Positions 1-64,000 of a DNA stretch of 64,000 nt are shown in pieces. Positions within the stretch are counted from its first letter, which is position 1, and every line of letters starts with the position of its first letter. The position numbers and the translations under genes were made by a program. Source of the DNA: a virus (lineage: Duplodnaviria; Caudoviricetes); the IMG/VR virus record IMGVR_UViG_2846856033_000001, positions 22,286 through 86,285 of that record; one strand, written 5' to 3'. Below the pieces are notes generated by a model. The model ran no database searches. It saw only the letters and a program-made list of their open reading frames with translations, and was not told the origin of the DNA.

Positions 1-295
1 TCTCGAATTCATGCACACCTTCTTCGTCGTGGAGGCGAGATGCTACTGCATTGCTAAGGAATGATTGGTATATGTCACCATCGATCACACTTACGCCGCA
101 CCAAGTGGTTTGCCGGTCACTGTTCGTATAGCTTATATTTGCAAAGTCTGCCTTTGTCATACTTCGCTCATTATAACTACGTATTCGACTTCAAGCAATT
201 AAATCTTTTCCATAAACAAAACGCCCTTCTGTTAAAACAGCAACCCAAATCTGTGCAGAGCATGTTTCTCACGCTGATGATGAGAAAACCTATAA

Positions 296-2332
296 TTAGC
301 TTTCATTTACCAGTGCCTGTTTTATTACTTCTTGCACTTCTGTGATGGGCGTTATTTTTATTTTATCCAGGATATAAGCAGGTAAACTCTCAGCTTCTTT
401 CAGGTTATCAGCCGGCAACAGGACTTCTTTAACGCCGGAATCATAAGCAGCCCGAATCTTCTGTTGTATTCCGCCTACCGGTAAAACTTTACCCATGATG
501 GTAATCTCGCCAGTCATAGCCAGATCATTCCTAACGGGTATTCCTTTCAATGCGGAGACAATCCCGGTAACCAAGGCTATGCCGGCAGAAGGTCCTTCTT
601 TGGGGATGCCCATATAGGTCGCCAGGATCGCTACATCGAAGTTGTCCCGCCATTCGGCAGTAATACCTAAATCCTCATGTTTGGCGCGAATAAATTGAGC
701 AGCGGCTTCTATGCTTTCCCGCATCACTCTCTGGATAGAACCCAGTGGCACAATACGCCCGCTGCCTTTGGTTGCTTGCATCTCAAAGTGCAGAATGCAG
801 CCATGGTCGCCTTCTACAGCCAGACCGATAACCTCTCCTACAGACGGTTTAGCAGGGAGTGAAACTCTTTGAACGCGTTCTGAATCAGGTAATGAGGGGC
901 TGAAGGTTTTATTAGAAGCTACTATTTTGGCTCCAAGTTTAACCCTTTCATATTCTCCGGGAGCCATTAGATGCAACTGTTCTCTCACCCGTTGTCTCAT
1001 TTCACATGAAATGAGAAGCAGCTCTTCTAATTCTTCATCTTTTACCTTTCCGTCAGGATAGAGTAGCTTCAATAGACCGGAGGTAGTCTTAATAATGGCT
1101 CTTTGATCTCGCCCGGATAGGCCTTGAGAAGAATGAGAAAGATCCAGTAACTCAAAACGACTGCGGATATCGCTCAATAAATCCTTTTTACGGAGCTCAT
1201 GCATTATTTCACAGAAGTAGTCTGTAATGAAACCATAGTCTTTAGCGTAACTTCCCGGAGTCAATTTAGGTATTAGCCAGCCAGGAAGATAGGCATGAAT
1301 TCTGTCAAGAAAGGCAATAACCTGCATATAGTCCGGAAGTGGTTCAAATAGATGATAATATTTCTCATGCGGCAGATTGCTCTGGACATCCAGATTGCCG
1401 ACAAAGACCAGACTGGCAAACGCCAGGATTTCCTTCTTACCACGGCTGAATCTGGCATCTTGCATATATCCCTGCATGATACTCACTAATGACTTGGGAT
1501 CGGTGAAGTCAGTGTTGGCAATTTCATCAAGGACCACTGCATCCCGGGTCCCCACTTCACCAATTTTGCCCGTATTTAAATTGATGAAGAGTTGAGACGG
1601 AGTAGCTTTGCCTCCGGAAAGGACATGAGCATAGTAGGAGACATTTCGGTATAAATAAGTTTTACCGGTTTCCCTGGGTCCAAGCTCAATCAAATTTACA
1701 TTGGTCTCAACCAGCGGAATACAGCGGCAAATATATAATAGTTTCTGCTGTCGGTTCATGGTTTGCGGGTTTAGTCCAAGGGAATTTATCAATATGTCAA
1801 TCCACTCATCGGTGGTAAATTCGTGGCGTTTATCAATATATTCATCCAAATTTATTACACTGACTTGAAAGGGGGTAAATTCCGTTATCTTGAAGGGTCG
1901 GATCTTCTTGTTATGTACCTCGGTTTCGTCGTAGGTTAGTTCAATAGTTCCCCACATTCCGCCGGAAAGCAGCATGGGATATTGCCGCACGATGGTTTCA
2001 GGGATGTTAACGAAGCTCTCGTTGATAGCTGAGATGGTAGCCCAGTACTTGTCTTCGGTTTCCACTAGTCGGGTTTCAAGGTTGGCGATTATGGAATGAT
2101 GGCGATTCTCCCGTATAAAATGGCGGATTTTTTCAGCTTCAGCTCCATAAACAAATGAAGATTTGAGTCTCTGCACAACCTTGCTCATATCCGCTTGAAA
2201 GGTCTCTTCCGAACAATAATTGTCAATCAAGTATTCAAGCACATAGCGCGGGAATTCATCTACCCCGGTGTTAATGGTATGGGCTTTATTAACTATTTTC
2301 CCGCGGAATATCTCTCTCAATTTTGAATTCAT
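296..2332 (-). CDS. brxL: BREX-system Lon-like protease BrxL (AAA+/MCM-like ATPase plus Lon protease domain)
   Basis: 678 aa; PRYVLEYL N-terminus, Walker [14 protein letters not shown], Lon catalytic PKEGPSAG and GGIQQK; next to a PglZ-like gene. Confidence 0.88.
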
Positions 2333-2386
2333 ATTGCACTCTATTCCTTTTTAACGTGGATCGGGTCTTGTTAACTTTTTCCTATA

Positions 2387-3748
2387 TTACCTCATATTTT
2401 TGGGTGTTAACCCCAGAATACTACCCAAATGCGGGGGGACACGGCGTACAACCTTTTCAGAATTCAGCCGTATTTTGAGAATGTATCGCTGTGATTTTCG
2501 GAACAATTGCTGACCATCCCTGAAGCTAACTATTACTGTGTAGGATTGTTCCACAATACCAGTTTTACGCTCATCCTCTGGCGCATCAATAGTATCTGGG
2601 CGAAAACGGTAAACAAACTCCTTTTCTCCAACAGGTACGAATAGTACCTGTTTTGTTAATCTGTGTTGTTCCAATTTGTCACTACTTACTTCTAAATCTA
2701 CTCTTAAATCTTCAACTTTCGACTTATTCAATTTACTGCGAATAAGCCGCAATTTCATCTCCACCTCTTGACCTTCCATGATTTCAACCGGACCACTAAT
2801 GGACTTAAAATTTAAGATCCCTTCTGCTTGATCCTTGATGCGAAGAGCAACCATAGGTATCATGAGTTCTTGAATTGAAATACCTCCATGCGTGTAAGCA
2901 TCGGGATTAAAATTAGATCCCTGTCGACTGAAACTATAACCTACTTTAGGGAAGACAATAGTCTCAAAGTGTTTGTGATAAATTTGTCCTTTAAAATCTT
3001 CTCGTGTTTCCTCGGTAGGCATCCGAAGTTGTTTCGGAGTAAAAAATATCATATTTTCTCGGACTTTCAATGGTAAATCTGCAACACCAGCTGGGACTTT
3101 GAGAAGGCAGTAAAGATAGCTGCAGTCTAATTTATCATTAAGGTCATTTTCATTAAACCAAAGTGGATTGCGACCGACGTGGCAAAAACCATGGTCCGCT
3201 GTGATGAATACCTTGGTTCCTGGTGTAAGTTTCCGGATTATCGCCATAACCTCTGTATCAATAATGTTTTTAATATGCTGTTGATAAACAAAAGCCAAGG
3301 GACGTGAAGGTACTTGACGGCCATTAGGAAGTGACTTCGATTGAATTTTATGCAATTCTTTATCGCACAATTCAAAGATAAAAACGTCCAAATTCCCTGC
3401 ACGATAATGTACTACTTCACCTGTGCCAGTACCATCAGGAGCAATAACATCTACCTCACCAGCATATCCAAATTCCCGTGCAAGGCCTTCCTTCAATAAT
3501 TTATCTTCACCTTTTCTTGAATCAAAGCTGTCCGGGAATGTGCCTGCACTTAAAGCTTTGCGTGTAATATGTGTTTCGGATGGAAGGAGGGAAGAGGCTG
3601 GTAAATCCGCCAGCATTTCCATATTTTCTTCAAATAATGGTTTGATAAACTCATCCCAAATAGCCTCTTCTGTTTGAGCACTAGCATCTCCAGATAGGAA
3701 TGACTTACGCAATCTTTCGCGATGTCCGGCGTTGTTATTTTCAAGCAT
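2387..3748 (-). pseudogene. pglZ: Chimeric ORF: short RadC/UPF0758-like N-terminus (GHRERLR) joined to the C-terminal part of a PglZ alkaline-phosphatase-fold protein
   Basis: PglZ motifs LLPSET, ITADHGF and YTHGGISIQE are present; the first DGxR metal-binding motif expected just before IWDE is absent. Confidence 0.7.
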
Positions 3749-3897
3749 TAAGTGGTCTCCATTGATAAGGTGTTCAAGGTAAATGTGACTTCTCAGAATA
3801 ACCCTCTAGATTAGGCTAATTCTAAGACTTTTCTTAGCTTACTACAACAGATGATTTTGTTAATCTTGATTTTAGAGAATATTCAATCCGGATCATA

Positions 3898-5880
3898 CTA
3901 CAATCTTTGATTGACCATGTCTTGCCAACCTTCAAAAAGCATTACCATAGCTAGAGTGTCCAATTCGCAATATTTTAGGAGGGCGGACTTGATTTCCCGA
4001 CGTTCGTATTCTGACATCTCCTCGAACTGCATCCTGGCGTAAGCTGCCAGAGCGGCGCCGCCCTCTTTCAATTCATCGTCCGAACTGAGCAACTCCAACT
4101 CTTTTTCGGGGATGTCCTGGAACATCTTGGGCAGTAATTTGTATGGATCCAATACATGATCATTTTCAAACCGGATCCAGGTCCAATCCTGGTAATTTAA
4201 ACTCGGGATTCCGCCTTTTGCACCGTAAACAGGCTTAGAGTATTTTTCCTGCAAGTACTTTGAGCTGTTCAAAACGGCCGGCAACACGTACTTGATGGAG
4301 TTCGAGCCATTGGTGGCCGGGTTATAGTAATAACGCTTAACGAGTTCCAGCAGATCGATCATGCTACGCTCGCCTTCCCATTGCTCCTCGCTTTTGCTTG
4401 ATGATTTGGTAATAGAGCGGATAAACCGGCATAGTTCCTCACGATCGGGGATATCGTTCTGATCGGAATTCAATTGCTGATAAATGAAGTTTAAGAAAGT
4501 ATTCTCATGGGTGGCATATCTGAAAATACTGCCCTGGTCAGATTCCAGTTCACTTTTTAAGCTCCTGACGAATTCATAGTTGGGGAAAAAACCGGGAGTG
4601 GTGTTCAGGTATTCACCGTGATGCTCGATACAGCCGTCCTGATGAACCAGATGATGGGAGAACTGAAAGGCTATACCTTCATAGGGGTGCCGGCCTTTAT
4701 TAAAAGGAATAGCCACCATGGAAGTTTCAAAATCTATAAAATGGAGTGGATAAACCCATTTGGCCATTTCATACTTTAGGCCTGCAACATCGATATATTC
4801 TGAGTGATCATGGTCCTGGACTTTTTGCACCTGCAGCCATTGCCTCTGAGTGGGTGAAAGGCCGGGTTTGGTATCTTTTTTTACCACGATATCATCTTCA
4901 GTGAGATCTTCTATCTTAATACGGCCCTCGGCAAAACAGCGGTCCTTTTTGCGGTAGTTCCAGAGGTCCAGAACGGTAAGTTCTTCGCAATCGTCATCAG
5001 TCCAGTGTAAGGTCTCCCGCCAGCATTCCTTAAATCCGCTTTTTAGGCCGTCCTCGGCTTCTTCTTCAGTTGTTTTGAACTGGCATCCCGCACAGGCAGC
5101 GGATGGCTGAGAGACAATTTTCTGGTCTTTTACATAGTGATCGGTTAGATAATCCAGATAATCGGTAAAATTGAAAGGTTGTGTTTCACTTCCGAACTGC
5201 TCCTGGTAAACCAGATTGCTGCAGGAATCGATATTGACCTTGTTGAGGATCTTTATTGATAGGTCTTCCTGGGAAAGAGCCTGGGAAACCGAGACGGACT
5301 TGCGTCCGTCAGCGTCTTTAATTATCTTAAATTTCTGGTTCAAGCCGTCGGTGGGACAGAGTGTGGTCTTATCCGCCATCATCAGGTAAGCATTCACGTT
5401 ATATCCCGGAAAAGCCTTCATGAGCACATGTTTTTGAAAAGCGACATCCGCCAGGTAAGGATGCCATTCTGACAGGATCGTTCCCTTTCTAGATATAAAT
5501 TCATCCTCCGAATCAGAGTCCGATGATTTGGCTTTGACTTCTATCAGTTCGAAATTCTCTTGATTCTTGACCAGAATATCGATACGCACAAAAAACTGGT
5601 TGAAACGGATAGCAGCCTCGTATATGACCACTTTATCTTTTTTCAGCAGTTCGCTGGTCCGTTTGAGAGCTTCATCATAATCCAGTGTGTTGATATCATG
5701 CCCGCCCGGGAAGTAACACTTGGCCAACTCACCGACCTGGAAACCGCCTTCGGCCAGGGACTGGAGGAATGAGTCTTCATCATTTCGATCGGGGTATTCC
5801 GGCTTGCCGTCATAATATAGTTTAGTCGGGCATTCCAGGGCTAGTTTAAAGCGTGACTTGGTCAGGTATCTGGGCTTCAT
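3898..5880 (-). CDS. DUF2779-domain protein (Cas4/PD-(D/E)xK-like N-part, RNase H-like C-part)
   Basis: 660 aa; YLTKSRFKLALECP start, RIDIL..LIEVKAKS, CAGCQF...C, FIDFET, FQFSHH, LLKYCELDT. Confidence 0.8.
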   Translation of the reverse strand: MKPRYLTKSRFKLALECPTKLYYDGKPEYPDRNDEDSFLQSLAEGGFQVGELAKCYFPGGHDINTLDYDEALKRTSELLKKDKVVIYEAAIRFNQFFVRIDILVKNQENFELIEVKAKSSDSDSEDEFISRKGTILSEWHPYLADVAFQKHVLMKAFPGYNVNAYLMMADKTTLCPTDGLNQKFKIIKDADGRKSVSVSQALSQEDLSIKILNKVNIDSCSNLVYQEQFGSETQPFNFTDYLDYLTDHYVKDQKIVSQPSAACAGCQFKTTEEEAEDGLKSGFKECWRETLHWTDDDCEELTVLDLWNYRKKDRCFAEGRIKIEDLTEDDIVVKKDTKPGLSPTQRQWLQVQKVQDHDHSEYIDVAGLKYEMAKWVYPLHFIDFETSMVAIPFNKGRHPYEGIAFQFSHHLVHQDGCIEHHGEYLNTTPGFFPNYEFVRSLKSELESDQGSIFRYATHENTFLNFIYQQLNSDQNDIPDREELCRFIRSITKSSSKSEEQWEGERSMIDLLELVKRYYYNPATNGSNSIKYVLPAVLNSSKYLQEKYSKPVYGAKGGIPSLNYQDWTWIRFENDHVLDPYKLLPKMFQDIPEKELELLSSDDELKEGGAALAAYARMQFEEMSEYERREIKSALLKYCELDTLAMVMLFEGWQDMVNQRL

Positions 5881-5924
5881 AACACTCTTCTCCAGTCTCC
5901 AGAATTTTTGCTTATTATTTTGTT

Positions 5925-5957
5925 ATTGTAACAATTATTTTTGACAACCCTGTGTCG
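5925..5957 (-). promoter_or_regulatory. Putative WYL-regulator site plus extended -10 for the DUF2779 gene
   Basis: Minus strand reads CGACAcAGGGtTGTC-N12-TACAAT, with TG one base upstream of the -10. Confidence 0.65.
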
Positions 5958-5963
5958 CAATGA

Positions 5964-6947
5964 TTATTTTCTTTGGTAAATCTTCTGTATCGCTTTGGCA
6001 GTCCTCAACGCATCGGCCCGCAACCCGCGGGGTTCCAGTACTTCCACGTTTTCTCCCCAGCCCATTATCCACGAAAATAGTTCTACTGTATCCATTATTT
6101 GCAGGGTCATAATGACCGTACCATCTTTTTGCATCTTGATCTCCTGCGAAGGATGCCAGACCGTCTCGCTGATGATCCTTCCTATGATAGGAGTAAATTT
6201 TAGCCGGATTGTCTTAGTTTCACCTCCAACCACTACACCCCAAGCGGAACCCAAGTATTTATTGGCATCGAAATCGGATGGTACTAAATATGTATCCCCG
6301 GTTGACTGAATATTCTCGATGCGCTCAATTTTAAAAGTGCGAACTTCTTTTGCTCGGTGACAATAGGCGATGACATAGCTTGAATGTCCGGCAGCTGCCG
6401 GCTGGATGAAGTAAGGCTCGATAATGCGTTCTGCAGCTTTCTCGGATTCTAAAGATCGGTATGTAATTTTTACGCTGTGCAGGGAAGTCCAGGCTTCCGC
6501 CAGTTCTGTCAGGACCTGCAATTGTTTCTCCTTCCTGGGGAGACTCTGCATCCAGTCAACCGTTCTTTGCACCTGTTCTCCTAACGGCTGTGGCAGTATA
6601 GAAGCTAACTTGCTGAAAGTAGCGTCCATATTTGGGTTATAGTGCTTGTCATAGCTAACCATCAACCGAGAGGCCAGGAATATATTCAGGGCTTCCGGTA
6701 AGGTGAAACGTACCGGCGGTAGCATCCGCTTCACATCCAGCTTCCAGCGCTTCTTGTCATCATAGATAGGCACCTTGAGGTCTTGGTCCAGTACCTCGAA
6801 GTCCCGGTATATCGTCCTGGAATCCACATCAAATTTTTCTGTCAGCTCTTTGATAGTATATCCGTTAGGGTTATTGTGGAGCATCACCCAGATTTTTATT
6901 ACTCGCTCCGCTTTCTTCAACCGGTCTTGCACAAAAACCTCCCGCAA
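5964..6947 (-). CDS. HTH-WYL-WCX transcriptional regulator (DriD/PafBC/BrxR-like)
   Basis: 327 aa; HTH VDSRTIYRD, WYL core IEPY...YVIAYC...RTFKIERI, C-terminal WIMGWGENVEVLEP. Confidence 0.92.
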   Translation of the reverse strand: MREVFVQDRLKKAERVIKIWVMLHNNPNGYTIKELTEKFDVDSRTIYRDFEVLDQDLKVPIYDDKKRWKLDVKRMLPPVRFTLPEALNIFLASRLMVSYDKHYNPNMDATFSKLASILPQPLGEQVQRTVDWMQSLPRKEKQLQVLTELAEAWTSLHSVKITYRSLESEKAAERIIEPYFIQPAAAGHSSYVIAYCHRAKEVRTFKIERIENIQSTGDTYLVPSDFDANKYLGSAWGVVVGGETKTIRLKFTPIIGRIISETVWHPSQEIKMQKDGTVIMTLQIMDTVELFSWIMGWGENVEVLEPRGLRADALRTAKAIQKIYQRK

Positions 6948-7052
6948 GTAGATACTGGCTGCATTATAACATCTCTGTCGATATTGTCATAGATATAGGG
7001 ATCGATTCACGTGTAATTTGAACTACATGCGTTAAAAATCGTGACAAATTCA

Positions 7053-7085
7053 CGACAAAGGGCTGTCAAATACCAGTGGTAAACT
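7053..7085 (+). promoter_or_regulatory. Putative WYL-regulator site plus extended -10 for the lipoprotein gene
   Basis: CGACAaAGGGcTGTC-N12-TAAACT; same motif and spacing as 5925-5957. Confidence 0.65.
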
Positions 7086-7122
7086 GAAGTCGCAAGTAAG
7101 AAATGAAGGAGGTTTGATTGAA

Positions 7123-7767
7123 ATGAACAAGAAAGCAATTCTTGTCAGCTTAATGCTGGTTTGTTTTATCATGATCACCGGATGTTCCAAGGCGCAGGCT
7201 GCGCCTCAGGAACTGGCAACCGAAACCCAGAAGATTGTTGAACAAGTTAAAAAACAGGACAACTCCGTTTTTGACGATATCCAACACAATATCGACATGG
7301 TATCCGACCTTAAGGACGAAATCGAGGCCAGTACCGGGTCAGATAAGCAAAAATTGCTCAACAACGTGATTTCTGACCTTGAGAAAGTGACCGCGTCCTA
7401 CGAAGAATTGGCCAATAAGAAAGAGGATATCAGGAAATATTTGCTGAAGAAGGTTACGGCTCTTGAAGGTTTGCAGGCACAGGTACGAACTGAGACCACC
7501 AGGCTAAACACTCAGCATAATGAATATACCACCGCCCTCAAGACCTTCAATGACCCCGATCCGGAAATCGTCAGGACCAGGTCAGCGGCTCTAAAGCAGG
7601 CCATCGGGTATGTCGACATGCAGTTGACGTCGGATGTACCGGATGCGAATTTACATCCGATACGGTGGTTATATGTTATTTTCCGTCCTGTTCAGGGACA
7701 GCCGCAGCCTTTTTCCGTCCGCCAGTTTTGGGCCTTGGCGCAAAGGCTGTGGACAGGTCGTAGATAA
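7123..7767 (+). pseudogene. Coiled-coil lipoprotein, probably truncated near 7626
   Basis: AAGGAGG RBS, signal peptide with lipobox ITGC, helical heptads up to YVDMQL, then an atypical tail crossing an inverted repeat and overlapping the convergent gene. Confidence 0.6.
7630..7660. repeat. Inverted repeat TCGGATGTA...TACATCCGA at the putative junction
   Basis: Perfect 9-bp arms (7630-7638, 7652-7660) just 3' of gene 7676-8110. Confidence 0.55.
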
Positions 7768-8110
7768 TGGCATTTTCATCTGCAAAGAAAATGCCGGGTA
7801 CGTTCCAATCCTCCTCTGGCGTCCAGCCAGCCATCTTGCGGGCGATGTCCACTGCGGCAGTACATCCAATTTTTATCTGATAAATCTGTTTGCCCTCCGG
7901 CTTTGAAAACGGCACAGCGTTCGGGTCTTCCTCATTGCAAGCGCGGACGGCAAACTGCTTGTCCTTTGGATTGCTGAGAAGCTGGACAAAAGCAGGATAG
8001 CGGAGTTCCGCAGCTGTTTGGGTATTGAACTTAACGGTATTTCCAACGAAAGTGACGATGGAAGCGGAACGGGTCTTGATAAGGTCTATAACGGTAAATT
8101 TTTCTAACAT
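7676..8110 (-). CDS. Small recombinase-cassette accessory protein
   Basis: 144 aa, AAGGAG RBS; directly downstream of a serine recombinase, as recalled for Firmicutes recombinase cassettes. Confidence 0.65.
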   Translation of the reverse strand: MLEKFTVIDLIKTRSASIVTFVGNTVKFNTQTAAELRYPAFVQLLSNPKDKQFAVRACNEEDPNAVPFSKPEGKQIYQIKIGCTAAVDIARKMAGWTPEEDWNVPGIFFADENAIIYDLSTAFAPRPKTGGRKKAAAVPEQDGK

Positions 8111-8156
8111 GGTAAAAATGCTCCTTTAATATTTTATTTTGAGGTGGACGGGCTAC

Positions 8157-9320
8157 TTAGTTTGCAAGGGTGTTGTCGGACGGTCTGAAGAACAGGTAGT
8201 CTACGTCATCTTCGCTCCATGTGGGGTCAACGACAAAGAAGCCCATCATGCCGCCGCGCATGATGATACGGGGTTTTTTCAGCCGTGACGAACGCTTTCG
8301 GTAATAACGGCTGTTTAGCATTTCCTGCACCAAAAGCCAGTCTTCGCGCGAGATAATCGGCGCATGGTGACTCTCGTGAAAAAACTTGTCCGCTCGACCG
8401 TCGTTTTTGATAGACTTATGTTCGAACAGATCCACTGTAACCGTCTTTTGACACAGTGCGTCGCCGCAGAATTTTTCGTTGTGCAGGATACCGCAGACGC
8501 TACCGGAGCTCCATTTGGCAGTTCCAGTAGCGGTTTCGATGCCACTCTGGTTGAGGATATCAGCAATGCGCGGGGACGAATAACCCTCCAGATAGAGGGC
8601 AAAGATGTTCTGCACGATTTCCGCGCCGTGTGGCTCGATAGCCCATTTTCTGTTTTCGTCCCGGACATAGCCGAGCAAAGACCATACTGGGTAAATTAAA
8701 CCTTTCTGGAACCGATTGCGGTTAGACCACTTCATACTGATGGATTTGCCTTCCGATTCTCCCTGCGCTACCATGCTGGTTGTAATGATTTGCGTTTCGC
8801 TGGTCTCAGTCAACGAATCGATATGTTGGGTTTCAAAGAATACGGATACCGGCGGTGACAATCCTTTGAGCAATCGCGTATAGTGCAGGCAGTCCTCCAC
8901 ATTTCTGGAGAAGCGGCTGACCATTTTGACAAGAACTTTGTCGATTTTCCCTTGCTTACAGTCCTCAATCATTCGAAGAAACTGGTCGCGTTTTTTGACG
9001 GACGTACCTGAGAGACCTTGATCAGCATATATCCCCACGAACTCCCAACGAGGATTCGTTTGGATCAGTTCGCTGTAATACTGATATTGCATCTCATAGC
9101 TGCTGGCCTGTTCCTCGCTTCCTGTGGAAACGCGGCAATAGGCGCAGACTCGAAGCTTCCGAGTGTTTTCGGGGTCGTCGGTATTTCTCCGTGCCGGAAT
9201 GACGGTCATTTTACTACCCGCCGCGGTTTCGTAGGCATCACGGATTACTTCCTGGGCGCTTTTTCCCGTAACCCCGGTCTCTTTCGGTGCTTTTGTTGCT
9301 TTGATAGTTATGGTTTTCAA
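8157..9320 (-). CDS. Large serine recombinase (resolvase plus recombinase domain, short C-terminus)
   Basis: CAYCRVST catalytic motif, YADQGLSGT, KMVSRFSRN, ILHNEKFCGD; likely TTG start at 9320 after GAGGGGGTG. Confidence 0.9.
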   Translation of the reverse strand: MKTITIKATKAPKETGVTGKSAQEVIRDAYETAAGSKMTVIPARRNTDDPENTRKLRVCAYCRVSTGSEEQASSYEMQYQYYSELIQTNPRWEFVGIYADQGLSGTSVKKRDQFLRMIEDCKQGKIDKVLVKMVSRFSRNVEDCLHYTRLLKGLSPPVSVFFETQHIDSLTETSETQIITTSMVAQGESEGKSISMKWSNRNRFQKGLIYPVWSLLGYVRDENRKWAIEPHGAEIVQNIFALYLEGYSSPRIADILNQSGIETATGTAKWSSGSVCGILHNEKFCGDALCQKTVTVDLFEHKSIKNDGRADKFFHESHHAPIISREDWLLVQEMLNSRYYRKRSSRLKKPRIIMRGGMMGFFVVDPTWSEDDVDYLFFRPSDNTLAN

Positions 9321-9436
9321 AATATCACCCCCTCTCCGCCGCATAAATTAAGGGTCGCGTCCTCTGCAAAGAAGATGCGACCCTTGGCGGCAACGGAGCC
9401 GGCGAACGACCATTATACCAGAAAAACTTATCTGTG

Positions 9437-9493
9437 AAAAAACAGACGACAAAGGGAGTCTCTATACGGAAACCCTTTGTCGTCCGGGTTTTT
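9437..9493. terminator. Probable bidirectional intrinsic terminator after the vWA gene
   Basis: GACGACAAAGGG (9445-9456) / CCCTTTGTCGTC (9473-9484), flanked by A- and T-tracts. Confidence 0.65.
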
Positions 9494-9520
9494 GCTCGCT
9501 TCAATTAACAGATAGCCCCA

Positions 9521-10174
9521 TTATCTGCGACCACCACGCTTTTTTACATCCTTGCGGATTTCGTCAAAGTGTTCGTCCGATATGGTCGCACACTCGCGGA
9601 ACTCCGCAACTACCGCGCTCATCACGGCAAAGTTAAGGTTTGTGCCATCACTGTCGGCGAGATAGTCGACCGCACGGTCTGCATTGATTCCGAAACGCCC
9701 GGCGGTTTCCACCGCGTCGATGTTTGCTCCAAGGAAAACGAATTCCCAGCCATATTTTATTTTCTGGCGCTCAATCTGTGCCTTGACCTTTTCGGCCGAA
9801 TATTCGCGGCTGGAATTCTCTTCGCCATCCGTGATGATAATAAACATTACTTTCTCGGCACGGTAATCACCGGCCGTGTTTTTTTGGGCGTTGCCAATTT
9901 TGTGGATTGTCCTTCCGATGGCATCAAGGAGTGCGGTCGAACCACCGACAGCATATTCCTTCTCGGTAATCGCGCTGACCGCTTTGATATCGATACGGTC
10001 GTGTAGAAGTTCATAGTTGTTGTCAAACAGTACAGTCGTGATATGGCATTCACCCACAACTGCCTTTTGCTTTTCGAGCATTGAGTTGTAGCCGCCGATT
10101 GTGTCGGTCTCCAAACCGCCCATTGAGCCGCTTTTGTCGAGTATGAATACCAGTTCGGTTAATCCTTTTTTCAT
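9521..10174 (-). CDS. von Willebrand factor A (vWA) domain protein
   Basis: MIDAS LDKSGSM, GSTALLDAIG, IITDGEEN; GAGGAGG RBS. Confidence 0.92.
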   Translation of the reverse strand: MKKGLTELVFILDKSGSMGGLETDTIGGYNSMLEKQKAVVGECHITTVLFDNNYELLHDRIDIKAVSAITEKEYAVGGSTALLDAIGRTIHKIGNAQKNTAGDYRAEKVMFIIITDGEENSSREYSAEKVKAQIERQKIKYGWEFVFLGANIDAVETAGRFGINADRAVDYLADSDGTNLNFAVMSAVVAEFRECATISDEHFDEIRKDVKKRGGRR

Positions 10175-10234
10175 TTTCGTGTCCTCCTCGAGTTTTAAGA
10201 TGATTTCATTTTAAACTTTTCGGAGGGGCGCATG

Positions 10235-10251
10235 GTCGCTTCGGAAGCGAC
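10235..10251. promoter_or_regulatory. Palindromic operator upstream of the vWA gene
   Basis: GTCGCTTC-G-GAAGCGAC, perfect 8-bp arms; TAAAAT -10 on the minus strand at 10208-10213. Confidence 0.6.
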
Positions 10252-10299
10252 ATTATGGTTGCTGTTCATGCAGGCTGCACTTGAATTCTTCGCAATAGC

Positions 10300-10890
10300 C
10301 TATACCATCACTAAAATCCTCATTTCTGCCTTTGGTACAGTATTCTGGGGAGCCGTTCTCATCATGCTTGCAAAACCAGCAAAAATCGCAAACAGGGTCG
10401 CAAACGGGGTCATTGCAAATATACACTCTTGCTCATCCTCCTCGTTGTTCAGGAAAAAGCGATGATTCTCTCTTTCATCACGATATAGCGGTAGCGTATA
10501 TCGCTCATCAGTATAGCCATCGCCTAACGACATATAGAAGGAGAATTCCGCCGAAATATCCTCTATTTCAAAGCCTTCTCTGATATATGTGTATTTGGGG
10601 TTGTCTCTCAAATCTTCTTTCGGTATAAGCAATAGTTGCAAATCCGGCTCGATAAATTCCAAGTTGCATTTTTCTGGAATACGGTCTTCTAACAATGCGG
10701 ACAGGGATTCGCATATGTCTTTAATCTCAGCAAAAGTTAAAAAGCTCGATCCCGTATTATATTTGAAATAGCGGTTTTCAACACTGATACAGGCATCCGT
10801 CCAAGAATATCCGCCATCGTCATATCCCTTGTCAGAAAAGAAGAAATGAAAAATCGTGCCACCTAAATCTACCCTGAGTTCATTTTGCAT
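10300..10890 (-). CDS. WapI-like immunity protein, probably with a foreign C-terminal tail
   Basis: Acidic protein with LEFIEPDL motif; the last ~55 aa run through a GCAAA repeat tract. Confidence 0.5.
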   Translation of the reverse strand: MQNELRVDLGGTIFHFFFSDKGYDDGGYSWTDACISVENRYFKYNTGSSFLTFAEIKDICESLSALLEDRIPEKCNLEFIEPDLQLLLIPKEDLRDNPKYTYIREGFEIEDISAEFSFYMSLGDGYTDERYTLPLYRDERENHRFFLNNEEDEQECIFAMTPFATLFAIFAGFASMMRTAPQNTVPKAEMRILVMV

Positions 10891-10893
10891 TTT

Positions 10894-11904
10894 TCACCCT
10901 CCCAACAACGGCTGGTCGTATTTGAACAGCACTTCGTTAATCTCGAAAATATCGTACTTGCCGCTGACGATGAAGTATTCGACTATCACATCAAACTTTA
11001 CGGCGTGGGAGAGGGCATAGCCCGCGCGCTCCAAAAGATCGCCGGTTTCGTCGAGAGACAATTCCATTGCCACTGCGAGCGCAATCGCGGTGCGCTTGCT
11101 TGGCATATAGCCTTTATTGCTCCGAATTTTGGAAAACAGCTTTCGGTCAAGGTTGGCGCGTTTGTAGACTTCCACGTCCGTTTTGCCCTTGGCGTCAATC
11201 AACCGCAGGAGCGTCTCTGAGAACGGCTCGTCCAAGCTGCCTACCAAATCGTCAATGCCAGCGCCGACAATAGGGGCTTGCATGGAGGATGGTGCGTTAT
11301 ACTTAATAAGGTCGGCTTCCTCAAGGGCTTCACGCTCGACATCAAGCAACTCACGTCGAGAAAGTCTTTGCTCTGCAACATAATGCTCATCAATATAACT
11401 TTCGACTTCACCGAGCAACTTCTCGCTGACGGCAAACGCCGCCTTGTCGAATACCGCCAAATAAACATCCAATTCGTGTTCTCCGAGAAAGTCATGGATT
11501 GCTCTCGTTGCAACCCGCAGGGCTTCGTCTTTTGGGTAACCATAGATACCGCTTGATATCAGCGGAAACGCTATGCTCTTGCACTTGTTCTCAACCGCTC
11601 GTTTCAGGACGTTCAGGTAGCAGGAGCGCAGCTGTTCTTCTTCGCCGCTCTTGCCGCCACGGTAAACCGGTCCCGCCGTGTGGACGACAAACTTGGCGGG
11701 AAGCCTGAACCCCGGCGTTATGACCGCGTCGCCTGTCTGAATCGGCGCGAGTTTGTCGCAGGTGGCTTGCAGGTCGGACGCGCCCGCCGCCTTGAATATC
11801 GCTCCACAAACGCCACCGCCCATTGAAAGGGCGGTGTTTGCGGCGTTGACGATTGCGTCAACTTTCATTTTCGTGATGTCCTGTCGGACGATAGTAAAAG
11901 GCAT
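10894..11904 (-). CDS. Macrodomain (ADP-ribosylhydrolase-like) fused to a C-terminal XRE-type HTH
   Basis: DITK, AIVNAAN, GGGVCGAIF, VHTAGP, FPLISSGIYGYP; C-terminal YKRANLDRKLFSKIR. Confidence 0.92.
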   Translation of the reverse strand: MPFTIVRQDITKMKVDAIVNAANTALSMGGGVCGAIFKAAGASDLQATCDKLAPIQTGDAVITPGFRLPAKFVVHTAGPVYRGGKSGEEEQLRSCYLNVLKRAVENKCKSIAFPLISSGIYGYPKDEALRVATRAIHDFLGEHELDVYLAVFDKAAFAVSEKLLGEVESYIDEHYVAEQRLSRRELLDVEREALEEADLIKYNAPSSMQAPIVGAGIDDLVGSLDEPFSETLLRLIDAKGKTDVEVYKRANLDRKLFSKIRSNKGYMPSKRTAIALAVAMELSLDETGDLLERAGYALSHAVKFDVIVEYFIVSGKYDIFEINEVLFKYDQPLLGG

Positions 11905-11916
11905 AAGGTCACCCCC

Positions 11917-12417
11917 TTACTCTTGCCTGATAAACTTCTTATCTTCCCATTTAAAGAGGACTTTGCCCGTTCTGACATCCTCGATGGTCAGCCAATCGTT
12001 TATTGGTATGTTCTTCTCCGAAACATACCAACTTTTATATGTGTGTTGCGCTCCGGCGGCTTCGATCAGCGTCCACTTGGTCTCGGGCTCTATACCTTTT
12101 TCCTCGCTCCATTTGTCCCAAAGTCGGAAGTGATCCTTCCAACGGACGGAGATGCGGTAAAACGTCTTATTAAGTTCATCCGGCATGTTATCCTGAAAGA
12201 GCAAACCATGGTTGTCCGGCGTTTGCATATCCGTCATCCAAACTACGCGAGGGCTAACCGACCGCGAGAAGGCGAGATTGCTCTCCGTAGTCGTTATCCA
12301 CTTGCCCGACAGAATTCTGTTTAAATGATACAGGCTCGTAAAGTGGTACAGCAGCTTCGGGTGAGGAGAGGAAAACATTTCGGCGGCATATTCAACAAAA
12401 TCGTGTTTCATAGCCAC
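11917..12417 (-). CDS. Putative ADP-ribosyltransferase-fold protein
   Basis: LYHFT strand, helix LNRIL, VVWMTD strand and terminal WYVSEKNIP match the order seen in Tpt1/DarT-like ART folds. Confidence 0.5.
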   Translation of the reverse strand: MAMKHDFVEYAAEMFSSPHPKLLYHFTSLYHLNRILSGKWITTTESNLAFSRSVSPRVVWMTDMQTPDNHGLLFQDNMPDELNKTFYRISVRWKDHFRLWDKWSEEKGIEPETKWTLIEAAGAQHTYKSWYVSEKNIPINDWLTIEDVRTGKVLFKWEDKKFIRQE

Positions 12418-12512
12418 TACTTACCACCTTTCACGTTCCAGTAAAACGAAGCTTTGCTAATTCCCGTGCCGCCTTGCGGGCTTTCGAAAATAAACGTTCT
12501 TGGTTGTGGCAG

Positions 12513-13520
12513 TCATGCGATGGCATCGTTCCTTTCAAGCCATGACAGCAAAAGCGGCCTGTCGTTGTTTGCCGGCACTTCAAACCACTGCGAACAAAGG
12601 CGGTACTGTACGCCCCTAATCGTAAACGGTTTCGCATAATACCTCGCCGAGTCACATTCCTCACTTGCCAGCACAAGAAGTGGAAAGTCTATGCCAAACT
12701 GGCTCTTTGAGTAGTCCTTCGTCCGCATCAGATTGATTTCCTCATCATCGGCCTTGCCGTTCTCCAGCGCTTCCCGTAAAAAGGTTTGCGCGATTTTGCC
12801 TATCTTCAGTTCGGAAAGAGTATCGGTCGAAGCTGAGTGCTGCGTCTCCGGTACTTTTGTTCTTTGCCGTGATGTCCGCCGAGCATCACCGAACATGTTG
12901 ATAAGTTGGTATCCACGCATAAATAATTCTGATGTATCCGAAACGCCGTCACTGGCAATCAATATCGGATTAAGCACCAGTTCGTCAAAATCATCATTCG
13001 CGATAACCCGCGCAGTGAAATTATAATTGTTTTTAAGAAATAAGGCATTTAGGTCGGCGGTGCAGGGCTCTAAATCGTTGATTATGGCGTTATGTATTTT
13101 AGGTGAGGCAAAAATGATCTCACCTTGAGCGGCACCGAAATAACCGATCAAGCACAGAGCGGTCCGTACAAATTTCTTTATGACCCGCATGACCGTTTCC
13201 TGTCGGTCGCCGTAGTTAAGCCCACTTTCATGGAAGGCAACGTCTATGGCATATAGTTCCATGCCGTTATCTGACAGCGATATGCCGAGAGCATCCACCT
13301 CTGCCTGCATTAGCAGCTGTGAAAGTGAATTGTTCTTATAAACGCCATAGCCATACTTATTTTGGAAGTGTTCATCTGTAACGTCCATAAACCGGTTTAG
13401 ATCTTCCTCATTTTGAAGTTGCCAAGATGGGGACGGTTTCCAGTTTGTCTGAACTATCTGGCACTCCTTAACATGGCGGAGCCATGAGTAAAACAGGGAT
13501 TCACCCATTTCAATTTTCAT
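12513..13520 (-). CDS. Hypothetical protein, possible PD-(D/E)xK-like nuclease
   Basis: 335 aa, GAGGGGG RBS; EMGE...EVDALG...IDVAFHE pattern. Confidence 0.5.
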   Translation of the reverse strand: MKIEMGESLFYSWLRHVKECQIVQTNWKPSPSWQLQNEEDLNRFMDVTDEHFQNKYGYGVYKNNSLSQLLMQAEVDALGISLSDNGMELYAIDVAFHESGLNYGDRQETVMRVIKKFVRTALCLIGYFGAAQGEIIFASPKIHNAIINDLEPCTADLNALFLKNNYNFTARVIANDDFDELVLNPILIASDGVSDTSELFMRGYQLINMFGDARRTSRQRTKVPETQHSASTDTLSELKIGKIAQTFLREALENGKADDEEINLMRTKDYSKSQFGIDFPLLVLASEECDSARYYAKPFTIRGVQYRLCSQWFEVPANNDRPLLLSWLERNDAIA

Positions 13521-13752
13521 TTCGTCGCCCCCTCGCTTTAGGTTTAATCAGATCGTAGCTTCGGCTGACCATCCGTTTCAATTCTTCCATTGGCACGTCG
13601 CCGCCAAACGAGACCGTATTCCAGTGTATCTTGTTCATATGATAAGCAGGTGTCACGTCCTCGAATACCTGCCGCAGGAAGTCCGCTTCGTGCGGTTCGC
13701 ATTTTAGATTGACGTATAGCTTTCCGTTTCAGTCGTATATCAAGCAAAACAA

Positions 13753-14670
13753 TCATTTAGTAATAGTGGGCCAGGGGATTTCTCCACTTTCCACATCTTT
13801 CAAGGTTTTCCCATCGGCAGTTTTCCATACGATATTTCCGCTTTGATTAGAGCCGCTGACAAAGCCAGCCGCCGCCGAGGGACTTGAAACAAGAACATCG
13901 GATGTCAGCACACCATTAGAATCTATCTTGTCGCCATATTTTTCACGGAAGCGGCGTGCGACTTCCGGGCAGCTCTGTTTCATTTCCGTCGCCACGACGC
14001 TCCCGGCGTGTATGACAAAGCCCTCGCTCGTACGGCGACCTGTCGCTTTGCCCTTGTTGCGGTCGAAGTGGAATATCGGCTCGCCGGAAGTGTCCTGCGT
14101 AATTGTGCTATCCTCCGGGGCGCTTTTCGGCGTGGCTACAATCGGCTCGAACACTTTATGCCCGAGCGTCCCCATGACAATCTTGGCGTAGTCGAGGAAC
14201 TCCTCCAGCTCGCTTTCCTTTTCTTCCGTTATATGCCCAGAAGTCGGGTCGTTGCCGTTCTTGACGACGTACCGCTTGGCTTCGAGCGCTAAGTTGCAGA
14301 AACGGTTCTCAAGATAGCTTATCTCCGTGGGACCGAAGGAGTTATTTGAGGTGGTGAAGACAACTGCTTCTGTCCAGTAGTCTTTATCCGGGTTGCGCTT
14401 ATGCTCCTGCAAGCGGAAAAGTATACCCTCGCCGTTTTTCCGCACACCTGCCTGACCGATGTATACCACGTTTTCGCCAGTCTGGTCAGACGTGCCGAAC
14501 AGAAAATAAACACCACTTTGTTTGAGGTCATCGCGTTCCCTGCACTTTTCAAGATCGGTGCGCGGGATTCTGTACGCGACGCCCGTCCAGTTTGCAAGCG
14601 TACATTTGACGCGGCCGTTCGCGGTGCCATCCATCAAAAAGAGATTTATATTTTTCCCTCTCATAACCAT
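13753..14670 (-). CDS. GIY-YIG nuclease with C-terminal DUF4357/RAMA-like domain
   Basis: SGVYFL...VYIGQA, RLQEH, SYLE; C-terminal SSPSAAAGFVSG...GNIVWK; start placed after AAAGGAG. Confidence 0.85.
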   Translation of the reverse strand: MVMRGKNINLFLMDGTANGRVKCTLANWTGVAYRIPRTDLEKCRERDDLKQSGVYFLFGTSDQTGENVVYIGQAGVRKNGEGILFRLQEHKRNPDKDYWTEAVVFTTSNNSFGPTEISYLENRFCNLALEAKRYVVKNGNDPTSGHITEEKESELEEFLDYAKIVMGTLGHKVFEPIVATPKSAPEDSTITQDTSGEPIFHFDRNKGKATGRRTSEGFVIHAGSVVATEMKQSCPEVARRFREKYGDKIDSNGVLTSDVLVSSPSAAAGFVSGSNQSGNIVWKTADGKTLKDVESGEIPWPTITK

Positions 14671-14686
14671 ATCCGCTCCTTTCGCG

Positions 14687-15985
14687 TCAAGCCGTTGCAG
14701 TCGCCGCCGTACCTTCGCCGGTCGGCAACACACCACCTGTCGTTTCAAACGCACTTTCTATGCTACGCGCAAGAGCTGCGATCTGGTTCTTCGGCTTTCC
14801 TACATAGTGGTACATCAGATAGCGGGTGTCGATAAGGATTCCTTGAACGCGCTCGTACTTATTTCCGGATATCTTCCAGTCGCCGGTTGCTTCGCCGATG
14901 TTGACGAAAGTGTCACTTGTCCCGAATCGGTTCTCAAGAGCGTTGTACGGCATGACGAACGCGTTATAGACAGGCACCTCGCCGCCATACCGCTCGCGGA
15001 ACCGATCCTGCGTGGCAATATACTCACCGTAGGTTATCTGCTTGTTGATGGAGCTCGACTCCGGCAGGTCGGCGGGATTGCCGGAGATGCCGAACTTGTA
15101 AAACTTTGCGTCAATGACGTAAATCTTGCCGTCGTGCAGCATAATGGTGTCCGGCTCGAGCGCGGCGTTCGTTCTGCCCCTGCCTGCGCGAAGCGCCCAC
15201 CGTGTTTTGGGGAAGTAGTCCACCTTGTTCTTCTCGCCGAATACCCGGTCGATGAGCTTTTCCCAGACGTACTCGAAACGGTCTGTACCGAAGTAGAACT
15301 GCTTCTCCTTCGTTTTCTCATCCATATATTCAAGCATGGCAATCATCGACTGAAATAGCCGCTTGTCCTTGTCGTTGAATGTGTTTGCGAGCTTTTCCCG
15401 AAGGAGCACGAGGAACATCTTATCATTCCGCTGAATGGTAGGTTTCTCAGGCAAGTACGGTGTGAAAAGCCAACCCAGCTTGACGAAGCTCTCGTACACG
15501 CAGAATTTGTGAATCTGCGTTATCATATTCCTGTCGTTTGGCGAGGAGACGCGGACGATGTAGTCGACATACGCTGGCATACCATTCGCCTGGATCAGCG
15601 GGCGTTTTTGCCGCAATGTCCTCGGCCAGTCATACTTCCCGCGGTCGCCGTCTTTGTATACGGCGACTTTTTCTGTGTAATAGCCGTTTTGCTCCATGAA
15701 GTAATTGATGACTTCCATGTAGGCGTTTATGGGGAAGTCCACGGACTGCGGGGCTTCAAACTTCTGCATTTGCAGCACCCTGTCCGTGCGGTCGGTAAAC
15801 TCAGCAAGCACAGAAATGAGGTGCAGAATATCCTGCCGTAAGTCCTGTTCTGTCTCGGGCAATTTGTAGCCAATGGGAAAGTAGACCATCGCGTTATCGG
15901 CGTCAGCCTTGATGCCCACGAAACGGTCTCCGTCCTCATTCTTATTCACGTGACAACGCGCGGCCAGTTCCGCGAGTATATCCAT
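14687..15985 (-). CDS. LlaJI-family restriction endonuclease subunit (McrC-like)
   Basis: FVGI...YFPIGY, FEYVWEKLID, LEPDTIM...IDAKFY, SINKQITYGEY. Confidence 0.85.
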   Translation of the reverse strand: MDILAELAARCHVNKNEDGDRFVGIKADADNAMVYFPIGYKLPETEQDLRQDILHLISVLAEFTDRTDRVLQMQKFEAPQSVDFPINAYMEVINYFMEQNGYYTEKVAVYKDGDRGKYDWPRTLRQKRPLIQANGMPAYVDYIVRVSSPNDRNMITQIHKFCVYESFVKLGWLFTPYLPEKPTIQRNDKMFLVLLREKLANTFNDKDKRLFQSMIAMLEYMDEKTKEKQFYFGTDRFEYVWEKLIDRVFGEKNKVDYFPKTRWALRAGRGRTNAALEPDTIMLHDGKIYVIDAKFYKFGISGNPADLPESSSINKQITYGEYIATQDRFRERYGGEVPVYNAFVMPYNALENRFGTSDTFVNIGEATGDWKISGNKYERVQGILIDTRYLMYHYVGKPKNQIAALARSIESAFETTGGVLPTGEGTAATATA

Positions 15986-16009
15986 ATCAGCTCACCGCCC
16001 TTTACTGGA

Positions 16010-17881
16010 TTATTCTTCGTCCGCCGTAAGCAGCGCGGAAACAACGTCTTCCTTGAAGACCGAGAAACGGGCATTGCCCTGCGAGTCGCGGAACTTGCGG
16101 ACGATTTCTTCAAGACTAATATACTGCCCGGTCTCGAAAACATCCTCACGGGAGAACTTGAACGCATCGTCCCAGAGGTATTTGAGTACCTTCTCGGGGA
16201 AGCGGCGGTTTTGCCTTGAGGCCATACGCTTTTCTTCGGGTGTTGCCGCCCCGTCAGTCTCTTTGGCATCGTAGCGGAGGTCTATCTCGCGAACAAAGAA
16301 CGCGCCGAGCCGCTTGTCCTCCGAAGACGTAACGCGTACATTCTTTTTGAGTATGATGGAGTTCATGGCTGTATTAAACCTTCGCCAAGTGACGTCAGTG
16401 TCCAGAATCTTCGTTTCGGCGTATGCCACTCTACCGAGGTCGTTCTCGATCATCCGCATACTCCACCTGCGCTGGAACGCCGTATCGAGCGTGAAGACGT
16501 TCTGGTCGGAGGTGTTCATCGTGCCGATGATGGACATATTCGACGGTATGCGGACTTTGCGCGTTTCGTCGCCGTAGACGATTCGCGCAATGTTGGCATT
16601 GCTTATGCCGTACTCGCTCTCGCCGCTGTCGCCACGGTCGAGCAGTTGAAACACCTCACCGAAAATCGCCGGAGCGTTGCCTCGGTTTATTTCCTCGACG
16701 ATGAGGTAGAATTCCTCGCCGGGGTTCTTATAAGCTTTGTCAAGCAGACGGGTGAACGGGCCGGGCGTGAACTCATAACTGACGTTGCCCTCTGTGACGT
16801 TCGGCAGAATCTGCCCTACGAAATCTGAATTGGTGTAATCGGGGTGGAACACGAGTCGCTCCATGCGGTTCTCGTCGTTGCAGTATTCTTCACCTACTGT
16901 GTAGCTCTTACCCGCGCCGGGAACGCCATAGAGAATGACGTTCTTGCCGCCCACGATGCGTGGCACTTCGCCTGTTCCCGCTTCGGGCGCGGGTGTTTCA
17001 CCGTCGACCTCAATCTGCGGTTCGGTGGCTATGATGTGTTTGGCATTTGTCAGGCTGAGATAAGTGTCAACACGTTTTTGGTATGCCGCAAGCTGATCGT
17101 CCTTGCCTTCAGCGATAGAAACGCCTTGAGTGTTGCTGTATGACAGCAGCGGATTCATCCTGTCCGACAGAGCGGATTTCAGAATTCGAAGCGGGCCCTT
17201 CGCCTCGTGTGTGTCGTTAATGTCTACAGCTTCGCCCCCGGTGAGAAGTTTTGCGTAGACGCTGTTCATATTGAAAACAATGTCGCGCTCTCCATCGGCA
17301 AGCTTGTACACCGCTTCCTCCGAAAGAATAACCAGTAGCTGAAGCAGCACGGTGTCAAACCGAGCCCCGGCGCCTACGGTGTTAAAGCCTATCCACGAGA
17401 GCAAGACCCTCGAATACTGCTCGTCGTCGGAGGAGAGAAGCGTGTCGAGTATGTCCATATTCTTTGTAAATAGCAGCCGCTTGTCATAACGCTTGCCGCC
17501 GGTGCGCTCAAAGCTGTTTGCCATGTTGCCGACAAACTTCACCTTTGCTACTCGCCAGACAAGCTCGAACGCCACAATGAGCGATTCGAGTTGGGACTTT
17601 AAGAGCTGATTGTTATTGACGCGCTCGAGGAACTGCTCGTCGGTAATTCCGGCAGCGGAGTATACCGAGTGGTATTTTACGGTGAGCAGCGCAGCGATGT
17701 CGTCGGCCACCTCCAGCGTGTCACCTACCTGCTTAGAGTATGTGAGTTCAGCGGGAGAGTTCGATGCCCGCCAAATCATCATAAGCAGACCAAGCGTTGC
17801 CTTAGTGTCGGGCAGCGCCGATTTTATCCCCAGCTTCAAGTCCACGTCGGGGTATCTTGCCATGTTATCAGGTCTGAGCAT
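16010..17881 (-). CDS. McrB-like AAA+ GTPase restriction subunit
   Basis: YGVPGAGKS, FHPDY, EEINRGN, GTMNTSDQN, LDTAFQRRW; AAGGAGG RBS before ATG 17881. Confidence 0.9.
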   Translation of the reverse strand: MLRPDNMARYPDVDLKLGIKSALPDTKATLGLLMMIWRASNSPAELTYSKQVGDTLEVADDIAALLTVKYHSVYSAAGITDEQFLERVNNNQLLKSQLESLIVAFELVWRVAKVKFVGNMANSFERTGGKRYDKRLLFTKNMDILDTLLSSDDEQYSRVLLSWIGFNTVGAGARFDTVLLQLLVILSEEAVYKLADGERDIVFNMNSVYAKLLTGGEAVDINDTHEAKGPLRILKSALSDRMNPLLSYSNTQGVSIAEGKDDQLAAYQKRVDTYLSLTNAKHIIATEPQIEVDGETPAPEAGTGEVPRIVGGKNVILYGVPGAGKSYTVGEEYCNDENRMERLVFHPDYTNSDFVGQILPNVTEGNVSYEFTPGPFTRLLDKAYKNPGEEFYLIVEEINRGNAPAIFGEVFQLLDRGDSGESEYGISNANIARIVYGDETRKVRIPSNMSIIGTMNTSDQNVFTLDTAFQRRWSMRMIENDLGRVAYAETKILDTDVTWRRFNTAMNSIILKKNVRVTSSEDKRLGAFFVREIDLRYDAKETDGAATPEEKRMASRQNRRFPEKVLKYLWDDAFKFSREDVFETGQYISLEEIVRKFRDSQGNARFSVFKEDVVSALLTADEE

Positions 17882-18944
17882 CTGTGTCTCCTCCTTTAAT
17901 ATCATCCATTATGACGGTCGCTATCGCCTTGGCAAGCAGGGGTGGCACGGCGTTTCCCACCTGCTTCATCTGCGAGCCTTTCGTTCCGATGAATTTGAAT
18001 TTGTCCGGGAACGACTGTATCCTCGCCGCTTCACGAACCGTAATCGCACGGTGCAAATACGGATGTGTGAACTTCCCTGACGATGGTGTGTCAAACCTCG
18101 TTGTGATCGTAACGGATATCTCGTTCTTGACCATCCGCGTCCATGTGCCGCTATAAATCGACTTAGTCAAATGTTCCTCCGGCAGCACTTCTTTGCCGCT
18201 GTTCGGTGGAATCATATTCAACCGCTCGATGGCGAGCGCGGAATGCGTAGTAGATACATGGTTATACAGCTTTTCACTTCCGGCGCGCAAGCGTTTTTGG
18301 TACTCGCTCTGCGGCTCGCCGCGATAATCCTCGCACACAGTGCCCTCGCCGGAATTATGATAAGCCAGGTCGCTTATCGCGTCCCAGATGGTTACCGTAT
18401 GGCCCAATGGTTCAGGCAGCCGGAGCGGCCAGTCGCCAAGCTTGCCGATGATGACGGCACGCCTGCGGTTCTGCGGCACACCGTAGTCGGCGGCGTTCAG
18501 TGTGTCGCTCGCGAGCGCGTATCCCTTCGCGGCAAACAGCTCGTAAACTTCTTTCTTGAAAAAGCCGTTCTCGGCGGTCAGGAGGTTCGGGACATTCTCC
18601 ATCACAAAATAGCGCGGACGCAGATAGTCGACGACCGCGATGAAATATTTGAACAGGAAATTGCGCTCGTCGTTGATGGTCTTCCGCTGCCCCTTCTGCG
18701 AGAAGCCTTGGCACGGCGGCCCGCCGATAACGACATCGACCTTGCCGCGATACCCAAAGAATGTATCTTCTATCGGCAAATCCTTGATATCAGCAACAAT
18801 CATCTTCGTGTTCGGATGATTCAGCTTGTATGCTTCGGCTATGGACTCGTCATATTCGTTCGCCAGCACAACATCGAAGCCCGCCATCTCAAACCCCAAG
18901 GAGAGTCCACCCACCCCCGCGAACAAGTCTATCACAGTCGGCAT
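17868..18944 (-). CDS. C5-cytosine DNA methyltransferase
   Basis: FAGVGG, GGPPCQGFS, ENV, QNRRR, RIQSFPD, GNAVPP. Confidence 0.95.
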   Translation of the reverse strand: MPTVIDLFAGVGGLSLGFEMAGFDVVLANEYDESIAEAYKLNHPNTKMIVADIKDLPIEDTFFGYRGKVDVVIGGPPCQGFSQKGQRKTINDERNFLFKYFIAVVDYLRPRYFVMENVPNLLTAENGFFKKEVYELFAAKGYALASDTLNAADYGVPQNRRRAVIIGKLGDWPLRLPEPLGHTVTIWDAISDLAYHNSGEGTVCEDYRGEPQSEYQKRLRAGSEKLYNHVSTTHSALAIERLNMIPPNSGKEVLPEEHLTKSIYSGTWTRMVKNEISVTITTRFDTPSSGKFTHPYLHRAITVREAARIQSFPDKFKFIGTKGSQMKQVGNAVPPLLAKAIATVIMDDIKGGDTDAQT

Positions 18945-19669
18945 TATTTCTTCACCTCTTGGATACGACGTGTCGCCATTTGGAAGTAGCTCTCATTTAG
19001 TTCAACGCCAGTGAAATTTCGGTTATTTTTTTTCGCGGCGACGCCCGCGCTGCCGCTACCCATAAACGGATCGAGAACCATATCGCCCTCGTCCGACAGG
19101 GTTTGAACGAAAAACTCCATCAGCGCGACGGGCTTCTGCGTAGGATGCTTCCCGCACTTGCGCTCACCGTTTGCCGCAACACCGGTTTCAATATAGTCGT
19201 GCAGCACCTTGCCATCGTTATTGAAGGTGCCTGTCCGCTTACCGTATGTAAAATAGACCCACGCTTCTGTGGAGTTCACAAAATGCAGGTTCATATTTCG
19301 TGGCATCGGGTTCGTCTTGTGCCAGATGCCTGTGGTCTTGTAGTACAGCTTGTGGCGCTCGGCTATACGGATGAGCGTCTCCACCTTAATAATAGACATA
19401 AACACAACCATCGCGCCGCCTTTTTTCAGCAGCCGTGCGGCTTCCTCGAAGAAACCGTCCATCGACTTCTCCCAGTCCTCGAAGCTCAAATCGTCCCAGC
19501 CCGCCGCGCCGAAAAAATTTTCGCGCATCTTTTTAAGGTTGGTGTCCCTGCCCTTCATAAAGTTGCCGAGATTATACGGCGGGTCGGTCAGTATCAGGTC
19601 TACCGTATCGTTTGCAAGCCGCTTCATGGCGACAATGCAGTCCTCATTATATAAAACGGAATCAGCCAT
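18944..19669 (-). CDS. N4-C/N6-A DNA methyltransferase (beta class)
   Basis: TDPPY precedes HPTQKP and DPFMGSG. Confidence 0.93.
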   Translation of the reverse strand: MADSVLYNEDCIVAMKRLANDTVDLILTDPPYNLGNFMKGRDTNLKKMRENFFGAAGWDDLSFEDWEKSMDGFFEEAARLLKKGGAMVVFMSIIKVETLIRIAERHKLYYKTTGIWHKTNPMPRNMNLHFVNSTEAWVYFTYGKRTGTFNNDGKVLHDYIETGVAANGERKCGKHPTQKPVALMEFFVQTLSDEGDMVLDPFMGSGSAGVAAKKNNRNFTGVELNESYFQMATRRIQEVKK

Positions 19670-19709
19670 AGTTCATTCCTCGTTTCTCCGGATTTGCGCT
19701 GCGTATGAG

Positions 19710-19922
19710 TTATGACCGATTGTCCAAATCCACCTCGACAATATCGCTCAACTGGCATCTCAGCACCTTACAGATGCGAACCAGTACGTTAAGTGACACA
19801 TACTCGTTCTTCCGCATCTTTGAGAATGTGCTGGGTGCGATCTTCGCGGCGGTGTACAGCTCGGACGGTTCCATGTCGTCGTCAATCAACCGCTTCCACA
19901 GCCGTTTATAATTTACTCCCAT
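19710..19922 (-). CDS. Small XRE/Cro-like HTH, probable R-M controller
   Basis: 70 aa, NYKRLWK...IAPSTFSKMRKNEYVSLNVLVRIC; first gene of the R-M operon. Confidence 0.8.
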   Translation of the reverse strand: MGVNYKRLWKRLIDDDMEPSELYTAAKIAPSTFSKMRKNEYVSLNVLVRICKVLRCQLSDIVEVDLDNRS

Positions 19923-20038
19923 CGCTTGCCACCTTCCTGCGGGCCGTTTGTAACAGGGGCATATAAACCCTACGGTGTATTATAACATTCGACTTTCGAG
20001 AAGTCAATCTAAATTTTGATTTATCGAAAACTGTATAC

Positions 20039-21259
20039 TTATTCGTTTGCCTGTTTACGCAACCGGTGCGCCCGTTGTGCCGCGGCGTTCCGGCAGGAGT
20101 CCTCGCAGTATTTTCGATGAGCCGATGTGGTTTTAACAAGGAACGACCTGTCGCAGTTCGGGTTTTGGCACTTGCGGTAAAGCTCGACGCCGGGGCGCAT
20201 AAAGAAAATAGAAACGTAAATGCCCGTGAGCATATCCTGTATCTCCCACGCGGGGGACATCGTTTCAACGTCGTATCGCGGGCGCATACCTTCGAGGTTA
20301 TATCCGACCTCGTCGCGTACCACGGCTTTCGCCATCGTGAGCAGCGATTCCTTCATCCTGTCGCTGAAGCTCGCAGCGTAGCGTATACTGACGTTCTCGT
20401 CAGTGTCAAAAAACTCAATATCGCCAGCTGGCGTGAATCCCTTTATGATGGCGATTGAGTGCTGGAAATGGAAGAGGAAGTCTACCGAGCGGCGTAGCTC
20501 CGGCGACAGGCGTGGGGCGTTAAGGTACATCCGCGCGATGTCTTTATACAACTGAGATTGGGCAGCGCCGGGGGTGACCGCGTCGAAGCCACCGACGATA
20601 TTGCCGTACTCCTCGATGTTAAGCTCAAACACCGGGCTAAAAATCGTATCGGGGACGCTGTAGCTTACCGCGTCATATGGCAACGTGGACTGATTCGGCT
20701 GCGGAAAAGCGGAAGCCCTGGCGAGTTCGGTAAACAGTGCGTGTTCGCAGGTTGGGCATGGACTGCCGCCGAAGCACTCAAACGCCAGGACTACCGGCTG
20801 GGTGAGCTGCAGGAACAGCATCAGACCGAGTATCCGCTTATAATCCTTCCGCGCTTCGCCGAGCGCGCTGATTAGCCGGACGACCGCCTTGACGCGGTTT
20901 ATCAAGCCGTGCAGCGGCTCGACCTCGATAGCTTCATATCCATCGGTGCTTACTGGAAAGAAGAATCCGTAATTCTTAAAGAACGCGAATAGCTTCTTTG
21001 TGTTACCATCCGGTATTGCCAGCAGCTCCGTCAGGATACGGTCGCTGTTTATAGCGCCGGTTTGAGCCAGACGTACCATGCCCCGGCTCGGCGCGAAAGC
21101 GAACCTGACCGGGCTGTTTGCGAGACCCTGAATCTTGACCGTCTCCTTAACGACGCCCGGTCTCACGTTCTCAATATCCGTCACGCAGTCGCAGCCGAAA
21201 CTCTCGAACGTGAACAGATTGCCGGTGAGTGAAAAAAACCTCTCGTTTGGGATGTCCAT
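20039..21259 (-). CDS. CGNR zinc-finger domain protein, putative regulator divergent from the phage early operon
   Basis: C-terminal RKCQNPNCDRSF...RKYCEDSCRNAAAQRAHR; GGAGGG RBS before ATG 21259. Confidence 0.75.
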   Translation of the reverse strand: MDIPNERFFSLTGNLFTFESFGCDCVTDIENVRPGVVKETVKIQGLANSPVRFAFAPSRGMVRLAQTGAINSDRILTELLAIPDGNTKKLFAFFKNYGFFFPVSTDGYEAIEVEPLHGLINRVKAVVRLISALGEARKDYKRILGLMLFLQLTQPVVLAFECFGGSPCPTCEHALFTELARASAFPQPNQSTLPYDAVSYSVPDTIFSPVFELNIEEYGNIVGGFDAVTPGAAQSQLYKDIARMYLNAPRLSPELRRSVDFLFHFQHSIAIIKGFTPAGDIEFFDTDENVSIRYAASFSDRMKESLLTMAKAVVRDEVGYNLEGMRPRYDVETMSPAWEIQDMLTGIYVSIFFMRPGVELYRKCQNPNCDRSFLVKTTSAHRKYCEDSCRNAAAQRAHRLRKQANE

Positions 21260-21528
21260 AGCTGCGCCCTCCAAAGCGGGAAAGTAATGTATTTCGTAAG
21301 TGATACTGAGATAACAAAGCTTGCAATAACTCGTATCATAATCATATACGCCATTATATTCCATATGGGTAATTTGTGCAATAAGTAATTATGAATTTTC
21401 ATTGAAATGTAATTGTATTTCTGATAGATTCGCTTATTTATCGAATTGTTTTAAACTGGTATCAGTTGGAGGACAAGCCCCTCCACTGGTACCAGTTTTA
21501 GTTTTATCGAAGGGAGGACACCCGCTTA

Positions 21529-21675
21529 ATGAACGAAGTCATCAACCTTGACCAAAAGCGCGTGTGTGACATCAGCGACGACAAAAAGATTATCGAGATT
21601 CGAAAAAAGGGCTGTGTCACGAGAATAACGGCGAAGCCGGATGGGACTCTCAAAATTACTCACGAATGCATGTAA
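21529..21675 (+). CDS. 48-aa leader protein (not in the ORF track)
   Basis: AGGGAGG RBS; MNEVINLDQKRVCDISDDKKIIEIRKKGCVTRITAKPDGTLKITHECM. Confidence 0.65.
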   Translation: MNEVINLDQKRVCDISDDKKIIEIRKKGCVTRITAKPDGTLKITHECM

Positions 21676-21715
21676 CCGCGATGGAATAGTATCTCAACTT
21701 TTCAAATGAATACGC

Positions 21716-21819
21716 GAAATCCGCCAGAACGCACGACGGCAGAGCGGAATCCCCAGTAAGGGGGTTCACCTGTCGTCTTGTTTCGTTTTTAAGCGGATTC
21801 AACGGCTCCGGCGGATTTC
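21716..21819 (+). ncRNA. Candidate structured leader RNA of the sigma-like gene
   Basis: Nested stems GAAATCCGCC/GGCGGATTTC, GACGGCAG/CTGTCGTC and GAATCCCC/GGGGGTTC, with G-U pairs. Confidence 0.5.
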
Positions 21820-21849
21820 AGAAATTTCTGAAAATCAAAGGAGTCGAAT

Positions 21850-22311
21850 ATGGAAAATCAACGTTTTATCGAAATCGACGGTCAACAAATTCCTGTAACC
21901 GAGGAAATCTACCGCGCCTACAAACGCCCGGCATGGGCTGAACACAAGCAAAAAGAACGAGCTAAGCGGTGCCGCGATGAAAATGGATACCGTTGCACTA
22001 AAGATTGTAAATCATGCCCCAAACTTCGCGATGGAGGAGACCTTTCATTGGACAAGTTCTCGGACGACGGTTTTGATGTCGCCGACCAGGTCGATGTGGC
22101 CGAGCTCGTGGCGGACAAGCTGGTCCTCGAACTGCTTGCGGCCGCCCTTTACGACTTGGAGCCGGACGAGAGGTCGCTCATCAATGCGCTGTTTTACAGG
22201 GAACGTACCGAGCGTGACTACGCCGCCGAAATCGGTGTCTCCCATCAGGCGATCGGAAAGCGTAAGCAAAAGGTCATAGAAAAACTGCGCGGCATTATGG
22301 GCGTGGAATAA
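21850..22311 (+). CDS. Phage sigma-70 region-4 / ECF-like factor with Cys4 motif
   Basis: IPVTEEIYRAY, CRD...CTKDCKSC, region-4 HTH TERDYAAEIGVSHQAIGKRK. Confidence 0.8.
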   Translation: MENQRFIEIDGQQIPVTEEIYRAYKRPAWAEHKQKERAKRCRDENGYRCTKDCKSCPKLRDGGDLSLDKFSDDGFDVADQVDVAELVADKLVLELLAAALYDLEPDERSLINALFYRERTERDYAAEIGVSHQAIGKRKQKVIEKLRGIMGVE

Positions 22312-22325
22312 AAACACCTGACCTT

Positions 22326-22367
22326 GGTTGCCAACCCTCCTCTCGCTGTCCTGTGGATGGTGAGGGG
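22326..22367 (+). promoter_or_regulatory. Conserved 42-bp element, copy 1
   Basis: GGTTGCCAAccctcctCTCGCTGTCCTGTGGATGGTGAGGGG. Confidence 0.85.
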
Positions 22368-22401
22368 AGAACGATCTCCCCTGGAAACGGAGGCAGACCT
22401 T

Positions 22402-22584
22402 ATGCAAACAAAGGCAAACAACACGGACACAGACTTGCGAGACGGCGATCTTGACGAGGAACTCGCCGGTATCCTCACCGCAATAAGCATCGTGTCCAAA
22501 CGGCTCGCCAAGAAACTGCTCGCGCTTCAAAGGCGGGACGGAACAACCGAGGAAGGGGGAAGCACAGATGAGCAAGATGAGTGA
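22402..22584 (+). CDS. Small phage protein
   Basis: CGGAGG RBS; DEELAGILTAISIVSKRLA helix. Confidence 0.7.
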   Translation: MQTKANNTDTDLRDGDLDEELAGILTAISIVSKRLAKKLLALQRRDGTTEEGGSTDEQDE

Positions 22585-22927
22585 ACTCGACCTTTGCATC
22601 GGCGAGTTGCGGAATGCCGCAAAGTCGCTGACGGTTTTGGCGGACAATCTGGCGGCATTGTTCGGTGGGAGCGGCGATGCGGAATTCGAAACCCCAGCGA
22701 AAGCGTCTACGGCGTCAGCACAATCCCAGCCATCCCCAAAGGCCGTCACGCTGGAGCAGGTGCGAGCTATCCTCGCCGAAAAGTCCCGCAGCGGACATAC
22801 CGCCGAGGTTCGGGAATTGCTCCTGAAGCATGGCGCGGCGAAGCTGTCGGATATTGACCCGGCGGAGTTTGATGCCCTGCTTGGGGATGCAGTCACCATC
22901 GGACTCGGGGAGGACGAAGATGGGTAA
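22568..22927 (+). CDS. Phage replication-module hypothetical protein
   Basis: 119 aa; TLEQVRAILAEKSR...LLKHGAAKLS. Confidence 0.75.
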   Translation: MSKMSELDLCIGELRNAAKSLTVLADNLAALFGGSGDAEFETPAKASTASAQSQPSPKAVTLEQVRAILAEKSRSGHTAEVRELLLKHGAAKLSDIDPAEFDALLGDAVTIGLGEDEDG

Positions 22928-24053
22928 ACACGCGCTCCTCTCGGCTTCCTCAAGTCACCGATGGCTCAACTGTCCGCCGTCCGCTCGGCTCTGTGAGCAA
23001 TACGAGGACAATGGCAGCGACTACGCCGCCGAGGGTACGGATGCCCACTCCCTTGGTGAGTACAAGCTTAAAACAGCACTCGGCATTAAAGCAAAAGACC
23101 CGACCGCCAACCTGACCTACTACTCCGAGGAGATGGAGGAATGTGCCGCCGGTTACGCCGCTTACATCCTCGAACTGCTGGAGACAGCAAAGCAGACCTG
23201 CACCGATCCTGTTGTACTTATTGAGCAGCGGCTCGACTTCTCTAAGTATGTGGAGGGCGGTTTCGGTACCGGCGACTGCGTGATAATCGCGGACGGGACG
23301 CTCCACATCGTGGACTATAAACACGGTCAGGGCGTTCTGGTGGAAGCAACTGATAATCCGCAAATGAAGCTGTATGCCTTGGGTACTTTGGAGTTGTTCG
23401 ACGGCATCTACGACATCGACAAGGTGTCGATGACCATCTATCAGCCCCGCCGAGACAATGTCAGCACCCACACGGTTTTCAAGGAATCGATCTACCAATG
23501 GGCGGAAGAAGTCTTAAAACCGACCGCCGAAATTGCCTACGCAGGCGGCGGCGAGTACAACTGCGGCGAATGGTGCCAGTTCTGCAAGGCTAAGCAAGAA
23601 TGCCGAAAACGAGCCGAGCGGAATATGGAACTCGCCAAGCTCGAATTCAAATGCCCGCCGTTGCTGGAGGACGACGAAATCGAATCCATTCTCGGTAAAA
23701 TAGACGACCTCATCTCATGGGCTTCCGACATCAAGGACTACGCCCTGCAGGCCGCCCTCGGTGGAAAACGGTGGTTCGGTTGGAAGGTCGTCGAGGGTAA
23801 GAGCAACCGCAAATATGTCAACGAAAATGCCGTCGCCCAGACAGTTCAATCCGCAGGTTACGACCCTTACGAACACAAGGTGATGGGCATCACCGCAATG
23901 GAAAAAGCTCTCGGAAAAACCCGGTTCGCCGATTTGCTCGGCGGTCTGGTCGAGAAGCCGCAAGGCAAACCGACGCTCGTGCCGGAGGGCGACAAACGTC
24001 CGGCAATCAATACTGCCAAAAACGATTTTATGGAGGTAAATACCAATGGCTAA
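22920..24053 (+). CDS. DUF2800 Cas4-like / PD-(D/E)xK exonuclease
   Basis: HALLSASSSHRWLNCPPS, EGTDAH, FGTGD...DYKHG, WCQFC...C. Confidence 0.88.
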   Translation: MGKHALLSASSSHRWLNCPPSARLCEQYEDNGSDYAAEGTDAHSLGEYKLKTALGIKAKDPTANLTYYSEEMEECAAGYAAYILELLETAKQTCTDPVVLIEQRLDFSKYVEGGFGTGDCVIIADGTLHIVDYKHGQGVLVEATDNPQMKLYALGTLELFDGIYDIDKVSMTIYQPRRDNVSTHTVFKESIYQWAEEVLKPTAEIAYAGGGEYNCGEWCQFCKAKQECRKRAERNMELAKLEFKCPPLLEDDEIESILGKIDDLISWASDIKDYALQAALGGKRWFGWKVVEGKSNRKYVNENAVAQTVQSAGYDPYEHKVMGITAMEKALGKTRFADLLGGLVEKPQGKPTLVPEGDKRPAINTAKNDFMEVNTNG

Positions 24054-24636
24054 TCAAACAATGAACCGCAAAAACCCGAATCCCACCCCGAACCCGACCA
24101 AGGTCATCACAGGCGAAGCCAGACTCTCCTACGCAAACCTGTGGGAGCCGAAATCCATAAACGGCGGCACGCCGAAATACTCAGTCAGCATCATCATTCC
24201 AAAGAGCGACGCACACACTGTCGCCAAGATTAAGGCGGCGATTGAAGCGGCATACCACGAGGGCGAGACCAAGCTGAAAGGTAATGGCAAGACTGTTCCA
24301 CCCCTCGCTTCCCTCAAAACTCCGCTCCGCGACGGCGACATCGACCGACCCGACGACGAAGCCTACGCCGACAGCTATTTCATTAACGCCAACAGCGGCA
24401 CGGCGCCCGGTATCGTCGACCATGACTGTGAGACCATTTTCGAACGCTCCCAGATTTACAGCGGCGTATACGCAAGAGCCAGTGTAAACTTTTACGCTTT
24501 CAACTCGAACGGCAACAAGGGCATCGCCTGCGGGCTGAACAACATCCAGAAACTGCGCGACGGCGATCCGCTCGGCGGCAAGCCCAGGGCCGAAGACGAT
24601 TTCGCGACCGAAGACGATGAAGACTTCCTCGGCTAA
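24046..24636 (+). CDS. DUF2815 ssDNA-binding protein (T7 gp2.5-like)
   Basis: RLSYANLWEP, PLRDGD, YSGVYAR, GLNNIQK, acidic tail DDEDFL. Confidence 0.88.
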   Translation: MANQTMNRKNPNPTPNPTKVITGEARLSYANLWEPKSINGGTPKYSVSIIIPKSDAHTVAKIKAAIEAAYHEGETKLKGNGKTVPPLASLKTPLRDGDIDRPDDEAYADSYFINANSGTAPGIVDHDCETIFERSQIYSGVYARASVNFYAFNSNGNKGIACGLNNIQKLRDGDPLGGKPRAEDDFATEDDEDFLG

Positions 24637-24701
24637 CCACACTACACAGGACTCCAGAAGGCGGCGGGAAACTTGCCGCCTTCTTGCCTTATGGAGGGCT
24701 T

Positions 24702-26696
24702 ATGAAAACACTGTCAATCGATATCGAAACCTTTTCCAGCACCGACCTGAACAAGTGCGGTGTGTATAAATATGCTGAGTCACCGGATTTTGAGATTCTG
24801 CTGTTTGGCTATTCCGTGGACGGATGCGAGGTACAGGTCGTGGACTCCACGGAAGGCGAAACGCTTCCGTTCGAAGTCCTCGACGCTCTAACCAACGATG
24901 ATGTGCTGAAATGGGCGTTCAATGCTAATTTTGAGCGGGTATGCCTGTCGCGTTACTTATCTGATATGGGCATATCCCTTGACCCATTCGCTGATAGCCA
25001 CTGCTCATCTCAATACCTTGGTAAGTCGAAATACCTAAACCCCAAATCGTGGCGTTGCTCTATGGTGTGGTCGGCGTATATGGGCTTGCCGCTTTCGCTT
25101 GAAGGTGCGGGAGCTGTCTTGGGCTTGGAGAAACAGAAGCTGACCGAAGGCAAGGAACTAATCCGCTATTTCTGCAAGCCGTGCGCCGCAACCGCCGTCA
25201 ACGGACAGCGAACACGCAACTTTCATGACCACGCCCCCGATAAGTGGGCGGCCTTTAAGGCATACAACCATCGCGACGTGGAAGCGGAGATGTCAATACA
25301 GCAGCGGCTCGTAAACTTTCCCGTGCCGGAGAGCGTCTGGGACGAATACGCCCTTGACCAAGAAATCAACGACCGTGGCGTGGCTCTGGATATGGTTCTG
25401 GTACGAAACGCTATCGCTGCCGACGCCCGTTCAAAGGCCGGACTCACCCGTATGATGAAAGAAATCACGGAACTGAGCAACCCGAATTCCGTGCAGCAGA
25501 TGAAGCAATGGCTCTCGGAAAACGGCATGGAAACCGATACCCTTGGTAAAAAGGCGGTCACTGAAATGTTAAAAAACGCGCCGGAGCCCCTCGGTCGGGC
25601 TTTGTCGCTACGCCAGCAGTTGGCAAAATCCTCGGTCAAAAAATATCAGACGATGGAGAACGCCGTCTGCACTGATGGGCGGGCAAGAGGCATGTTCCAG
25701 TTTTATGGCGCCAACCGAACCGGCAGATGGGCCGGGCGGCTGATTCAGATGCAAAACCTCCCGCAGAATCACTTACCCGACCTCGAACAGGCGCGGGCAT
25801 TGGTGCGAAACGGCGACTTTGCCGCTTTGGAAATGCTCTACGATTCCGTGCCGGAAGTTTTGTCTGAGCTCATTCGCACGGCGTTCGTGCCGAAACCGGA
25901 TCACAAATTTATCGTAGCGGACTTCTCGGCGATTGAAGCCCGCGTCATTGCGTGGTTTGCCGGGGAGCGTTGGCGCAACGAGGTCTTTGCCACCCACGGC
26001 AAGATTTACGAAGCGTCCGCAAGCCAGATGTTTCATGTCCCGATCGAGGAAGTCACTAAAGGCTCGCCTTTACGCCAAAAAGGCAAAATCGCGGAACTCG
26101 CCCTCGGTTATGGCGGCTCGGTCGGCGCGCTCAAAGCGATGGGCGCGTTGGAGATGGGCTTGCAAGAGGACGAGTTACAACCACTCGTCACAGCGTGGCG
26201 GGCATCAAACCCAAACATAGTCCGGCTCTGGTGGGATGTGGACAAAGCGGCTATGACGGCGGTCAGGGACAGGACCGTCACCGAAACCCATGGCGTCCGT
26301 TTCGGCGTTCAGAGCGGAATGCTTTTTATCACCCTGCCTTCGGGGCGGCGGCTCTCCTATGTGAAGCCACGTATCGGCACAAACCAATTCGGTTCGTCTT
26401 GCGTGACCTACGAGGGTGTTGGCGGTACGAAAAAGTGGGAGCGGCTTGAAAGCTACGGGCCCAAATTCGTGGAGAACATCGTGCAGGCAACAAGCCGCGA
26501 CATTCTTTGTTTTGCGATGCAGGCGCAGCGGTGCTGCAATATTGTGATGCACGTCCACGACGAAATGGTCGTCGAAGCCGACCGCCGTATGTCAGCCAAG
26601 GTTTTATGCGAACAGATGAGTTGCACCCCGCCCTGGGCAGAGGGGCTTCTGCTCCGTGCCGATGGGTACGATTGCCCATTTTATAAAAAAGATTAA
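24702..26696 (+). CDS. Phage family A DNA polymerase
   Basis: Exonuclease IDIET/FNANFE; motif A DFSAIEAR, motif B RQKGKIAELALGYG, motif C HVHDE. Confidence 0.95.
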   Translation: MKTLSIDIETFSSTDLNKCGVYKYAESPDFEILLFGYSVDGCEVQVVDSTEGETLPFEVLDALTNDDVLKWAFNANFERVCLSRYLSDMGISLDPFADSHCSSQYLGKSKYLNPKSWRCSMVWSAYMGLPLSLEGAGAVLGLEKQKLTEGKELIRYFCKPCAATAVNGQRTRNFHDHAPDKWAAFKAYNHRDVEAEMSIQQRLVNFPVPESVWDEYALDQEINDRGVALDMVLVRNAIAADARSKAGLTRMMKEITELSNPNSVQQMKQWLSENGMETDTLGKKAVTEMLKNAPEPLGRALSLRQQLAKSSVKKYQTMENAVCTDGRARGMFQFYGANRTGRWAGRLIQMQNLPQNHLPDLEQARALVRNGDFAALEMLYDSVPEVLSELIRTAFVPKPDHKFIVADFSAIEARVIAWFAGERWRNEVFATHGKIYEASASQMFHVPIEEVTKGSPLRQKGKIAELALGYGGSVGALKAMGALEMGLQEDELQPLVTAWRASNPNIVRLWWDVDKAAMTAVRDRTVTETHGVRFGVQSGMLFITLPSGRRLSYVKPRIGTNQFGSSCVTYEGVGGTKKWERLESYGPKFVENIVQATSRDILCFAMQAQRCCNIVMHVHDEMVVEADRRMSAKVLCEQMSCTPPWAEGLLLRADGYDCPFYKKD

Positions 26697-26702
26697 TTGC
26701 CC

Positions 26703-26744
26703 GGTTGCCAAACTGCCCCTCGCTGTCCTGTGGATGGTGAGGGG
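26703..26744 (+). promoter_or_regulatory. Conserved 42-bp element, copy 2
   Basis: GGTTGCCAAactgcccCTCGCTGTCCTGTGGATGGTGAGGGG. Confidence 0.85.
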
Positions 26745-26785
26745 TTCACAGCCTCTCGGAAAAATCTATTTTCAGGAGGTTTGGT

Positions 26786-27565
26786 ATGAACGAATTACAA
26801 GTGTTCTCCTACGAGGGGAACGAAATTAGGACGGTGCACCAGGGCGACGAAACACTCTGGGTGCTGAAAGATGTGTGCGATGTGCTTGGGCTGTCGGACA
26901 CGAACAAGGTGGCGGAGCGTTTGGACGGCGATGAGCTGACCCGAATCAAATTCGTGTCAGGTGGTCAGACTCGTGAAATGTATGCCGTCAGCGAAAGCGG
27001 TCTCTACAACGTCATCCTCCGCTCCGAAAAGCCCGAAGCTAAAAGGTTCAAACGCTGGGTCACCCACGAAGTGCTTCCGACCATCCGCAAGCACGGTGTG
27101 TATGTCACTCCCGCCAAGCTGGAAGAGATCATGAACGACCCCGACGCTTGGATTAAGGTGCTGACGACTCTTAAAGCGGAACGTACCGCCAAGGAAAAGC
27201 TTCAGCTGGAAGCTGCCAAGAACGAGCCGAAGGTCGTATTTGCCGACGCCGTGTCGGTGTCCGACGGAACTATCCTCATCGGCGAACTGGCAAAAATCCT
27301 AAAAGGCAACGGCATCGAAATCGGGCAGAACCGCCTGTTCGAGAAACTGCGTCAGGATGGCTACCTCATCAAACGTCAAGGCACGGACTACAACGCCCCG
27401 ACGCAGAGGGCGATGGAATTGGGACTTTTCAAGGTTAAGGAAACTGCCATTACGCACTCCGACGGTCACGTCACCATCAGTAAAACCACAAAGGTCACGG
27501 GCAGAGGTCAGCAATATTTCATCAATCTTTTCCTTGGAAAAGGGGTAACCGAAAATGACAACTGA
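26786..27565 (+). CDS. Phage antirepressor (BRO-N plus KilA-C/ANT)
   Basis: SESGLY...KPEAKRFKRWVTHEVLP; IGELAK...GQNRLF...TKVTGRGQQYF. Confidence 0.92.
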   Translation: MNELQVFSYEGNEIRTVHQGDETLWVLKDVCDVLGLSDTNKVAERLDGDELTRIKFVSGGQTREMYAVSESGLYNVILRSEKPEAKRFKRWVTHEVLPTIRKHGVYVTPAKLEEIMNDPDAWIKVLTTLKAERTAKEKLQLEAAKNEPKVVFADAVSVSDGTILIGELAKILKGNGIEIGQNRLFEKLRQDGYLIKRQGTDYNAPTQRAMELGLFKVKETAITHSDGHVTISKTTKVTGRGQQYFINLFLGKGVTENDN

Positions 27566-27848
27566 AAAAAAGCAAGCCATAAAAACGGCTCTGAGGAAAG
27601 TCGGCAAGGCAGTCTGGTCGGCGCTCCCGTGGGTGTTCATGTGGATTGGGTTGACCTGCTTGTTCTCGCTCCTGCTTATTAGTGCGGATAAAAGCACGGA
27701 ACGAACCAAACAGCTTGCGGCACTTGAAGCTGAGAACGCGAGGTATGAATCGGAAAACGTACGACTTGATGAGGAGGTCAACTGGCTTCGCTCCCTTGTC
27801 GAAAGGATGGAATTTGAGGAGGTTGGCGATGGACAGGCGCAACCATGA
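27555..27848 (+). CDS. Small membrane-anchored coiled-coil protein
   Basis: One hydrophobic helix, then heptads; coupled to both neighbours. Confidence 0.6.
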   Translation: MTTEKKQAIKTALRKVGKAVWSALPWVFMWIGLTCLFSLLLISADKSTERTKQLAALEAENARYESENVRLDEEVNWLRSLVERMEFEEVGDGQAQP

Positions 27849-28257
27849 GGGATATCCCGACCCAACCGCATATGAGACGCTCACCAATGTGGAACGGGAT
27901 GAAAAGGAAGGAAATCCATTTCTGCCACTTGTCTATGTTGCTTCGCCATTCGCTGGTGATACTGAACGGAACACCGAACGGGCGCGGGGCTATTGTAGAT
28001 TTGCGGTCAGCAAGGGGCACATTCCCCTTGCTCCGCATCTGCACTACCCGCAGTTTATGGACGACGGCGACAAGGCGCAGCGGGATCTTGGACTGCGCTT
28101 CGCCCTTATCCTGCTTGGCAAATGCGATGAATTATGGGTTTTCGGTGAGACTGTCAGCGACGGAATGAGGCGCGAGATTTCAAAAGCAAAAAAACGCGGT
28201 ATGCCAATCAGATATTTTAACGGCAGATGCGAGGAGGTTACGCAATGCGAGATCTGA
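27829..28257 (+). CDS. DUF4406-like / nucleoside-deoxyribosyltransferase-fold protein
   Basis: VYVASPFAGD, PLAPHL, CDELWVFG, SDGMRRE. Confidence 0.75.
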   Translation: MDRRNHEGYPDPTAYETLTNVERDEKEGNPFLPLVYVASPFAGDTERNTERARGYCRFAVSKGHIPLAPHLHYPQFMDDGDKAQRDLGLRFALILLGKCDELWVFGETVSDGMRREISKAKKRGMPIRYFNGRCEEVTQCEI

Positions 28258-30572
28258 AAATATCCTACGGCGACAGCCGCCTGTCGAAGCGGTGGGTCAA
28301 CAAAAAAACTACATTTGAGGAATTGTGCGAGCGGTTCAAGCTGACCCGACGTACCACAGAGACGGTCACTGAATATCAAAAATTCACCAAAGACCGCCGC
28401 GATGCCGCAAAGGACGTTGGCGGCTACGTCCTCGGCCACCTCAAGAGCGGCAGGCGCAAGAAGGATACGGTAGAAAGCCGTTCGGGGATAACGCTTGATG
28501 CCGATCACGCTGGTAACGGCTTCATCGACACCGTAGAGATGCTGTTTCCTCATAAGTGCGCGGTCTACTCCACCCACAGTCATACTCCGGAATCCCCGCG
28601 GCTCCGCGTGGTCATCCCGCTCTCCCGTGACGTTACACCGGACGAATATGCAGCGCTCTCCCGCCTGGTCGCCGACGAAATCGGTATGGACTTTTTTGAC
28701 GATTCTACCTACGAGCCGGAACGCCTGATGTACTGGCCGTCCACCCCGTCCGGCGGAGAATATGTATTTAAGGTTATTGACGGCGACGAGCTCGACCCCG
28801 ACGAATACCTTGCAAAGTTGTCCGACTGGCGAGACTGCTCGCTCTGGCCGACATCGAGTCGCCAGTCCGAGGTGATACAGCACAGCATCCGGCAGCAGCA
28901 AGACCCTCTTGCCAAAGATGGCGTGGTTGGGACGTTCTGCCGGGCTTATGGCATAGAGGACGCAATCGCAACATTCTTACCCGACATCTACGAGCCTGCG
29001 GCGATGCCCGGACGCTACGACTATATCCCGGCCGACAGTTCATCGGGTGTGGTTCTCTACGAAGGCAAATGGGCGTACTCCCACCACGCAACCGACCCCG
29101 CCTGTGGCAAGCTGCTCAATGCCTTTGACCTCGTCCGCATCCATAAATTCAACGACCTTGACGACAAGGTAAGCTTCAAGGCAATGAGCGGGTTTGCCCT
29201 GAAAGACGAAAGGGTCAACACCCTGATTGCCGAGGAGCGCATCACCGCCGTCGAGACGGAATTTGCCGAAGGCGACGACTGGATGTCACGGCTCCAAAGG
29301 GAAAAAAGCGGTATTCTTTGCAACACGCTCGGAAACCTTCTCCTTATCCTAAACAACGATGACGCCATCGGCGGCATCCGCTACAACAAACTCGCCAATC
29401 AAATATACGGCGAGAACCTACCGTGGGAGCGACCTCACCCGTCTTGGCGCGACGCCGATACCGCCCAGTTGGTGGCGTATGTTGACAAACGTTACGGCAC
29501 ATTTTCGGCTCGCAACTATGAACTGGCGCTCACCAAAGTCGCAGACGACCGCGCCTACCATCCGATACGTGAGTATCTGAACAGCCTGCCAACCTGGGAC
29601 AGGATTCACCGAATGGACACCCTGCTCATTGATTACCTTGGCGCGGAGGATACGCCCTACACCAGAGCTGTTACCAGAAAGACGCTCGTTGCGGCGGTTG
29701 CCCGAATCCTGAACCCCGGCGCGAAACACGATTCCATCCTTGTGCTGAACGGCAAACAGGGCGTCGGGAAGTCCACGCTCTTTTCAAGGCTCGGCCGGCA
29801 ATGGTACTCCGACAGCCTCTCCATATCGGATATGAAGGACAAGACCGCTCCGGAAAAGCTGCAGGGCTACTGGATACTCGAGCTCGGGGAACTCGCGGGC
29901 ATCAAAAAGATGGACGTGGAGACGGTGAAGTCGTTCATCACCCGAACCGACGACAAGTACCGCCCCTCCTATGGCCGATCGGTGGAAAGCCACCCGCGCC
30001 AATGCGTCATCGTCGGTACGACCAACTCGGATGGCGGATTCCTGCGCGACATCACGGGCAACCGCCGCTTCTGGCCTGTTCGCGTTTCCGGCGAGGGCAA
30101 ATACCGCGCCTGGGAACTCACGGATATTGACCAGATTTGGGCGGAAGCCCTTGTTAAGTACACCGAGGGCGAGGAATTGTTCCTCAAAGGAGATATCGCG
30201 TTAGCGGCTTTTGCCGAACAGCGCGACGCTATGGAGAATGACGACCGCGAGGGTTTAGTGGCTGAGTACCTCGAAACCCTACTCCCTGATAACTGGGATA
30301 CGATGGACATCTACCGCAGGCTCGAATACATCCGCTCGACCGACGACCCCACGAGGACGAAAGGCACGGTGCGGCGTTCTCAGGTCTGCGTGATAGAGAT
30401 TTGGTGCGAGTGCTTTGGAAAGTCCCGTGAGTCCATCAAGAAAGCCGACTCCTACGAGATTGAGGGCATCCTTAACCGGATCGGCGGCTGGGCGAAGTAC
30501 GAGGGCAACAAGACCGGCAAAAAGGCTGTCCCGATGTACGGCGTACAGCGTGTGTTCGTGAGGTCAGAATGA
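28245..30572 (+). CDS. Primase-helicase, VapE (virulence-associated E) family
   Basis: TLDAD, YSTHSH...PRLR primase part; GKQGVGKST, GTTN, DITGNRRFWP. Confidence 0.9.
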   Translation: MRDLKISYGDSRLSKRWVNKKTTFEELCERFKLTRRTTETVTEYQKFTKDRRDAAKDVGGYVLGHLKSGRRKKDTVESRSGITLDADHAGNGFIDTVEMLFPHKCAVYSTHSHTPESPRLRVVIPLSRDVTPDEYAALSRLVADEIGMDFFDDSTYEPERLMYWPSTPSGGEYVFKVIDGDELDPDEYLAKLSDWRDCSLWPTSSRQSEVIQHSIRQQQDPLAKDGVVGTFCRAYGIEDAIATFLPDIYEPAAMPGRYDYIPADSSSGVVLYEGKWAYSHHATDPACGKLLNAFDLVRIHKFNDLDDKVSFKAMSGFALKDERVNTLIAEERITAVETEFAEGDDWMSRLQREKSGILCNTLGNLLLILNNDDAIGGIRYNKLANQIYGENLPWERPHPSWRDADTAQLVAYVDKRYGTFSARNYELALTKVADDRAYHPIREYLNSLPTWDRIHRMDTLLIDYLGAEDTPYTRAVTRKTLVAAVARILNPGAKHDSILVLNGKQGVGKSTLFSRLGRQWYSDSLSISDMKDKTAPEKLQGYWILELGELAGIKKMDVETVKSFITRTDDKYRPSYGRSVESHPRQCVIVGTTNSDGGFLRDITGNRRFWPVRVSGEGKYRAWELTDIDQIWAEALVKYTEGEELFLKGDIALAAFAEQRDAMENDDREGLVAEYLETLLPDNWDTMDIYRRLEYIRSTDDPTRTKGTVRRSQVCVIEIWCECFGKSRESIKKADSYEIEGILNRIGGWAKYEGNKTGKKAVPMYGVQRVFVRSE

Positions 30573-30582
30573 TTACGGCGCG

Positions 30583-30785
30583 ATTGCCCATGATTGCCTG
30601 TCGGGGCTTCGGCAACCGTTATCGGCAAAGTCGCAAGCCCCGAATAAACCAACATTCTTACATAGCCATTGCCCATATTGCCGATGTTCTCCCTACTAAA
30701 TCGTATTTAAGTAGTAATAAGGGCAATTGGCATACGCAATACACACGCGAGGGATTTATAGGCAGAATCGGCAAGTTGGGCAATG
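30583..30785. repeat. TTGCC/GGCAA iteron-like cluster, probable phage origin
   Basis: About nine copies in both orientations around an AT-rich core, directly after the primase-helicase gene. Confidence 0.6.
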
Positions 30786-30803
30786 TGAAAAGCGGAGGTG
30801 CTT

Positions 30804-31085
30804 ATGCGAGAAAAAACATTGGAGCGCAAGCTCACGGAGGCTGTAAAGGCGATGGGAGGTATCGCGCCCAAGTTCGTAAGCCCCGGATTCGACGGAATGC
30901 CCGATCGCCTTGTGCTTCTCCCCGACGGAAAGTGCGCTTTTGTGGAAGTGAAGCGGCGTGGCGAGAAATCGCGACCTTTGCAGGAAGCAAGGCATGGGAT
31001 GTTACGGCGATTGGGATTCGAAGTCTATGTCTTGGACGATTATCAGCAGATCGGAGGGATGCTTTGTGAAATATCAACCGCATAA
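30804..31085 (+). CDS. VRR-NUC nuclease
   Basis: MREKTLE, GMPDRLV, FVEVK...PLQ. Confidence 0.9.
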   Translation: MREKTLERKLTEAVKAMGGIAPKFVSPGFDGMPDRLVLLPDGKCAFVEVKRRGEKSRPLQEARHGMLRRLGFEVYVLDDYQQIGGMLCEISTA

Positions 31086-32424
31086 CTATCAACAGTATGC
31101 CACGGCGTTCATCGAAGCGAATCCCATTTCTTGCCTTCTCCTCGACATGGGGCTTGGCAAAACGGCGATTACGCTGACCGCCCTAAACGATCTGCTGTTT
31201 GACAGCTTCGAAGCCCATAAGGTTCTGGTCATCGCACCTTTGCGGGTCGCCCGCAACACTTGGCCGGAGGAACTGGGAAAATGGGAACACTTCTCCGATC
31301 TGCTGTTTTCCGTGGCGGTCGGTACGGAAGCGGAGCGCAAGGCGGCACTTTGGAAAAGAGCCGATATTTATATCATCAACCGCGAGAACATACAATGGTT
31401 GATTGAGGAAAGTGGTCTTCCGTTCGACTTCGATACAGTGGTGGTCGATGAGTTATCCAGTTTCAAGTCCCATCAGTCAAAGCGGTTCCGGTCGCTGATG
31501 AAAGCCCGCCCGAAGGTGAAGCGTATCGTAGGGCTGACGGGAACACCAAGCAGCAATGGCTTGATGGACTTGTGGGCGGAGTTCCGGCTTCTGGATATGG
31601 GTCAGCGGCTCGGACGGTTCATCGGGCAGTACCGCACCGACTACTTTGCCCCCGATAAGCGCAACGGTCAAGTCGTCTTCAGCTACAAGCCCCTGCCAGA
31701 CGCCGAAAAGCGGATATACGCCAGAATCGCCGACATCACTATCAGTATGAAGTCCACCGACCACCTGAAAATGCCGGAACTGGTGACCGCCGAATACCCA
31801 GTGCGGATGTCGGGGCCGGAACAGGAACGGTACGACGAAATGAAGCAGGATTTGGTATTGCAGCTTACCGAAGGCGAAGTTACCGCCGCCAACGCCGCAG
31901 CTTTGTCAAACAAACTCTGCCAGATGGCGAACGGAGCAGTCTATGGCGACGACGGAGAAGTCCACCACATCCACGACCGCAAGTTGGAAGCGCTGGAGGA
32001 TTTAATCGAGGCCGCCAACGGGAAGCCCGTTTTGATCGCTTATTGGTTCAATCACGACTTGGAGAGGATTACCGCAAGGTTGAAAACGCGACACATCCCG
32101 TTCTCCAAGATGGACTTGAGTGATAGTATCACCCGTTGGAATCGCGGTGAGTTGCCCGTCGCCCTCATCCACCCCGCTTCGGCGGGACACGGGTTGAACC
32201 TGCAGTCGGGCGGCAACACGATTATATGGTTCGGGCAGACGTGGAGTCTGGAACTCTACCAGCAGACCAACGCAAGACTCTGGCGGCAGGGCCAGCAATC
32301 TGAAACCGTGGTTATCCACCACATCGTCGCAAAAGGAACAATTGATGAGCGTGTCCTCTCCGCCCTCTCCGAAAAAGACAGGTCGCAGACCGCCCTTATC
32401 GACGCGGTGAAAGCAAATCTATGA
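31066..32424 (+). CDS. SNF2-family helicase
   Basis: DMGLGKT, VDELS, LTGTP, GHGLNLQ, QTNARLWRQGQ; GTG start after GGAGGG. Confidence 0.92.
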   Translation: MKYQPHNYQQYATAFIEANPISCLLLDMGLGKTAITLTALNDLLFDSFEAHKVLVIAPLRVARNTWPEELGKWEHFSDLLFSVAVGTEAERKAALWKRADIYIINRENIQWLIEESGLPFDFDTVVVDELSSFKSHQSKRFRSLMKARPKVKRIVGLTGTPSSNGLMDLWAEFRLLDMGQRLGRFIGQYRTDYFAPDKRNGQVVFSYKPLPDAEKRIYARIADITISMKSTDHLKMPELVTAEYPVRMSGPEQERYDEMKQDLVLQLTEGEVTAANAAALSNKLCQMANGAVYGDDGEVHHIHDRKLEALEDLIEAANGKPVLIAYWFNHDLERITARLKTRHIPFSKMDLSDSITRWNRGELPVALIHPASAGHGLNLQSGGNTIIWFGQTWSLELYQQTNARLWRQGQQSETVVIHHIVAKGTIDERVLSALSEKDRSQTALIDAVKANL

Positions 32425-32497
32425 AAATCTGAGACAACTAAACGACAATCCGTGCCAATCCGAGTGAATTCCAACTTTTCTTTAAGGAGGTGCGGTT

Positions 32498-32959
32498 ATG
32501 CAGATAGCTTGGAAATATTTGAACAAACGGGTTGCCTCTTTGGAGGCTCTCAAGGACTACGGCAGCATGCAATTCATTCTGGAACACACCGACGACGACA
32601 TTCGGGCGGAGCATGAAAAGATGCAGAGCGTCCGAATCCCCAGTTTTGATGGAATGCCCCACGTCCACAATCCGCAGGCCGGTGAGCAGCGCATCATAAA
32701 CGGCATCGAGGAAATCGACGTTCTGAAGGAACGCTATCGGCAGGCGATGGAGTATATGGCGTGGTTCCAACCGGCATGGGACGACCTGACCGAGGAAGAG
32801 CAGTTTGTGCTACGGGAATTCTACATGTGCGACGAGGCCCAGCAGATCGACGCGGTTTACAACATCTGCGACCATTTCCACATCGAGCGGTCTTCTGCAT
32901 ACAACAAGAAGAACCGCGCACTTTACCATCTGCAAGTGCTACTGTTTGGAAAATCTTAA
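32498..32959 (+). CDS. ArpU/RinA-like late transcriptional regulator
   Basis: Last gene of the replication module; C-terminal HTH FHIERSSAYNKKNRAL. Confidence 0.7.
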   Translation: MQIAWKYLNKRVASLEALKDYGSMQFILEHTDDDIRAEHEKMQSVRIPSFDGMPHVHNPQAGEQRIINGIEEIDVLKERYRQAMEYMAWFQPAWDDLTEEEQFVLREFYMCDEAQQIDAVYNICDHFHIERSSAYNKKNRALYHLQVLLFGKS

Positions 32960-32963
32960 AATG

Positions 32964-32997
32964 AGGCCACGAAGCATTAATATACTTCGTGGCCTTT
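32964..32997. terminator. Hairpin between convergent genes
   Basis: AGGCCACGAAG / CTTCGTGGCCT, 11-bp arms. Confidence 0.7.
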
Positions 32998-32999
32998 GT

Positions 33000-33554
33000 C
33001 TATATGGAGATAATTTCGTCTTCTGGCGGCATCGGAATTGAATAGTTGTGGATTGAAGAACGACGCGGCTTAAAGTACTGCCACAAAACTTTTGAAATAG
33101 CTCGTTCTAAATCAAGATAAAAATGAATCGAAGTCTCTTTTGGCAGTGCTTCTAAATCTGCGATAGTAATTTCATTTTTAATCAGGAGACTTTTTATGTA
33201 CTGCATCTCTTCGAGCTTTCGCTTTTCTTGAAGAATATATGGGAAGTCTTCAACATGAAACTGGGATCTTATTTCGGCAGCTTCTGCTTCATCCTTCGCC
33301 CATCTGGTAGCACTTTTGTCATACTCACCACTTAAGAAAAGTGGATCGACATCAAGATATTTTCCGAGACGGTCAAGAATTTCAGGATTAATTCTACCAT
33401 CCTTCTTTGCGCGGCGGATAGTGCGGTCAGATGCATTTACCGTAGGATCAATGTTCATTTTCCGAAGGCTGATCTTACGGTATGCGACTGCTTCTTGAAA
33501 TCGGACAACGCTAAAATCAAGGGTATCCATTGTGGGTCTTCCTCTTTTTCTCAC
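33000..33554 (-). CDS. XRE-like HTH protein (moron)
   Basis: SDRTIRRAKKDG...ILDRLGKYLDVDPLFLSG; AGGAGG RBS before GTG. Confidence 0.7.
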   Translation of the reverse strand: MRKRGRPTMDTLDFSVVRFQEAVAYRKISLRKMNIDPTVNASDRTIRRAKKDGRINPEILDRLGKYLDVDPLFLSGEYDKSATRWAKDEAEAAEIRSQFHVEDFPYILQEKRKLEEMQYIKSLLIKNEITIADLEALPKETSIHFYLDLERAISKVLWQYFKPRRSSIHNYSIPMPPEDEIISI

Positions 33555-33709
33555 TCTGGCCCTCCTATAAATGCGGACATTAAATCATTTACTGGCAACA
33601 ACAAGAAGTTTGTAATTTGTTGAATATTTTGAGTTATCCTGTTATTATAATCATACAGCAGAAAGCTAAAAAACGCAATAACGCGGACATAAAATAGGAG
33701 GATGTTGTA

Positions 33710-34009
33710 ATGAGCGAGTTCGGTGATACAGCAGGTGTAAACGTAATGGGAGTGGTGGCAACGGTGCTTAACAGCAAACATGCGCCATTGTATGTAACAG
33801 TCATTGGTATAGTAGGCGCTTTCATAGCTTATGAATACTTCGAAACAGTCAGCAAGGGCATGAATCTCGGATATGATTCTAACGCAACATTTGCTATCGA
33901 TTGCGGGCTGCAATTTACTAAGCAGTCCCGTGTTAATGAGATCGGTGCATCTGAAACTCCAGAGGAAACCAATGACCAAAAGCCAGCCGATACAAATCAA
34001 ACTGAATGA
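33710..34009 (+). CDS. Small membrane protein (moron)
   Basis: AGGAGG RBS; hydrophobic LYVTVIGIVGAFIAY. Confidence 0.6.
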   Translation: MSEFGDTAGVNVMGVVATVLNSKHAPLYVTVIGIVGAFIAYEYFETVSKGMNLGYDSNATFAIDCGLQFTKQSRVNEIGASETPEETNDQKPADTNQTE

Positions 34010-34137
34010 GTAATATAATGGACGACTTTCACGGTTGACCGGTATATACTGGTAGCATATAAAGCTGTAAAACGACGAAGCCTTCACGGGGCCAAACCCG
34101 CGAGGGCTTTTGCTTTGCCCTGAACGAAGGTGAACCC

Positions 34138-34500
34138 ATGCCATACAAGCCAAAGCGTCCATGCGCTTACCCCGGTTGCGGTCGGCTTGCTGTACGCGAG
34201 CAATACTGTGCCGAGCATCAAAAGGTTATGGACAAACAGTACAACCAGTACGAACGTGATCCCGCATCCAACAAACGCTACGGCAGAAGCTGGAAACGCA
34301 TCCGTGACCGCTACATCAAAGCACACCCTCTATGCGAGGAGTGCCGGAAGCAAGGCAAGCTGACGCCAGCTGAGGAGGTACACCACATCCTCCCGCTCTC
34401 ACGTGGCGGCGGCAACGAAGCCAGCAACCTCATGGCTCTATGCAAACCGTGCCACGCCCGCATCACAGTCGAGATGGGTGACCGCTGGCACGACAAATGA
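34138..34500 (+). CDS. HNH endonuclease, terminase-associated
   Basis: HPLCEEC, EVHHI, NLMALCKPCH. Confidence 0.93.
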   Translation: MPYKPKRPCAYPGCGRLAVREQYCAEHQKVMDKQYNQYERDPASNKRYGRSWKRIRDRYIKAHPLCEECRKQGKLTPAEEVHHILPLSRGGGNEASNLMALCKPCHARITVEMGDRWHDK

Positions 34501-34512
34501 GGTTTGTATCAC

Positions 34513-34559
34513 ATTTTGATACCCCCACTTGGTCTGTGCCCAAGTGGGGGTATCAAAAT
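34513..34559. repeat. Perfect 20-bp inverted repeat at the expected cos position
   Basis: ATTTTGATACCCCCACTTGG-tctgtgc-CCAAGTGGGGGTATCAAAAT between HNH and small terminase. Confidence 0.8.
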
Positions 34560-34653
34560 CTCTAAAACTAAAATTCTCGGACAGCGGCGTGGGGCTTCGT
34601 GTTGAAAAACGCGGTTTCAAACGGTGGAATAGCCCCGGCACAAAAGGAGTGTA

Positions 34654-35211
34654 ATGAAAATGGCGAAAGACGGCACCTGCAGAGGCGGCGCTCGTGTTGG
34701 TGCGGGCGCAAAAAAGAAGCCGCTCGCCGATAAGATTACAGCCGGAAACCCCGGTGGCAGAAAACTGACAGTGATGGAGTTTTCCGACACAGCCGACCTT
34801 CAAGGTCAGGCAATGCCGGAGCCAAACAAAATGCTTGAAGCCGTACAAAAGGATGGCAAGACACTCGTGGCAGCTGATATCTATAAAAACACATGGCAGT
34901 GGCTGAACCAGCGCGGCTGTGCAGCACTCATCTCTCCACAGCTTTTAGAGCGTTATGCCATGAGCGTGGCTCGGTGGATTCAGTGCGAGGAGTGCATCTC
35001 CGAGTACGGTTTTCTGGCGAAGCACCCCACCACGGGCAATGCGATACAGAGTCCGTATGTGGCGATGAGCCAGAATTTCATGACGCAGACCAACCGCCTA
35101 TGGTATGAGATTTTCCAAATTGTGAAAGACAACTGCACCGGCGAATACAGCGGAGCCAATCCGCAGGACGATGTGATGGAGCGGCTTTTGACTGCTCGGA
35201 AAGGGAAATAA
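34654..35211 (+). CDS. Terminase small subunit (P27 family)
   Basis: RGGARVGAG, GNPGGR, QSPYV; position after HNH. Confidence 0.85.
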   Translation: MKMAKDGTCRGGARVGAGAKKKPLADKITAGNPGGRKLTVMEFSDTADLQGQAMPEPNKMLEAVQKDGKTLVAADIYKNTWQWLNQRGCAALISPQLLERYAMSVARWIQCEECISEYGFLAKHPTTGNAIQSPYVAMSQNFMTQTNRLWYEIFQIVKDNCTGEYSGANPQDDVMERLLTARKGK

Positions 35212-35212
35212 T

Positions 35213-36391
35213 ATGACTACTTACAAAACAGCAGAAAGCGTATGCGCCGGACACCCGGATAAGCTGTGCGACATCATTGCCGACAGCATTCTTGACGCCT
35301 GTCTGCGCAAAGACAAATCATCCCGTGTTGCCTGTGAGGTCATGGCAACCAAGGGCAAAATTATCGTTGCGGGCGAGATCACCTGCGACGGCAAAGTCGA
35401 CATCCGCTGGGAGGTGCGTGAAGTCCTCCGCAAGGTCGGATACAATCCGTGGAAGTTCACAGTTTTCGTGTTCGTCCATAAACAGAGCAGGGATATCGAT
35501 GCCGGAGTGACTACTGCCCTCGAAGCCCGAAACGGCAGTGAGGAACGCTATGCCTCCATCGGTGCGGGCGACCAAGGCACCGTCTACGGTTACGCCACAA
35601 ACGAAACCCGCGAGATGCTTCCACTCCCGCTGGTACTGGCGCATCGCATCGTGAAGCGCCTTGACACCGTCCGCAAGGACAAAATTGTGAAAGGCATTTT
35701 GCCGGACGGCAAAGCGCAGGTCACGGTCGAATATGAGGACGGAAAGCCCAAGCATGTGAAAACGATTGTGGTCTCCGTTCAGTACGACAAGAATAAAACG
35801 CAGGTGCAGCTTTACTCCGACATTAAGCAAAATGTTCTGTGGCAGTGCTTTGAGGACTTTCCCTTTGACGATGAAACAGAAATCCTCATCAATCCCTCCG
35901 GCAGATTTGTCGAGGGCGGACCCGCCGCCGATACAGGCTTGACGGGCAGAAAGATGATGGTGGACACCTACGGGGGGCTTGCTCTTCATGGCGGAGGTGC
36001 GTTTTCCGGCAAAGACCCCACCAAGGTCGACCGCAGCGGCGCTTACATGGCGCGGTACATCGCAAAAAATATCGTATGGAGCGACTTGGCTGAAAGATGC
36101 GAGGTCGCTCTTTCTTATGCCATTGGCAAAGCTGACCCCGTGGCGGTTAATATTAACGCCTTCGGCACGAGTGCGCTGACCGATGAGCAGCTACGAGAGA
36201 TTGTGCTGTCTGTGTTCAACCTGCGCCCGGCGGCAATCATTGAAAAACTGCGTTTGCGCAATGCGATATACGAGGACACGTCGGTATACGGACATTTCAA
36301 TTCCTGTCTCTTCCCGTGGGAGGATTACGATAGGTACAAAGAAATCAGAAAGGCGGCGGAGAAATATGCTGATAGAAAAGATTCAGACTGA
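35213..36391 (+). CDS. metK: S-adenosylmethionine synthetase
   Basis: ESVCAGHPDK, GAGDQG, PDGKAQV, GGGAFSGKD, KVDRSGAY. Confidence 0.96.
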   Translation: MTTYKTAESVCAGHPDKLCDIIADSILDACLRKDKSSRVACEVMATKGKIIVAGEITCDGKVDIRWEVREVLRKVGYNPWKFTVFVFVHKQSRDIDAGVTTALEARNGSEERYASIGAGDQGTVYGYATNETREMLPLPLVLAHRIVKRLDTVRKDKIVKGILPDGKAQVTVEYEDGKPKHVKTIVVSVQYDKNKTQVQLYSDIKQNVLWQCFEDFPFDDETEILINPSGRFVEGGPAADTGLTGRKMMVDTYGGLALHGGGAFSGKDPTKVDRSGAYMARYIAKNIVWSDLAERCEVALSYAIGKADPVAVNINAFGTSALTDEQLREIVLSVFNLRPAAIIEKLRLRNAIYEDTSVYGHFNSCLFPWEDYDRYKEIRKAAEKYADRKDSD

Positions 36392-37607
36392 TCGGCTCAT
36401 CCCCGCCGATTACAATCCCCGCAAAGACCTCAAGCCAGGAGACCCGGAATATGAAAAGCTGAAACGCTCGCTTGAGGAGTTCGGTTATGTTGAACCCGTT
36501 ATATGGAATAAGATCACCTCTCATGTCGTCGGCGGTCACCAGCGTCTGAAGGTGCTGCTCGACATGGGCATCACCGAGGTCGAGTGCGTGGTGGTCGAGA
36601 TGGATGCCGAAAAGGAAAAGGCACTCAATGTTGCGCTCAATAAAATAAGCGGCGATTGGGATAAGGATAAGCTGGCTCTGCTCATCGCGGATTTGCAAGG
36701 CGCGGACTTTGATGTTTCGTTCACAGGCTTCGACCCCGGAGAGATTGACGATCTTTTTAAGGATAGCTTGAAAGACGGTATCAAAGATGACGATTTTGAT
36801 GTGGACGCGGAACTGCAAAATCCAGCCGTCACCAAGCCCGGCGACGTGTGGCTGCTCGGTCGGCATCGGCTTGTCTGCGGCGATTCAACCAAAGCCGACA
36901 CCTTTACCGCTCTGATGGATGGGAAGCTGGCAAATCTGGTTGTGACCGACCCTCCGTACAATGTCAACTATGAAGGAACGGCGGGCAAAATCAAAAACGA
37001 CAATATGGAAAGCGGAGCGTTCTATGACTTCCTGCTGGCGGCGTTTACGAACACCGAAGCGGCGATGGCGCAGGACGCTTCCATTTATGTGTTCCATGCC
37101 GACACCGAAGGTCTGAACTTCCGCAAAGCGTTCTCGGACGCGGGCTTTCAGCTTTCCGGGTGCTGCATCTGGAAAAAGCCGTCGCTGGTGCTGGGACGTT
37201 CACCCTATCAGTGGCAGCACGAGCCTGTGCTGTTCGGCTGGAAGAAAAAGGGCAAGCACAACTGGTACGCAGACCGCAAGCAGACGACCATCTGGGAATT
37301 TGAGAAGCCGAAGAAAAATGCCGACCACCCCACCATGAAGCCGATTGCGCTCCTGGCATATCCCATTATGAACAGCAGTCTCACAAACTGCATCGTGCTC
37401 GACCCCTTCGGCGGCTCCGGCAGTACGCTGATTGCCTGCGAGCAGTCGGACAGAATCTGCTTCACCATCGAACTGGATGAAAAATACTGTGATGTTATTG
37501 TAAAGCGATATATTGAGCAGGCCGACGGTGCTGACGGTGTGTCCGTACTACGCGACGGGTTAACTTATAAATATGACGAGTTGCTGAAGGTGAAGCCGGA
37601 TGAGTAA
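36366..37607 (+). CDS. ParB-like N-domain plus N6-A/N4-C DNA methyltransferase
   Basis: YNPR, GGHQR; TDPPYN, HPTMKP, DPFGGSG. Confidence 0.92.
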   Translation: MLIEKIQTDRLIPADYNPRKDLKPGDPEYEKLKRSLEEFGYVEPVIWNKITSHVVGGHQRLKVLLDMGITEVECVVVEMDAEKEKALNVALNKISGDWDKDKLALLIADLQGADFDVSFTGFDPGEIDDLFKDSLKDGIKDDDFDVDAELQNPAVTKPGDVWLLGRHRLVCGDSTKADTFTALMDGKLANLVVTDPPYNVNYEGTAGKIKNDNMESGAFYDFLLAAFTNTEAAMAQDASIYVFHADTEGLNFRKAFSDAGFQLSGCCIWKKPSLVLGRSPYQWQHEPVLFGWKKKGKHNWYADRKQTTIWEFEKPKKNADHPTMKPIALLAYPIMNSSLTNCIVLDPFGGSGSTLIACEQSDRICFTIELDEKYCDVIVKRYIEQADGADGVSVLRDGLTYKYDELLKVKPDE

Positions 37608-40224
37608 ACCTCTATATCATGTTGTTTCGCTATCCGGCGGCAAAGACAGTACCGCAATGCTCCTCGGCATGATTGAACGCGGAATGCAAATCGATTGTAT
37701 TCTCTTCTGCGATACCGGGCTTGAGTTTCCTGCGATGTACGATCATCTGGAAAGACTTGAGCGGGATATCGGCAGATTAATTACACGGATACGCTGCGGG
37801 CAGTCATACGAGTATCTGATGTTCGACACCCCGGTCAAACGAAAAACCGATACGCAGTTTTCTCAGAAATATGGAAACATTCATACCGGCTACGGGTGGG
37901 CGGGACCAAAGATGCGATGGTGTACGGCAAAGCTGAAAGACGGACCTCGAGAACGGTTTCTGCGGCCGCTGCGGGACAAGTATGACGTTATCGAGTACAT
38001 CGGCATCGCAGCGGACGAAGGCTATCGTCTGGAACGCAAACGCAATAAAAACATCTGTCATGTGCACCCGCTTGTCGACTGGGGTATGACTGAATCGGAC
38101 TGTCTCCGTTATTGTTATTACCACGGCTATGACTGGGATGGTTTGTATGAGCATTTCAAGCGTGTGTCCTGCTGGTGCTGTCCGCTACAGTCGCTTTCTG
38201 AACTGCGGCAGCTATATAATCATTACCCGGAACTATGGGCAAACCTTAAAGATTGGGATAAACGGACATGGAGAAAATTTCGCGCCGACTATAGTGTGGA
38301 AGAACTCGAAGCCCGTTTTATTTTTGAAGAACAGCGTCTTGCGGATGGGCTTCCCATCAAAGGCAAGGCGTTTTTTAATGAACTAAAAAACGTCTGGAGG
38401 CGACCGCCGATGAATAAGCTCACCCTCGGCTCTCTTTTTGATGGCTCCGGCGGCTTTCCGCTCGGTGGTCTGCTCTGCGGCATCGAACCGCTGTGGGCTT
38501 CGGAGATTGAGCCGTTCCCGATACGGGTAACGACCAAACGGATACCGCAGATGAAGCACTACGGTGATGTTTCCTCGCTAAACGGCGCGAATTTGCCACC
38601 GGTGGATATTATAACTTTCGGTTCGCCCTGTACCGATATGTCCGTCGCCGGGAAAAGAGTCGGTCTGGACGGAAGCCAATCCGTCCTTTTTTATGAAGCG
38701 ATACGAATTATAAAGGAAATGAGGTGCAAGACCAATGGCAGATACCCAAGATACGCCGTGTGGGAAAACGTCCCCGGCGCATTCAGTTCAAACCAAGGGG
38801 CCGATTTCAAGGCAGTCCTTGAAGCGGTCGTCAGCGTCACCGGGCAAAACACCGAGGTGCCTGCGCCTGACAACGGGCGGTGGCCTTACGCCGACTGCTA
38901 CATGGGAGACGGATGGAGCGTTGCTTACAGAACTATCGACGCGCAATATTTCGGAGTACCCCAGCGCCGCCGCAGAATCTACCTTGTCGCGGATTTTGCA
39001 GGCGAATGTGCCGGAGAAATACTATTTGAGCCGGAAGGCGTGTCAAGGGATTTTGCGCCGTGCGGCAGCCCGTGGCAAAGAACTGCCGGAGATGCTGAGA
39101 ACGGCTCTGGAACAACAGGCAGCGGCATAACCTGCCTGAACGACCAAGGCGGTGACCGTATGGATATCACCGAAGATACGACGGCTACGCTCCGCGCCGA
39201 AGCCCATCACCCGCCCTGCGTGATGCAGTCGAGCGGTTTCTGCACAGAGCACAGCGCCAAAAGCCGAAGCGTCGGCTATGAAGAGGAACGCTCTCCCACG
39301 CTCCGTGCGGGGATTGTGCCGGGTGTCGCGATCGAAAACCATCCCACCGACGGTCGTGTCAAGGTTTCGGAAGACGGCATGGTGCAGACGCTCACTTCCC
39401 GTATGGGTACGGGCGGCATGAACACTCCGCTTGTACTGGACACGCCGAAAACGTTGAAAATTCGTTCCGGCTGTGTGGGTGGTGGCAAAGGCGCGCTGAT
39501 TCAAGACGATATGTCCGCAACCCTCGGCTGTAACAATGACCAGACTGTTTTTGTTCCGACCGCTTACGGTATCTGTTCTGATAAGAGCAATTCCATGATG
39601 TCGGATAATCCTCACAGCGGCATTTACAAAGCGGACACATCCCGCACCATCGATGCAAACGGCGGCAACCCCAGCTGCAATCAAGGCGGTATCGCCGTGG
39701 TTGCCTTGCAGGGTTCCATGATTGGACGCGAGGATGAAAACGGTCCCCAGGGCAGTGGCATTGATGAAAATGTGTCTTTCACATTAAATACGGTCGACCG
39801 CCACGCCATCGCCTATGCTATGACCACAGGCAGCTTTGCACAGGTAACGGAGGAAAAATCGCCAACGCTCATGTCGCGTGACTATAAAGACCCTCCGCTT
39901 GTTAACCAGCCGGACTACATCGTCCGCAGGCTGACGCCAACTGAATGCGCCCGGCTTCAAGGCTTCCCGGACGGCTGGTGCGCCGGTCTCGGCACGGATA
40001 ACCCAACCGAGGATGAAATCGCGTTCTGGGCTGAGGTTTGGGAAACTCACCGCCGTATCATCGGCACAAGCGAAAAGCCCAAGAGCCGCAATCAGATTAT
40101 CAAATGGCTGAACAACCCGCACTCCGATGCCGCCGAATACAAGATGTGGGGCAATGGCGTGGCGCTGCCGTGTGTTTGCTTTGTACTTACAGGGATTGTG
40201 TCGTCTACACAAGAAACCGCTTGA
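37600..40224 (+). CDS. PAPS-reductase-family domain in frame with a C5-cytosine MTase (internal RBS and ATG at 38410)
   Basis: SGGKDS, DTGLEFP, RWC, RVSCWCCP; then FDGSGG, GSPCTD, ENVPG, QRRRR, RLQGFP, GNGV. Confidence 0.88.
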   Translation: MSKPLYHVVSLSGGKDSTAMLLGMIERGMQIDCILFCDTGLEFPAMYDHLERLERDIGRLITRIRCGQSYEYLMFDTPVKRKTDTQFSQKYGNIHTGYGWAGPKMRWCTAKLKDGPRERFLRPLRDKYDVIEYIGIAADEGYRLERKRNKNICHVHPLVDWGMTESDCLRYCYYHGYDWDGLYEHFKRVSCWCCPLQSLSELRQLYNHYPELWANLKDWDKRTWRKFRADYSVEELEARFIFEEQRLADGLPIKGKAFFNELKNVWRRPPMNKLTLGSLFDGSGGFPLGGLLCGIEPLWASEIEPFPIRVTTKRIPQMKHYGDVSSLNGANLPPVDIITFGSPCTDMSVAGKRVGLDGSQSVLFYEAIRIIKEMRCKTNGRYPRYAVWENVPGAFSSNQGADFKAVLEAVVSVTGQNTEVPAPDNGRWPYADCYMGDGWSVAYRTIDAQYFGVPQRRRRIYLVADFAGECAGEILFEPEGVSRDFAPCGSPWQRTAGDAENGSGTTGSGITCLNDQGGDRMDITEDTTATLRAEAHHPPCVMQSSGFCTEHSAKSRSVGYEEERSPTLRAGIVPGVAIENHPTDGRVKVSEDGMVQTLTSRMGTGGMNTPLVLDTPKTLKIRSGCVGGGKGALIQDDMSATLGCNNDQTVFVPTAYGICSDKSNSMMSDNPHSGIYKADTSRTIDANGGNPSCNQGGIAVVALQGSMIGREDENGPQGSGIDENVSFTLNTVDRHAIAYAMTTGSFAQVTEEKSPTLMSRDYKDPPLVNQPDYIVRRLTPTECARLQGFPDGWCAGLGTDNPTEDEIAFWAEVWETHRRIIGTSEKPKSRNQIIKWLNNPHSDAAEYKMWGNGVALPCVCFVLTGIVSSTQETA
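38735..39130 (+). CDS. Nested out-of-frame gene, putative MTase small (beta) subunit
   Basis: GAGGTG RBS 8 nt upstream; LSRILQANVPEKYYLSRKACQGILRRA resembles the C5-MTase variable-region element. Confidence 0.7.
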   Translation: MADTQDTPCGKTSPAHSVQTKGPISRQSLKRSSASPGKTPRCLRLTTGGGLTPTATWETDGALLTELSTRNISEYPSAAAESTLSRILQANVPEKYYLSRKACQGILRRAAARGKELPEMLRTALEQQAAA

Positions 40225-40265
40225 TTATCGGAACATTATTCTCCACATAGATGAGCCCTGAATTG

Positions 40266-40297
40266 CTTGATAAATCAGGCATTTAGAGTGATATATG
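40266..40297 (+). promoter_or_regulatory. 32-bp promoter-like motif, copy 1
   Basis: CTTGATA-N12-AGAGTGATATATG; second copy at 59793-59824. Confidence 0.65.
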
Positions 40298-40329
40298 TAT
40301 GTACCGAAAAGAGAAAGGCGGTATAAACA

Positions 40330-40992
40330 ATGACAATCAACTACAATGTAACAGGCAGCGAGCGCAAACGGCTCGTGCAAACAATCGCGGAAATTATAGA
40401 GTGCGACGCCAAATATAAGGGCGCTCCGACCTTCGCCTACGAGGTGAACTATTTCACCATCGACAAAAACGGCGTCCTATCCTTCGACGACCGTGCCGAC
40501 AGCGAGGAAATCGAAAAGCTCATCGAGGGTCTGGCGGAGCGGGGCTTTGAATTTGACGGGTACGACAAGACCGCGCTTACCATTGAAATGCCCCGCTCGT
40601 TCTTCACAGAAACGGCTCTTGAGAATCTCAGCCGAATGGTGGAAAGCAAAGGCTCGCTCATCAAAAAGGCACTGGGCGTTACCGACCTGTCTATCCTAAA
40701 GGGTGAGGAGACGGTCAGCTTCCCGTGGTTCTCCGATGCAAGCGACCCGGACGCAGTAAAGGCTTATACCCACCTTGTCACTGCGCTCTGTGAGATGGCG
40801 AAAACGCAGAAACGGGTCAGCGCGACCGACAAGCCTGTGGACAACGAAAAGTACGCCTTCCGCTGTCTCCTCCTCCGGCTCGGTTTCATCGGCTCGGAAT
40901 ATAAGGCGGAGCGAAAAATTCTGCTCTCAAAGCTGACAGGCAGCTCAGCGTTCAAACAGAATAACTGCAAGGCGGTGGATGAAGATGAATGA
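40330..40992 (+). CDS. Phage 'virulence-related' hypothetical protein
   Basis: YKGAPTFAY, VSFPWF, NEKYAFRCLLLRLGFIG. Confidence 0.75.
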   Translation: MTINYNVTGSERKRLVQTIAEIIECDAKYKGAPTFAYEVNYFTIDKNGVLSFDDRADSEEIEKLIEGLAERGFEFDGYDKTALTIEMPRSFFTETALENLSRMVESKGSLIKKALGVTDLSILKGEETVSFPWFSDASDPDAVKAYTHLVTALCEMAKTQKRVSATDKPVDNEKYAFRCLLLRLGFIGSEYKAERKILLSKLTGSSAFKQNNCKAVDEDE

Positions 40993-41317
40993 GCTTCCCA
41001 CCGCCTTCTTCGTTGAGTATCCATTTCGCATTGAGGACTTAATCCGTCCTCATTTATCGGAATGGGTGAAACCGTATATAGTGGAAAAGGAAATTAGGCT
41101 CGGTAAAATTGATTACGAAAACTTTATAACCGACTTATGTGTTGACAGATGGTTTATAGAAAAATACACGAATCTTTGTAGCATAGACGAAAACGGAGTT
41201 TGGCATTGTGTTTTGGTAAGGCAAAAAGGAAAATCCGAGGGCGTGTTGGTTATGTCGGAAGGTAGAGTTTTTCCTAAATGGGCTGCGTATTTGCCAAGTG
41301 AGGAGGTAGCTGAATGA
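40985..41317 (+). CDS. Hypothetical protein
   Basis: Overlap-coupled to both neighbours; IDYENFITDL. Confidence 0.65.
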   Translation: MNELPTAFFVEYPFRIEDLIRPHLSEWVKPYIVEKEIRLGKIDYENFITDLCVDRWFIEKYTNLCSIDENGVWHCVLVRQKGKSEGVLVMSEGRVFPKWAAYLPSEEVAE

Positions 41318-41544
41318 ACATACATCCTGAAATACTCAAACAATTAAGAGATTGCTTTACGCCCGGAACCCGTGTGGAGCTTATTCGTATGGACGATGTT
41401 CAGGCACCGCCCGTAGGTACAAAAGGTACGGTCGTCGGCGTGGACGACATAGGCTCCATCATGGTCAACTGGGATAACGGCAGTGGTTTGAATGTGGTAT
41501 ACGGCGAGGATATCTGCCGGAAGGTCGGTAACGGTGATGAATAA
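41314..41544 (+). CDS. DUF4314 protein
   Basis: PGTRVELIRMDD, GTKGTVVGVDDIGSIMVNWDNGS. Confidence 0.88.
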   Translation: MNIHPEILKQLRDCFTPGTRVELIRMDDVQAPPVGTKGTVVGVDDIGSIMVNWDNGSGLNVVYGEDICRKVGNGDE

Positions 41545-41836
41545 TAACGTTTTACATGATTTTTATTACGGCAACATCGTCCCCAACGAAAAGCGGTTCG
41601 TGCTTAATTCTGAATTCGGTCGCGCAGCGAAAGAAATTTCCGAAGCCGACGAGTATCTTCACTCAATATTGGACGAAGCGGGACTCGCTGTTCTGGATAA
41701 GCTCACTTCGGCGCAAATGACACTGGATTCCATCACCGCCGAAGAAAACTATATTGATGGCTTTAAAACAGGGGCGAGATTCGTACTTGCTATTATGGAT
41801 GACCTGCATGGCGATACCCGTCCGGTCACTGAATAG
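41537..41836 (+). CDS. DUF6809-like small protein
   Basis: LHDFYYGNIVPNE...YIDGFKTGA. Confidence 0.65.
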   Translation: MNNNVLHDFYYGNIVPNEKRFVLNSEFGRAAKEISEADEYLHSILDEAGLAVLDKLTSAQMTLDSITAEENYIDGFKTGARFVLAIMDDLHGDTRPVTE

Positions 41837-41952
41837 GTATAAATAACTTCGTAGAACAGCGCCGGAAACGGCTCTGTTTCTCGTACAGATAGATTTTGAG
41901 GGCTTGCCGACGGCAGGTCTATTTTTATGCTCTGCGAAAGGAGGCGGCGGGT

Positions 41953-43554
41953 ATACGAAAACTTAAAAAATACAATCCCACCCGGTTCAAAGCTGCGGAT
42001 TCGGTTTACGACAAGGCCGCCGCCGATTATGCCGTAACTTTCGTCGAAGCCCTCTCCCATACAAAAGGAACATGGGCAGGAAAGCCCTTTGAACTGATCG
42101 ACTGGCAGGAGCAGATTATCCGTGATGTGTTTGGCACTTTGAAATCCAACGGCTACCGACAGTTCAATACCGCCTATGTGGAGATTCCAAAGAAGATGGG
42201 CAAATCCGAGCTTGCGGCGGCGGTCGCACTGCTGCTCACCTGCGGAGATAACGAAGAGCGCGCCGAGGTTTACGGCTGCGCCGCCGACCGTAACCAGGCG
42301 TCAATAGTTTTCAATGTGGCGGCGGATATGGTCCGGATGTGTCCGGCGCTGGCAAAACGGGTTAAAATCCTTGATTCCATGAAGCGGCTAATCTATCTGC
42401 CGACCGGGAGTATTTATCAGGTGCTGTCGGCGGACGTCGGCAACAAGCACGGCTTCAACACCCACGGCGTGGTATTTGACGAACTGCATACCCAGCCAAA
42501 CCGAAAACTCTATGACGTAATGACCAAAGGCAGCGGCGACGCGAGAATGCAGCCGCTGTATTTTCTTATCACCACCGCCGGGGACAATCAGCACAGCATC
42601 TGCTGGGAGGTTCATCAAAAGGCGCTTGACATCCTCGACGGCAGGAAGCACGACCCCACCTTATATCCCGTCATCTACGGCGCGGCACAGGAGGACGACT
42701 GGACTGACCCTAAGGTGTGGAAGAAAGCGAATCCGTCACTTGGCATCACGGTCGGCATGGATAAGGTCAAAGCTGCCTTCGAATCGGCACGGCAGAATCC
42801 AGCCGAGGAGAACAGCTTCCGTCAGCTTCGCTTGAATCAGTGGGTCAAACAGGCGGTGCGTTGGATGCCGATGGACAAATGGGATAAATGCGCATTCCCC
42901 GTAAACACAGATAGTCTGCAAGGGCGTGTCTGCTACGGAGGACTCGACCTTTCGTCCTCCACTGATATTACGGCGTTCGTGCTGGTATTCCCGCCGGAGG
43001 ACGAGGCGGACAAATACATCGTTCTGCCGTTTTTCTGGATTCCGGAGGATAATGTGGATTTTCGTGTGCGAAGAGACCATGTGAATTACGACATCTGGAA
43101 GAAGCAGGGATATCTTGAAACCACCGAGGGCAACGTCGTGCATTACGGCTTCATCGAAAGATTCATCGAGGAACTCGGCACCAAGTACAACATCCGTGAG
43201 ATTGCCTTTGACCGCTGGGGTGCTGTGCAAATGACGCAGAACCTTGAAAACCTCGGCTTCACGGTCGTGCCGTTCGGTCAGGGCTTCAAGGATATGTCCC
43301 CTCCAACAAAGGAATTGATGAAGCTGACACTGGAGCAGAAAATCGCTCACGGTGGTCACCCAATTTTACGGTGGATGATGGACAACATCTTCATCCGTAC
43401 CGACCCGGCGGGCAACATCAAAGCGGATAAAGAAAAGTCCACCGAGAAAATAGACGGCGCGGTGGCAACCATTATGGCGCTTGACAGGGCGATTCGGTGT
43501 GGAAATGAAAGCGGTTCTTCGGTTTATGATGATCGCGGGCTGCTTGTTTTTTAG
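41953..43554 (+). CDS. terL: Terminase large subunit (likely ATA start)
   Basis: IPKKMGKSE, VVFDELH, ITTAG, GGLDLS, KIDG; AAGGAGG 8 nt before ATA. Confidence 0.93.
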   Translation: MRKLKKYNPTRFKAADSVYDKAAADYAVTFVEALSHTKGTWAGKPFELIDWQEQIIRDVFGTLKSNGYRQFNTAYVEIPKKMGKSELAAAVALLLTCGDNEERAEVYGCAADRNQASIVFNVAADMVRMCPALAKRVKILDSMKRLIYLPTGSIYQVLSADVGNKHGFNTHGVVFDELHTQPNRKLYDVMTKGSGDARMQPLYFLITTAGDNQHSICWEVHQKALDILDGRKHDPTLYPVIYGAAQEDDWTDPKVWKKANPSLGITVGMDKVKAAFESARQNPAEENSFRQLRLNQWVKQAVRWMPMDKWDKCAFPVNTDSLQGRVCYGGLDLSSSTDITAFVLVFPPEDEADKYIVLPFFWIPEDNVDFRVRRDHVNYDIWKKQGYLETTEGNVVHYGFIERFIEELGTKYNIREIAFDRWGAVQMTQNLENLGFTVVPFGQGFKDMSPPTKELMKLTLEQKIAHGGHPILRWMMDNIFIRTDPAGNIKADKEKSTEKIDGAVATIMALDRAIRCGNESGSSVYDDRGLLVF

Positions 43555-43566
43555 TAAAGGAGAGTG

Positions 43567-44832
43567 ATGTCTATGGGAATATTTCAAGGAATATTCAAGG
43601 CGCGCGACAAGCCTAATAACAGTCTGGGCGGCAGCCGTTACAGCTTCCTTTTCGGCGGCACGACAGCCGGAAAGCCTGTCAACGAGCATACCGCCATGCA
43701 GATGACCGCTGTGTACTCATGCGTCCGAATTCTATCAGAAACTATCGCAGGACTTCCGCTTCATGTGTACCGCTACAACGATACAGGCGGCAAGGAGAAA
43801 AGCCTGCAACACCCGCTATATAAGCTGCTCCACGATGAGCCGAACCCTGAGATGACTTCATTCGCGTTCCGGGAAACGCTGATGAGTCATCTTTTATTAT
43901 GGGGCAACGCTTATGCGCAAATTATCCGCAACGCACGTGGAGAGGTGATCGCCCTCTACCCGCTTATGCCCAACAAAATGACAGTCGACCGTGATTCAAA
44001 CGGCCGGCTTTTTTATTTGTATCAGCGAAGCACCGATGATGCACCGACGCTCGGTAAAGACAGCCAGGTATACCTTGGCCCGTCCGATGTGCTGCACATT
44101 CCCGGCCTGGGCTTTGACGGTCTGGTTGGGTATTCGCCCATTGCGATGGCAAAGAACGCCGTGGGATTGGCAATCGCCACCGAGGAATATGGGGCGAAGT
44201 TCTTCGCCAACGGAGCCGCGCCGGGCGGCGTGCTGGAGCATCCCGGTACTATTAAAGACCCGCAGAAGGTCAAGGAAAGCTGGAACTCCGCCTACCAAGG
44301 CTCGACGAACGCACACAGGGTGGCTGTGCTGGAAGAAGGCATGAAGTACCAAGCCATCGGCATCTCGCCCGAACAGGCGCAGTTTTTGGAAACACGGAAG
44401 TTCCAGATCAATGAAATTGCCCGCATTTTCAGGATACCGCCGCATATGCTCGCCGACCTCGAAAAATCATCCTTCAGCAACATCGAGCAGCAGTCGCTGG
44501 AATTTGTAAAATATACACTCGACCCGTGGGTGGTGCGCTGGGAGCAGTCCATGTGCCGCGCCCTGCTGATGGAGAGCGAAAAGCCCACTGTGTTCATCAA
44601 GTTCAATGTAGACGGCCTTCTGCGTGGCGATTATCAGAGCCGTATGAACGGGTACGCCACGGCAAGACAGAACGGATGGATGAGTGCAAACGACATCCGG
44701 GAGCTTGAAAACCTCGACCGTATTCCAGTGGAGCTTGGCGGCGATCTCTATCTCATCAACGGTGCGATGACCAAATTACAGGACGCGGGCGCGTTCGCAA
44801 ATACAACAGGAACGGAGGAAAAAACCGAATGA
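43567..44832 (+). CDS. HK97-family portal protein
   Basis: AVYSCVRIL, LLWGNAY, VLHI...GYSPI, FANGA, IARIFRIP. Confidence 0.95.
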   Translation: MSMGIFQGIFKARDKPNNSLGGSRYSFLFGGTTAGKPVNEHTAMQMTAVYSCVRILSETIAGLPLHVYRYNDTGGKEKSLQHPLYKLLHDEPNPEMTSFAFRETLMSHLLLWGNAYAQIIRNARGEVIALYPLMPNKMTVDRDSNGRLFYLYQRSTDDAPTLGKDSQVYLGPSDVLHIPGLGFDGLVGYSPIAMAKNAVGLAIATEEYGAKFFANGAAPGGVLEHPGTIKDPQKVKESWNSAYQGSTNAHRVAVLEEGMKYQAIGISPEQAQFLETRKFQINEIARIFRIPPHMLADLEKSSFSNIEQQSLEFVKYTLDPWVVRWEQSMCRALLMESEKPTVFIKFNVDGLLRGDYQSRMNGYATARQNGWMSANDIRELENLDRIPVELGGDLYLINGAMTKLQDAGAFANTTGTEEKTE

Positions 44833-45527
44833 AGAACTTCTGGAACTGGGCAAAGGATGAAGAATCCGGTGCCCGAACGCTCTTCCTCGACGGCACGATT
44901 GCCGAGGAAAGCTGGTTTGACGATGATGTCACCCCGAAAGCATTCAAAGCTGATTTGACTGCCGGAGAGGGTGGCATTGTTATTTGGATCAACTCACCCG
45001 GCGGCGATTGTATTGCGGCAAGTCAGATTTACGCCATGCTCATGGATTACAAAGGCTCGGTAACAGTCAAGATCGACGGTATTGCGGCTTCGGCGGCAAG
45101 CGTTATCGCTATGGCGGGAACGAAGGTGCTCATGGCACCCACGGCGCTGATGATGGTGCATAACCCGCTGACCATCGCAATCGGCGACAGCGAAGAGATG
45201 CAGAAAGCCATCGCCATGCTCGACGAGGTCAAGGAGAGCATCATCAACGCCTATGAAATCAAGACCGGGCAGTCCCGTGCAAAGCTTTCCCACCTCATGG
45301 ATGCGGAAACTTGGCTCAACGCTAATAAAGCCATAGAACTGGGTTTTGCGGACGGCGTTCTGGAGGATGAAAAGAAACGTGTGCAGGCCGAGGATATCAC
45401 CTACGCTTTCAGCCGCCGGGCAGTCACGAACTCTCTATTGAACAAGCTGTCCCCCAAGAAACCGCCTGTGAAAACAGGCACACCCGTTGAGTCGCTGGAG
45501 AAGCGGCTCTCTTTAATTTCACACTAA
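44829..45527 (+). CDS. ClpP-type prohead protease
   Basis: INSPGG, AASAAS, MVHNP, ETWL. Confidence 0.93.
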   Translation: MKNFWNWAKDEESGARTLFLDGTIAEESWFDDDVTPKAFKADLTAGEGGIVIWINSPGGDCIAASQIYAMLMDYKGSVTVKIDGIAASAASVIAMAGTKVLMAPTALMMVHNPLTIAIGDSEEMQKAIAMLDEVKESIINAYEIKTGQSRAKLSHLMDAETWLNANKAIELGFADGVLEDEKKRVQAEDITYAFSRRAVTNSLLNKLSPKKPPVKTGTPVESLEKRLSLISH

Positions 45528-45546
45528 TTTATAGGAGGAAAAACAC

Positions 45547-46734
45547 ATGAGTAAAATTCTTGAACTGCGCGAGAAGCGCACAAAGGCGTGGGAAGCGGCC
45601 AAGGCTTTCCTCGATACCAAGCGCGGTGCGGACGGTCTGGTCTCCGCCGAGGATACCGCCACCTACGACAAAATGGAAGCCGATGTCGTGGCACTCGGTA
45701 AAGAAATCGACCGCCTGGAAAAGCAGGAAGCCCTCGATCGCGAGCTTTCCAAGCCGCTGAACACCCCGCTTACCGGCAAACCCGCTGTTCCCGGCATGGA
45801 GATCAAGACGGGTACTGCTGCCGCTGAATACAAAAAGGCAATGCTGGACGCTCTGCGCTCAAACTTCAAGAGGATCAGCAATGTCCTGCAGGAAGGCATC
45901 GACGCAAACGGCGGTTATCTTGTCCCCGACGAGTACGATAGCCGCCTGATTGACGGGTTGACCGAGGAGAATATCTTCCGTAAGCTTGGCACTACCATCA
46001 AAACGAGCGGCGAACACAAAATCAACATTGCCGCCACGAAGCCCGCAGCGGCATGGATTGAGGAGGGCGGTAACCTCACTTTCGGAGACGCGACATTCGC
46101 ACAGATTATCCTCGACGCGCACAAGCTTCATGTGGCGGTAAAGGTCACCGAAGAACTGCTCTACGACAACGCTTTCAACCTTGAAAACTATATTCTGACG
46201 CAATTTACCAAAGCTCTCGCCAACACCGAGGAGGATGCGTTCCTCAACGGCGACGGCACGGGCAAGCCCCTCGGTATCTTCGATGCAACAGGCGGCGGAC
46301 AGGTCGGCGTGACCACTTCCGGCAGTTCCATTACAGCCGATGAAGCGATTAACCTTGTGTACACACTGAAACGTCCGTACCGCAAGAACGCGGCGTTTAT
46401 CACCAACGACCAGACGCTTTCCGTGCTGCGTAAGCTGAAGGACAACAACAGCGCATATATATGGCAGCCCTCCTATCAGGCGGGCGAGCCGGATAGACTT
46501 CTCGGTTATCCCGTTTACACTTCGGCGTATGTTCCCGTCATCGCCGTCGGTGCGCCGGTTATGGCATTCGGCGACTACAGCTATTACAACATCGGCGATC
46601 GCGGCTCCCGTTCCTTCGCGGAACTCAAGGAACTGTTCGCCGGTCAAGGCATGGTTGGATTCGTCGCCAAAGAGCGCGTGGACGGCAAGCTGGTATTGCC
46701 TGAAGCCGTACAGATTCTGAAAATCAAGGCTTAA
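45547..46734 (+). CDS. HK97-fold major capsid protein
   Basis: Coiled-coil delta domain, GGYLVP, VTEELL, NGDGTGKPLG, LLGYPV. Confidence 0.95.
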   Translation: MSKILELREKRTKAWEAAKAFLDTKRGADGLVSAEDTATYDKMEADVVALGKEIDRLEKQEALDRELSKPLNTPLTGKPAVPGMEIKTGTAAAEYKKAMLDALRSNFKRISNVLQEGIDANGGYLVPDEYDSRLIDGLTEENIFRKLGTTIKTSGEHKINIAATKPAAAWIEEGGNLTFGDATFAQIILDAHKLHVAVKVTEELLYDNAFNLENYILTQFTKALANTEEDAFLNGDGTGKPLGIFDATGGGQVGVTTSGSSITADEAINLVYTLKRPYRKNAAFITNDQTLSVLRKLKDNNSAYIWQPSYQAGEPDRLLGYPVYTSAYVPVIAVGAPVMAFGDYSYYNIGDRGSRSFAELKELFAGQGMVGFVAKERVDGKLVLPEAVQILKIKA

Positions 46735-46752
46735 TGAAAGGACGGTGGCGGT

Positions 46753-47061
46753 ATGACGCTGCTTGAGAAAGTCAAAGCAAATCTCATTCTGGAACACACG
46801 GCGGACGATGAACTACTGCAGATGTACATCACCGCCGCCGTTAAATATGCTGAAAGCTATCAGCATCTTGCAGAAGACTACTACTCCGGCCATCAGATGC
46901 CGCCTACCACAGAGCAAGCCGTCATTATGCTGTCGTCCCATTTCTATGAATCCAGGGACGGCAGCACGGGCGGCTTTTTTGCCGACAATGTGCAGGCGGG
47001 ACAGCAGGTTTGGGACACAGTCAATCTGCTTCTGCGGCTCGACCGGGATTGGAAGGTGTGA
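46753..47061 (+). CDS. Head-tail connector (gp6-like)
   Basis: LEKVKANL...DDELL...SHFYESR. Confidence 0.85.
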   Translation: MTLLEKVKANLILEHTADDELLQMYITAAVKYAESYQHLAEDYYSGHQMPPTTEQAVIMLSSHFYESRDGSTGGFFADNVQAGQQVWDTVNLLLRLDRDWKV

Positions 47062-47063
47062 GC

Positions 47064-47396
47064 ATGAGTTTTGGTAAGATGAACACCTTCATCGACATCG
47101 TTGAGAAAGTGACCATAAAAGATGCAGAAGGATTCCGAACCGAGGTTGACAGTATCGTCGCTTCGGTTAGAGCGTACCGGGAAGGTCGGCACGGCACCGA
47201 GAAATGGGCTAACAGAGCCGCTTTCTCTGAAGCCACCGACCTTTTCTGCTTTCGTTGTATTCCGGGCGTTACGGTCACGACCGCAATGGTCGTGGTGAAC
47301 GACGGGGCGCGCTTTGAAATCATCTCGGTCGAGAATGTAAAAGGTCGCGGGATGTACATTGAGGTACTCGCCAAGGAGGTGAAGCCGAGTGGCTAA
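47064..47396 (+). CDS. Head closure / head-tail adaptor
   Basis: MSFGKMNTFI; synteny. Confidence 0.8.
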   Translation: MSFGKMNTFIDIVEKVTIKDAEGFRTEVDSIVASVRAYREGRHGTEKWANRAAFSEATDLFCFRCIPGVTVTTAMVVVNDGARFEIISVENVKGRGMYIEVLAKEVKPSG

Positions 47397-47820
47397 AGTG
47401 GGTATGAAAATGCCGGAGGACTTTCTTCTGAAGCTTTCACGGCTTGGTGAAAAAACGGATGAAATTATCCCAAAGGTTCTTGAAGCGGGCGGCGAGGTCG
47501 TTCAAGCAAAAGTAAAATCCAACCTGCAAGCCGTCATCGGCAGCGGCACTAAGGATGAAAGCCGCTCTACAGGTGAATTGGTTTCAGCGCTCGGCGTTTC
47601 CTCCGCAAGACAGGATAAGGACGGGAATTTCAATGTAAAAGTAGGCTTTTCAGAACCTCGTTCTGACGGCAAAAGCAACGCCATGATTGCGGGGGTACTG
47701 GAATACGGTAAAAGCGGACAGCCGCCGAAGCCCTTTCTAAAGCCCGCAAAATCAGCAAGCAAAAACGCCTGTGTTGACGCAATGATCGCGGCATTTGAGA
47801 AGGAGGTCGAAAACATATGA
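47389..47820 (+). CDS. HK97 gp10-like tail completion protein
   Basis: STGEL, LEYG...PKPFLKPA. Confidence 0.85.
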   Translation: MAKVGMKMPEDFLLKLSRLGEKTDEIIPKVLEAGGEVVQAKVKSNLQAVIGSGTKDESRSTGELVSALGVSSARQDKDGNFNVKVGFSEPRSDGKSNAMIAGVLEYGKSGQPPKPFLKPAKSASKNACVDAMIAAFEKEVENI

Positions 47821-48155
47821 GCCTGCTGGAAGAACTGAACACCCTCCTCTCGCCGCTTGTCCCCGTTGAGACAGGTGTGTTTTCAAAATCCGCCCCGGAC
47901 AGATATGTTGTGATTACGCCGCTGGCGGATACTTTTGAACTGTATTCCGACGACAGTCCCCGGAACGAATCACAGGAAGCCCGGCTGTCTCTTTTTGATA
48001 AGGGCAGCTACACATCTGTAAAAAATCATATTGTCCGCGCTCTGCTGAGCGCGGAATTCATCATAACAGACCGCCGGTATGTAGGACATGAGGACGATAC
48101 CGGCTATCACCACTACGCCATCGATGTGGCGAAAATTTACGAACTGGAGGAATAA
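47817..48155 (+). CDS. Tail terminator protein
   Basis: EDDTGYHHYAIDV; synteny. Confidence 0.75.
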   Translation: MSLLEELNTLLSPLVPVETGVFSKSAPDRYVVITPLADTFELYSDDSPRNESQEARLSLFDKGSYTSVKNHIVRALLSAEFIITDRRYVGHEDDTGYHHYAIDVAKIYELEE

Positions 48156-48158
48156 CAT

Positions 48159-48761
48159 ATGGCGACAATCGGACTTGATAAGCTGTTCTACTCTAAAATC
48201 ACAGAGGCAACGGACGGCACCGAAACTTACGGCACTCCCATTTCTCTCGCCAAGGCGATGAAAGCGGATCTGTCGGTCGAGCTTGCGGAGGCGACGCTCT
48301 ACGCGGATGACGGACCCGCCGAGGTCGTGAAGGAATTTAAGAGCGGCACTCTCTCGCTGGGCATCGACGATATCGGCGTTGCGGCCGCCGAGGATCTGAC
48401 CGGCGCAAAGCTTGACGACAATCACGTCGTGGTCTCCGGCAGCGAGGACGGCGGCACTCCCGTCGCGGTAGGCTTCCGTGCAAAAAAAGCAAACGGAAAG
48501 TACCGCTATTTCTGGCTGTACCGGTTAAAATTTGGCATTCCGGCGACAAACCTCGCCACAAAGGGCGACAGCATCACCTTCTCCACCCCGACCATCGAGG
48601 GTACGGTCTTCCGCCGCAACAAGCTGGATGGGAACGGCAAGCATCCGTGGAAAGCCGAAGTGAATGAGGACGATACGAGCGTTCCGGCTTCCGTTATCAC
48701 CGGCTGGTACGCGCAGGTCTACGAGCCTGTGTTCACAGCGCAGGCTGGAGGTGAAGGTTAA
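48159..48761 (+). CDS. Major tail protein (phi13 family)
   Basis: MATIGLDKL, LYADDG, VAVGFR, TKGDSITF. Confidence 0.9.
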   Translation: MATIGLDKLFYSKITEATDGTETYGTPISLAKAMKADLSVELAEATLYADDGPAEVVKEFKSGTLSLGIDDIGVAAAEDLTGAKLDDNHVVVSGSEDGGTPVAVGFRAKKANGKYRYFWLYRLKFGIPATNLATKGDSITFSTPTIEGTVFRRNKLDGNGKHPWKAEVNEDDTSVPASVITGWYAQVYEPVFTAQAGGEG

Positions 48762-49147
48762 TGGCTGACGAAAGAAGCTCAAAAATTACCATCGGCGGCG
48801 CGGAGTATGAGATGCTTCTCACCACAAAAGCGACAAAGGAAATCGCGGGGCGCTACGGCGGACTTTCCAATCTCGGAGAGAAGCTGATGAAAAGCGAGAA
48901 TTTCGAGATGGCCCTCGATGAAATCGTATGGCTCATTACGCTGCTCGCCAATCAGTCGGTACTGGTACACAATCTGAAAAATCCCGTAAAAAAGCGCGAG
49001 CTGCTCACGGAAGAAGCCGTTGAACTGCTTACCTCGCCCTTTGAGCTTGCGGATTACAAAAATGCCATTATGGACGCAATGTATAAAGGTACGAAGCGTC
49101 ATGTGGAAAGTGAGGACGAACCCTCAAAAAACGCGGAGGTCGGGTAA
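48761..49147 (+). CDS. Tail assembly chaperone (gpG)
   Basis: After the major tail gene; ends near a slippery A-AAA-AAC. Confidence 0.8.
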   Translation: MADERSSKITIGGAEYEMLLTTKATKEIAGRYGGLSNLGEKLMKSENFEMALDEIVWLITLLANQSVLVHNLKNPVKKRELLTEEAVELLTSPFELADYKNAIMDAMYKGTKRHVESEDEPSKNAEVG

Positions 49148-49335
49148 GCGACGAAGAGTTGTTTGCCCGGCTGATTTTTTATGGAACGACCCTGCTCGGC
49201 CGGGCGGAGTCCGAAGTATGGCTGATGCCGATCGGACATCTGCTCGACCAGTGGGAGGTGTACAAGCAGTTTAACGGTTTGGTAAAGCCGAAACGAGAGT
49301 ATTACATCGACGAAATCATACCAAACGGCATCTAA
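49126..49335 (+). CDS. Tail chaperone -1 frameshift extension (gpT part)
   Basis: The -1 frame is open from the heptamer 49126-49132 to TAA 49335: RGGRVSDEELFARLIFYG...VWLMPIGHLLDQWE...IIPNGI. Confidence 0.8.
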   Translation, partial: KKRGGRVSDEELFARLIFYGTTLLGRAESEVWLMPIGHLLDQWEVYKQFNGLVKPKREYYIDEIIPNGI

Positions 49336-49410
49336 ACCGTCGTTGTAAAGTACACAATAACCCTCACAAATCAAGCATCACACCACTAAAAGAACAATAC
49401 ACCTTACGGA

Positions 49411-49440
49411 TTGACTTTTAGATAAAGTCAATGTCATAAT
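49411..49440 (+). promoter_or_regulatory. Moron sigma-70 promoter with overlapping palindrome
   Basis: TTGACT-N18-CATAAT; TTGACTTT-tagat-AAAGTCAA covers the -35. Confidence 0.6.
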
Positions 49441-49472
49441 ATTTTTAAGGTTATTTTGAGAGAGGTGCTGGT

Positions 49473-49652
49473 ATGATCGATTGGAACGGAAACGGCAAGA
49501 TTGATCCCGTGGATATCGGCATCTCCTTGTCGCTGATTGAAGAAGCAGAGAAACCTCATAAGAAAAAAGGCGGTGGATGCCTTTCTTCTGTGATTATTAT
49601 GCTCAGTGCAATTGGTTGCTTCATTTGGCTTGTAGGGAGTGTATTTATATGA
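49473..49652 (+). CDS. 59-aa membrane peptide with EF-hand/dockerin-like loop (not in the ORF track)
   Basis: GAGGTG RBS; MIDWNGNGKIDPVD...KKKGGGCLSSVIIMLSAIGCFIWLVGSVFI; ATGA overlap with the next gene. Confidence 0.65.
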   Translation: MIDWNGNGKIDPVDIGISLSLIEEAEKPHKKKGGGCLSSVIIMLSAIGCFIWLVGSVFI

Positions 49653-50251
49653 CAGTAAAAGAAGAGATCATGATAGCGGTAACTCAGTTCCCAGGTATCA
49701 CTGATACCGAACTGGAAAAGAGATACGGGCGAAGCCATCAAACGATTAACATAGCTTGTAGGGATCTTGTTCAAAAAGGACTTCTTGTCCGCCAGTCCAA
49801 TCCAGAGAAGTACGGTAATCTGGGCAACTACCCGACTGGAAAAGTTCCTGAAGTTGCAACGGTGACGAAGCCGGCAATCTCTGATGACCTTGATGAAGAT
49901 GCAGTAAAAGCACATATCAAGGATTGGCTTGAAAATCAAGGTTGGTCTGTTAAAATCGCTTGGGGGAAAAACCACGGGGTTGATATTGAAGCTACAAAAT
50001 CCGGAGATCGTTGGCTCATTGAAGCAAAAGGCCCCGGTTCCCGTCAAGCTATGCGACACAATTACTTTCTTGGAATTCTTGGCGAGACGTTACAACGCAT
50101 GGATGATGATAATGCGCGGTACAGCATTGCATTTCCGGATATGGCTGTTTACAGAGGGCTTTGGAATCGTTTGCCCATACTGGCAAAGCAGCGAACGAAG
50201 ATAGATATGCTACTTGTTGCCGAAAACGGAGACATATCTATTCTCAGATAA
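49649..50251 (+). CDS. Winged-HTH plus PD-(D/E)xK nuclease (moron)
   Basis: ITDTELE...HQTINIACRDL; E...GVDIEA...LIEAKG. Confidence 0.78.
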   Translation: MTVKEEIMIAVTQFPGITDTELEKRYGRSHQTINIACRDLVQKGLLVRQSNPEKYGNLGNYPTGKVPEVATVTKPAISDDLDEDAVKAHIKDWLENQGWSVKIAWGKNHGVDIEATKSGDRWLIEAKGPGSRQAMRHNYFLGILGETLQRMDDDNARYSIAFPDMAVYRGLWNRLPILAKQRTKIDMLLVAENGDISILR

Positions 50252-50274
50252 ATCTGATACCTACCTTCCTTTGA

Positions 50275-50303
50275 AAAAGGCACTCCGAAAGGGGTGTCTT
50301 TTT
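50275..50303 (+). terminator. Hairpin plus T-tract ending the moron
   Basis: AAAAGGCACTCC-GAAA-GGGGTGTCTTTTT. Confidence 0.65.
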
Positions 50304-50334
50304 CATGCCCATTTTTCGACGAGGAGGTGAGAAA

Positions 50335-52614
50335 ATGGCAGATAATTTTGGCCTAAAAATCGGTGTTGAGGGCGAAAAAGAGTTCAAGAAATCCCTTGCC
50401 GACATCAACCAGTCGTTCAAGGTTCTCGGCTCGGAAATGAAGCTGGTGGAATCGTCCTTTGACAAAAACGAAACCAGTGTCGAGTCGCTCACCTCCAAAA
50501 ATGAGGTTCTGACCAAACAGATCGACGCCCAGAAAGATAAAATCGAAACGCTCCGCAAGGCGCTGGAAAACGCCTCCGACTCCTTTGGCGAGAACGACCG
50601 CCGCACCCAGCAGTGGGCGGTGCAGCTGAATAACGCGCAGGCCGAACTCAACGGCATGGAGCGCGAGCTGAAGGACAACGAAAAGGCTCTGGACGATGTG
50701 GCTGACAATTTTGACGATGCCGAGAAGCAAGCCGACCAATTCGGAGACGAGCTTGACAAAACGGGCAAAGATGCAGATTCAGCCGGTAGCAAGTTTGAAA
50801 AGCTCGGTTCCGTGGTTAAAGGAATCGGCGCGGCTATGGGCGTGGCTTTCGCCGCTATCGGCACCGCTGCAGTCAGCGCGGGTAAAGCTCTGGTCGATAT
50901 GACCGTGGAAGCCGCCGCATACGCGGATGAAATGCTGACACAAAGCACTGTTACGGGTATGTCCGTGGAAAGTCTGCAGGCGTACTCCTACGCCGCCGAT
51001 CTGGTGGATGTTTCTTTGGATACGCTCACAGGCTCTATGGCGAAGAACGTCAAGTCGATGTCGAGCGCAGCGGACGGCTCCGCAAAATATGCCGACGCAT
51101 ACGCGCGACTTGGCGTATCGGTTACCGATGCCAACGGCAATCTCCGCGACAGCGAGGACGTTTACTGGGAGGTCATCGACGCGCTCGGCGGGGTCTCCAA
51201 CGAAACAGAGCGTGACGCTCTCGCCATGCAGCTTTTCGGCAAGAGCGCGCAGGACTTGAATCCACTCATCGCCCAAGGCAGCGAGGGCATCGCCGCGCTA
51301 ACCGATGAAGCGAAACGCATGGGCGCTGTTCTAAGCGAAGAGAGCATCGAAAAACTCGGTGCCTTCGATGATTCCGTTCAGCGGCTGAAGCAAGGCTCGG
51401 AAGCTGCCAAGCGCGTCATGGGTACGGTACTCCTTCCGCAGCTTCAGACGCTTGCGGATGAGGGAACCGCCCTGCTCGGCGACTTCACCTCCGGCTTGGT
51501 GGACGCCGGGGACGACTTCGGAAAAATCAGCGAGGTCATCGGCAATACGGTCGGCGGGCTTGCCGACATGATCATGGAACACTTGCCGAAAATCATTCAG
51601 GTCGGCATGGACATCGTCATGGCAATCGTAAACGCAATTGTTGAGAATCTGCCGACCATCGTGGAGTGTGCTTCCTCTATCGTCATGACGCTGCTCGAAG
51701 GGTTGATTGACGCGCTGCCCGCCATTACGGAAGGCGCTCTGCAGCTTGTCCTTACACTGGTTCAAGGCATCATCGACAATCTGCCCGCTATTATAGAAGC
51801 CGCTATTCAGATGATCGTGACTCTGGCGATGGGTATCGCGGACGCGCTGCCGGAACTGATTCCTTCTATTGTTGAGGCAATCCTCCTGATTGTTCAGGTA
51901 CTTCTCGACAATATGGATAAAATTCTCGAAGCCGCCTTCGCCATTATAAAAGGACTGGCGGAGGGCTTGCTGAACGCTCTGCCTGAACTGATAGACGCTC
52001 TGCCCGAAATCATAACGACCATTATCGATTTCATCACGGACAACCTTCCTGAAATTATTGAAATGGGCATCGAGCTTACCGTTCAGCTTGCAGTCGGGCT
52101 GATTAAAGCCATACCGCAGCTTGTGGCGAAACTGCCGGAAATCATCGCGGCCATCGTTACCGGCCTTGGAAAAGCGGTCGGCGCTGTGTTTGAAATCGGC
52201 AAGAACATCGTGACGGGTCTATGGGAAGGCATCAAGTCCCTCGGCTCGTGGATCAGCGACAATGTTTCCGATTTCTTTTCCGGCATTGTTGACGGTGCAA
52301 AAAGTCTGCTGGGTATCAACTCACCGTCTAAGGTGTTTGCCGGAATTGGTGAAAACATGGGCCTTGGTATCGGCGAAGGCTTCACCGACGCGATGAAGGG
52401 TGTTGAAAAAGACATTACAGACGCGATCCCCACCGACTTTGACCTTGATATGAATACCGGCATCCATAAAGTGATGAACGACACCTCTCTTGAAGTGAAG
52501 AAAACTGTAGAGCATACAGGAGTTATCCGCGTGGAGGGTGTCAATTCCACAGGTGAAATGACCTCGGTCGTGGACATCATTATCGACAGGCTCAGACAGG
52601 AGGTGCGCGTATGA
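50335..52614 (+). CDS. Tape measure protein
   Basis: MADNFGLKIGVEGE, coiled coil, amphipathic repeats, GINSPSKVF. Confidence 0.92.
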   Translation: MADNFGLKIGVEGEKEFKKSLADINQSFKVLGSEMKLVESSFDKNETSVESLTSKNEVLTKQIDAQKDKIETLRKALENASDSFGENDRRTQQWAVQLNNAQAELNGMERELKDNEKALDDVADNFDDAEKQADQFGDELDKTGKDADSAGSKFEKLGSVVKGIGAAMGVAFAAIGTAAVSAGKALVDMTVEAAAYADEMLTQSTVTGMSVESLQAYSYAADLVDVSLDTLTGSMAKNVKSMSSAADGSAKYADAYARLGVSVTDANGNLRDSEDVYWEVIDALGGVSNETERDALAMQLFGKSAQDLNPLIAQGSEGIAALTDEAKRMGAVLSEESIEKLGAFDDSVQRLKQGSEAAKRVMGTVLLPQLQTLADEGTALLGDFTSGLVDAGDDFGKISEVIGNTVGGLADMIMEHLPKIIQVGMDIVMAIVNAIVENLPTIVECASSIVMTLLEGLIDALPAITEGALQLVLTLVQGIIDNLPAIIEAAIQMIVTLAMGIADALPELIPSIVEAILLIVQVLLDNMDKILEAAFAIIKGLAEGLLNALPELIDALPEIITTIIDFITDNLPEIIEMGIELTVQLAVGLIKAIPQLVAKLPEIIAAIVTGLGKAVGAVFEIGKNIVTGLWEGIKSLGSWISDNVSDFFSGIVDGAKSLLGINSPSKVFAGIGENMGLGIGEGFTDAMKGVEKDITDAIPTDFDLDMNTGIHKVMNDTSLEVKKTVEHTGVIRVEGVNSTGEMTSVVDIIIDRLRQEVRV

Positions 52615-52958
52615 GTTATCTGGAAAATACAGAAACGGCTGAAATCATCACGCGCTTTGTCAGCTTCCAAAAAACGCAGGAGGTCATCCGCACGGTGCAG
52701 ACTGCCCTTGACGGGACGGAATATCTGACTCGTTTCGGTTCGCCGACCGTACATTATGAACTAACGCTCTATGTTAATGAAGCCGGGAAAGCCGCGCTGA
52801 TGACAGCCGAGGACAGCGTTCCGATGCTTGAATGCTCTGTAAAACAGGGAGTTTTCACCGGGAGAATTGTTGAGCTTGGCTCCTTTGATTATCAGGCATC
52901 GGGCTGGTATAAGGTCACAGCCACTCTTGCGGCGGTAAGCGAGGTGAGCGACCCATGA
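52611..52958 (+). CDS. Distal tail protein-like
   Basis: Directly after the tape measure gene; TALDGT motif. Confidence 0.6.
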   Translation: MSYLENTETAEIITRFVSFQKTQEVIRTVQTALDGTEYLTRFGSPTVHYELTLYVNEAGKAALMTAEDSVPMLECSVKQGVFTGRIVELGSFDYQASGWYKVTATLAAVSEVSDP

Positions 52959-54358
52959 GAAGTATACCGACAGCGCTGAAAGAAAAACTCGCTAACCGTT
53001 TTAAGGTGGAAAACACGGACAGCATGGCAACGCTCCGTGTGGTAGCCACACAGACCTCCGTCAACTCGCTGCTCTCCGAGCCGATTCACGAAGATATCGC
53101 TCCCGCATTCGGCGATGTAGCCGTGCGCCAGACAGCCGGAGAATCTGATTTATCTCTTGCATATGCTATCTGTTTGGACGAGGGCATATCGAATGTGTAT
53201 AAACGGAAGTTTCCGGCTGGCATGGAGTATCCGTGGGAGTACCAGTGGACGCTCGGCGCAGCGACGGATGTGGCGATTGAATTTAACGGTGTATGGAAAA
53301 TGAACACCGAAAAGGAATGGTATTACCTACAAACCGAGGAATACCCCTATGTTTTTTATGTGCGGGACGGAAACCTCTATGTTCAGGCCTGGCGTGACAG
53401 TGATAATGCCGCGCTTCTCGCATCTGGCGTTTCGCAGATATCCGCCTGCAAAGGCTGGCAGTCCAGTGTGGAATCGGACCTTGACCAGGGATTGATCATC
53501 GGCTACCTCAAAAGCGGCTCGGTATATTACCGTGCGCTCTGCTGTCAGGAAAACGGCTCCTATGTCTGGGAAGCGGAGCATGAAGTAACCGCGCTTGGCA
53601 CGGGCAACACGACGCTGTCGGTTATCCGTACCAACGATTTCCGCATCGGGTTCCTGACGCATAACAACGGCCGGATGCTGCTGACGCTGACACACCGGAA
53701 CTACGCCGGAATGAGCGTCCGACCGGAAACGGTCCATATCAACGCTTCAAACGTAAAGATGTGGCTTTCTGATATAACCGAACTGGACACGCTGAACAAG
53801 GAGTACGCATCCGGGAATACGGCCTATCCCCATGTTCTGCTGGATAAGCCGGACACCGAAGAAATCTCCGTGGCCTCGGTGGAGAAGCTGAACCGCGAGA
53901 CAGGTTTCGTTTGCTACGGCTTCAAGATTCATCTCACAAAGCCTTTATACGGAAGCGTTGACGCGGGATTCCCGGTGAAATGCGCCCTGTCTGTTTCCGG
54001 TGTGACCATCGCCTCCGCTTCCTATGACAGCGAGGAGCAGGCTCTTGTTCTTTATACGAGCGCAGATATCCGCAGGACGGTAGCCGTGACTATCACCATG
54101 CCGGAATACCGCTCGCTCTGGTATTACAAACTTGGTTTGCAAAGATGGTTTCTACCTGCTCTGAGTGCTGTCGCCGCCGCAGAAACAGTGGACTACTTCA
54201 CTTATGAAAACGAAACGGCTGTCATATCCACGATTTCAGCCGAAGCTTGGATTGACGAGACAGTATTTATTGATTGTTACCAGCCCGCGCATACGGCTGT
54301 TATTACGGTTATAGCTTCGTCTGTCAGCCTGCAGCCTGTTTCCACATTACCGATTTAG
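52955..54358 (+). CDS. Minor tail / baseplate protein
   Basis: 467 aa, beta-rich; tail module synteny. Confidence 0.65.
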   Translation: MRSIPTALKEKLANRFKVENTDSMATLRVVATQTSVNSLLSEPIHEDIAPAFGDVAVRQTAGESDLSLAYAICLDEGISNVYKRKFPAGMEYPWEYQWTLGAATDVAIEFNGVWKMNTEKEWYYLQTEEYPYVFYVRDGNLYVQAWRDSDNAALLASGVSQISACKGWQSSVESDLDQGLIIGYLKSGSVYYRALCCQENGSYVWEAEHEVTALGTGNTTLSVIRTNDFRIGFLTHNNGRMLLTLTHRNYAGMSVRPETVHINASNVKMWLSDITELDTLNKEYASGNTAYPHVLLDKPDTEEISVASVEKLNRETGFVCYGFKIHLTKPLYGSVDAGFPVKCALSVSGVTIASASYDSEEQALVLYTSADIRRTVAVTITMPEYRSLWYYKLGLQRWFLPALSAVAAAETVDYFTYENETAVISTISAEAWIDETVFIDCYQPAHTAVITVIASSVSLQPVSTLPI

Positions 54359-54370
54359 GAGGTTTTCAAA

Positions 54371-56659
54371 ATGAAGATACAAGAACGAGCCGTTCTGCAT
54401 AACCGGTTTGATGTCAAAGTGGTCGACGCCGCAAGCGGCAGGGTCAAGCAGACGGCGATCGGATTCAACGTCATTACGAACTACTATTTTAACAGCAGGC
54501 TGACGGCTTCTCCGCTTAGTAAAACGACAGACCTGTTCAGATACATCGCGGTCGGTACCGGAACGGGGACGCCCGCCGTTACGGATACTGCCCTTTTTTC
54601 GCATCTGACGCGCAAAGCTGTAACGACGCTGGAGACGGTTTATGAATATCCAACTTCGCATACTACAAAGCAAATAAAGCTGGAAGCGACGGAATGCAAT
54701 GGCTCCACCATTACCGAGGTGGCTCTCGAAGGTTATTACAGTGGCACCTTTTCTACTACTTATTACATCATGTCCCACGCCATGCTGCAGGACTCCGAAG
54801 GAAACCAAATTGCCATCGCCAAGACCGATACGGACGTGGTGTATATAACCGCGACATTCTACGCGACCTGTACGCCATCGGGCTTCGGCACAAACGGAAT
54901 TTATCCCACGGCTGAGAACAATTATCTGTTCCAATGGCTGCTTACTGGAAATACAGACGGGTATGTGCGCTTTTCCCGCTTCCCGGTAGAGTACTCCTCG
55001 GATATGAACGTGAAGTATCACGGGAGTAAAAGCTATTCCTTCAGCGGCGGTACCGGCAATACAACTACCTACCAGTACGACCTGCCCGTCACCACGTTCC
55101 TTGACAGCGAGTGCAACAACCGCATCGTCAAGCACCTCGGTGTCGCCGGGGTCGGCGCGTTCACCTTTCCGAACCATGACGTATTCCCGCCCTATGCGGT
55201 CGACCATCTTGTCATCGGCGAAGGAGATGGAACGACAACCGAGTTCAGTATGAAGTGCCCGCTGATACAGTCCGGGACCGTCCGTATTTTTGTAAACGAT
55301 ACGGAAATGACAGAAGGCACGGACTATACGGTGGATTTGGAGAACAACTGCGGTGACTGGTATGAAAACTACCATACGGCGGCGATGACCTGCAAAAGCG
55401 CCGGAGTATCCTTTGGAGACCTCGCTTCAAAAACGTCATACACAGGTCGTAACTATCGAGATCCCATAGCTTGGTGGGATTGTTATGATGATACGATGTA
55501 TCCATCTTCCTGCACAGTAAACGATGTGAATCCAATTAAAATAGACTTTGGTTCGGCAAAGTCCTGCAACACACTGAAGATTGATATTCTGACCGTCCCG
55601 ACCGCAAGGCTCGATACGCTTAAAATACAATACTCAGACAACGATACTGACTGGACGGACGTATCGGGGCTTTCGAGGTCAAGTCAGGTTTGGAAATTCA
55701 CAGAGGTTTCGGCGCGGTATTGGAGAGCGTTTTTAAGCGGCGAAGGAAACGCCACTGTCGTCGTCACATCAAGCGGCATGACAGGCTCGCCGATCACCCT
55801 TTCCGTGCCTGTGGCCTCATCGGATACGGCGAGCATTGTGGCGGGCAAGATAAAAACAGCCCTTGAAAACAATGCGAATATTTCAGCTTTATATGATGCG
55901 TCGGTCTCAGGTGCGGATGTGGTCTTAACAGCAAAAACGCCGGTGGCGAATGTTTCAAACTTGAATATTGCCCTGTCAAACGGTACCTGTGCGGGATTGA
56001 CTACCGTTTCAAACTCGACCAATACGACAGCCGGAGTGGCCGCTGTAAAGCAGCAGGAAAATATCTATGTTACCGGAACCATCGGGACTGCGGGAAACGC
56101 AACGGTTGTGGTAACGGCTGCTGGAATGGCAAACTCGCCGATCACCATTTCTGTGCCGGTTACAAGCGGCGATTCGGCGACGACCGTCGCAACAAAAGTA
56201 AACGCCGCGCTCGCGCTGAGTTCCGACATTACCGACTTCTTCACAATCAGTCCAGATAACGGCAGATATGTCCGGCTGACCGCAAAAACAGCAGCGGATA
56301 ATGATCCTACCCTGAATATCAGCATTGCAAACGATACCTGCACCGGATTAACCGCTATACCAACATCCACCGTTGACGCCGCAGGCAATGCGGGAACAAA
56401 ACAAGTGGAGACCTTAACCGTATCGGGCAGTGTCAGCTACAGCTGGACTTACAGCTTGTATTACCAGAGTTTCCCGACAAGGGACGGTCAGAGTTTCGGC
56501 CCAACCTTCTTTTTGGGTAAGACCGTGCCGGGGCTGAAGTTCACAATACCGCCTGCCGACGGCGCGGCGATTACAGCCAGCTTTGCGCTTGAATATCCGT
56601 TCAAGACCGAGAACAATCTGTTGCGCTTCACCTACTCGGTTCAGCTGCAAAGAGGGTGA
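54371..56659 (+). CDS. Tail fibre / receptor-binding protein with discoidin-like segment and internal tandem repeat
   Basis: IAVGTGTG...DTAL fibre N-terminus, GDGTTTEF, IQYSDNDTDWT...ARYWR, two ~116-aa repeats. Confidence 0.75.
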   Translation: MKIQERAVLHNRFDVKVVDAASGRVKQTAIGFNVITNYYFNSRLTASPLSKTTDLFRYIAVGTGTGTPAVTDTALFSHLTRKAVTTLETVYEYPTSHTTKQIKLEATECNGSTITEVALEGYYSGTFSTTYYIMSHAMLQDSEGNQIAIAKTDTDVVYITATFYATCTPSGFGTNGIYPTAENNYLFQWLLTGNTDGYVRFSRFPVEYSSDMNVKYHGSKSYSFSGGTGNTTTYQYDLPVTTFLDSECNNRIVKHLGVAGVGAFTFPNHDVFPPYAVDHLVIGEGDGTTTEFSMKCPLIQSGTVRIFVNDTEMTEGTDYTVDLENNCGDWYENYHTAAMTCKSAGVSFGDLASKTSYTGRNYRDPIAWWDCYDDTMYPSSCTVNDVNPIKIDFGSAKSCNTLKIDILTVPTARLDTLKIQYSDNDTDWTDVSGLSRSSQVWKFTEVSARYWRAFLSGEGNATVVVTSSGMTGSPITLSVPVASSDTASIVAGKIKTALENNANISALYDASVSGADVVLTAKTPVANVSNLNIALSNGTCAGLTTVSNSTNTTAGVAAVKQQENIYVTGTIGTAGNATVVVTAAGMANSPITISVPVTSGDSATTVATKVNAALALSSDITDFFTISPDNGRYVRLTAKTAADNDPTLNISIANDTCTGLTAIPTSTVDAAGNAGTKQVETLTVSGSVSYSWTYSLYYQSFPTRDGQSFGPTFFLGKTVPGLKFTIPPADGAAITASFALEYPFKTENNLLRFTYSVQLQRG

Positions 56660-56663
56660 CGCG

Positions 56664-57992
56664 ATGACGCTGACATTTGAATATACCCTTGATACCGGAG
56701 CAGGCTTGTATCCGCAGGTGATCCACACCTCGGACAACCTGCTCCGTTTCATATACCTCACCGCCGACGGCACCGTGGCGGGAAGCACGGCAGACCCGGT
56801 TCTCGGTTTGTACGATAATCTGACCTATACCGAAACCGGCAGGATATCAACCGATGAAACGGTGTCGTATCCGAGCATCAAAAAAGTGGCGCATTACGGC
56901 GCATACGGATTCTGGAGCGCCGAGGGCGACCACCGTTTTGTGATGTATATGCTGCCGACCGACATTACAAATTCGTTTATCGACGGCTCGGTCAAGTTCA
57001 GCATCGGCAGCGAGGTCTCGCAGATGTCCTGCACCCTGCTCAACATCAAGGGGGCGCTGCTCAATCGCTACCGTGCTTTCGTGACACCCGGCACCAAGAT
57101 GGAGCTGTACTTTTCACTCGGAGACAGCGGCGAAATCACGCTCGGCATTTTCTATATCGACCGCGCTTCGGTCGCGTACCCGGACGAAAAAGTATCGGTG
57201 TCTGCCAGAAACGCAATCGGCAAGTTGCTAAAGGAACAGACCTTTAATGAGGACAACACCTTTGAAGGTACGACGCTTCAGCTGAACCTGCAGGAGATTC
57301 TTCGCCACGCCGAGGTGGAGGATTTTTTTGTCGGCGACAACACAAAGGCATGGAAGCTACGCTTCGAACCGGATGTCACCATACTGGACGGCATCAAGCG
57401 GGTAATCTCTCTGCTTGACGGCTGGAAGGTCGATGAAACGGCAAATGGCGTTATCGGCGTGGCGGCGGCTACAGACGCCCGTTTCGACCAGCCCGCCGTG
57501 TATACCTTCGAGCGCGACAAGACCTGCTGGAGCTACAGCGTGGAATATGACGATTCGGAAGCGGTCAGCAGGGTCTGCGTCACCTGCACCAACCCGGAAA
57601 ACACGGTTTATGCTACAGCTCCCAGAAGCAAATGGTGGGTTCAGCCGTCCCACCGCACGACTTACGTCACAGCCGCCGACGGTGCAACGCTTGCCGAGAT
57701 AACGGCTATGGCCGAGGAGTTGGCGCAGACCATCGCCATATCCGGCAGGCAGGAGAGCTTCGTCGGCATCTTCACGCCCCAGCTCACCATCGGGGACGAG
57801 GTGCACATTGTCAGCGAGGCAAAAACCGAAACCATCGGTACTGTCACGGATGTTACGCACAATTTCGGCAGGGGCGGTTTCTATACGGCGTTCACCGTGG
57901 ATAGCGGCGGACGAAAAGGCAAAGCGCGTCTTTCAGATTTGATCGGCAAAGCATCCGAAAAGTCCAATCTGAACGGCGTGACAATTTATTAA
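56664..57992 (+). CDS. Tail tip / baseplate hub protein
   Basis: LGIFYID, PQLTIGD...VTDVTH hub-like motifs. Confidence 0.65.
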   Translation: MTLTFEYTLDTGAGLYPQVIHTSDNLLRFIYLTADGTVAGSTADPVLGLYDNLTYTETGRISTDETVSYPSIKKVAHYGAYGFWSAEGDHRFVMYMLPTDITNSFIDGSVKFSIGSEVSQMSCTLLNIKGALLNRYRAFVTPGTKMELYFSLGDSGEITLGIFYIDRASVAYPDEKVSVSARNAIGKLLKEQTFNEDNTFEGTTLQLNLQEILRHAEVEDFFVGDNTKAWKLRFEPDVTILDGIKRVISLLDGWKVDETANGVIGVAAATDARFDQPAVYTFERDKTCWSYSVEYDDSEAVSRVCVTCTNPENTVYATAPRSKWWVQPSHRTTYVTAADGATLAEITAMAEELAQTIAISGRQESFVGIFTPQLTIGDEVHIVSEAKTETIGTVTDVTHNFGRGGFYTAFTVDSGGRKGKARLSDLIGKASEKSNLNGVTIY

Positions 57993-58006
57993 GGGAGGAA
58001 TTTATT

Positions 58007-58420
58007 ATGAAAGAAATTTGGACATGGATTCAACTTTTGCTCGCTGCTATCGGTGGCTGGCTCGGTTGGTTTCTCGGAGGAGCTGACGGCTTTCTCTATG
58101 CGCTCATCGCATTTGTGGTTATCGACTATATTACCGGCGTGATGTGCGCCATCGTAGACCACAAGTTATCCAGCGAGGTCGGCTTCAAGGGCATCTGTAA
58201 AAAGGTGCTCGTTTTTATGATGGTCGGTATCGGAAACATCATCGACGTCCAAGTACTGGGGCAGGCTGGGGTGCTGCGTACTGCGGTCATCTTCTTTTAT
58301 CTATCCAATGAGGGCGTGTCGATGCTTGAAAATGCCGGACATTTGGGGCTGCCTATTCCGGCGAAGCTTAAAGAGGTACTTGAACAATTACACGATAGGT
58401 CTGGCAAGGAGGATAATTAA
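58007..58420 (+). CDS. Holin (phage holin 4 family)
   Basis: DYITG, LSSEVG, NEGVSMLEN. Confidence 0.92.
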   Translation: MKEIWTWIQLLLAAIGGWLGWFLGGADGFLYALIAFVVIDYITGVMCAIVDHKLSSEVGFKGICKKVLVFMMVGIGNIIDVQVLGQAGVLRTAVIFFYLSNEGVSMLENAGHLGLPIPAKLKEVLEQLHDRSGKEDN

Positions 58421-59143
58421 ATGAACCTGCACAAACTCATTCTGACCAACAACGCCTGCTACAAGGCTGGCAGAACCATCACGCCGAAGGGCATCATGGT
58501 GCATTCTACCGGGGTGAATAATCCCAATCTGAAACGCTATGTCGGTCCCGACGACGGGTTGTTGGGAAAAAACCAGTATAACAATCACTGGAATCAGGAC
58601 AAGCCGGATGGTCGACAGGTCTGCATCCACGGCTTCATAGGCAAGCTGGCTGACGGAACGATAGCTACTTACCAGACACTGCCGTGGAATATGCGCGGCT
58701 GGCACTGTGGCAGCGGTTCAAAAGGCTCCGGGAACGATACGCATATCGGCTTTGAAATCTGCGAGGACGGTCTGACCGACGCCTCGTATTTTTCTGCCGT
58801 TTACAAGGAAGCCGTGGAGCTTTGCGTGTATCTCTGCAATCTGTACAACCTTACCGAAAAGGACGTTATTTGTCACTCGGAAGGATATAAGCAGGGCGTT
58901 GCCAGCAACCACGGCGATGTAATGCACTGGTTCCCGAAACACGGCAAGAGCATGGATACCTTCCGCGCCGAGGTCGGAAAGCTGCTTGTTGCATCCGCTC
59001 CCGCTACCGAGCCTGCACCGACCACACAAAAAACGCTCTACCGTGTTCAAATCGGGGCGTATTCTGTCAAAGCGAATGCCGACGCTATGCTCTCCAAAAT
59101 CAAGGCGGCGGGCTTCACCGACGCTTTCATCAAAACTGAATAG
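58421..59143 (+). CDS. N-acetylmuramoyl-L-alanine amidase endolysin with SPOR-like C-domain
   Basis: IMVHST, WHCG, IGFEICE, CHSE, NHGD; YRVQIGAY. Confidence 0.9.
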   Translation: MNLHKLILTNNACYKAGRTITPKGIMVHSTGVNNPNLKRYVGPDDGLLGKNQYNNHWNQDKPDGRQVCIHGFIGKLADGTIATYQTLPWNMRGWHCGSGSKGSGNDTHIGFEICEDGLTDASYFSAVYKEAVELCVYLCNLYNLTEKDVICHSEGYKQGVASNHGDVMHWFPKHGKSMDTFRAEVGKLLVASAPATEPAPTTQKTLYRVQIGAYSVKANADAMLSKIKAAGFTDAFIKTE

Positions 59144-59155
59144 TTCGCACGTTTC

Positions 59156-59197
59156 GGTTGCCAACTGACCCCTCGCTGTCCTGTGGATGGTGAGGGG
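59156..59197 (+). promoter_or_regulatory. Conserved 42-bp element, copy 3
   Basis: GGTTGCCAActgacccCTCGCTGTCCTGTGGATGGTGAGGGG. Confidence 0.85.
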
Positions 59198-59231
59198 TTT
59201 ATTCTTTTCCCCTCCGAACGGAGGTAACCCA

Positions 59232-59639
59232 ATGACCAGTACGCAAAAACAGCGAATCAAATACTTACGCGGCAAGGGCGAAAGCTATGCCGCTGTCGCC
59301 GACGCGCTCGGCATTTCGGAGAATACCGTCAAGTCCTACTGCCGCCGGAACAACCTTGGCACGGGATTCATCGCCGAACAAATTCAGCCCATAAACGATA
59401 CCTGTGCCAACTGCGGACGGCCGCTGACACATATGCCCGGTGCAAAGAAAAAGCGGTTCTGCTCCGACAAATGCCGTATGGTGTGGTGGGCAAAGCACCC
59501 CGAAGCCGTGAACCGAAAGGCAGTCTACTACTTTGTCTGTCCAACCTGCGGCGTGGAATTCGCCGCCTACGGTAATGCCAAGCGCAAATACTGCTCCCGT
59601 GCCTGTTTCGGACTTTCGAGGAGGGCTACCGATGAGTAA
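59232..59639 (+). CDS. HTH plus double zinc-ribbon protein (candidate recombination directionality factor or regulator)
   Basis: GISENTVKSYCRR; CANC...FCSDKC; CPTC...YCSRAC. Confidence 0.75.
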   Translation: MTSTQKQRIKYLRGKGESYAAVADALGISENTVKSYCRRNNLGTGFIAEQIQPINDTCANCGRPLTHMPGAKKKRFCSDKCRMVWWAKHPEAVNRKAVYYFVCPTCGVEFAAYGNAKRKYCSRACFGLSRRATDE

Positions 59640-59871
59640 GGAAGAGGCAATTCTCCACTATAAAGCGTCAATGTCCGTGTTCAAAAAATGGCTTGACGAC
59701 GGTGTCATCACCCCGGCTGATCTGCAGTCAATTAACACAATGCTCATCAAGAAATACGGTTTATCATCGTGCAGCATATTCCTCGAAAATGACTTGCTAT
59801 GTAAGGAAAACAGAGTGATATATGGTGTTGTGAAAGGAGGCCGTTATGAGCAGAAAGATAACCAAAATTGA
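59632..59871 (+). CDS. SHOCT-like small protein
   Basis: KWLDDGVIT...KKY, upstream of the recombinase pair. Confidence 0.6.
   Translation: MSKEEAILHYKASMSVFKKWLDDGVITPADLQSINTMLIKKYGLSSCSIFLENDLLCKENRVIYGVVKGGRYEQKDNQN
59793..59824 (+). promoter_or_regulatory. 32-bp promoter-like motif, copy 2, upstream of the recombinases
   Basis: CTTGCTA-N12-AGAGTGATATATG. Confidence 0.65.
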
Positions 59872-61165
59872 ACGGACGGCGGAGTTGCCGTCCAGACAGA
59901 GGGTCGTAGCCTACGCCCGCGTTTCCTGCGGCAAGGACGAAATGCTACACTCCCTTGCCGCTCAGGTCAGCTTTTACAGCAACCTGATACAGAGCAATCC
60001 TGAGTGGGAGTACGTCGGCGTGTATGCAGATGAAGCGGAAACCGGTACAAAGGATTCAAGACCTGAATTTCAGCGACTGATTGCGGATTGTCGGGCGGGG
60101 TGTATCGACCTCGTCCTCACAAAATCAATCAGCCGTTTTGCAAGGAACACTATTACGCTGCTGGCAACCGTCCGAGAACTAAAAGACCTTGGCGTCGGTG
60201 TGTCTTTTGAGGAGCAGAACCTGCACTCGCTTTCGGGTGACGGGGAGTTAATGCTTACCATCCTCGCAAGCTACGCACAGGAAGAGAGCCGTTCGGTCAG
60301 TGAAAACCAGAAATGGCGAATACATAAAAACTATTCCGAGGGAAAACCCTCAAATAATATCCGCATTTACGGCTATGCGTACAGTAAAGGCAAGCTGACC
60401 GTTATCCCCAAAGAAGCAGAGGTCGTGCGGATGATATTCGCCGACTACATTTCGGGAATGGGTAAAAACGCCATTATGAAAAAGTTGACGAGACTCGGCA
60501 TACCCACAAAGTGCGGCGGTCGGTGGTCGGAAAGCACGGTAGGCAGTATCCTTACTAACGAGAAGTTCATCGGCGATACGTGCCTGCAAAAGGGTTTCAT
60601 AGCCGACCACATCACCAAACACTGGAAACCAAACAGCGGTGAACTGCCAAAATACTATGTCGAGGGTTCTCACGAGGCGATAATTGACAGAGAGACTTTC
60701 GAGGCGGTTCAGGCTGAAATGACGCGGCGGGCGGCGAAAGCAAACCACCCCCGGAAAAGCACATTCAGTGAGTTTTCAGGGCTGATTACCTGCGGACAGT
60801 GCGGCGCGAAGTTCCGCAAGAAAATAAACGGCATCGGCACAAAGTACGCCAAGGCGACATGGGCTTGCGCGACCTTTACCTATCGTGGCAAAGACCAGTG
60901 CGGGGCGAAGCGGATACCCGAAGACATCCTCAAAGCGAAATGCGCCGAGGCTCTGGGGGTTCACGAATATGACGCGGAGAAGCTCAAAGCTAAAGTTGCC
61001 GTCATCGCAGTCCCAGATGACGGTGTTCTTGTTTTCACCTTTAAGGATGGTACGGGGCGGACACTAACTTGGGAGAACCCTTCCAGACGCAATAGCTGGA
61101 CGGACGAGATGAAAGCCGCCGCAAGGGAAAAAGTAAAGGAGGGACACGCCAATGGCAAATGTTAG
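59846..61165 (+). CDS. Large serine recombinase 1
   Basis: AYARVS, KSISRFARN, ILTNEKFIG, zinc ribbon CGQCG. Confidence 0.93.
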   Translation: MSRKITKIERTAELPSRQRVVAYARVSCGKDEMLHSLAAQVSFYSNLIQSNPEWEYVGVYADEAETGTKDSRPEFQRLIADCRAGCIDLVLTKSISRFARNTITLLATVRELKDLGVGVSFEEQNLHSLSGDGELMLTILASYAQEESRSVSENQKWRIHKNYSEGKPSNNIRIYGYAYSKGKLTVIPKEAEVVRMIFADYISGMGKNAIMKKLTRLGIPTKCGGRWSESTVGSILTNEKFIGDTCLQKGFIADHITKHWKPNSGELPKYYVEGSHEAIIDRETFEAVQAEMTRRAAKANHPRKSTFSEFSGLITCGQCGAKFRKKINGIGTKYAKATWACATFTYRGKDQCGAKRIPEDILKAKCAEALGVHEYDAEKLKAKVAVIAVPDDGVLVFTFKDGTGRTLTWENPSRRNSWTDEMKAAAREKVKEGHANGKC

Positions 61166-62735
61166 GGTGATACCCGCCACCGCCCCTATCGTATCGGCGC
61201 AAGCGACAAATGCTACCTGCAAGCGACGGGTTGCGGCATACGCGAGGGTTTCAACGGATAGCGAAGAGCAGTTGACCTCATATGAGGCGCAGGTTGACTA
61301 CTACACCAAATTCATTAACAACCGCTCCGAATGGGAATTCATAACCGTGTATACGGATGAAGGCATCTCGGCGGTGAACACGAAAAAACGTGAGGGCTTT
61401 AAACAGATGGTCGCCGACGGGATGGCGGGCAAGTTCGATTTGCTCGTCACAAAGAGCGTCAGCCGCTTCGCCCGTAATACGGTCGACAGTCTCACAACCG
61501 TACGCAAACTCAAGGAAAAAGGTGTCGAGGTCTGGTTCGAGAAGGAAAACATCTACACGCTGGACAGCAAGGGCGAGTTGCTTATTACAATAATGTCAAG
61601 CCTCGCACAGGAAGAGAGCCGCTCTATTTCGGAGAATGTGACTTGGGGGCAACGCAAGCGTATGGCTGACGGCAAGATTACGCTTCCATATAAACAATTC
61701 CTCGGCTACTGCAAGGGCGAGGACGGCTTGCCGCAGATAGTGCCGGAAGAAGCTGAGGTTGTTCGGCTTATATTCAGGCTTTTTATGGAGGGTAAGACCT
61801 ACTCGGCAATCGCAAAGCACCTCGTCAAGTATGGTTTTCCAACACCTGCCGGTAAGGACAATTGGCAGGCTTGCGTGGTGCAGTCCATACTTACCAACGA
61901 AAAATATAAAGGTCATGCCCTTATGCAAAAGACATACTGCGCCAACTTCCTCACTAAGAAAATGGTTAAGAACACGGGACAGGTTCAGCAATATTATGTC
62001 GAGGACAGCCATCCCGCTATCGTCGACCCTGACGAGTGGGAAGCTGTTCAGGCGGAGATTATTCGTCGAAAGAAGCTCGGCAGTATCGGTCGGTGCGGTA
62101 GTCCCTTTTCGGGCAAAATCGTCTGCGGTGAGTGCGGCGGATGGTACGGCAAAAAGGTATGGGGCAGCTACAGGTTCGATAAGACCTATCGTCGAGAGGT
62201 TTACCGATGCAACGACAAATATAAAGGCGAGCATAAATGCGAAACACCTGTTGTAACGGAGGACGAGGTTAAAGAGCGTTTCCTCACAGCATTCAATACC
62301 CTGATGGAAAACCGCGACGGGTTGATTGAGGACTGCCGACTGGCGCAATCAACACTCTGCGACACCACGGCGATTGACACGGAACTCGCCGAACTACTGC
62401 GAGAGATTGAGGTGGTCGCCGAGCTTTCCCGAAAGGCTATCTACGAAAACGCCCGAACCGCCCAGAGCCAGAACGACTTCAATGAGCGCAACAATGGTTA
62501 CCTCGAACGCCATCGCAAAGCGATGGAGCAGATCGATATGCTGGAGACGGCAAAACAGGAACGACTCGCCAAGTCAAAAACACTCGAAATCTTCATCCGC
62601 GACATTGAGAGCCGCCCGCTCGTTATTGCTGAGTTTATCGAAGCCTTGTGGTTAGCGGTAATCGACAGGGTTGCAATCGCCACCGACGGCGCAATGACTT
62701 TCACATTCCGCAACGGAGCGGAGGTCACCGTATAA
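61152..62735 (+). CDS. Large serine recombinase 2
   Basis: AYARVST, KSVSRFARN, NEKYKG, CGECG, coiled coil. Confidence 0.94.
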   Translation: MANVRVIPATAPIVSAQATNATCKRRVAAYARVSTDSEEQLTSYEAQVDYYTKFINNRSEWEFITVYTDEGISAVNTKKREGFKQMVADGMAGKFDLLVTKSVSRFARNTVDSLTTVRKLKEKGVEVWFEKENIYTLDSKGELLITIMSSLAQEESRSISENVTWGQRKRMADGKITLPYKQFLGYCKGEDGLPQIVPEEAEVVRLIFRLFMEGKTYSAIAKHLVKYGFPTPAGKDNWQACVVQSILTNEKYKGHALMQKTYCANFLTKKMVKNTGQVQQYYVEDSHPAIVDPDEWEAVQAEIIRRKKLGSIGRCGSPFSGKIVCGECGGWYGKKVWGSYRFDKTYRREVYRCNDKYKGEHKCETPVVTEDEVKERFLTAFNTLMENRDGLIEDCRLAQSTLCDTTAIDTELAELLREIEVVAELSRKAIYENARTAQSQNDFNERNNGYLERHRKAMEQIDMLETAKQERLAKSKTLEIFIRDIESRPLVIAEFIEALWLAVIDRVAIATDGAMTFTFRNGAEVTV

Positions 62736-62750
62736 CATAAACTGAAATTT

Positions 62751-62778
62751 ACGGCTCGCCTTCGGGCGGGCTGTTTTT
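62751..62778 (+). terminator. Intrinsic terminator
   Basis: ACGGCTCGCC-TTCG-GGCGGGCTGT followed by TTTT. Confidence 0.8.
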
Positions 62779-63060
62779 GTTTAACTTATCTTTTAACGGC
62801 GGTATTCATCGTTAAAAGATACCCCATAAAAGGGGTGCAAATTTTAACGATTTACTTTCTTTTAACGTTTTTCTCTTGTGACAACTCCAAAAACTGCCAC
62901 GGTTCAAGTCAAGCGTCCTCCGAATATGCCTCTGGAAACTGCCAACTTTTGATACAAGATAAAACGCCAAAAAGCAAGAAAGCCCAGTATTGCTGGACTT
63001 TCAGGCAAAACAAAAACCACCTACCGACAAAATTTCTTTTATCAATAGATGGTATTTGAT

Positions 63061-63137
<77 letters not shown>

Positions 63138-63172
63138 ACGGAGCACCATTATACCAAGTTTGAGTGAAAGTG

Positions 63173-64000
63173 TTAAATCGGGGGGGCGTAGCTGAATTTT
63201 TGAAGCAGCAGGTGTTTTAGATGAGGTACGGCATCAGTTGCCCCCAGCTCTCCCCGCAAGACTATTTCCGGGGCTTTCAGGAAATCGCCTGGACCTATTC
63301 CTGAGAGGTCAGGCTCAATGGCAATATCGGCGGCCAGCAGATTTTCCTGAGCCATATGTATTGACATAATATTTACTATCTGGAAGGCTGTATCAAAGAC
63401 TGAGGGTTCCGAATCTCTGTTTTGTTTTATATAATCATGGCGGTAAATGGCATTTACCGCAATTACAAAATCTGCCCCCATGTCACGTACAATCTGAGCT
63501 GGAATAGGGGTAATAATGCCGCCATCCACCAGAAAACGGTTTTTGTTTTTCACCGGACGGAAAATAATGGGCAGGGACATGCTGGCAATTACTCCGTCAA
63601 TAACAGGACCCTCGTTAAAGATAACTTCTTCGCCGGTTTTAACGTCTGCGGCTACGCAGGCAAAGGGTTTCTTGAGTTCGGCAAAGGTGATGTCTCCGAT
63701 AAGCTCTTTTAAATAACTTTTTATCTTTCGGGACGATAGGAAACCGGCTCTGGGGGCGGCCAAATCCAGAAGGGGCATAAGCTGTTTCCAACTCAGGTTA
63801 TGTACTATTTCTTTCATTTCCTGCGGTTTATGACCACTGGCATATAGAGCGCCTATAATGGCACCCATACTGGTTCCGGTGACCAAATCCAGCGGTAAGC
63901 CTTCTTTTTCCAGTACTTCAAGCACGCCGATATGGATGATGCCTCTGGCAGCGCCTCCACCCAAGGCAATGCCTATTTTAGGCACTTTGGATTTGGGCAT
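63173..64000 (-). CDS. Patatin-like phospholipase (RssA/NTE family), host gene
   Basis: GGGAARG, GTSMG, DGG. Confidence 0.93.
   Translation of the reverse strand: MPKSKVPKIGIALGGGAARGIIHIGVLEVLEKEGLPLDLVTGTSMGAIIGALYASGHKPQEMKEIVHNLSWKQLMPLLDLAAPRAGFLSSRKIKSYLKELIGDITFAELKKPFACVAADVKTGEEVIFNEGPVIDGVIASMSLPIIFRPVKNKNRFLVDGGIITPIPAQIVRDMGADFVIAVNAIYRHDYIKQNRDSEPSVFDTAFQIVNIMSIHMAQENLLAADIAIEPDLSGIGPGDFLKAPEIVLRGELGATDAVPHLKHLLLQKFSYAPPI

Follow-up and report, generated by a model that had tools for sequence, protein, structure and literature searches.

Promoter-like cassettes with overlapping stem-loops at three operon boundaries of a temperate phage are likely targets of its own sigma-like protein

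Three copies of one intergenic element in a temperate phage are most likely promoters that the prophage's small sigma-like protein uses to turn on the replication, antirepressor/primase and recombinase genes, and the hairpin fused to each promoter probably blocks incoming transcripts. The window, which is the whole 64,000-nt stretch of DNA that was analysed, contains exactly three copies of the pattern GGTTGCCAA-N7-CTCGCTGTCCTGTGGATGGTGAGGGG, starting at 22326, 26703 and 59156. All three lie on the plus strand with 0 mismatches in a search that tolerated up to 3; none of 100 shuffled sequences contains any match, and a repeat search recovered the same copies as repeat family D1. A fourth copy was not found across the whole 86-kb provirus record. 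As the first-pass annotation had claimed, each copy comes right after a stop codon: copy 1 begins 14 nt past TAA 22309–22311, copy 2 begins 6 nt past TAA 26694–26696, and copy 3 begins 12 nt past TAG 59141–59143. The separation of 16 nt between GGTTGC and GTCC, described there as constant and ECF-like, is indeed the same in 3/3 copies, with an ECF-like geometry. In the window copies, a single intergenic cassette holds the stop codon, the promoter-like boxes, an overlapping stem-loop, a Shine-Dalgarno site and a start codon, arranged as follows.

21850–22311, plus strand: gene of the sigma-like protein, 153 aa, with an N-terminal 4-Cys domain and a C-terminal sigma-70 region 4 helix-turn-helix (profile and fold matches)
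22326–22334, plus strand: copy 1 box GGTTGCCAA, -35-like (pattern search; box type tracks the recognition helix across loci)
22347–22358, plus strand: copy 1 core TGTCCTGTGGAT, -10/discriminator-like (columns 22–33 of alignment A2, 1.2–2.0 bits each)
22337–22369, plus strand: copy 1 hairpin 1, 15 pairs, loop UGU (-24.8 kcal/mol, z -5.5; reverse strand -12.8)
22361–22384, plus strand: copy 1 hairpin 2 (GGGGAGA/TCTCCCC), putative 5'-terminal stem-loop of the promoter transcript (-14.6 kcal/mol, z -4.8)
22389–22404, plus strand: copy 1 Shine-Dalgarno GGAGG and ATG of the 60-aa ORF
26703–26711, plus strand: copy 2 box (pattern search)
26724–26735, plus strand: copy 2 core (pattern search, column information)
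26715–26745, plus strand: copy 2 hairpin 1 (-24.3 kcal/mol, z -6.3)
26738–26758, plus strand: copy 2 hairpin 2 (GAGGGG/CCTCTC; leader -11.4 kcal/mol, z -2.0)
26775–26788, plus strand: copy 2 Shine-Dalgarno and ATG of the Bro-N/KilAC antirepressor
59156–59164, plus strand: copy 3 box (pattern search)
59177–59188, plus strand: copy 3 core (pattern search, column information)
59167–59209, plus strand: copy 3 hairpin 1 and T-rich tail, terminator-like (15 pairs, tail TATTCTTTTC; -25.3 kcal/mol)
59190–59215, plus strand: copy 3 hairpin 2 (GAGGGG/CCCCTC; -10.5 kcal/mol, z -2.9)
59220–59639, plus strand: copy 3 Shine-Dalgarno and the HTH plus Cys-rich 135-aa gene

All three copies sit at core operon boundaries of the temperate phage, and the replication, antirepressor/primase and recombinase modules that had been assigned to them are found after copies 1, 2 and 3. 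The 60-aa ORF behind copy 1 heads an operon for DUF2800, an Enc34-type SSB and PolA, extending to 26696; among related loci, a 60-aa ORF follows the element in 63/78 and a 119-aa ORF does so in 71/78. The copy 2 operon leads from the Bro-N/KilAC antirepressor to a VapE-type primase, an SNF2 helicase and an ArpU-like gene (to 32959). Copy 3 lies directly after the amidase (lysin) gene, and two large serine recombinases (59846–61165 and 61152–62735) are located 3' of its HTH/Cys 135-aa gene.

The C-terminal 70 aa of the sigma-like protein are sigma region 4 by both sequence and fold. Pfam Sigma70_r4 matches residues 99–147 and NCBIfam sigma70-ECF matches residues 86–147; the PDB profile matches (SigF, SigB and SigL) cover region 4 only, and the Foldseek matches are SigL region 4, 3hug and 6dv9_F. 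The N-terminal domain, which carries four Cys residues invariant in the family (C41, C49, C53 and C56), stays conserved across the recognition-helix groups; its predicted model is of low confidence (pLDDT 51–76), and residues 1–85 match only unnamed viral clusters in the protein atlas. Sigma70_r2 matches 0/24 family members at E<=1, and PDB and BFVD fold searches gave region 4 without any region 2 match. Given that no region 2 is recognisable, the protein may not function as a sigma factor on its own. It could instead act as a classical activator, bringing host sigma-A polymerase to these sites, or require a separate region-2-like partner, as its region-4-only make-up and the SigO-RsoA precedent would suggest; the available text of PMC8103513 places sigma domains 4 and 2 on separate proteins. 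We consider this very unlikely, since the core has no TATAAT-like hexamer and no conserved small partner gene was found beside the sigma-like gene in 78 loci. To judge from that text, the likeness to SigO-RsoA is a protein with sigma-4 function alone; the differences are that no RsoA-like partner was found here and that the N-terminal Zn-type domain is without counterpart there. An upstream 48-aa ORF, examined as a split-sigma partner, was rejected, being present in just 3/78 loci.

Homology to the sigma-like protein retrieved 27 genome loci and 51 viral loci, in which the element follows the stop codon of the sigma-like gene; the element family spans 79 related prophage loci, in which it always lies 3' of the sigma-like gene and shares its strand. 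Relatives occur in Dehalococcoides mccartyi, Clostridia, Syntrophomonas, Heliorestis, Brevibacillus and Paenibacillus, and 50,697 records of cultured phages yielded one weak partial match. The elements share a plan: a 9-nt box, a 13-nt spacer and the almost invariant core TGTCCTGTGGAT, then a stem-loop of variable sequence starting 1–7 nt past the core, a Shine-Dalgarno site and the start codon. With any offset up to 40 nt allowed, the spacer between box and core is 13 nt in 124/127 pairs and 12 nt in the other 3. Where CAA stands at the fixed offset from a core match, the match lies on the strand of the sigma-like gene in 132/135 cases, and the spacer columns hold 0.1–0.9 bits each, compared with 1.2–2.0 bits in the core. 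A permissive 14-base pattern run over viral contigs gave 99 matches that were mostly due to chance, 83 of them without a box, and was excluded from these counts. On the three window elements, a consensus scan placed no sigma-70-like hexamer pair, and the Rfam matches are weak and all far under their thresholds; across the whole window, a tRNA alone reached the gathering score.

The variable middle of the box changes in step with the recognition helix of the protein, and the core stays conserved. Helices SHQ, KHQ or KRQ accompany box TTGC in 35/35 elements, SQK accompanies TACT in 91/96, and SQV accompanies TTAT in 10/10; the remaining pairs are TQQ with TTGT, SQS with (T/C)GTT, and PQT with TGCT. 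The co-variation consists of about six lineage-level types and not of many independent events. One box type is common to all elements in 48/53 multi-element loci. With a box that follows the helix-turn-helix, a constant spacing and an ECF-like geometry, the element behaves like a cognate site for the ORF 21850–22311 product, and comparison across loci supports the promoter reading.

The region just past the core is consistent with such a reading. In 68 unique leaders, the stem-loop (hairpin 2) starts at element position 34–40, with 33 at position 36; its z-score is below -2 in 56 of the 68, with many different arm sequences, and its loops vary freely across elements. On alignment A3, the leader pairing occupies 83.3% of cells versus 29–65% when the partner is slid, 25 cells are changed on both sides, and 0/500 shuffles reach the observed score. 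This pairing was judged by the named structure and per-sequence z-scores; RNAalifold on the MAFFT alignment mis-registered the 3' arms and returned 3 pairs only. We interpret the element as a promoter cognate to the protein, with a stem-loop at the 5' end of its transcript; the start site and the dependence on the protein we infer.

The second stem-loop, hairpin 1, spans the spacer and the core. The plus-strand hairpin with G-U pairs reported in the first-pass annotation is real, with -24.3 to -25.3 kcal/mol and z of -5.5 to -6.3 in the three copies; the reverse strand reaches just -12.8 to -15.8 kcal/mol, the G-U pairs making the structure plus-strand-specific. On alignment A2, its pairing fills 79.4% of cells versus 44–58% when slid, and 0/500 shuffles score as high. 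A strong hairpin 1 is present only in the window lineage (median -21.0 kcal/mol) and, in the other (sister) lineage, as a separate element after the sigma-like gene (median -22.4 kcal/mol), where it has neither hairpin 2 nor a ribosome site to control. It is retained in 9/14 unique post-gene gaps without a surviving box or core. In the elements of the sister lineage, the promoter and hairpin 2 are kept and hairpin 1 is weak (median energy -9.9 or -7.8 kcal/mol, with z of -1.4 or -0.7), and a gapless hairpin 1 in those that bear a ribosome site is at background level (57% pairing versus 54–57% slid); the role of hairpin 1 therefore cannot be general. Both hairpins are supported, and they share the GAGGG arm and overlap in the window lineage only. 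Copy 3 hairpin 1 is the best terminator-like site of the region, with 15 pairs ahead of a T-run; in copies 1 and 2, hairpin 1 lacks a U tract behind it and was not flagged as a terminator. A stem of 10 or more pairs with a T-run behind it occurs in 13 of 108 unique elements, 11 of which precede the HTH/Cys gene.

A conserved box followed by a hairpin, with a terminator-like hairpin inside the element, could also describe a site where a processive antiterminator (Q-, N- or RfaH-like) loads: the protein would bind box or core as polymerase passes and enable it to read through hairpin 1 and later terminators. The location just past the first early gene resembles that of lambda nutR, and Pfam Phage_antitermQ gives weak matches in 8/24 family members (best E 0.014). 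These Q-family matches, however, are below threshold and cover the shared helix-turn-helix alone (residues 97–145). Q-type loading would require an overlapping sigma-70-type promoter, and the consensus scan placed none on the element. The freely varying hairpin loops argue against a specific protein-binding loop, and the sister-lineage elements have no strong hairpin to override. Antitermination is quite improbable.

The first-pass annotation had further proposed that read-through RNA forms hairpin 1 and thereby masks the ribosome site, so that translation occurs only from RNA started inside the element. Its structural observations stand: second partners of GAGGGG are present in all three copies (TCTCCCC, CCTCTC and CCCCTC), as are GGAGG sites, and the CCTCC/GGAGG pairing over the ribosome site of copy 3 appears in the predicted long-RNA fold. 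Such a switch, as an added layer in the window lineage, would have a CCCTC-type segment freed by hairpin 1 mask the Shine-Dalgarno, and hairpin 2 form in the translated, internally started RNA. The two supported hairpins with their common arm favour it, as do the copy 3 fold, predicted accessibility that is more than 0.2 higher for short RNA in 16/25 unique window-lineage elements and lower in none, and, in 10/25, accessibility that the real upstream sequence lowers by more than 0.15 relative to random natural sequence in its place. However, the predicted unpaired probability of the Shine-Dalgarno in long versus short RNA is 0.19 versus 0.28 (copy 1), 0.01 versus 0.01 (copy 2) and 0.00 versus 0.12 (copy 3), such that copies 2 and 3 stay mostly masked even in the short form. 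Over the 25 elements, long-form accessibility averages 0.10; it hardly moves when the 5' arm is shuffled (0.12), and reaches 0.18 if everything upstream is shuffled and 0.23 if random natural sequence is placed upstream. In 47 sister-lineage elements no effect is predicted (0.37 versus 0.34), and the stand-alone hairpin has no hairpin 2 or ribosome site. The predicted masking is not specifically dependent on hairpin 1 in these folding models. Since the sister lineage has the promoter and hairpin 2 with a weak hairpin 1, the alternative pairing, whose lack of conservation had been named as refuting the switch, is not a conserved family property. The suggested check, co-variation of the -35/-10 sequence with the protein while the pairing is kept, is borne out for box and helix, but the core is near invariant and the pairing is not kept across the family. 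Translation restricted to the short RNA is not upheld, and a switch of this kind seems distinctly improbable.

The reading that we prefer, and hold to be rather probable on sequence grounds, is an operon-boundary cassette that combines a private promoter, a 5' stem-loop and a hairpin 1 directed against incoming transcripts. Each copy would be a compact cassette at an operon boundary, in which the 9-nt box serves as a -35-like site for the region-4 helix-turn-helix of the ORF 21850–22311 product, and the core, 13 nt downstream, serves as a -10/discriminator-like site whose presumed reader is the conserved 4-Cys N-terminal domain, acting with host RNA polymerase. Transcription would start near element position 34–35, which corresponds to 22359, 26736 and 59189. 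The RNA would open with hairpin 2, likely a 5'-end stabiliser, and continue into the Shine-Dalgarno site and first gene. In the window lineage, the spacer and first transcribed bases would form the long plus-strand hairpin 1 in transcripts arriving from upstream, which may end, attenuate or cap them; copy 3, with its U tract, would be an intrinsic terminator of canonical form placed behind the lysis genes. Expression of the replication, antirepressor/primase and recombinase genes would thereby require the sigma-like protein instead of read-through.

The closest described kind is the PeSL (promoter-early stem-loop) cassette of T4-type phages (Arbiol et al., 2010; PMC2839356). According to the accessible part of that paper, PeSL promoters are of host sigma-70 type and number in the dozens within hyperplastic regions, where they flank orphan genes and mediate shuffling. 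Termination of incoming transcription was demonstrated there for stem-loops that overlap the -10 box or lie in the -35/-10 interval; we count this as a precedent for a termination role of hairpin 1. As far as that text goes, both cassettes have -35/-10 boxes, a G-T-paired stem-loop over the -10 or spacer and a Shine-Dalgarno, and both are repeated within one genome. In contrast to PeSL, the boxes here match no sigma-70 consensus and change with a protein that the phage itself encodes, only 3 copies occur in 86 kb, at core operon boundaries of a temperate phage, and part of the family carries the hairpin as an element of its own. The element had been called undescribed, which is half right: neither the element nor the protein family was found in the accessible literature on Dehalococcoides prophages and on phage-encoded or region-2-less sigma factors, but promoter-plus-stem-loop cassettes are known (PMC2839356).

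Individual parts of the cassette resemble other systems. BFVD lists phage ECF sigma models. Phage sigma factors with their own promoters include SPO1 gp28 and gp34 and the ECF-like sigma factors of phages; as there, an early protein with region 4 would redirect transcription to a private bipartite promoter heading the next genes, with ECF-like spacing and GTC in the downstream box. The present protein differs in having a 4-Cys domain in place of region 2 and, at 153 aa, is shorter than usual ECF factors; its downstream box is 12 nt and almost invariant. The 5'-terminal stem-loops that stabilise the ompA, ermC and aprE leaders are likewise of free sequence, a few nucleotides from the 5' end (a putative end here) and ahead of the ribosome site. 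In lambda int retroregulation by sib, RNase III cleaves at a 3' site; the likeness is that the fate of recombinase-module RNA depends on the promoter of origin, and the difference is that evidence for such 3' cleavage was not found here. Phage N4 virion-polymerase promoters are presented as extruded or single-stranded hairpins. A bolder version of our reading, which we think unlikely, is that a region-2-less 153-aa factor reads the 12-nt -10/discriminator through its Zn-type domain, the element being presented at the hairpin tip, possibly extruded or single-stranded, and that the same 45-nt cassette stops or silences RNA arriving from upstream and licenses only factor-started RNA, making excision and replication all-or-none.

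The proposed map, in which one early protein turns on three operons via private promoters, provides a testable regulatory scheme for a widespread, uncultured family of temperate phages of anaerobes, with relatives hosted by D. mccartyi, which is used in bioremediation. The natural helix/box variants (TTGC, TACT, TTAT, TTGT and TGCT) are candidate orthogonal factor-promoter pairs. The fusion of promoter and hairpin carries the PeSL idea, as the accessible account presents it, past T4-type lytic phages and host-sigma promoters. If the protein does act as a sigma factor without region 2, the definition of a sigma factor would be widened.

The element is composed of a 9-nt -35-like box, a 13-nt spacer and a -10/discriminator-like core. 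Its description in the first-pass annotation proved accurate in the exact copies, in the spacing to stop codons and GGAGG sites and in the fold. A search of the window that tolerated three mismatches returned exactly three matches to GGTTGCCAA-N7-CTCGCTGTCCTGTGGATGGTGAGGGG, at 22326, 26703 and 59156, all on the plus strand and with 0 mismatches; 100 shuffled sequences returned 0. The same copies form the top family from a repeat finder. No further copy was found in the whole 86-kb provirus record containing the window, and no Rfam family matched. A stop codon precedes each copy by 6-14 nt, and a GGAGG site and start codon follow 30-45 nt past its end. A long stem over the spacer, core and presumed first transcribed bases (hairpin 1) has a predicted energy of -24.3 to -25.3 kcal/mol (z -5.5 to -6.3) in these copies, compared with only -12.8 to -15.8 kcal/mol on the opposite strand, because three stem positions are G-U pairs. 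The window is a temperate tailed prophage with the following features.

Features of the window
20039-21364 (-): leftward 440-aa gene with a C-terminal CGNR zinc finger (phrog_30403), at the expected repressor position
21353-21500: control region with divergent sigma-70-like promoter candidates at 21380-21353 (-) and 21402-21430 (+, with TG)
~21453-21498: near-perfect 46-nt palindrome; RNA -32.4 kcal/mol, z -8.0
21529-21675: 48-aa ORF, present in only 3/78 related loci
21731-21795: strong hairpin followed by TTGTTTCGTTTTT, between the 48-aa ORF and the sigma-like gene; -32.2 kcal/mol, z -4.6
21850-22311: sigma-like gene, rightward from the divergent control region
After copy 1 (22326, +): two small ORFs, DUF2800 nuclease-like gene, Enc34-type single-strand-binding protein, family-A DNA polymerase
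After copy 2 (26703, +): Bro-N/KilAC antirepressor, VapE-type primase/helicase, SNF2 helicase, ArpU-like late regulator
32498-32959: this ArpU/RinA-like regulator, closing the copy-2 operon before the packaging genes
Between the copy-2 operon and copy 3: methylases, terminase, portal, capsid, tail genes, holin, amidase
35213-40224: SAM synthetase, ParB-N/N6-N4 DNA methylase and PAPS-reductase-like/C5 cytosine methylase, consecutive, between the small terminase gene and the structural genes
40261-40297 and 59788-59824: two copies of a 37-nt repeat ending in AGAGTGATATATG, 20-35 nt upstream of the start codons of ORF 40330 and the serine recombinase at 59846
After copy 3 (59156, +): 135-aa helix-turn-helix/Cys-rich protein, then two large serine recombinases adjoining a tRNA gene
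63065-63137 (-): this tRNA gene, directly past both recombinases

The palindrome is probably an operator or leader of the lysis-lysogeny switch, and the terminator-like hairpin at 21731-21795 would let the sigma-like gene itself be expressed only conditionally. The 37-nt repeat may represent another type of promoter, providing an entry to the recombinase that is independent of copy 3. Since the tRNA gene lies next to the serine recombinases, the attachment site is probably in that region.

The 153-aa product of the sigma-like gene carries sigma-70 region 4 at residues 86-150, as found by Pfam, NCBIfam, a PDB profile search and a fold search, with matches to region 4 of SigL, SigF and SigE. The first 75 residues are predicted to form a beta hairpin and a long helix; they contain four invariant cysteines (C41, C49, C53 and C56) and gave no known match. 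The family comprises 262 clusters at E<=0.001 out of 432 candidates. Its nearest named relative is a hypothetical protein of Dehalococcoides mccartyi (96% identity), and further members, many labelled sigma-70 family, occur in Clostridia and Dehalobacter; none of the cultured phages in a 50,697-record collection carries it. Sigma region 2 was detected in 0/24 family members at E<=1. This lack would suit an activator, or a split sigma factor that requires a region-2 partner, an arrangement described for SigO-RsoA in an excerpt of PMC8103513; no conserved partner gene was found in the related loci, however, and such a protein is quite unlikely here.

A comparison set of 27 genome loci and 51 viral loci, fetched by homology to the sigma-like protein, was scanned together with the window. 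In all fetched loci, the element comes after the stop codon of the sigma-like gene. CAA stands at the fixed upstream offset in 135 of 353 core matches (<=2 mismatches), and 132 of the 135 are on the strand of the sigma-like gene. When the box was sought at every offset within 40 nt of the core, 124 pairs were 13 nt apart, 3 were 12 nt apart and none had another distance. The 85 unique 45-mers align without gaps and are near-invariant at positions 2-3 (GT), 7-9 (CAA) and 22-33 (TGTCCTGTGGAT), with a spacer that is free in sequence but pyrimidine-rich. One decayed relative (L038:8001-8600) has stops within the sigma-like reading frame, and its element is broken off directly after GGATGGTG. The protein-element system also occurs in genomes (L025-L051) labelled Dehalococcoides, Clostridia, Syntrophomonas, Pelotomaculum, Heliorestis, Brevibacillus and Paenibacillus, and in a Desulfobulbaceae metagenome bin. 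This range puts the phage family in two or more phyla, unless some of the bins are mixed. Culturable carriers include Syntrophomonas wolfei subsp. methylbutyratica JCM 14075 (L032), Anaerocolumna sedimenticola CBA3638 (L045), Brevibacillus reuszeri DSM 9887 (L050) and Heliorestis acidaminivorans DSM 24790 (L044).

The C-terminal recognition helix of the sigma-like protein sorts into types, with one box per type.

Recognition helix, box core and elements in agreement
SHQ / KHQ / KRQ: TTGC, 35/35
SQK: TACT, 91/96 (remainder one-base variants or chance hits)
SQV: TTAT, 10/10
TQQ: TTGT, few cases
SQS: (T/C)GTT, few cases
PQT: TGCT, few cases

All elements share a single box type in 48/53 loci with at least two elements, and the N-terminal domain and the core are unchanged over all helix/box types. 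Such co-variation with a constant core would be expected of a protein whose two domains read two DNA sites a fixed distance apart. The first-pass annotation had proposed a promoter whose -35 box would co-vary with the sigma-like protein. The helix types do track the box types, with few independent events because only about six lineage-level types exist; this agreement and the fixed spacing support the promoter reading, under which transcription would depend on the protein. It is unlikely that the element serves antitermination of the Q, N or RfaH kind: Phage_antitermQ matches are weak, below threshold and confined to the shared helix-turn-helix, the hairpin loops lack conservation, and no sigma-70-type promoter overlapping the element was found.

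The leader downstream of the proposed promoter points to where its RNA may begin. A short stem-loop (hairpin 2) lies between the core and the Shine-Dalgarno site. Across 68 unique leaders, each running from element position 34 to the ribosome site, it begins at position 34-40 (at 36 in 33 of them); z is below -2 in 56 of the leaders and below -1 in 63. Its arms are highly diverse (TGAGGG/CCCTCA, GAGAGG/CTCTC, AGAGGGC/GCCTTC, GGGGGC/GCCCTC, ATTGG/CCAAT and others). When a defined six-pair structure was imposed on a MAFFT alignment of the leaders, 83.3% of cells paired, compared with 29-65% with slid partners; 25 cells were altered on both sides, and 0/500 shuffles reached the observed score. 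A stem-loop that keeps its distance from the core while its sequence varies would fit an RNA 5´ end near position 34-35. This position is 6-8 nt past GTCC, a placement like that at ECF-type promoters.

Hairpin 1 is real and not universal in the family. Over all 85 elements, 79.4% of cells pair, compared with 44-58% with slid partners, and 0/500 shuffles were as high. In the window's lineage (GGTTGCCAA), 93% of cells pair (medians -21.0 kcal/mol and z -4.9). In the sister lineage, whose boxes are of another type (GGTACTCAA), the first of two tandem elements after the gene reaches 94% (medians -22.4 kcal/mol and z -6.2), and elements with hairpin 2 and a ribosome site stay at background, 57% (medians -9.9 and -7.8 kcal/mol, z -1.4 and -0.7). 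The first tandem element has different arms, CCCTCTGGT/ATCAGAGGG, whose changes from those of the window's lineage compensate each other. Fourteen unique gaps separate the sigma-like gene from a ribosome-site-bearing element 61-76 nt downstream; 9/14 lack box and core and still keep a hairpin at -16 to -31 kcal/mol, so the post-gene hairpin is selected in its own right, as RNA structure. The loop is shortened to 5 nt in one gap, and both arms and loop differ in another. A dimer-binding DNA palindrome is unlikely, given the loop length changes and strand-specific G-U pairs. In the window's lineage, the post-gene hairpin has become merged with the promoter.

A contiguous stem of at least 10 pairs is found in 41/108 unique family elements. 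Thirteen of the 41 also have a T-run, all with the GGTTGCCAA box, and 11/13 precede the HTH/Cys gene heading the recombinase module. In its region, the best terminator-like site is copy 3, where a T-rich tract comes after hairpin 1; copies 1 and 2 lack a U tract there, and neither was flagged as terminator-like. Hairpin 1 would act as a barrier to read-through, possibly a full terminator after the lysis genes (copy 3) and an attenuator, 3´-end cap or processing site elsewhere.

A translational role was assessed by folding long RNAs, which begin 40 nt before the box and run to 18 nt beyond the start codon, and short RNAs, which begin at position 34.

Predicted unpaired probability of the Shine-Dalgarno site
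Copy 1: long 0.19, short 0.28
Copy 2: long 0.01, short 0.01
Copy 3: long 0.00, short 0.12
Window's lineage, mean of 25 unique elements: long 0.10, short 0.41, 5´ arm shuffled 0.12, all upstream shuffled 0.18, random natural upstream 0.23
Sister lineage, mean of 47 unique elements: long 0.37, short 0.49, 5´ arm shuffled 0.42, all upstream shuffled 0.34, random natural upstream 0.34

The alternative pairings noted earlier hold, and both hairpins are predicted, with hairpin 1 strong in the window's lineage. The proposed gating, in which only the short RNA exposes the ribosome site, gains no specific support from these thermodynamic predictions with an assumed 5´ end: predicted masking is mostly independent of hairpin 1, and the short form is still predicted to be masked in two of three window copies. 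In the model, any pyrimidine-rich upstream RNA would lower accessibility, and the share specific to hairpin 1 would be small and confined to one lineage.

On sequence comparison, the best reading of the element is a private promoter used by a sigma-like phage protein with region 4 and a putative Zn domain, followed by a 5´ stem-loop and ribosome site and, in the window's lineage, fused in addition to a read-through-blocking hairpin. The gene order suggests a cascade from an early promoter to the sigma-like protein, the ArpU-like regulator and the late genes. The fusion would make the element a promoter-stem-loop cassette of the kind known as PeSL (promoter-early stem-loop) in T4-type phages. 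PeSL stem-loops, too, include G-T pairs and lie across the -10 box or the spacer, and their role as a read-through barrier was demonstrated by reporter assay, according to an excerpt of PMC2839356. Unlike the PeSL of T4-type phages, the element here would serve a phage-encoded factor, in a temperate phage.
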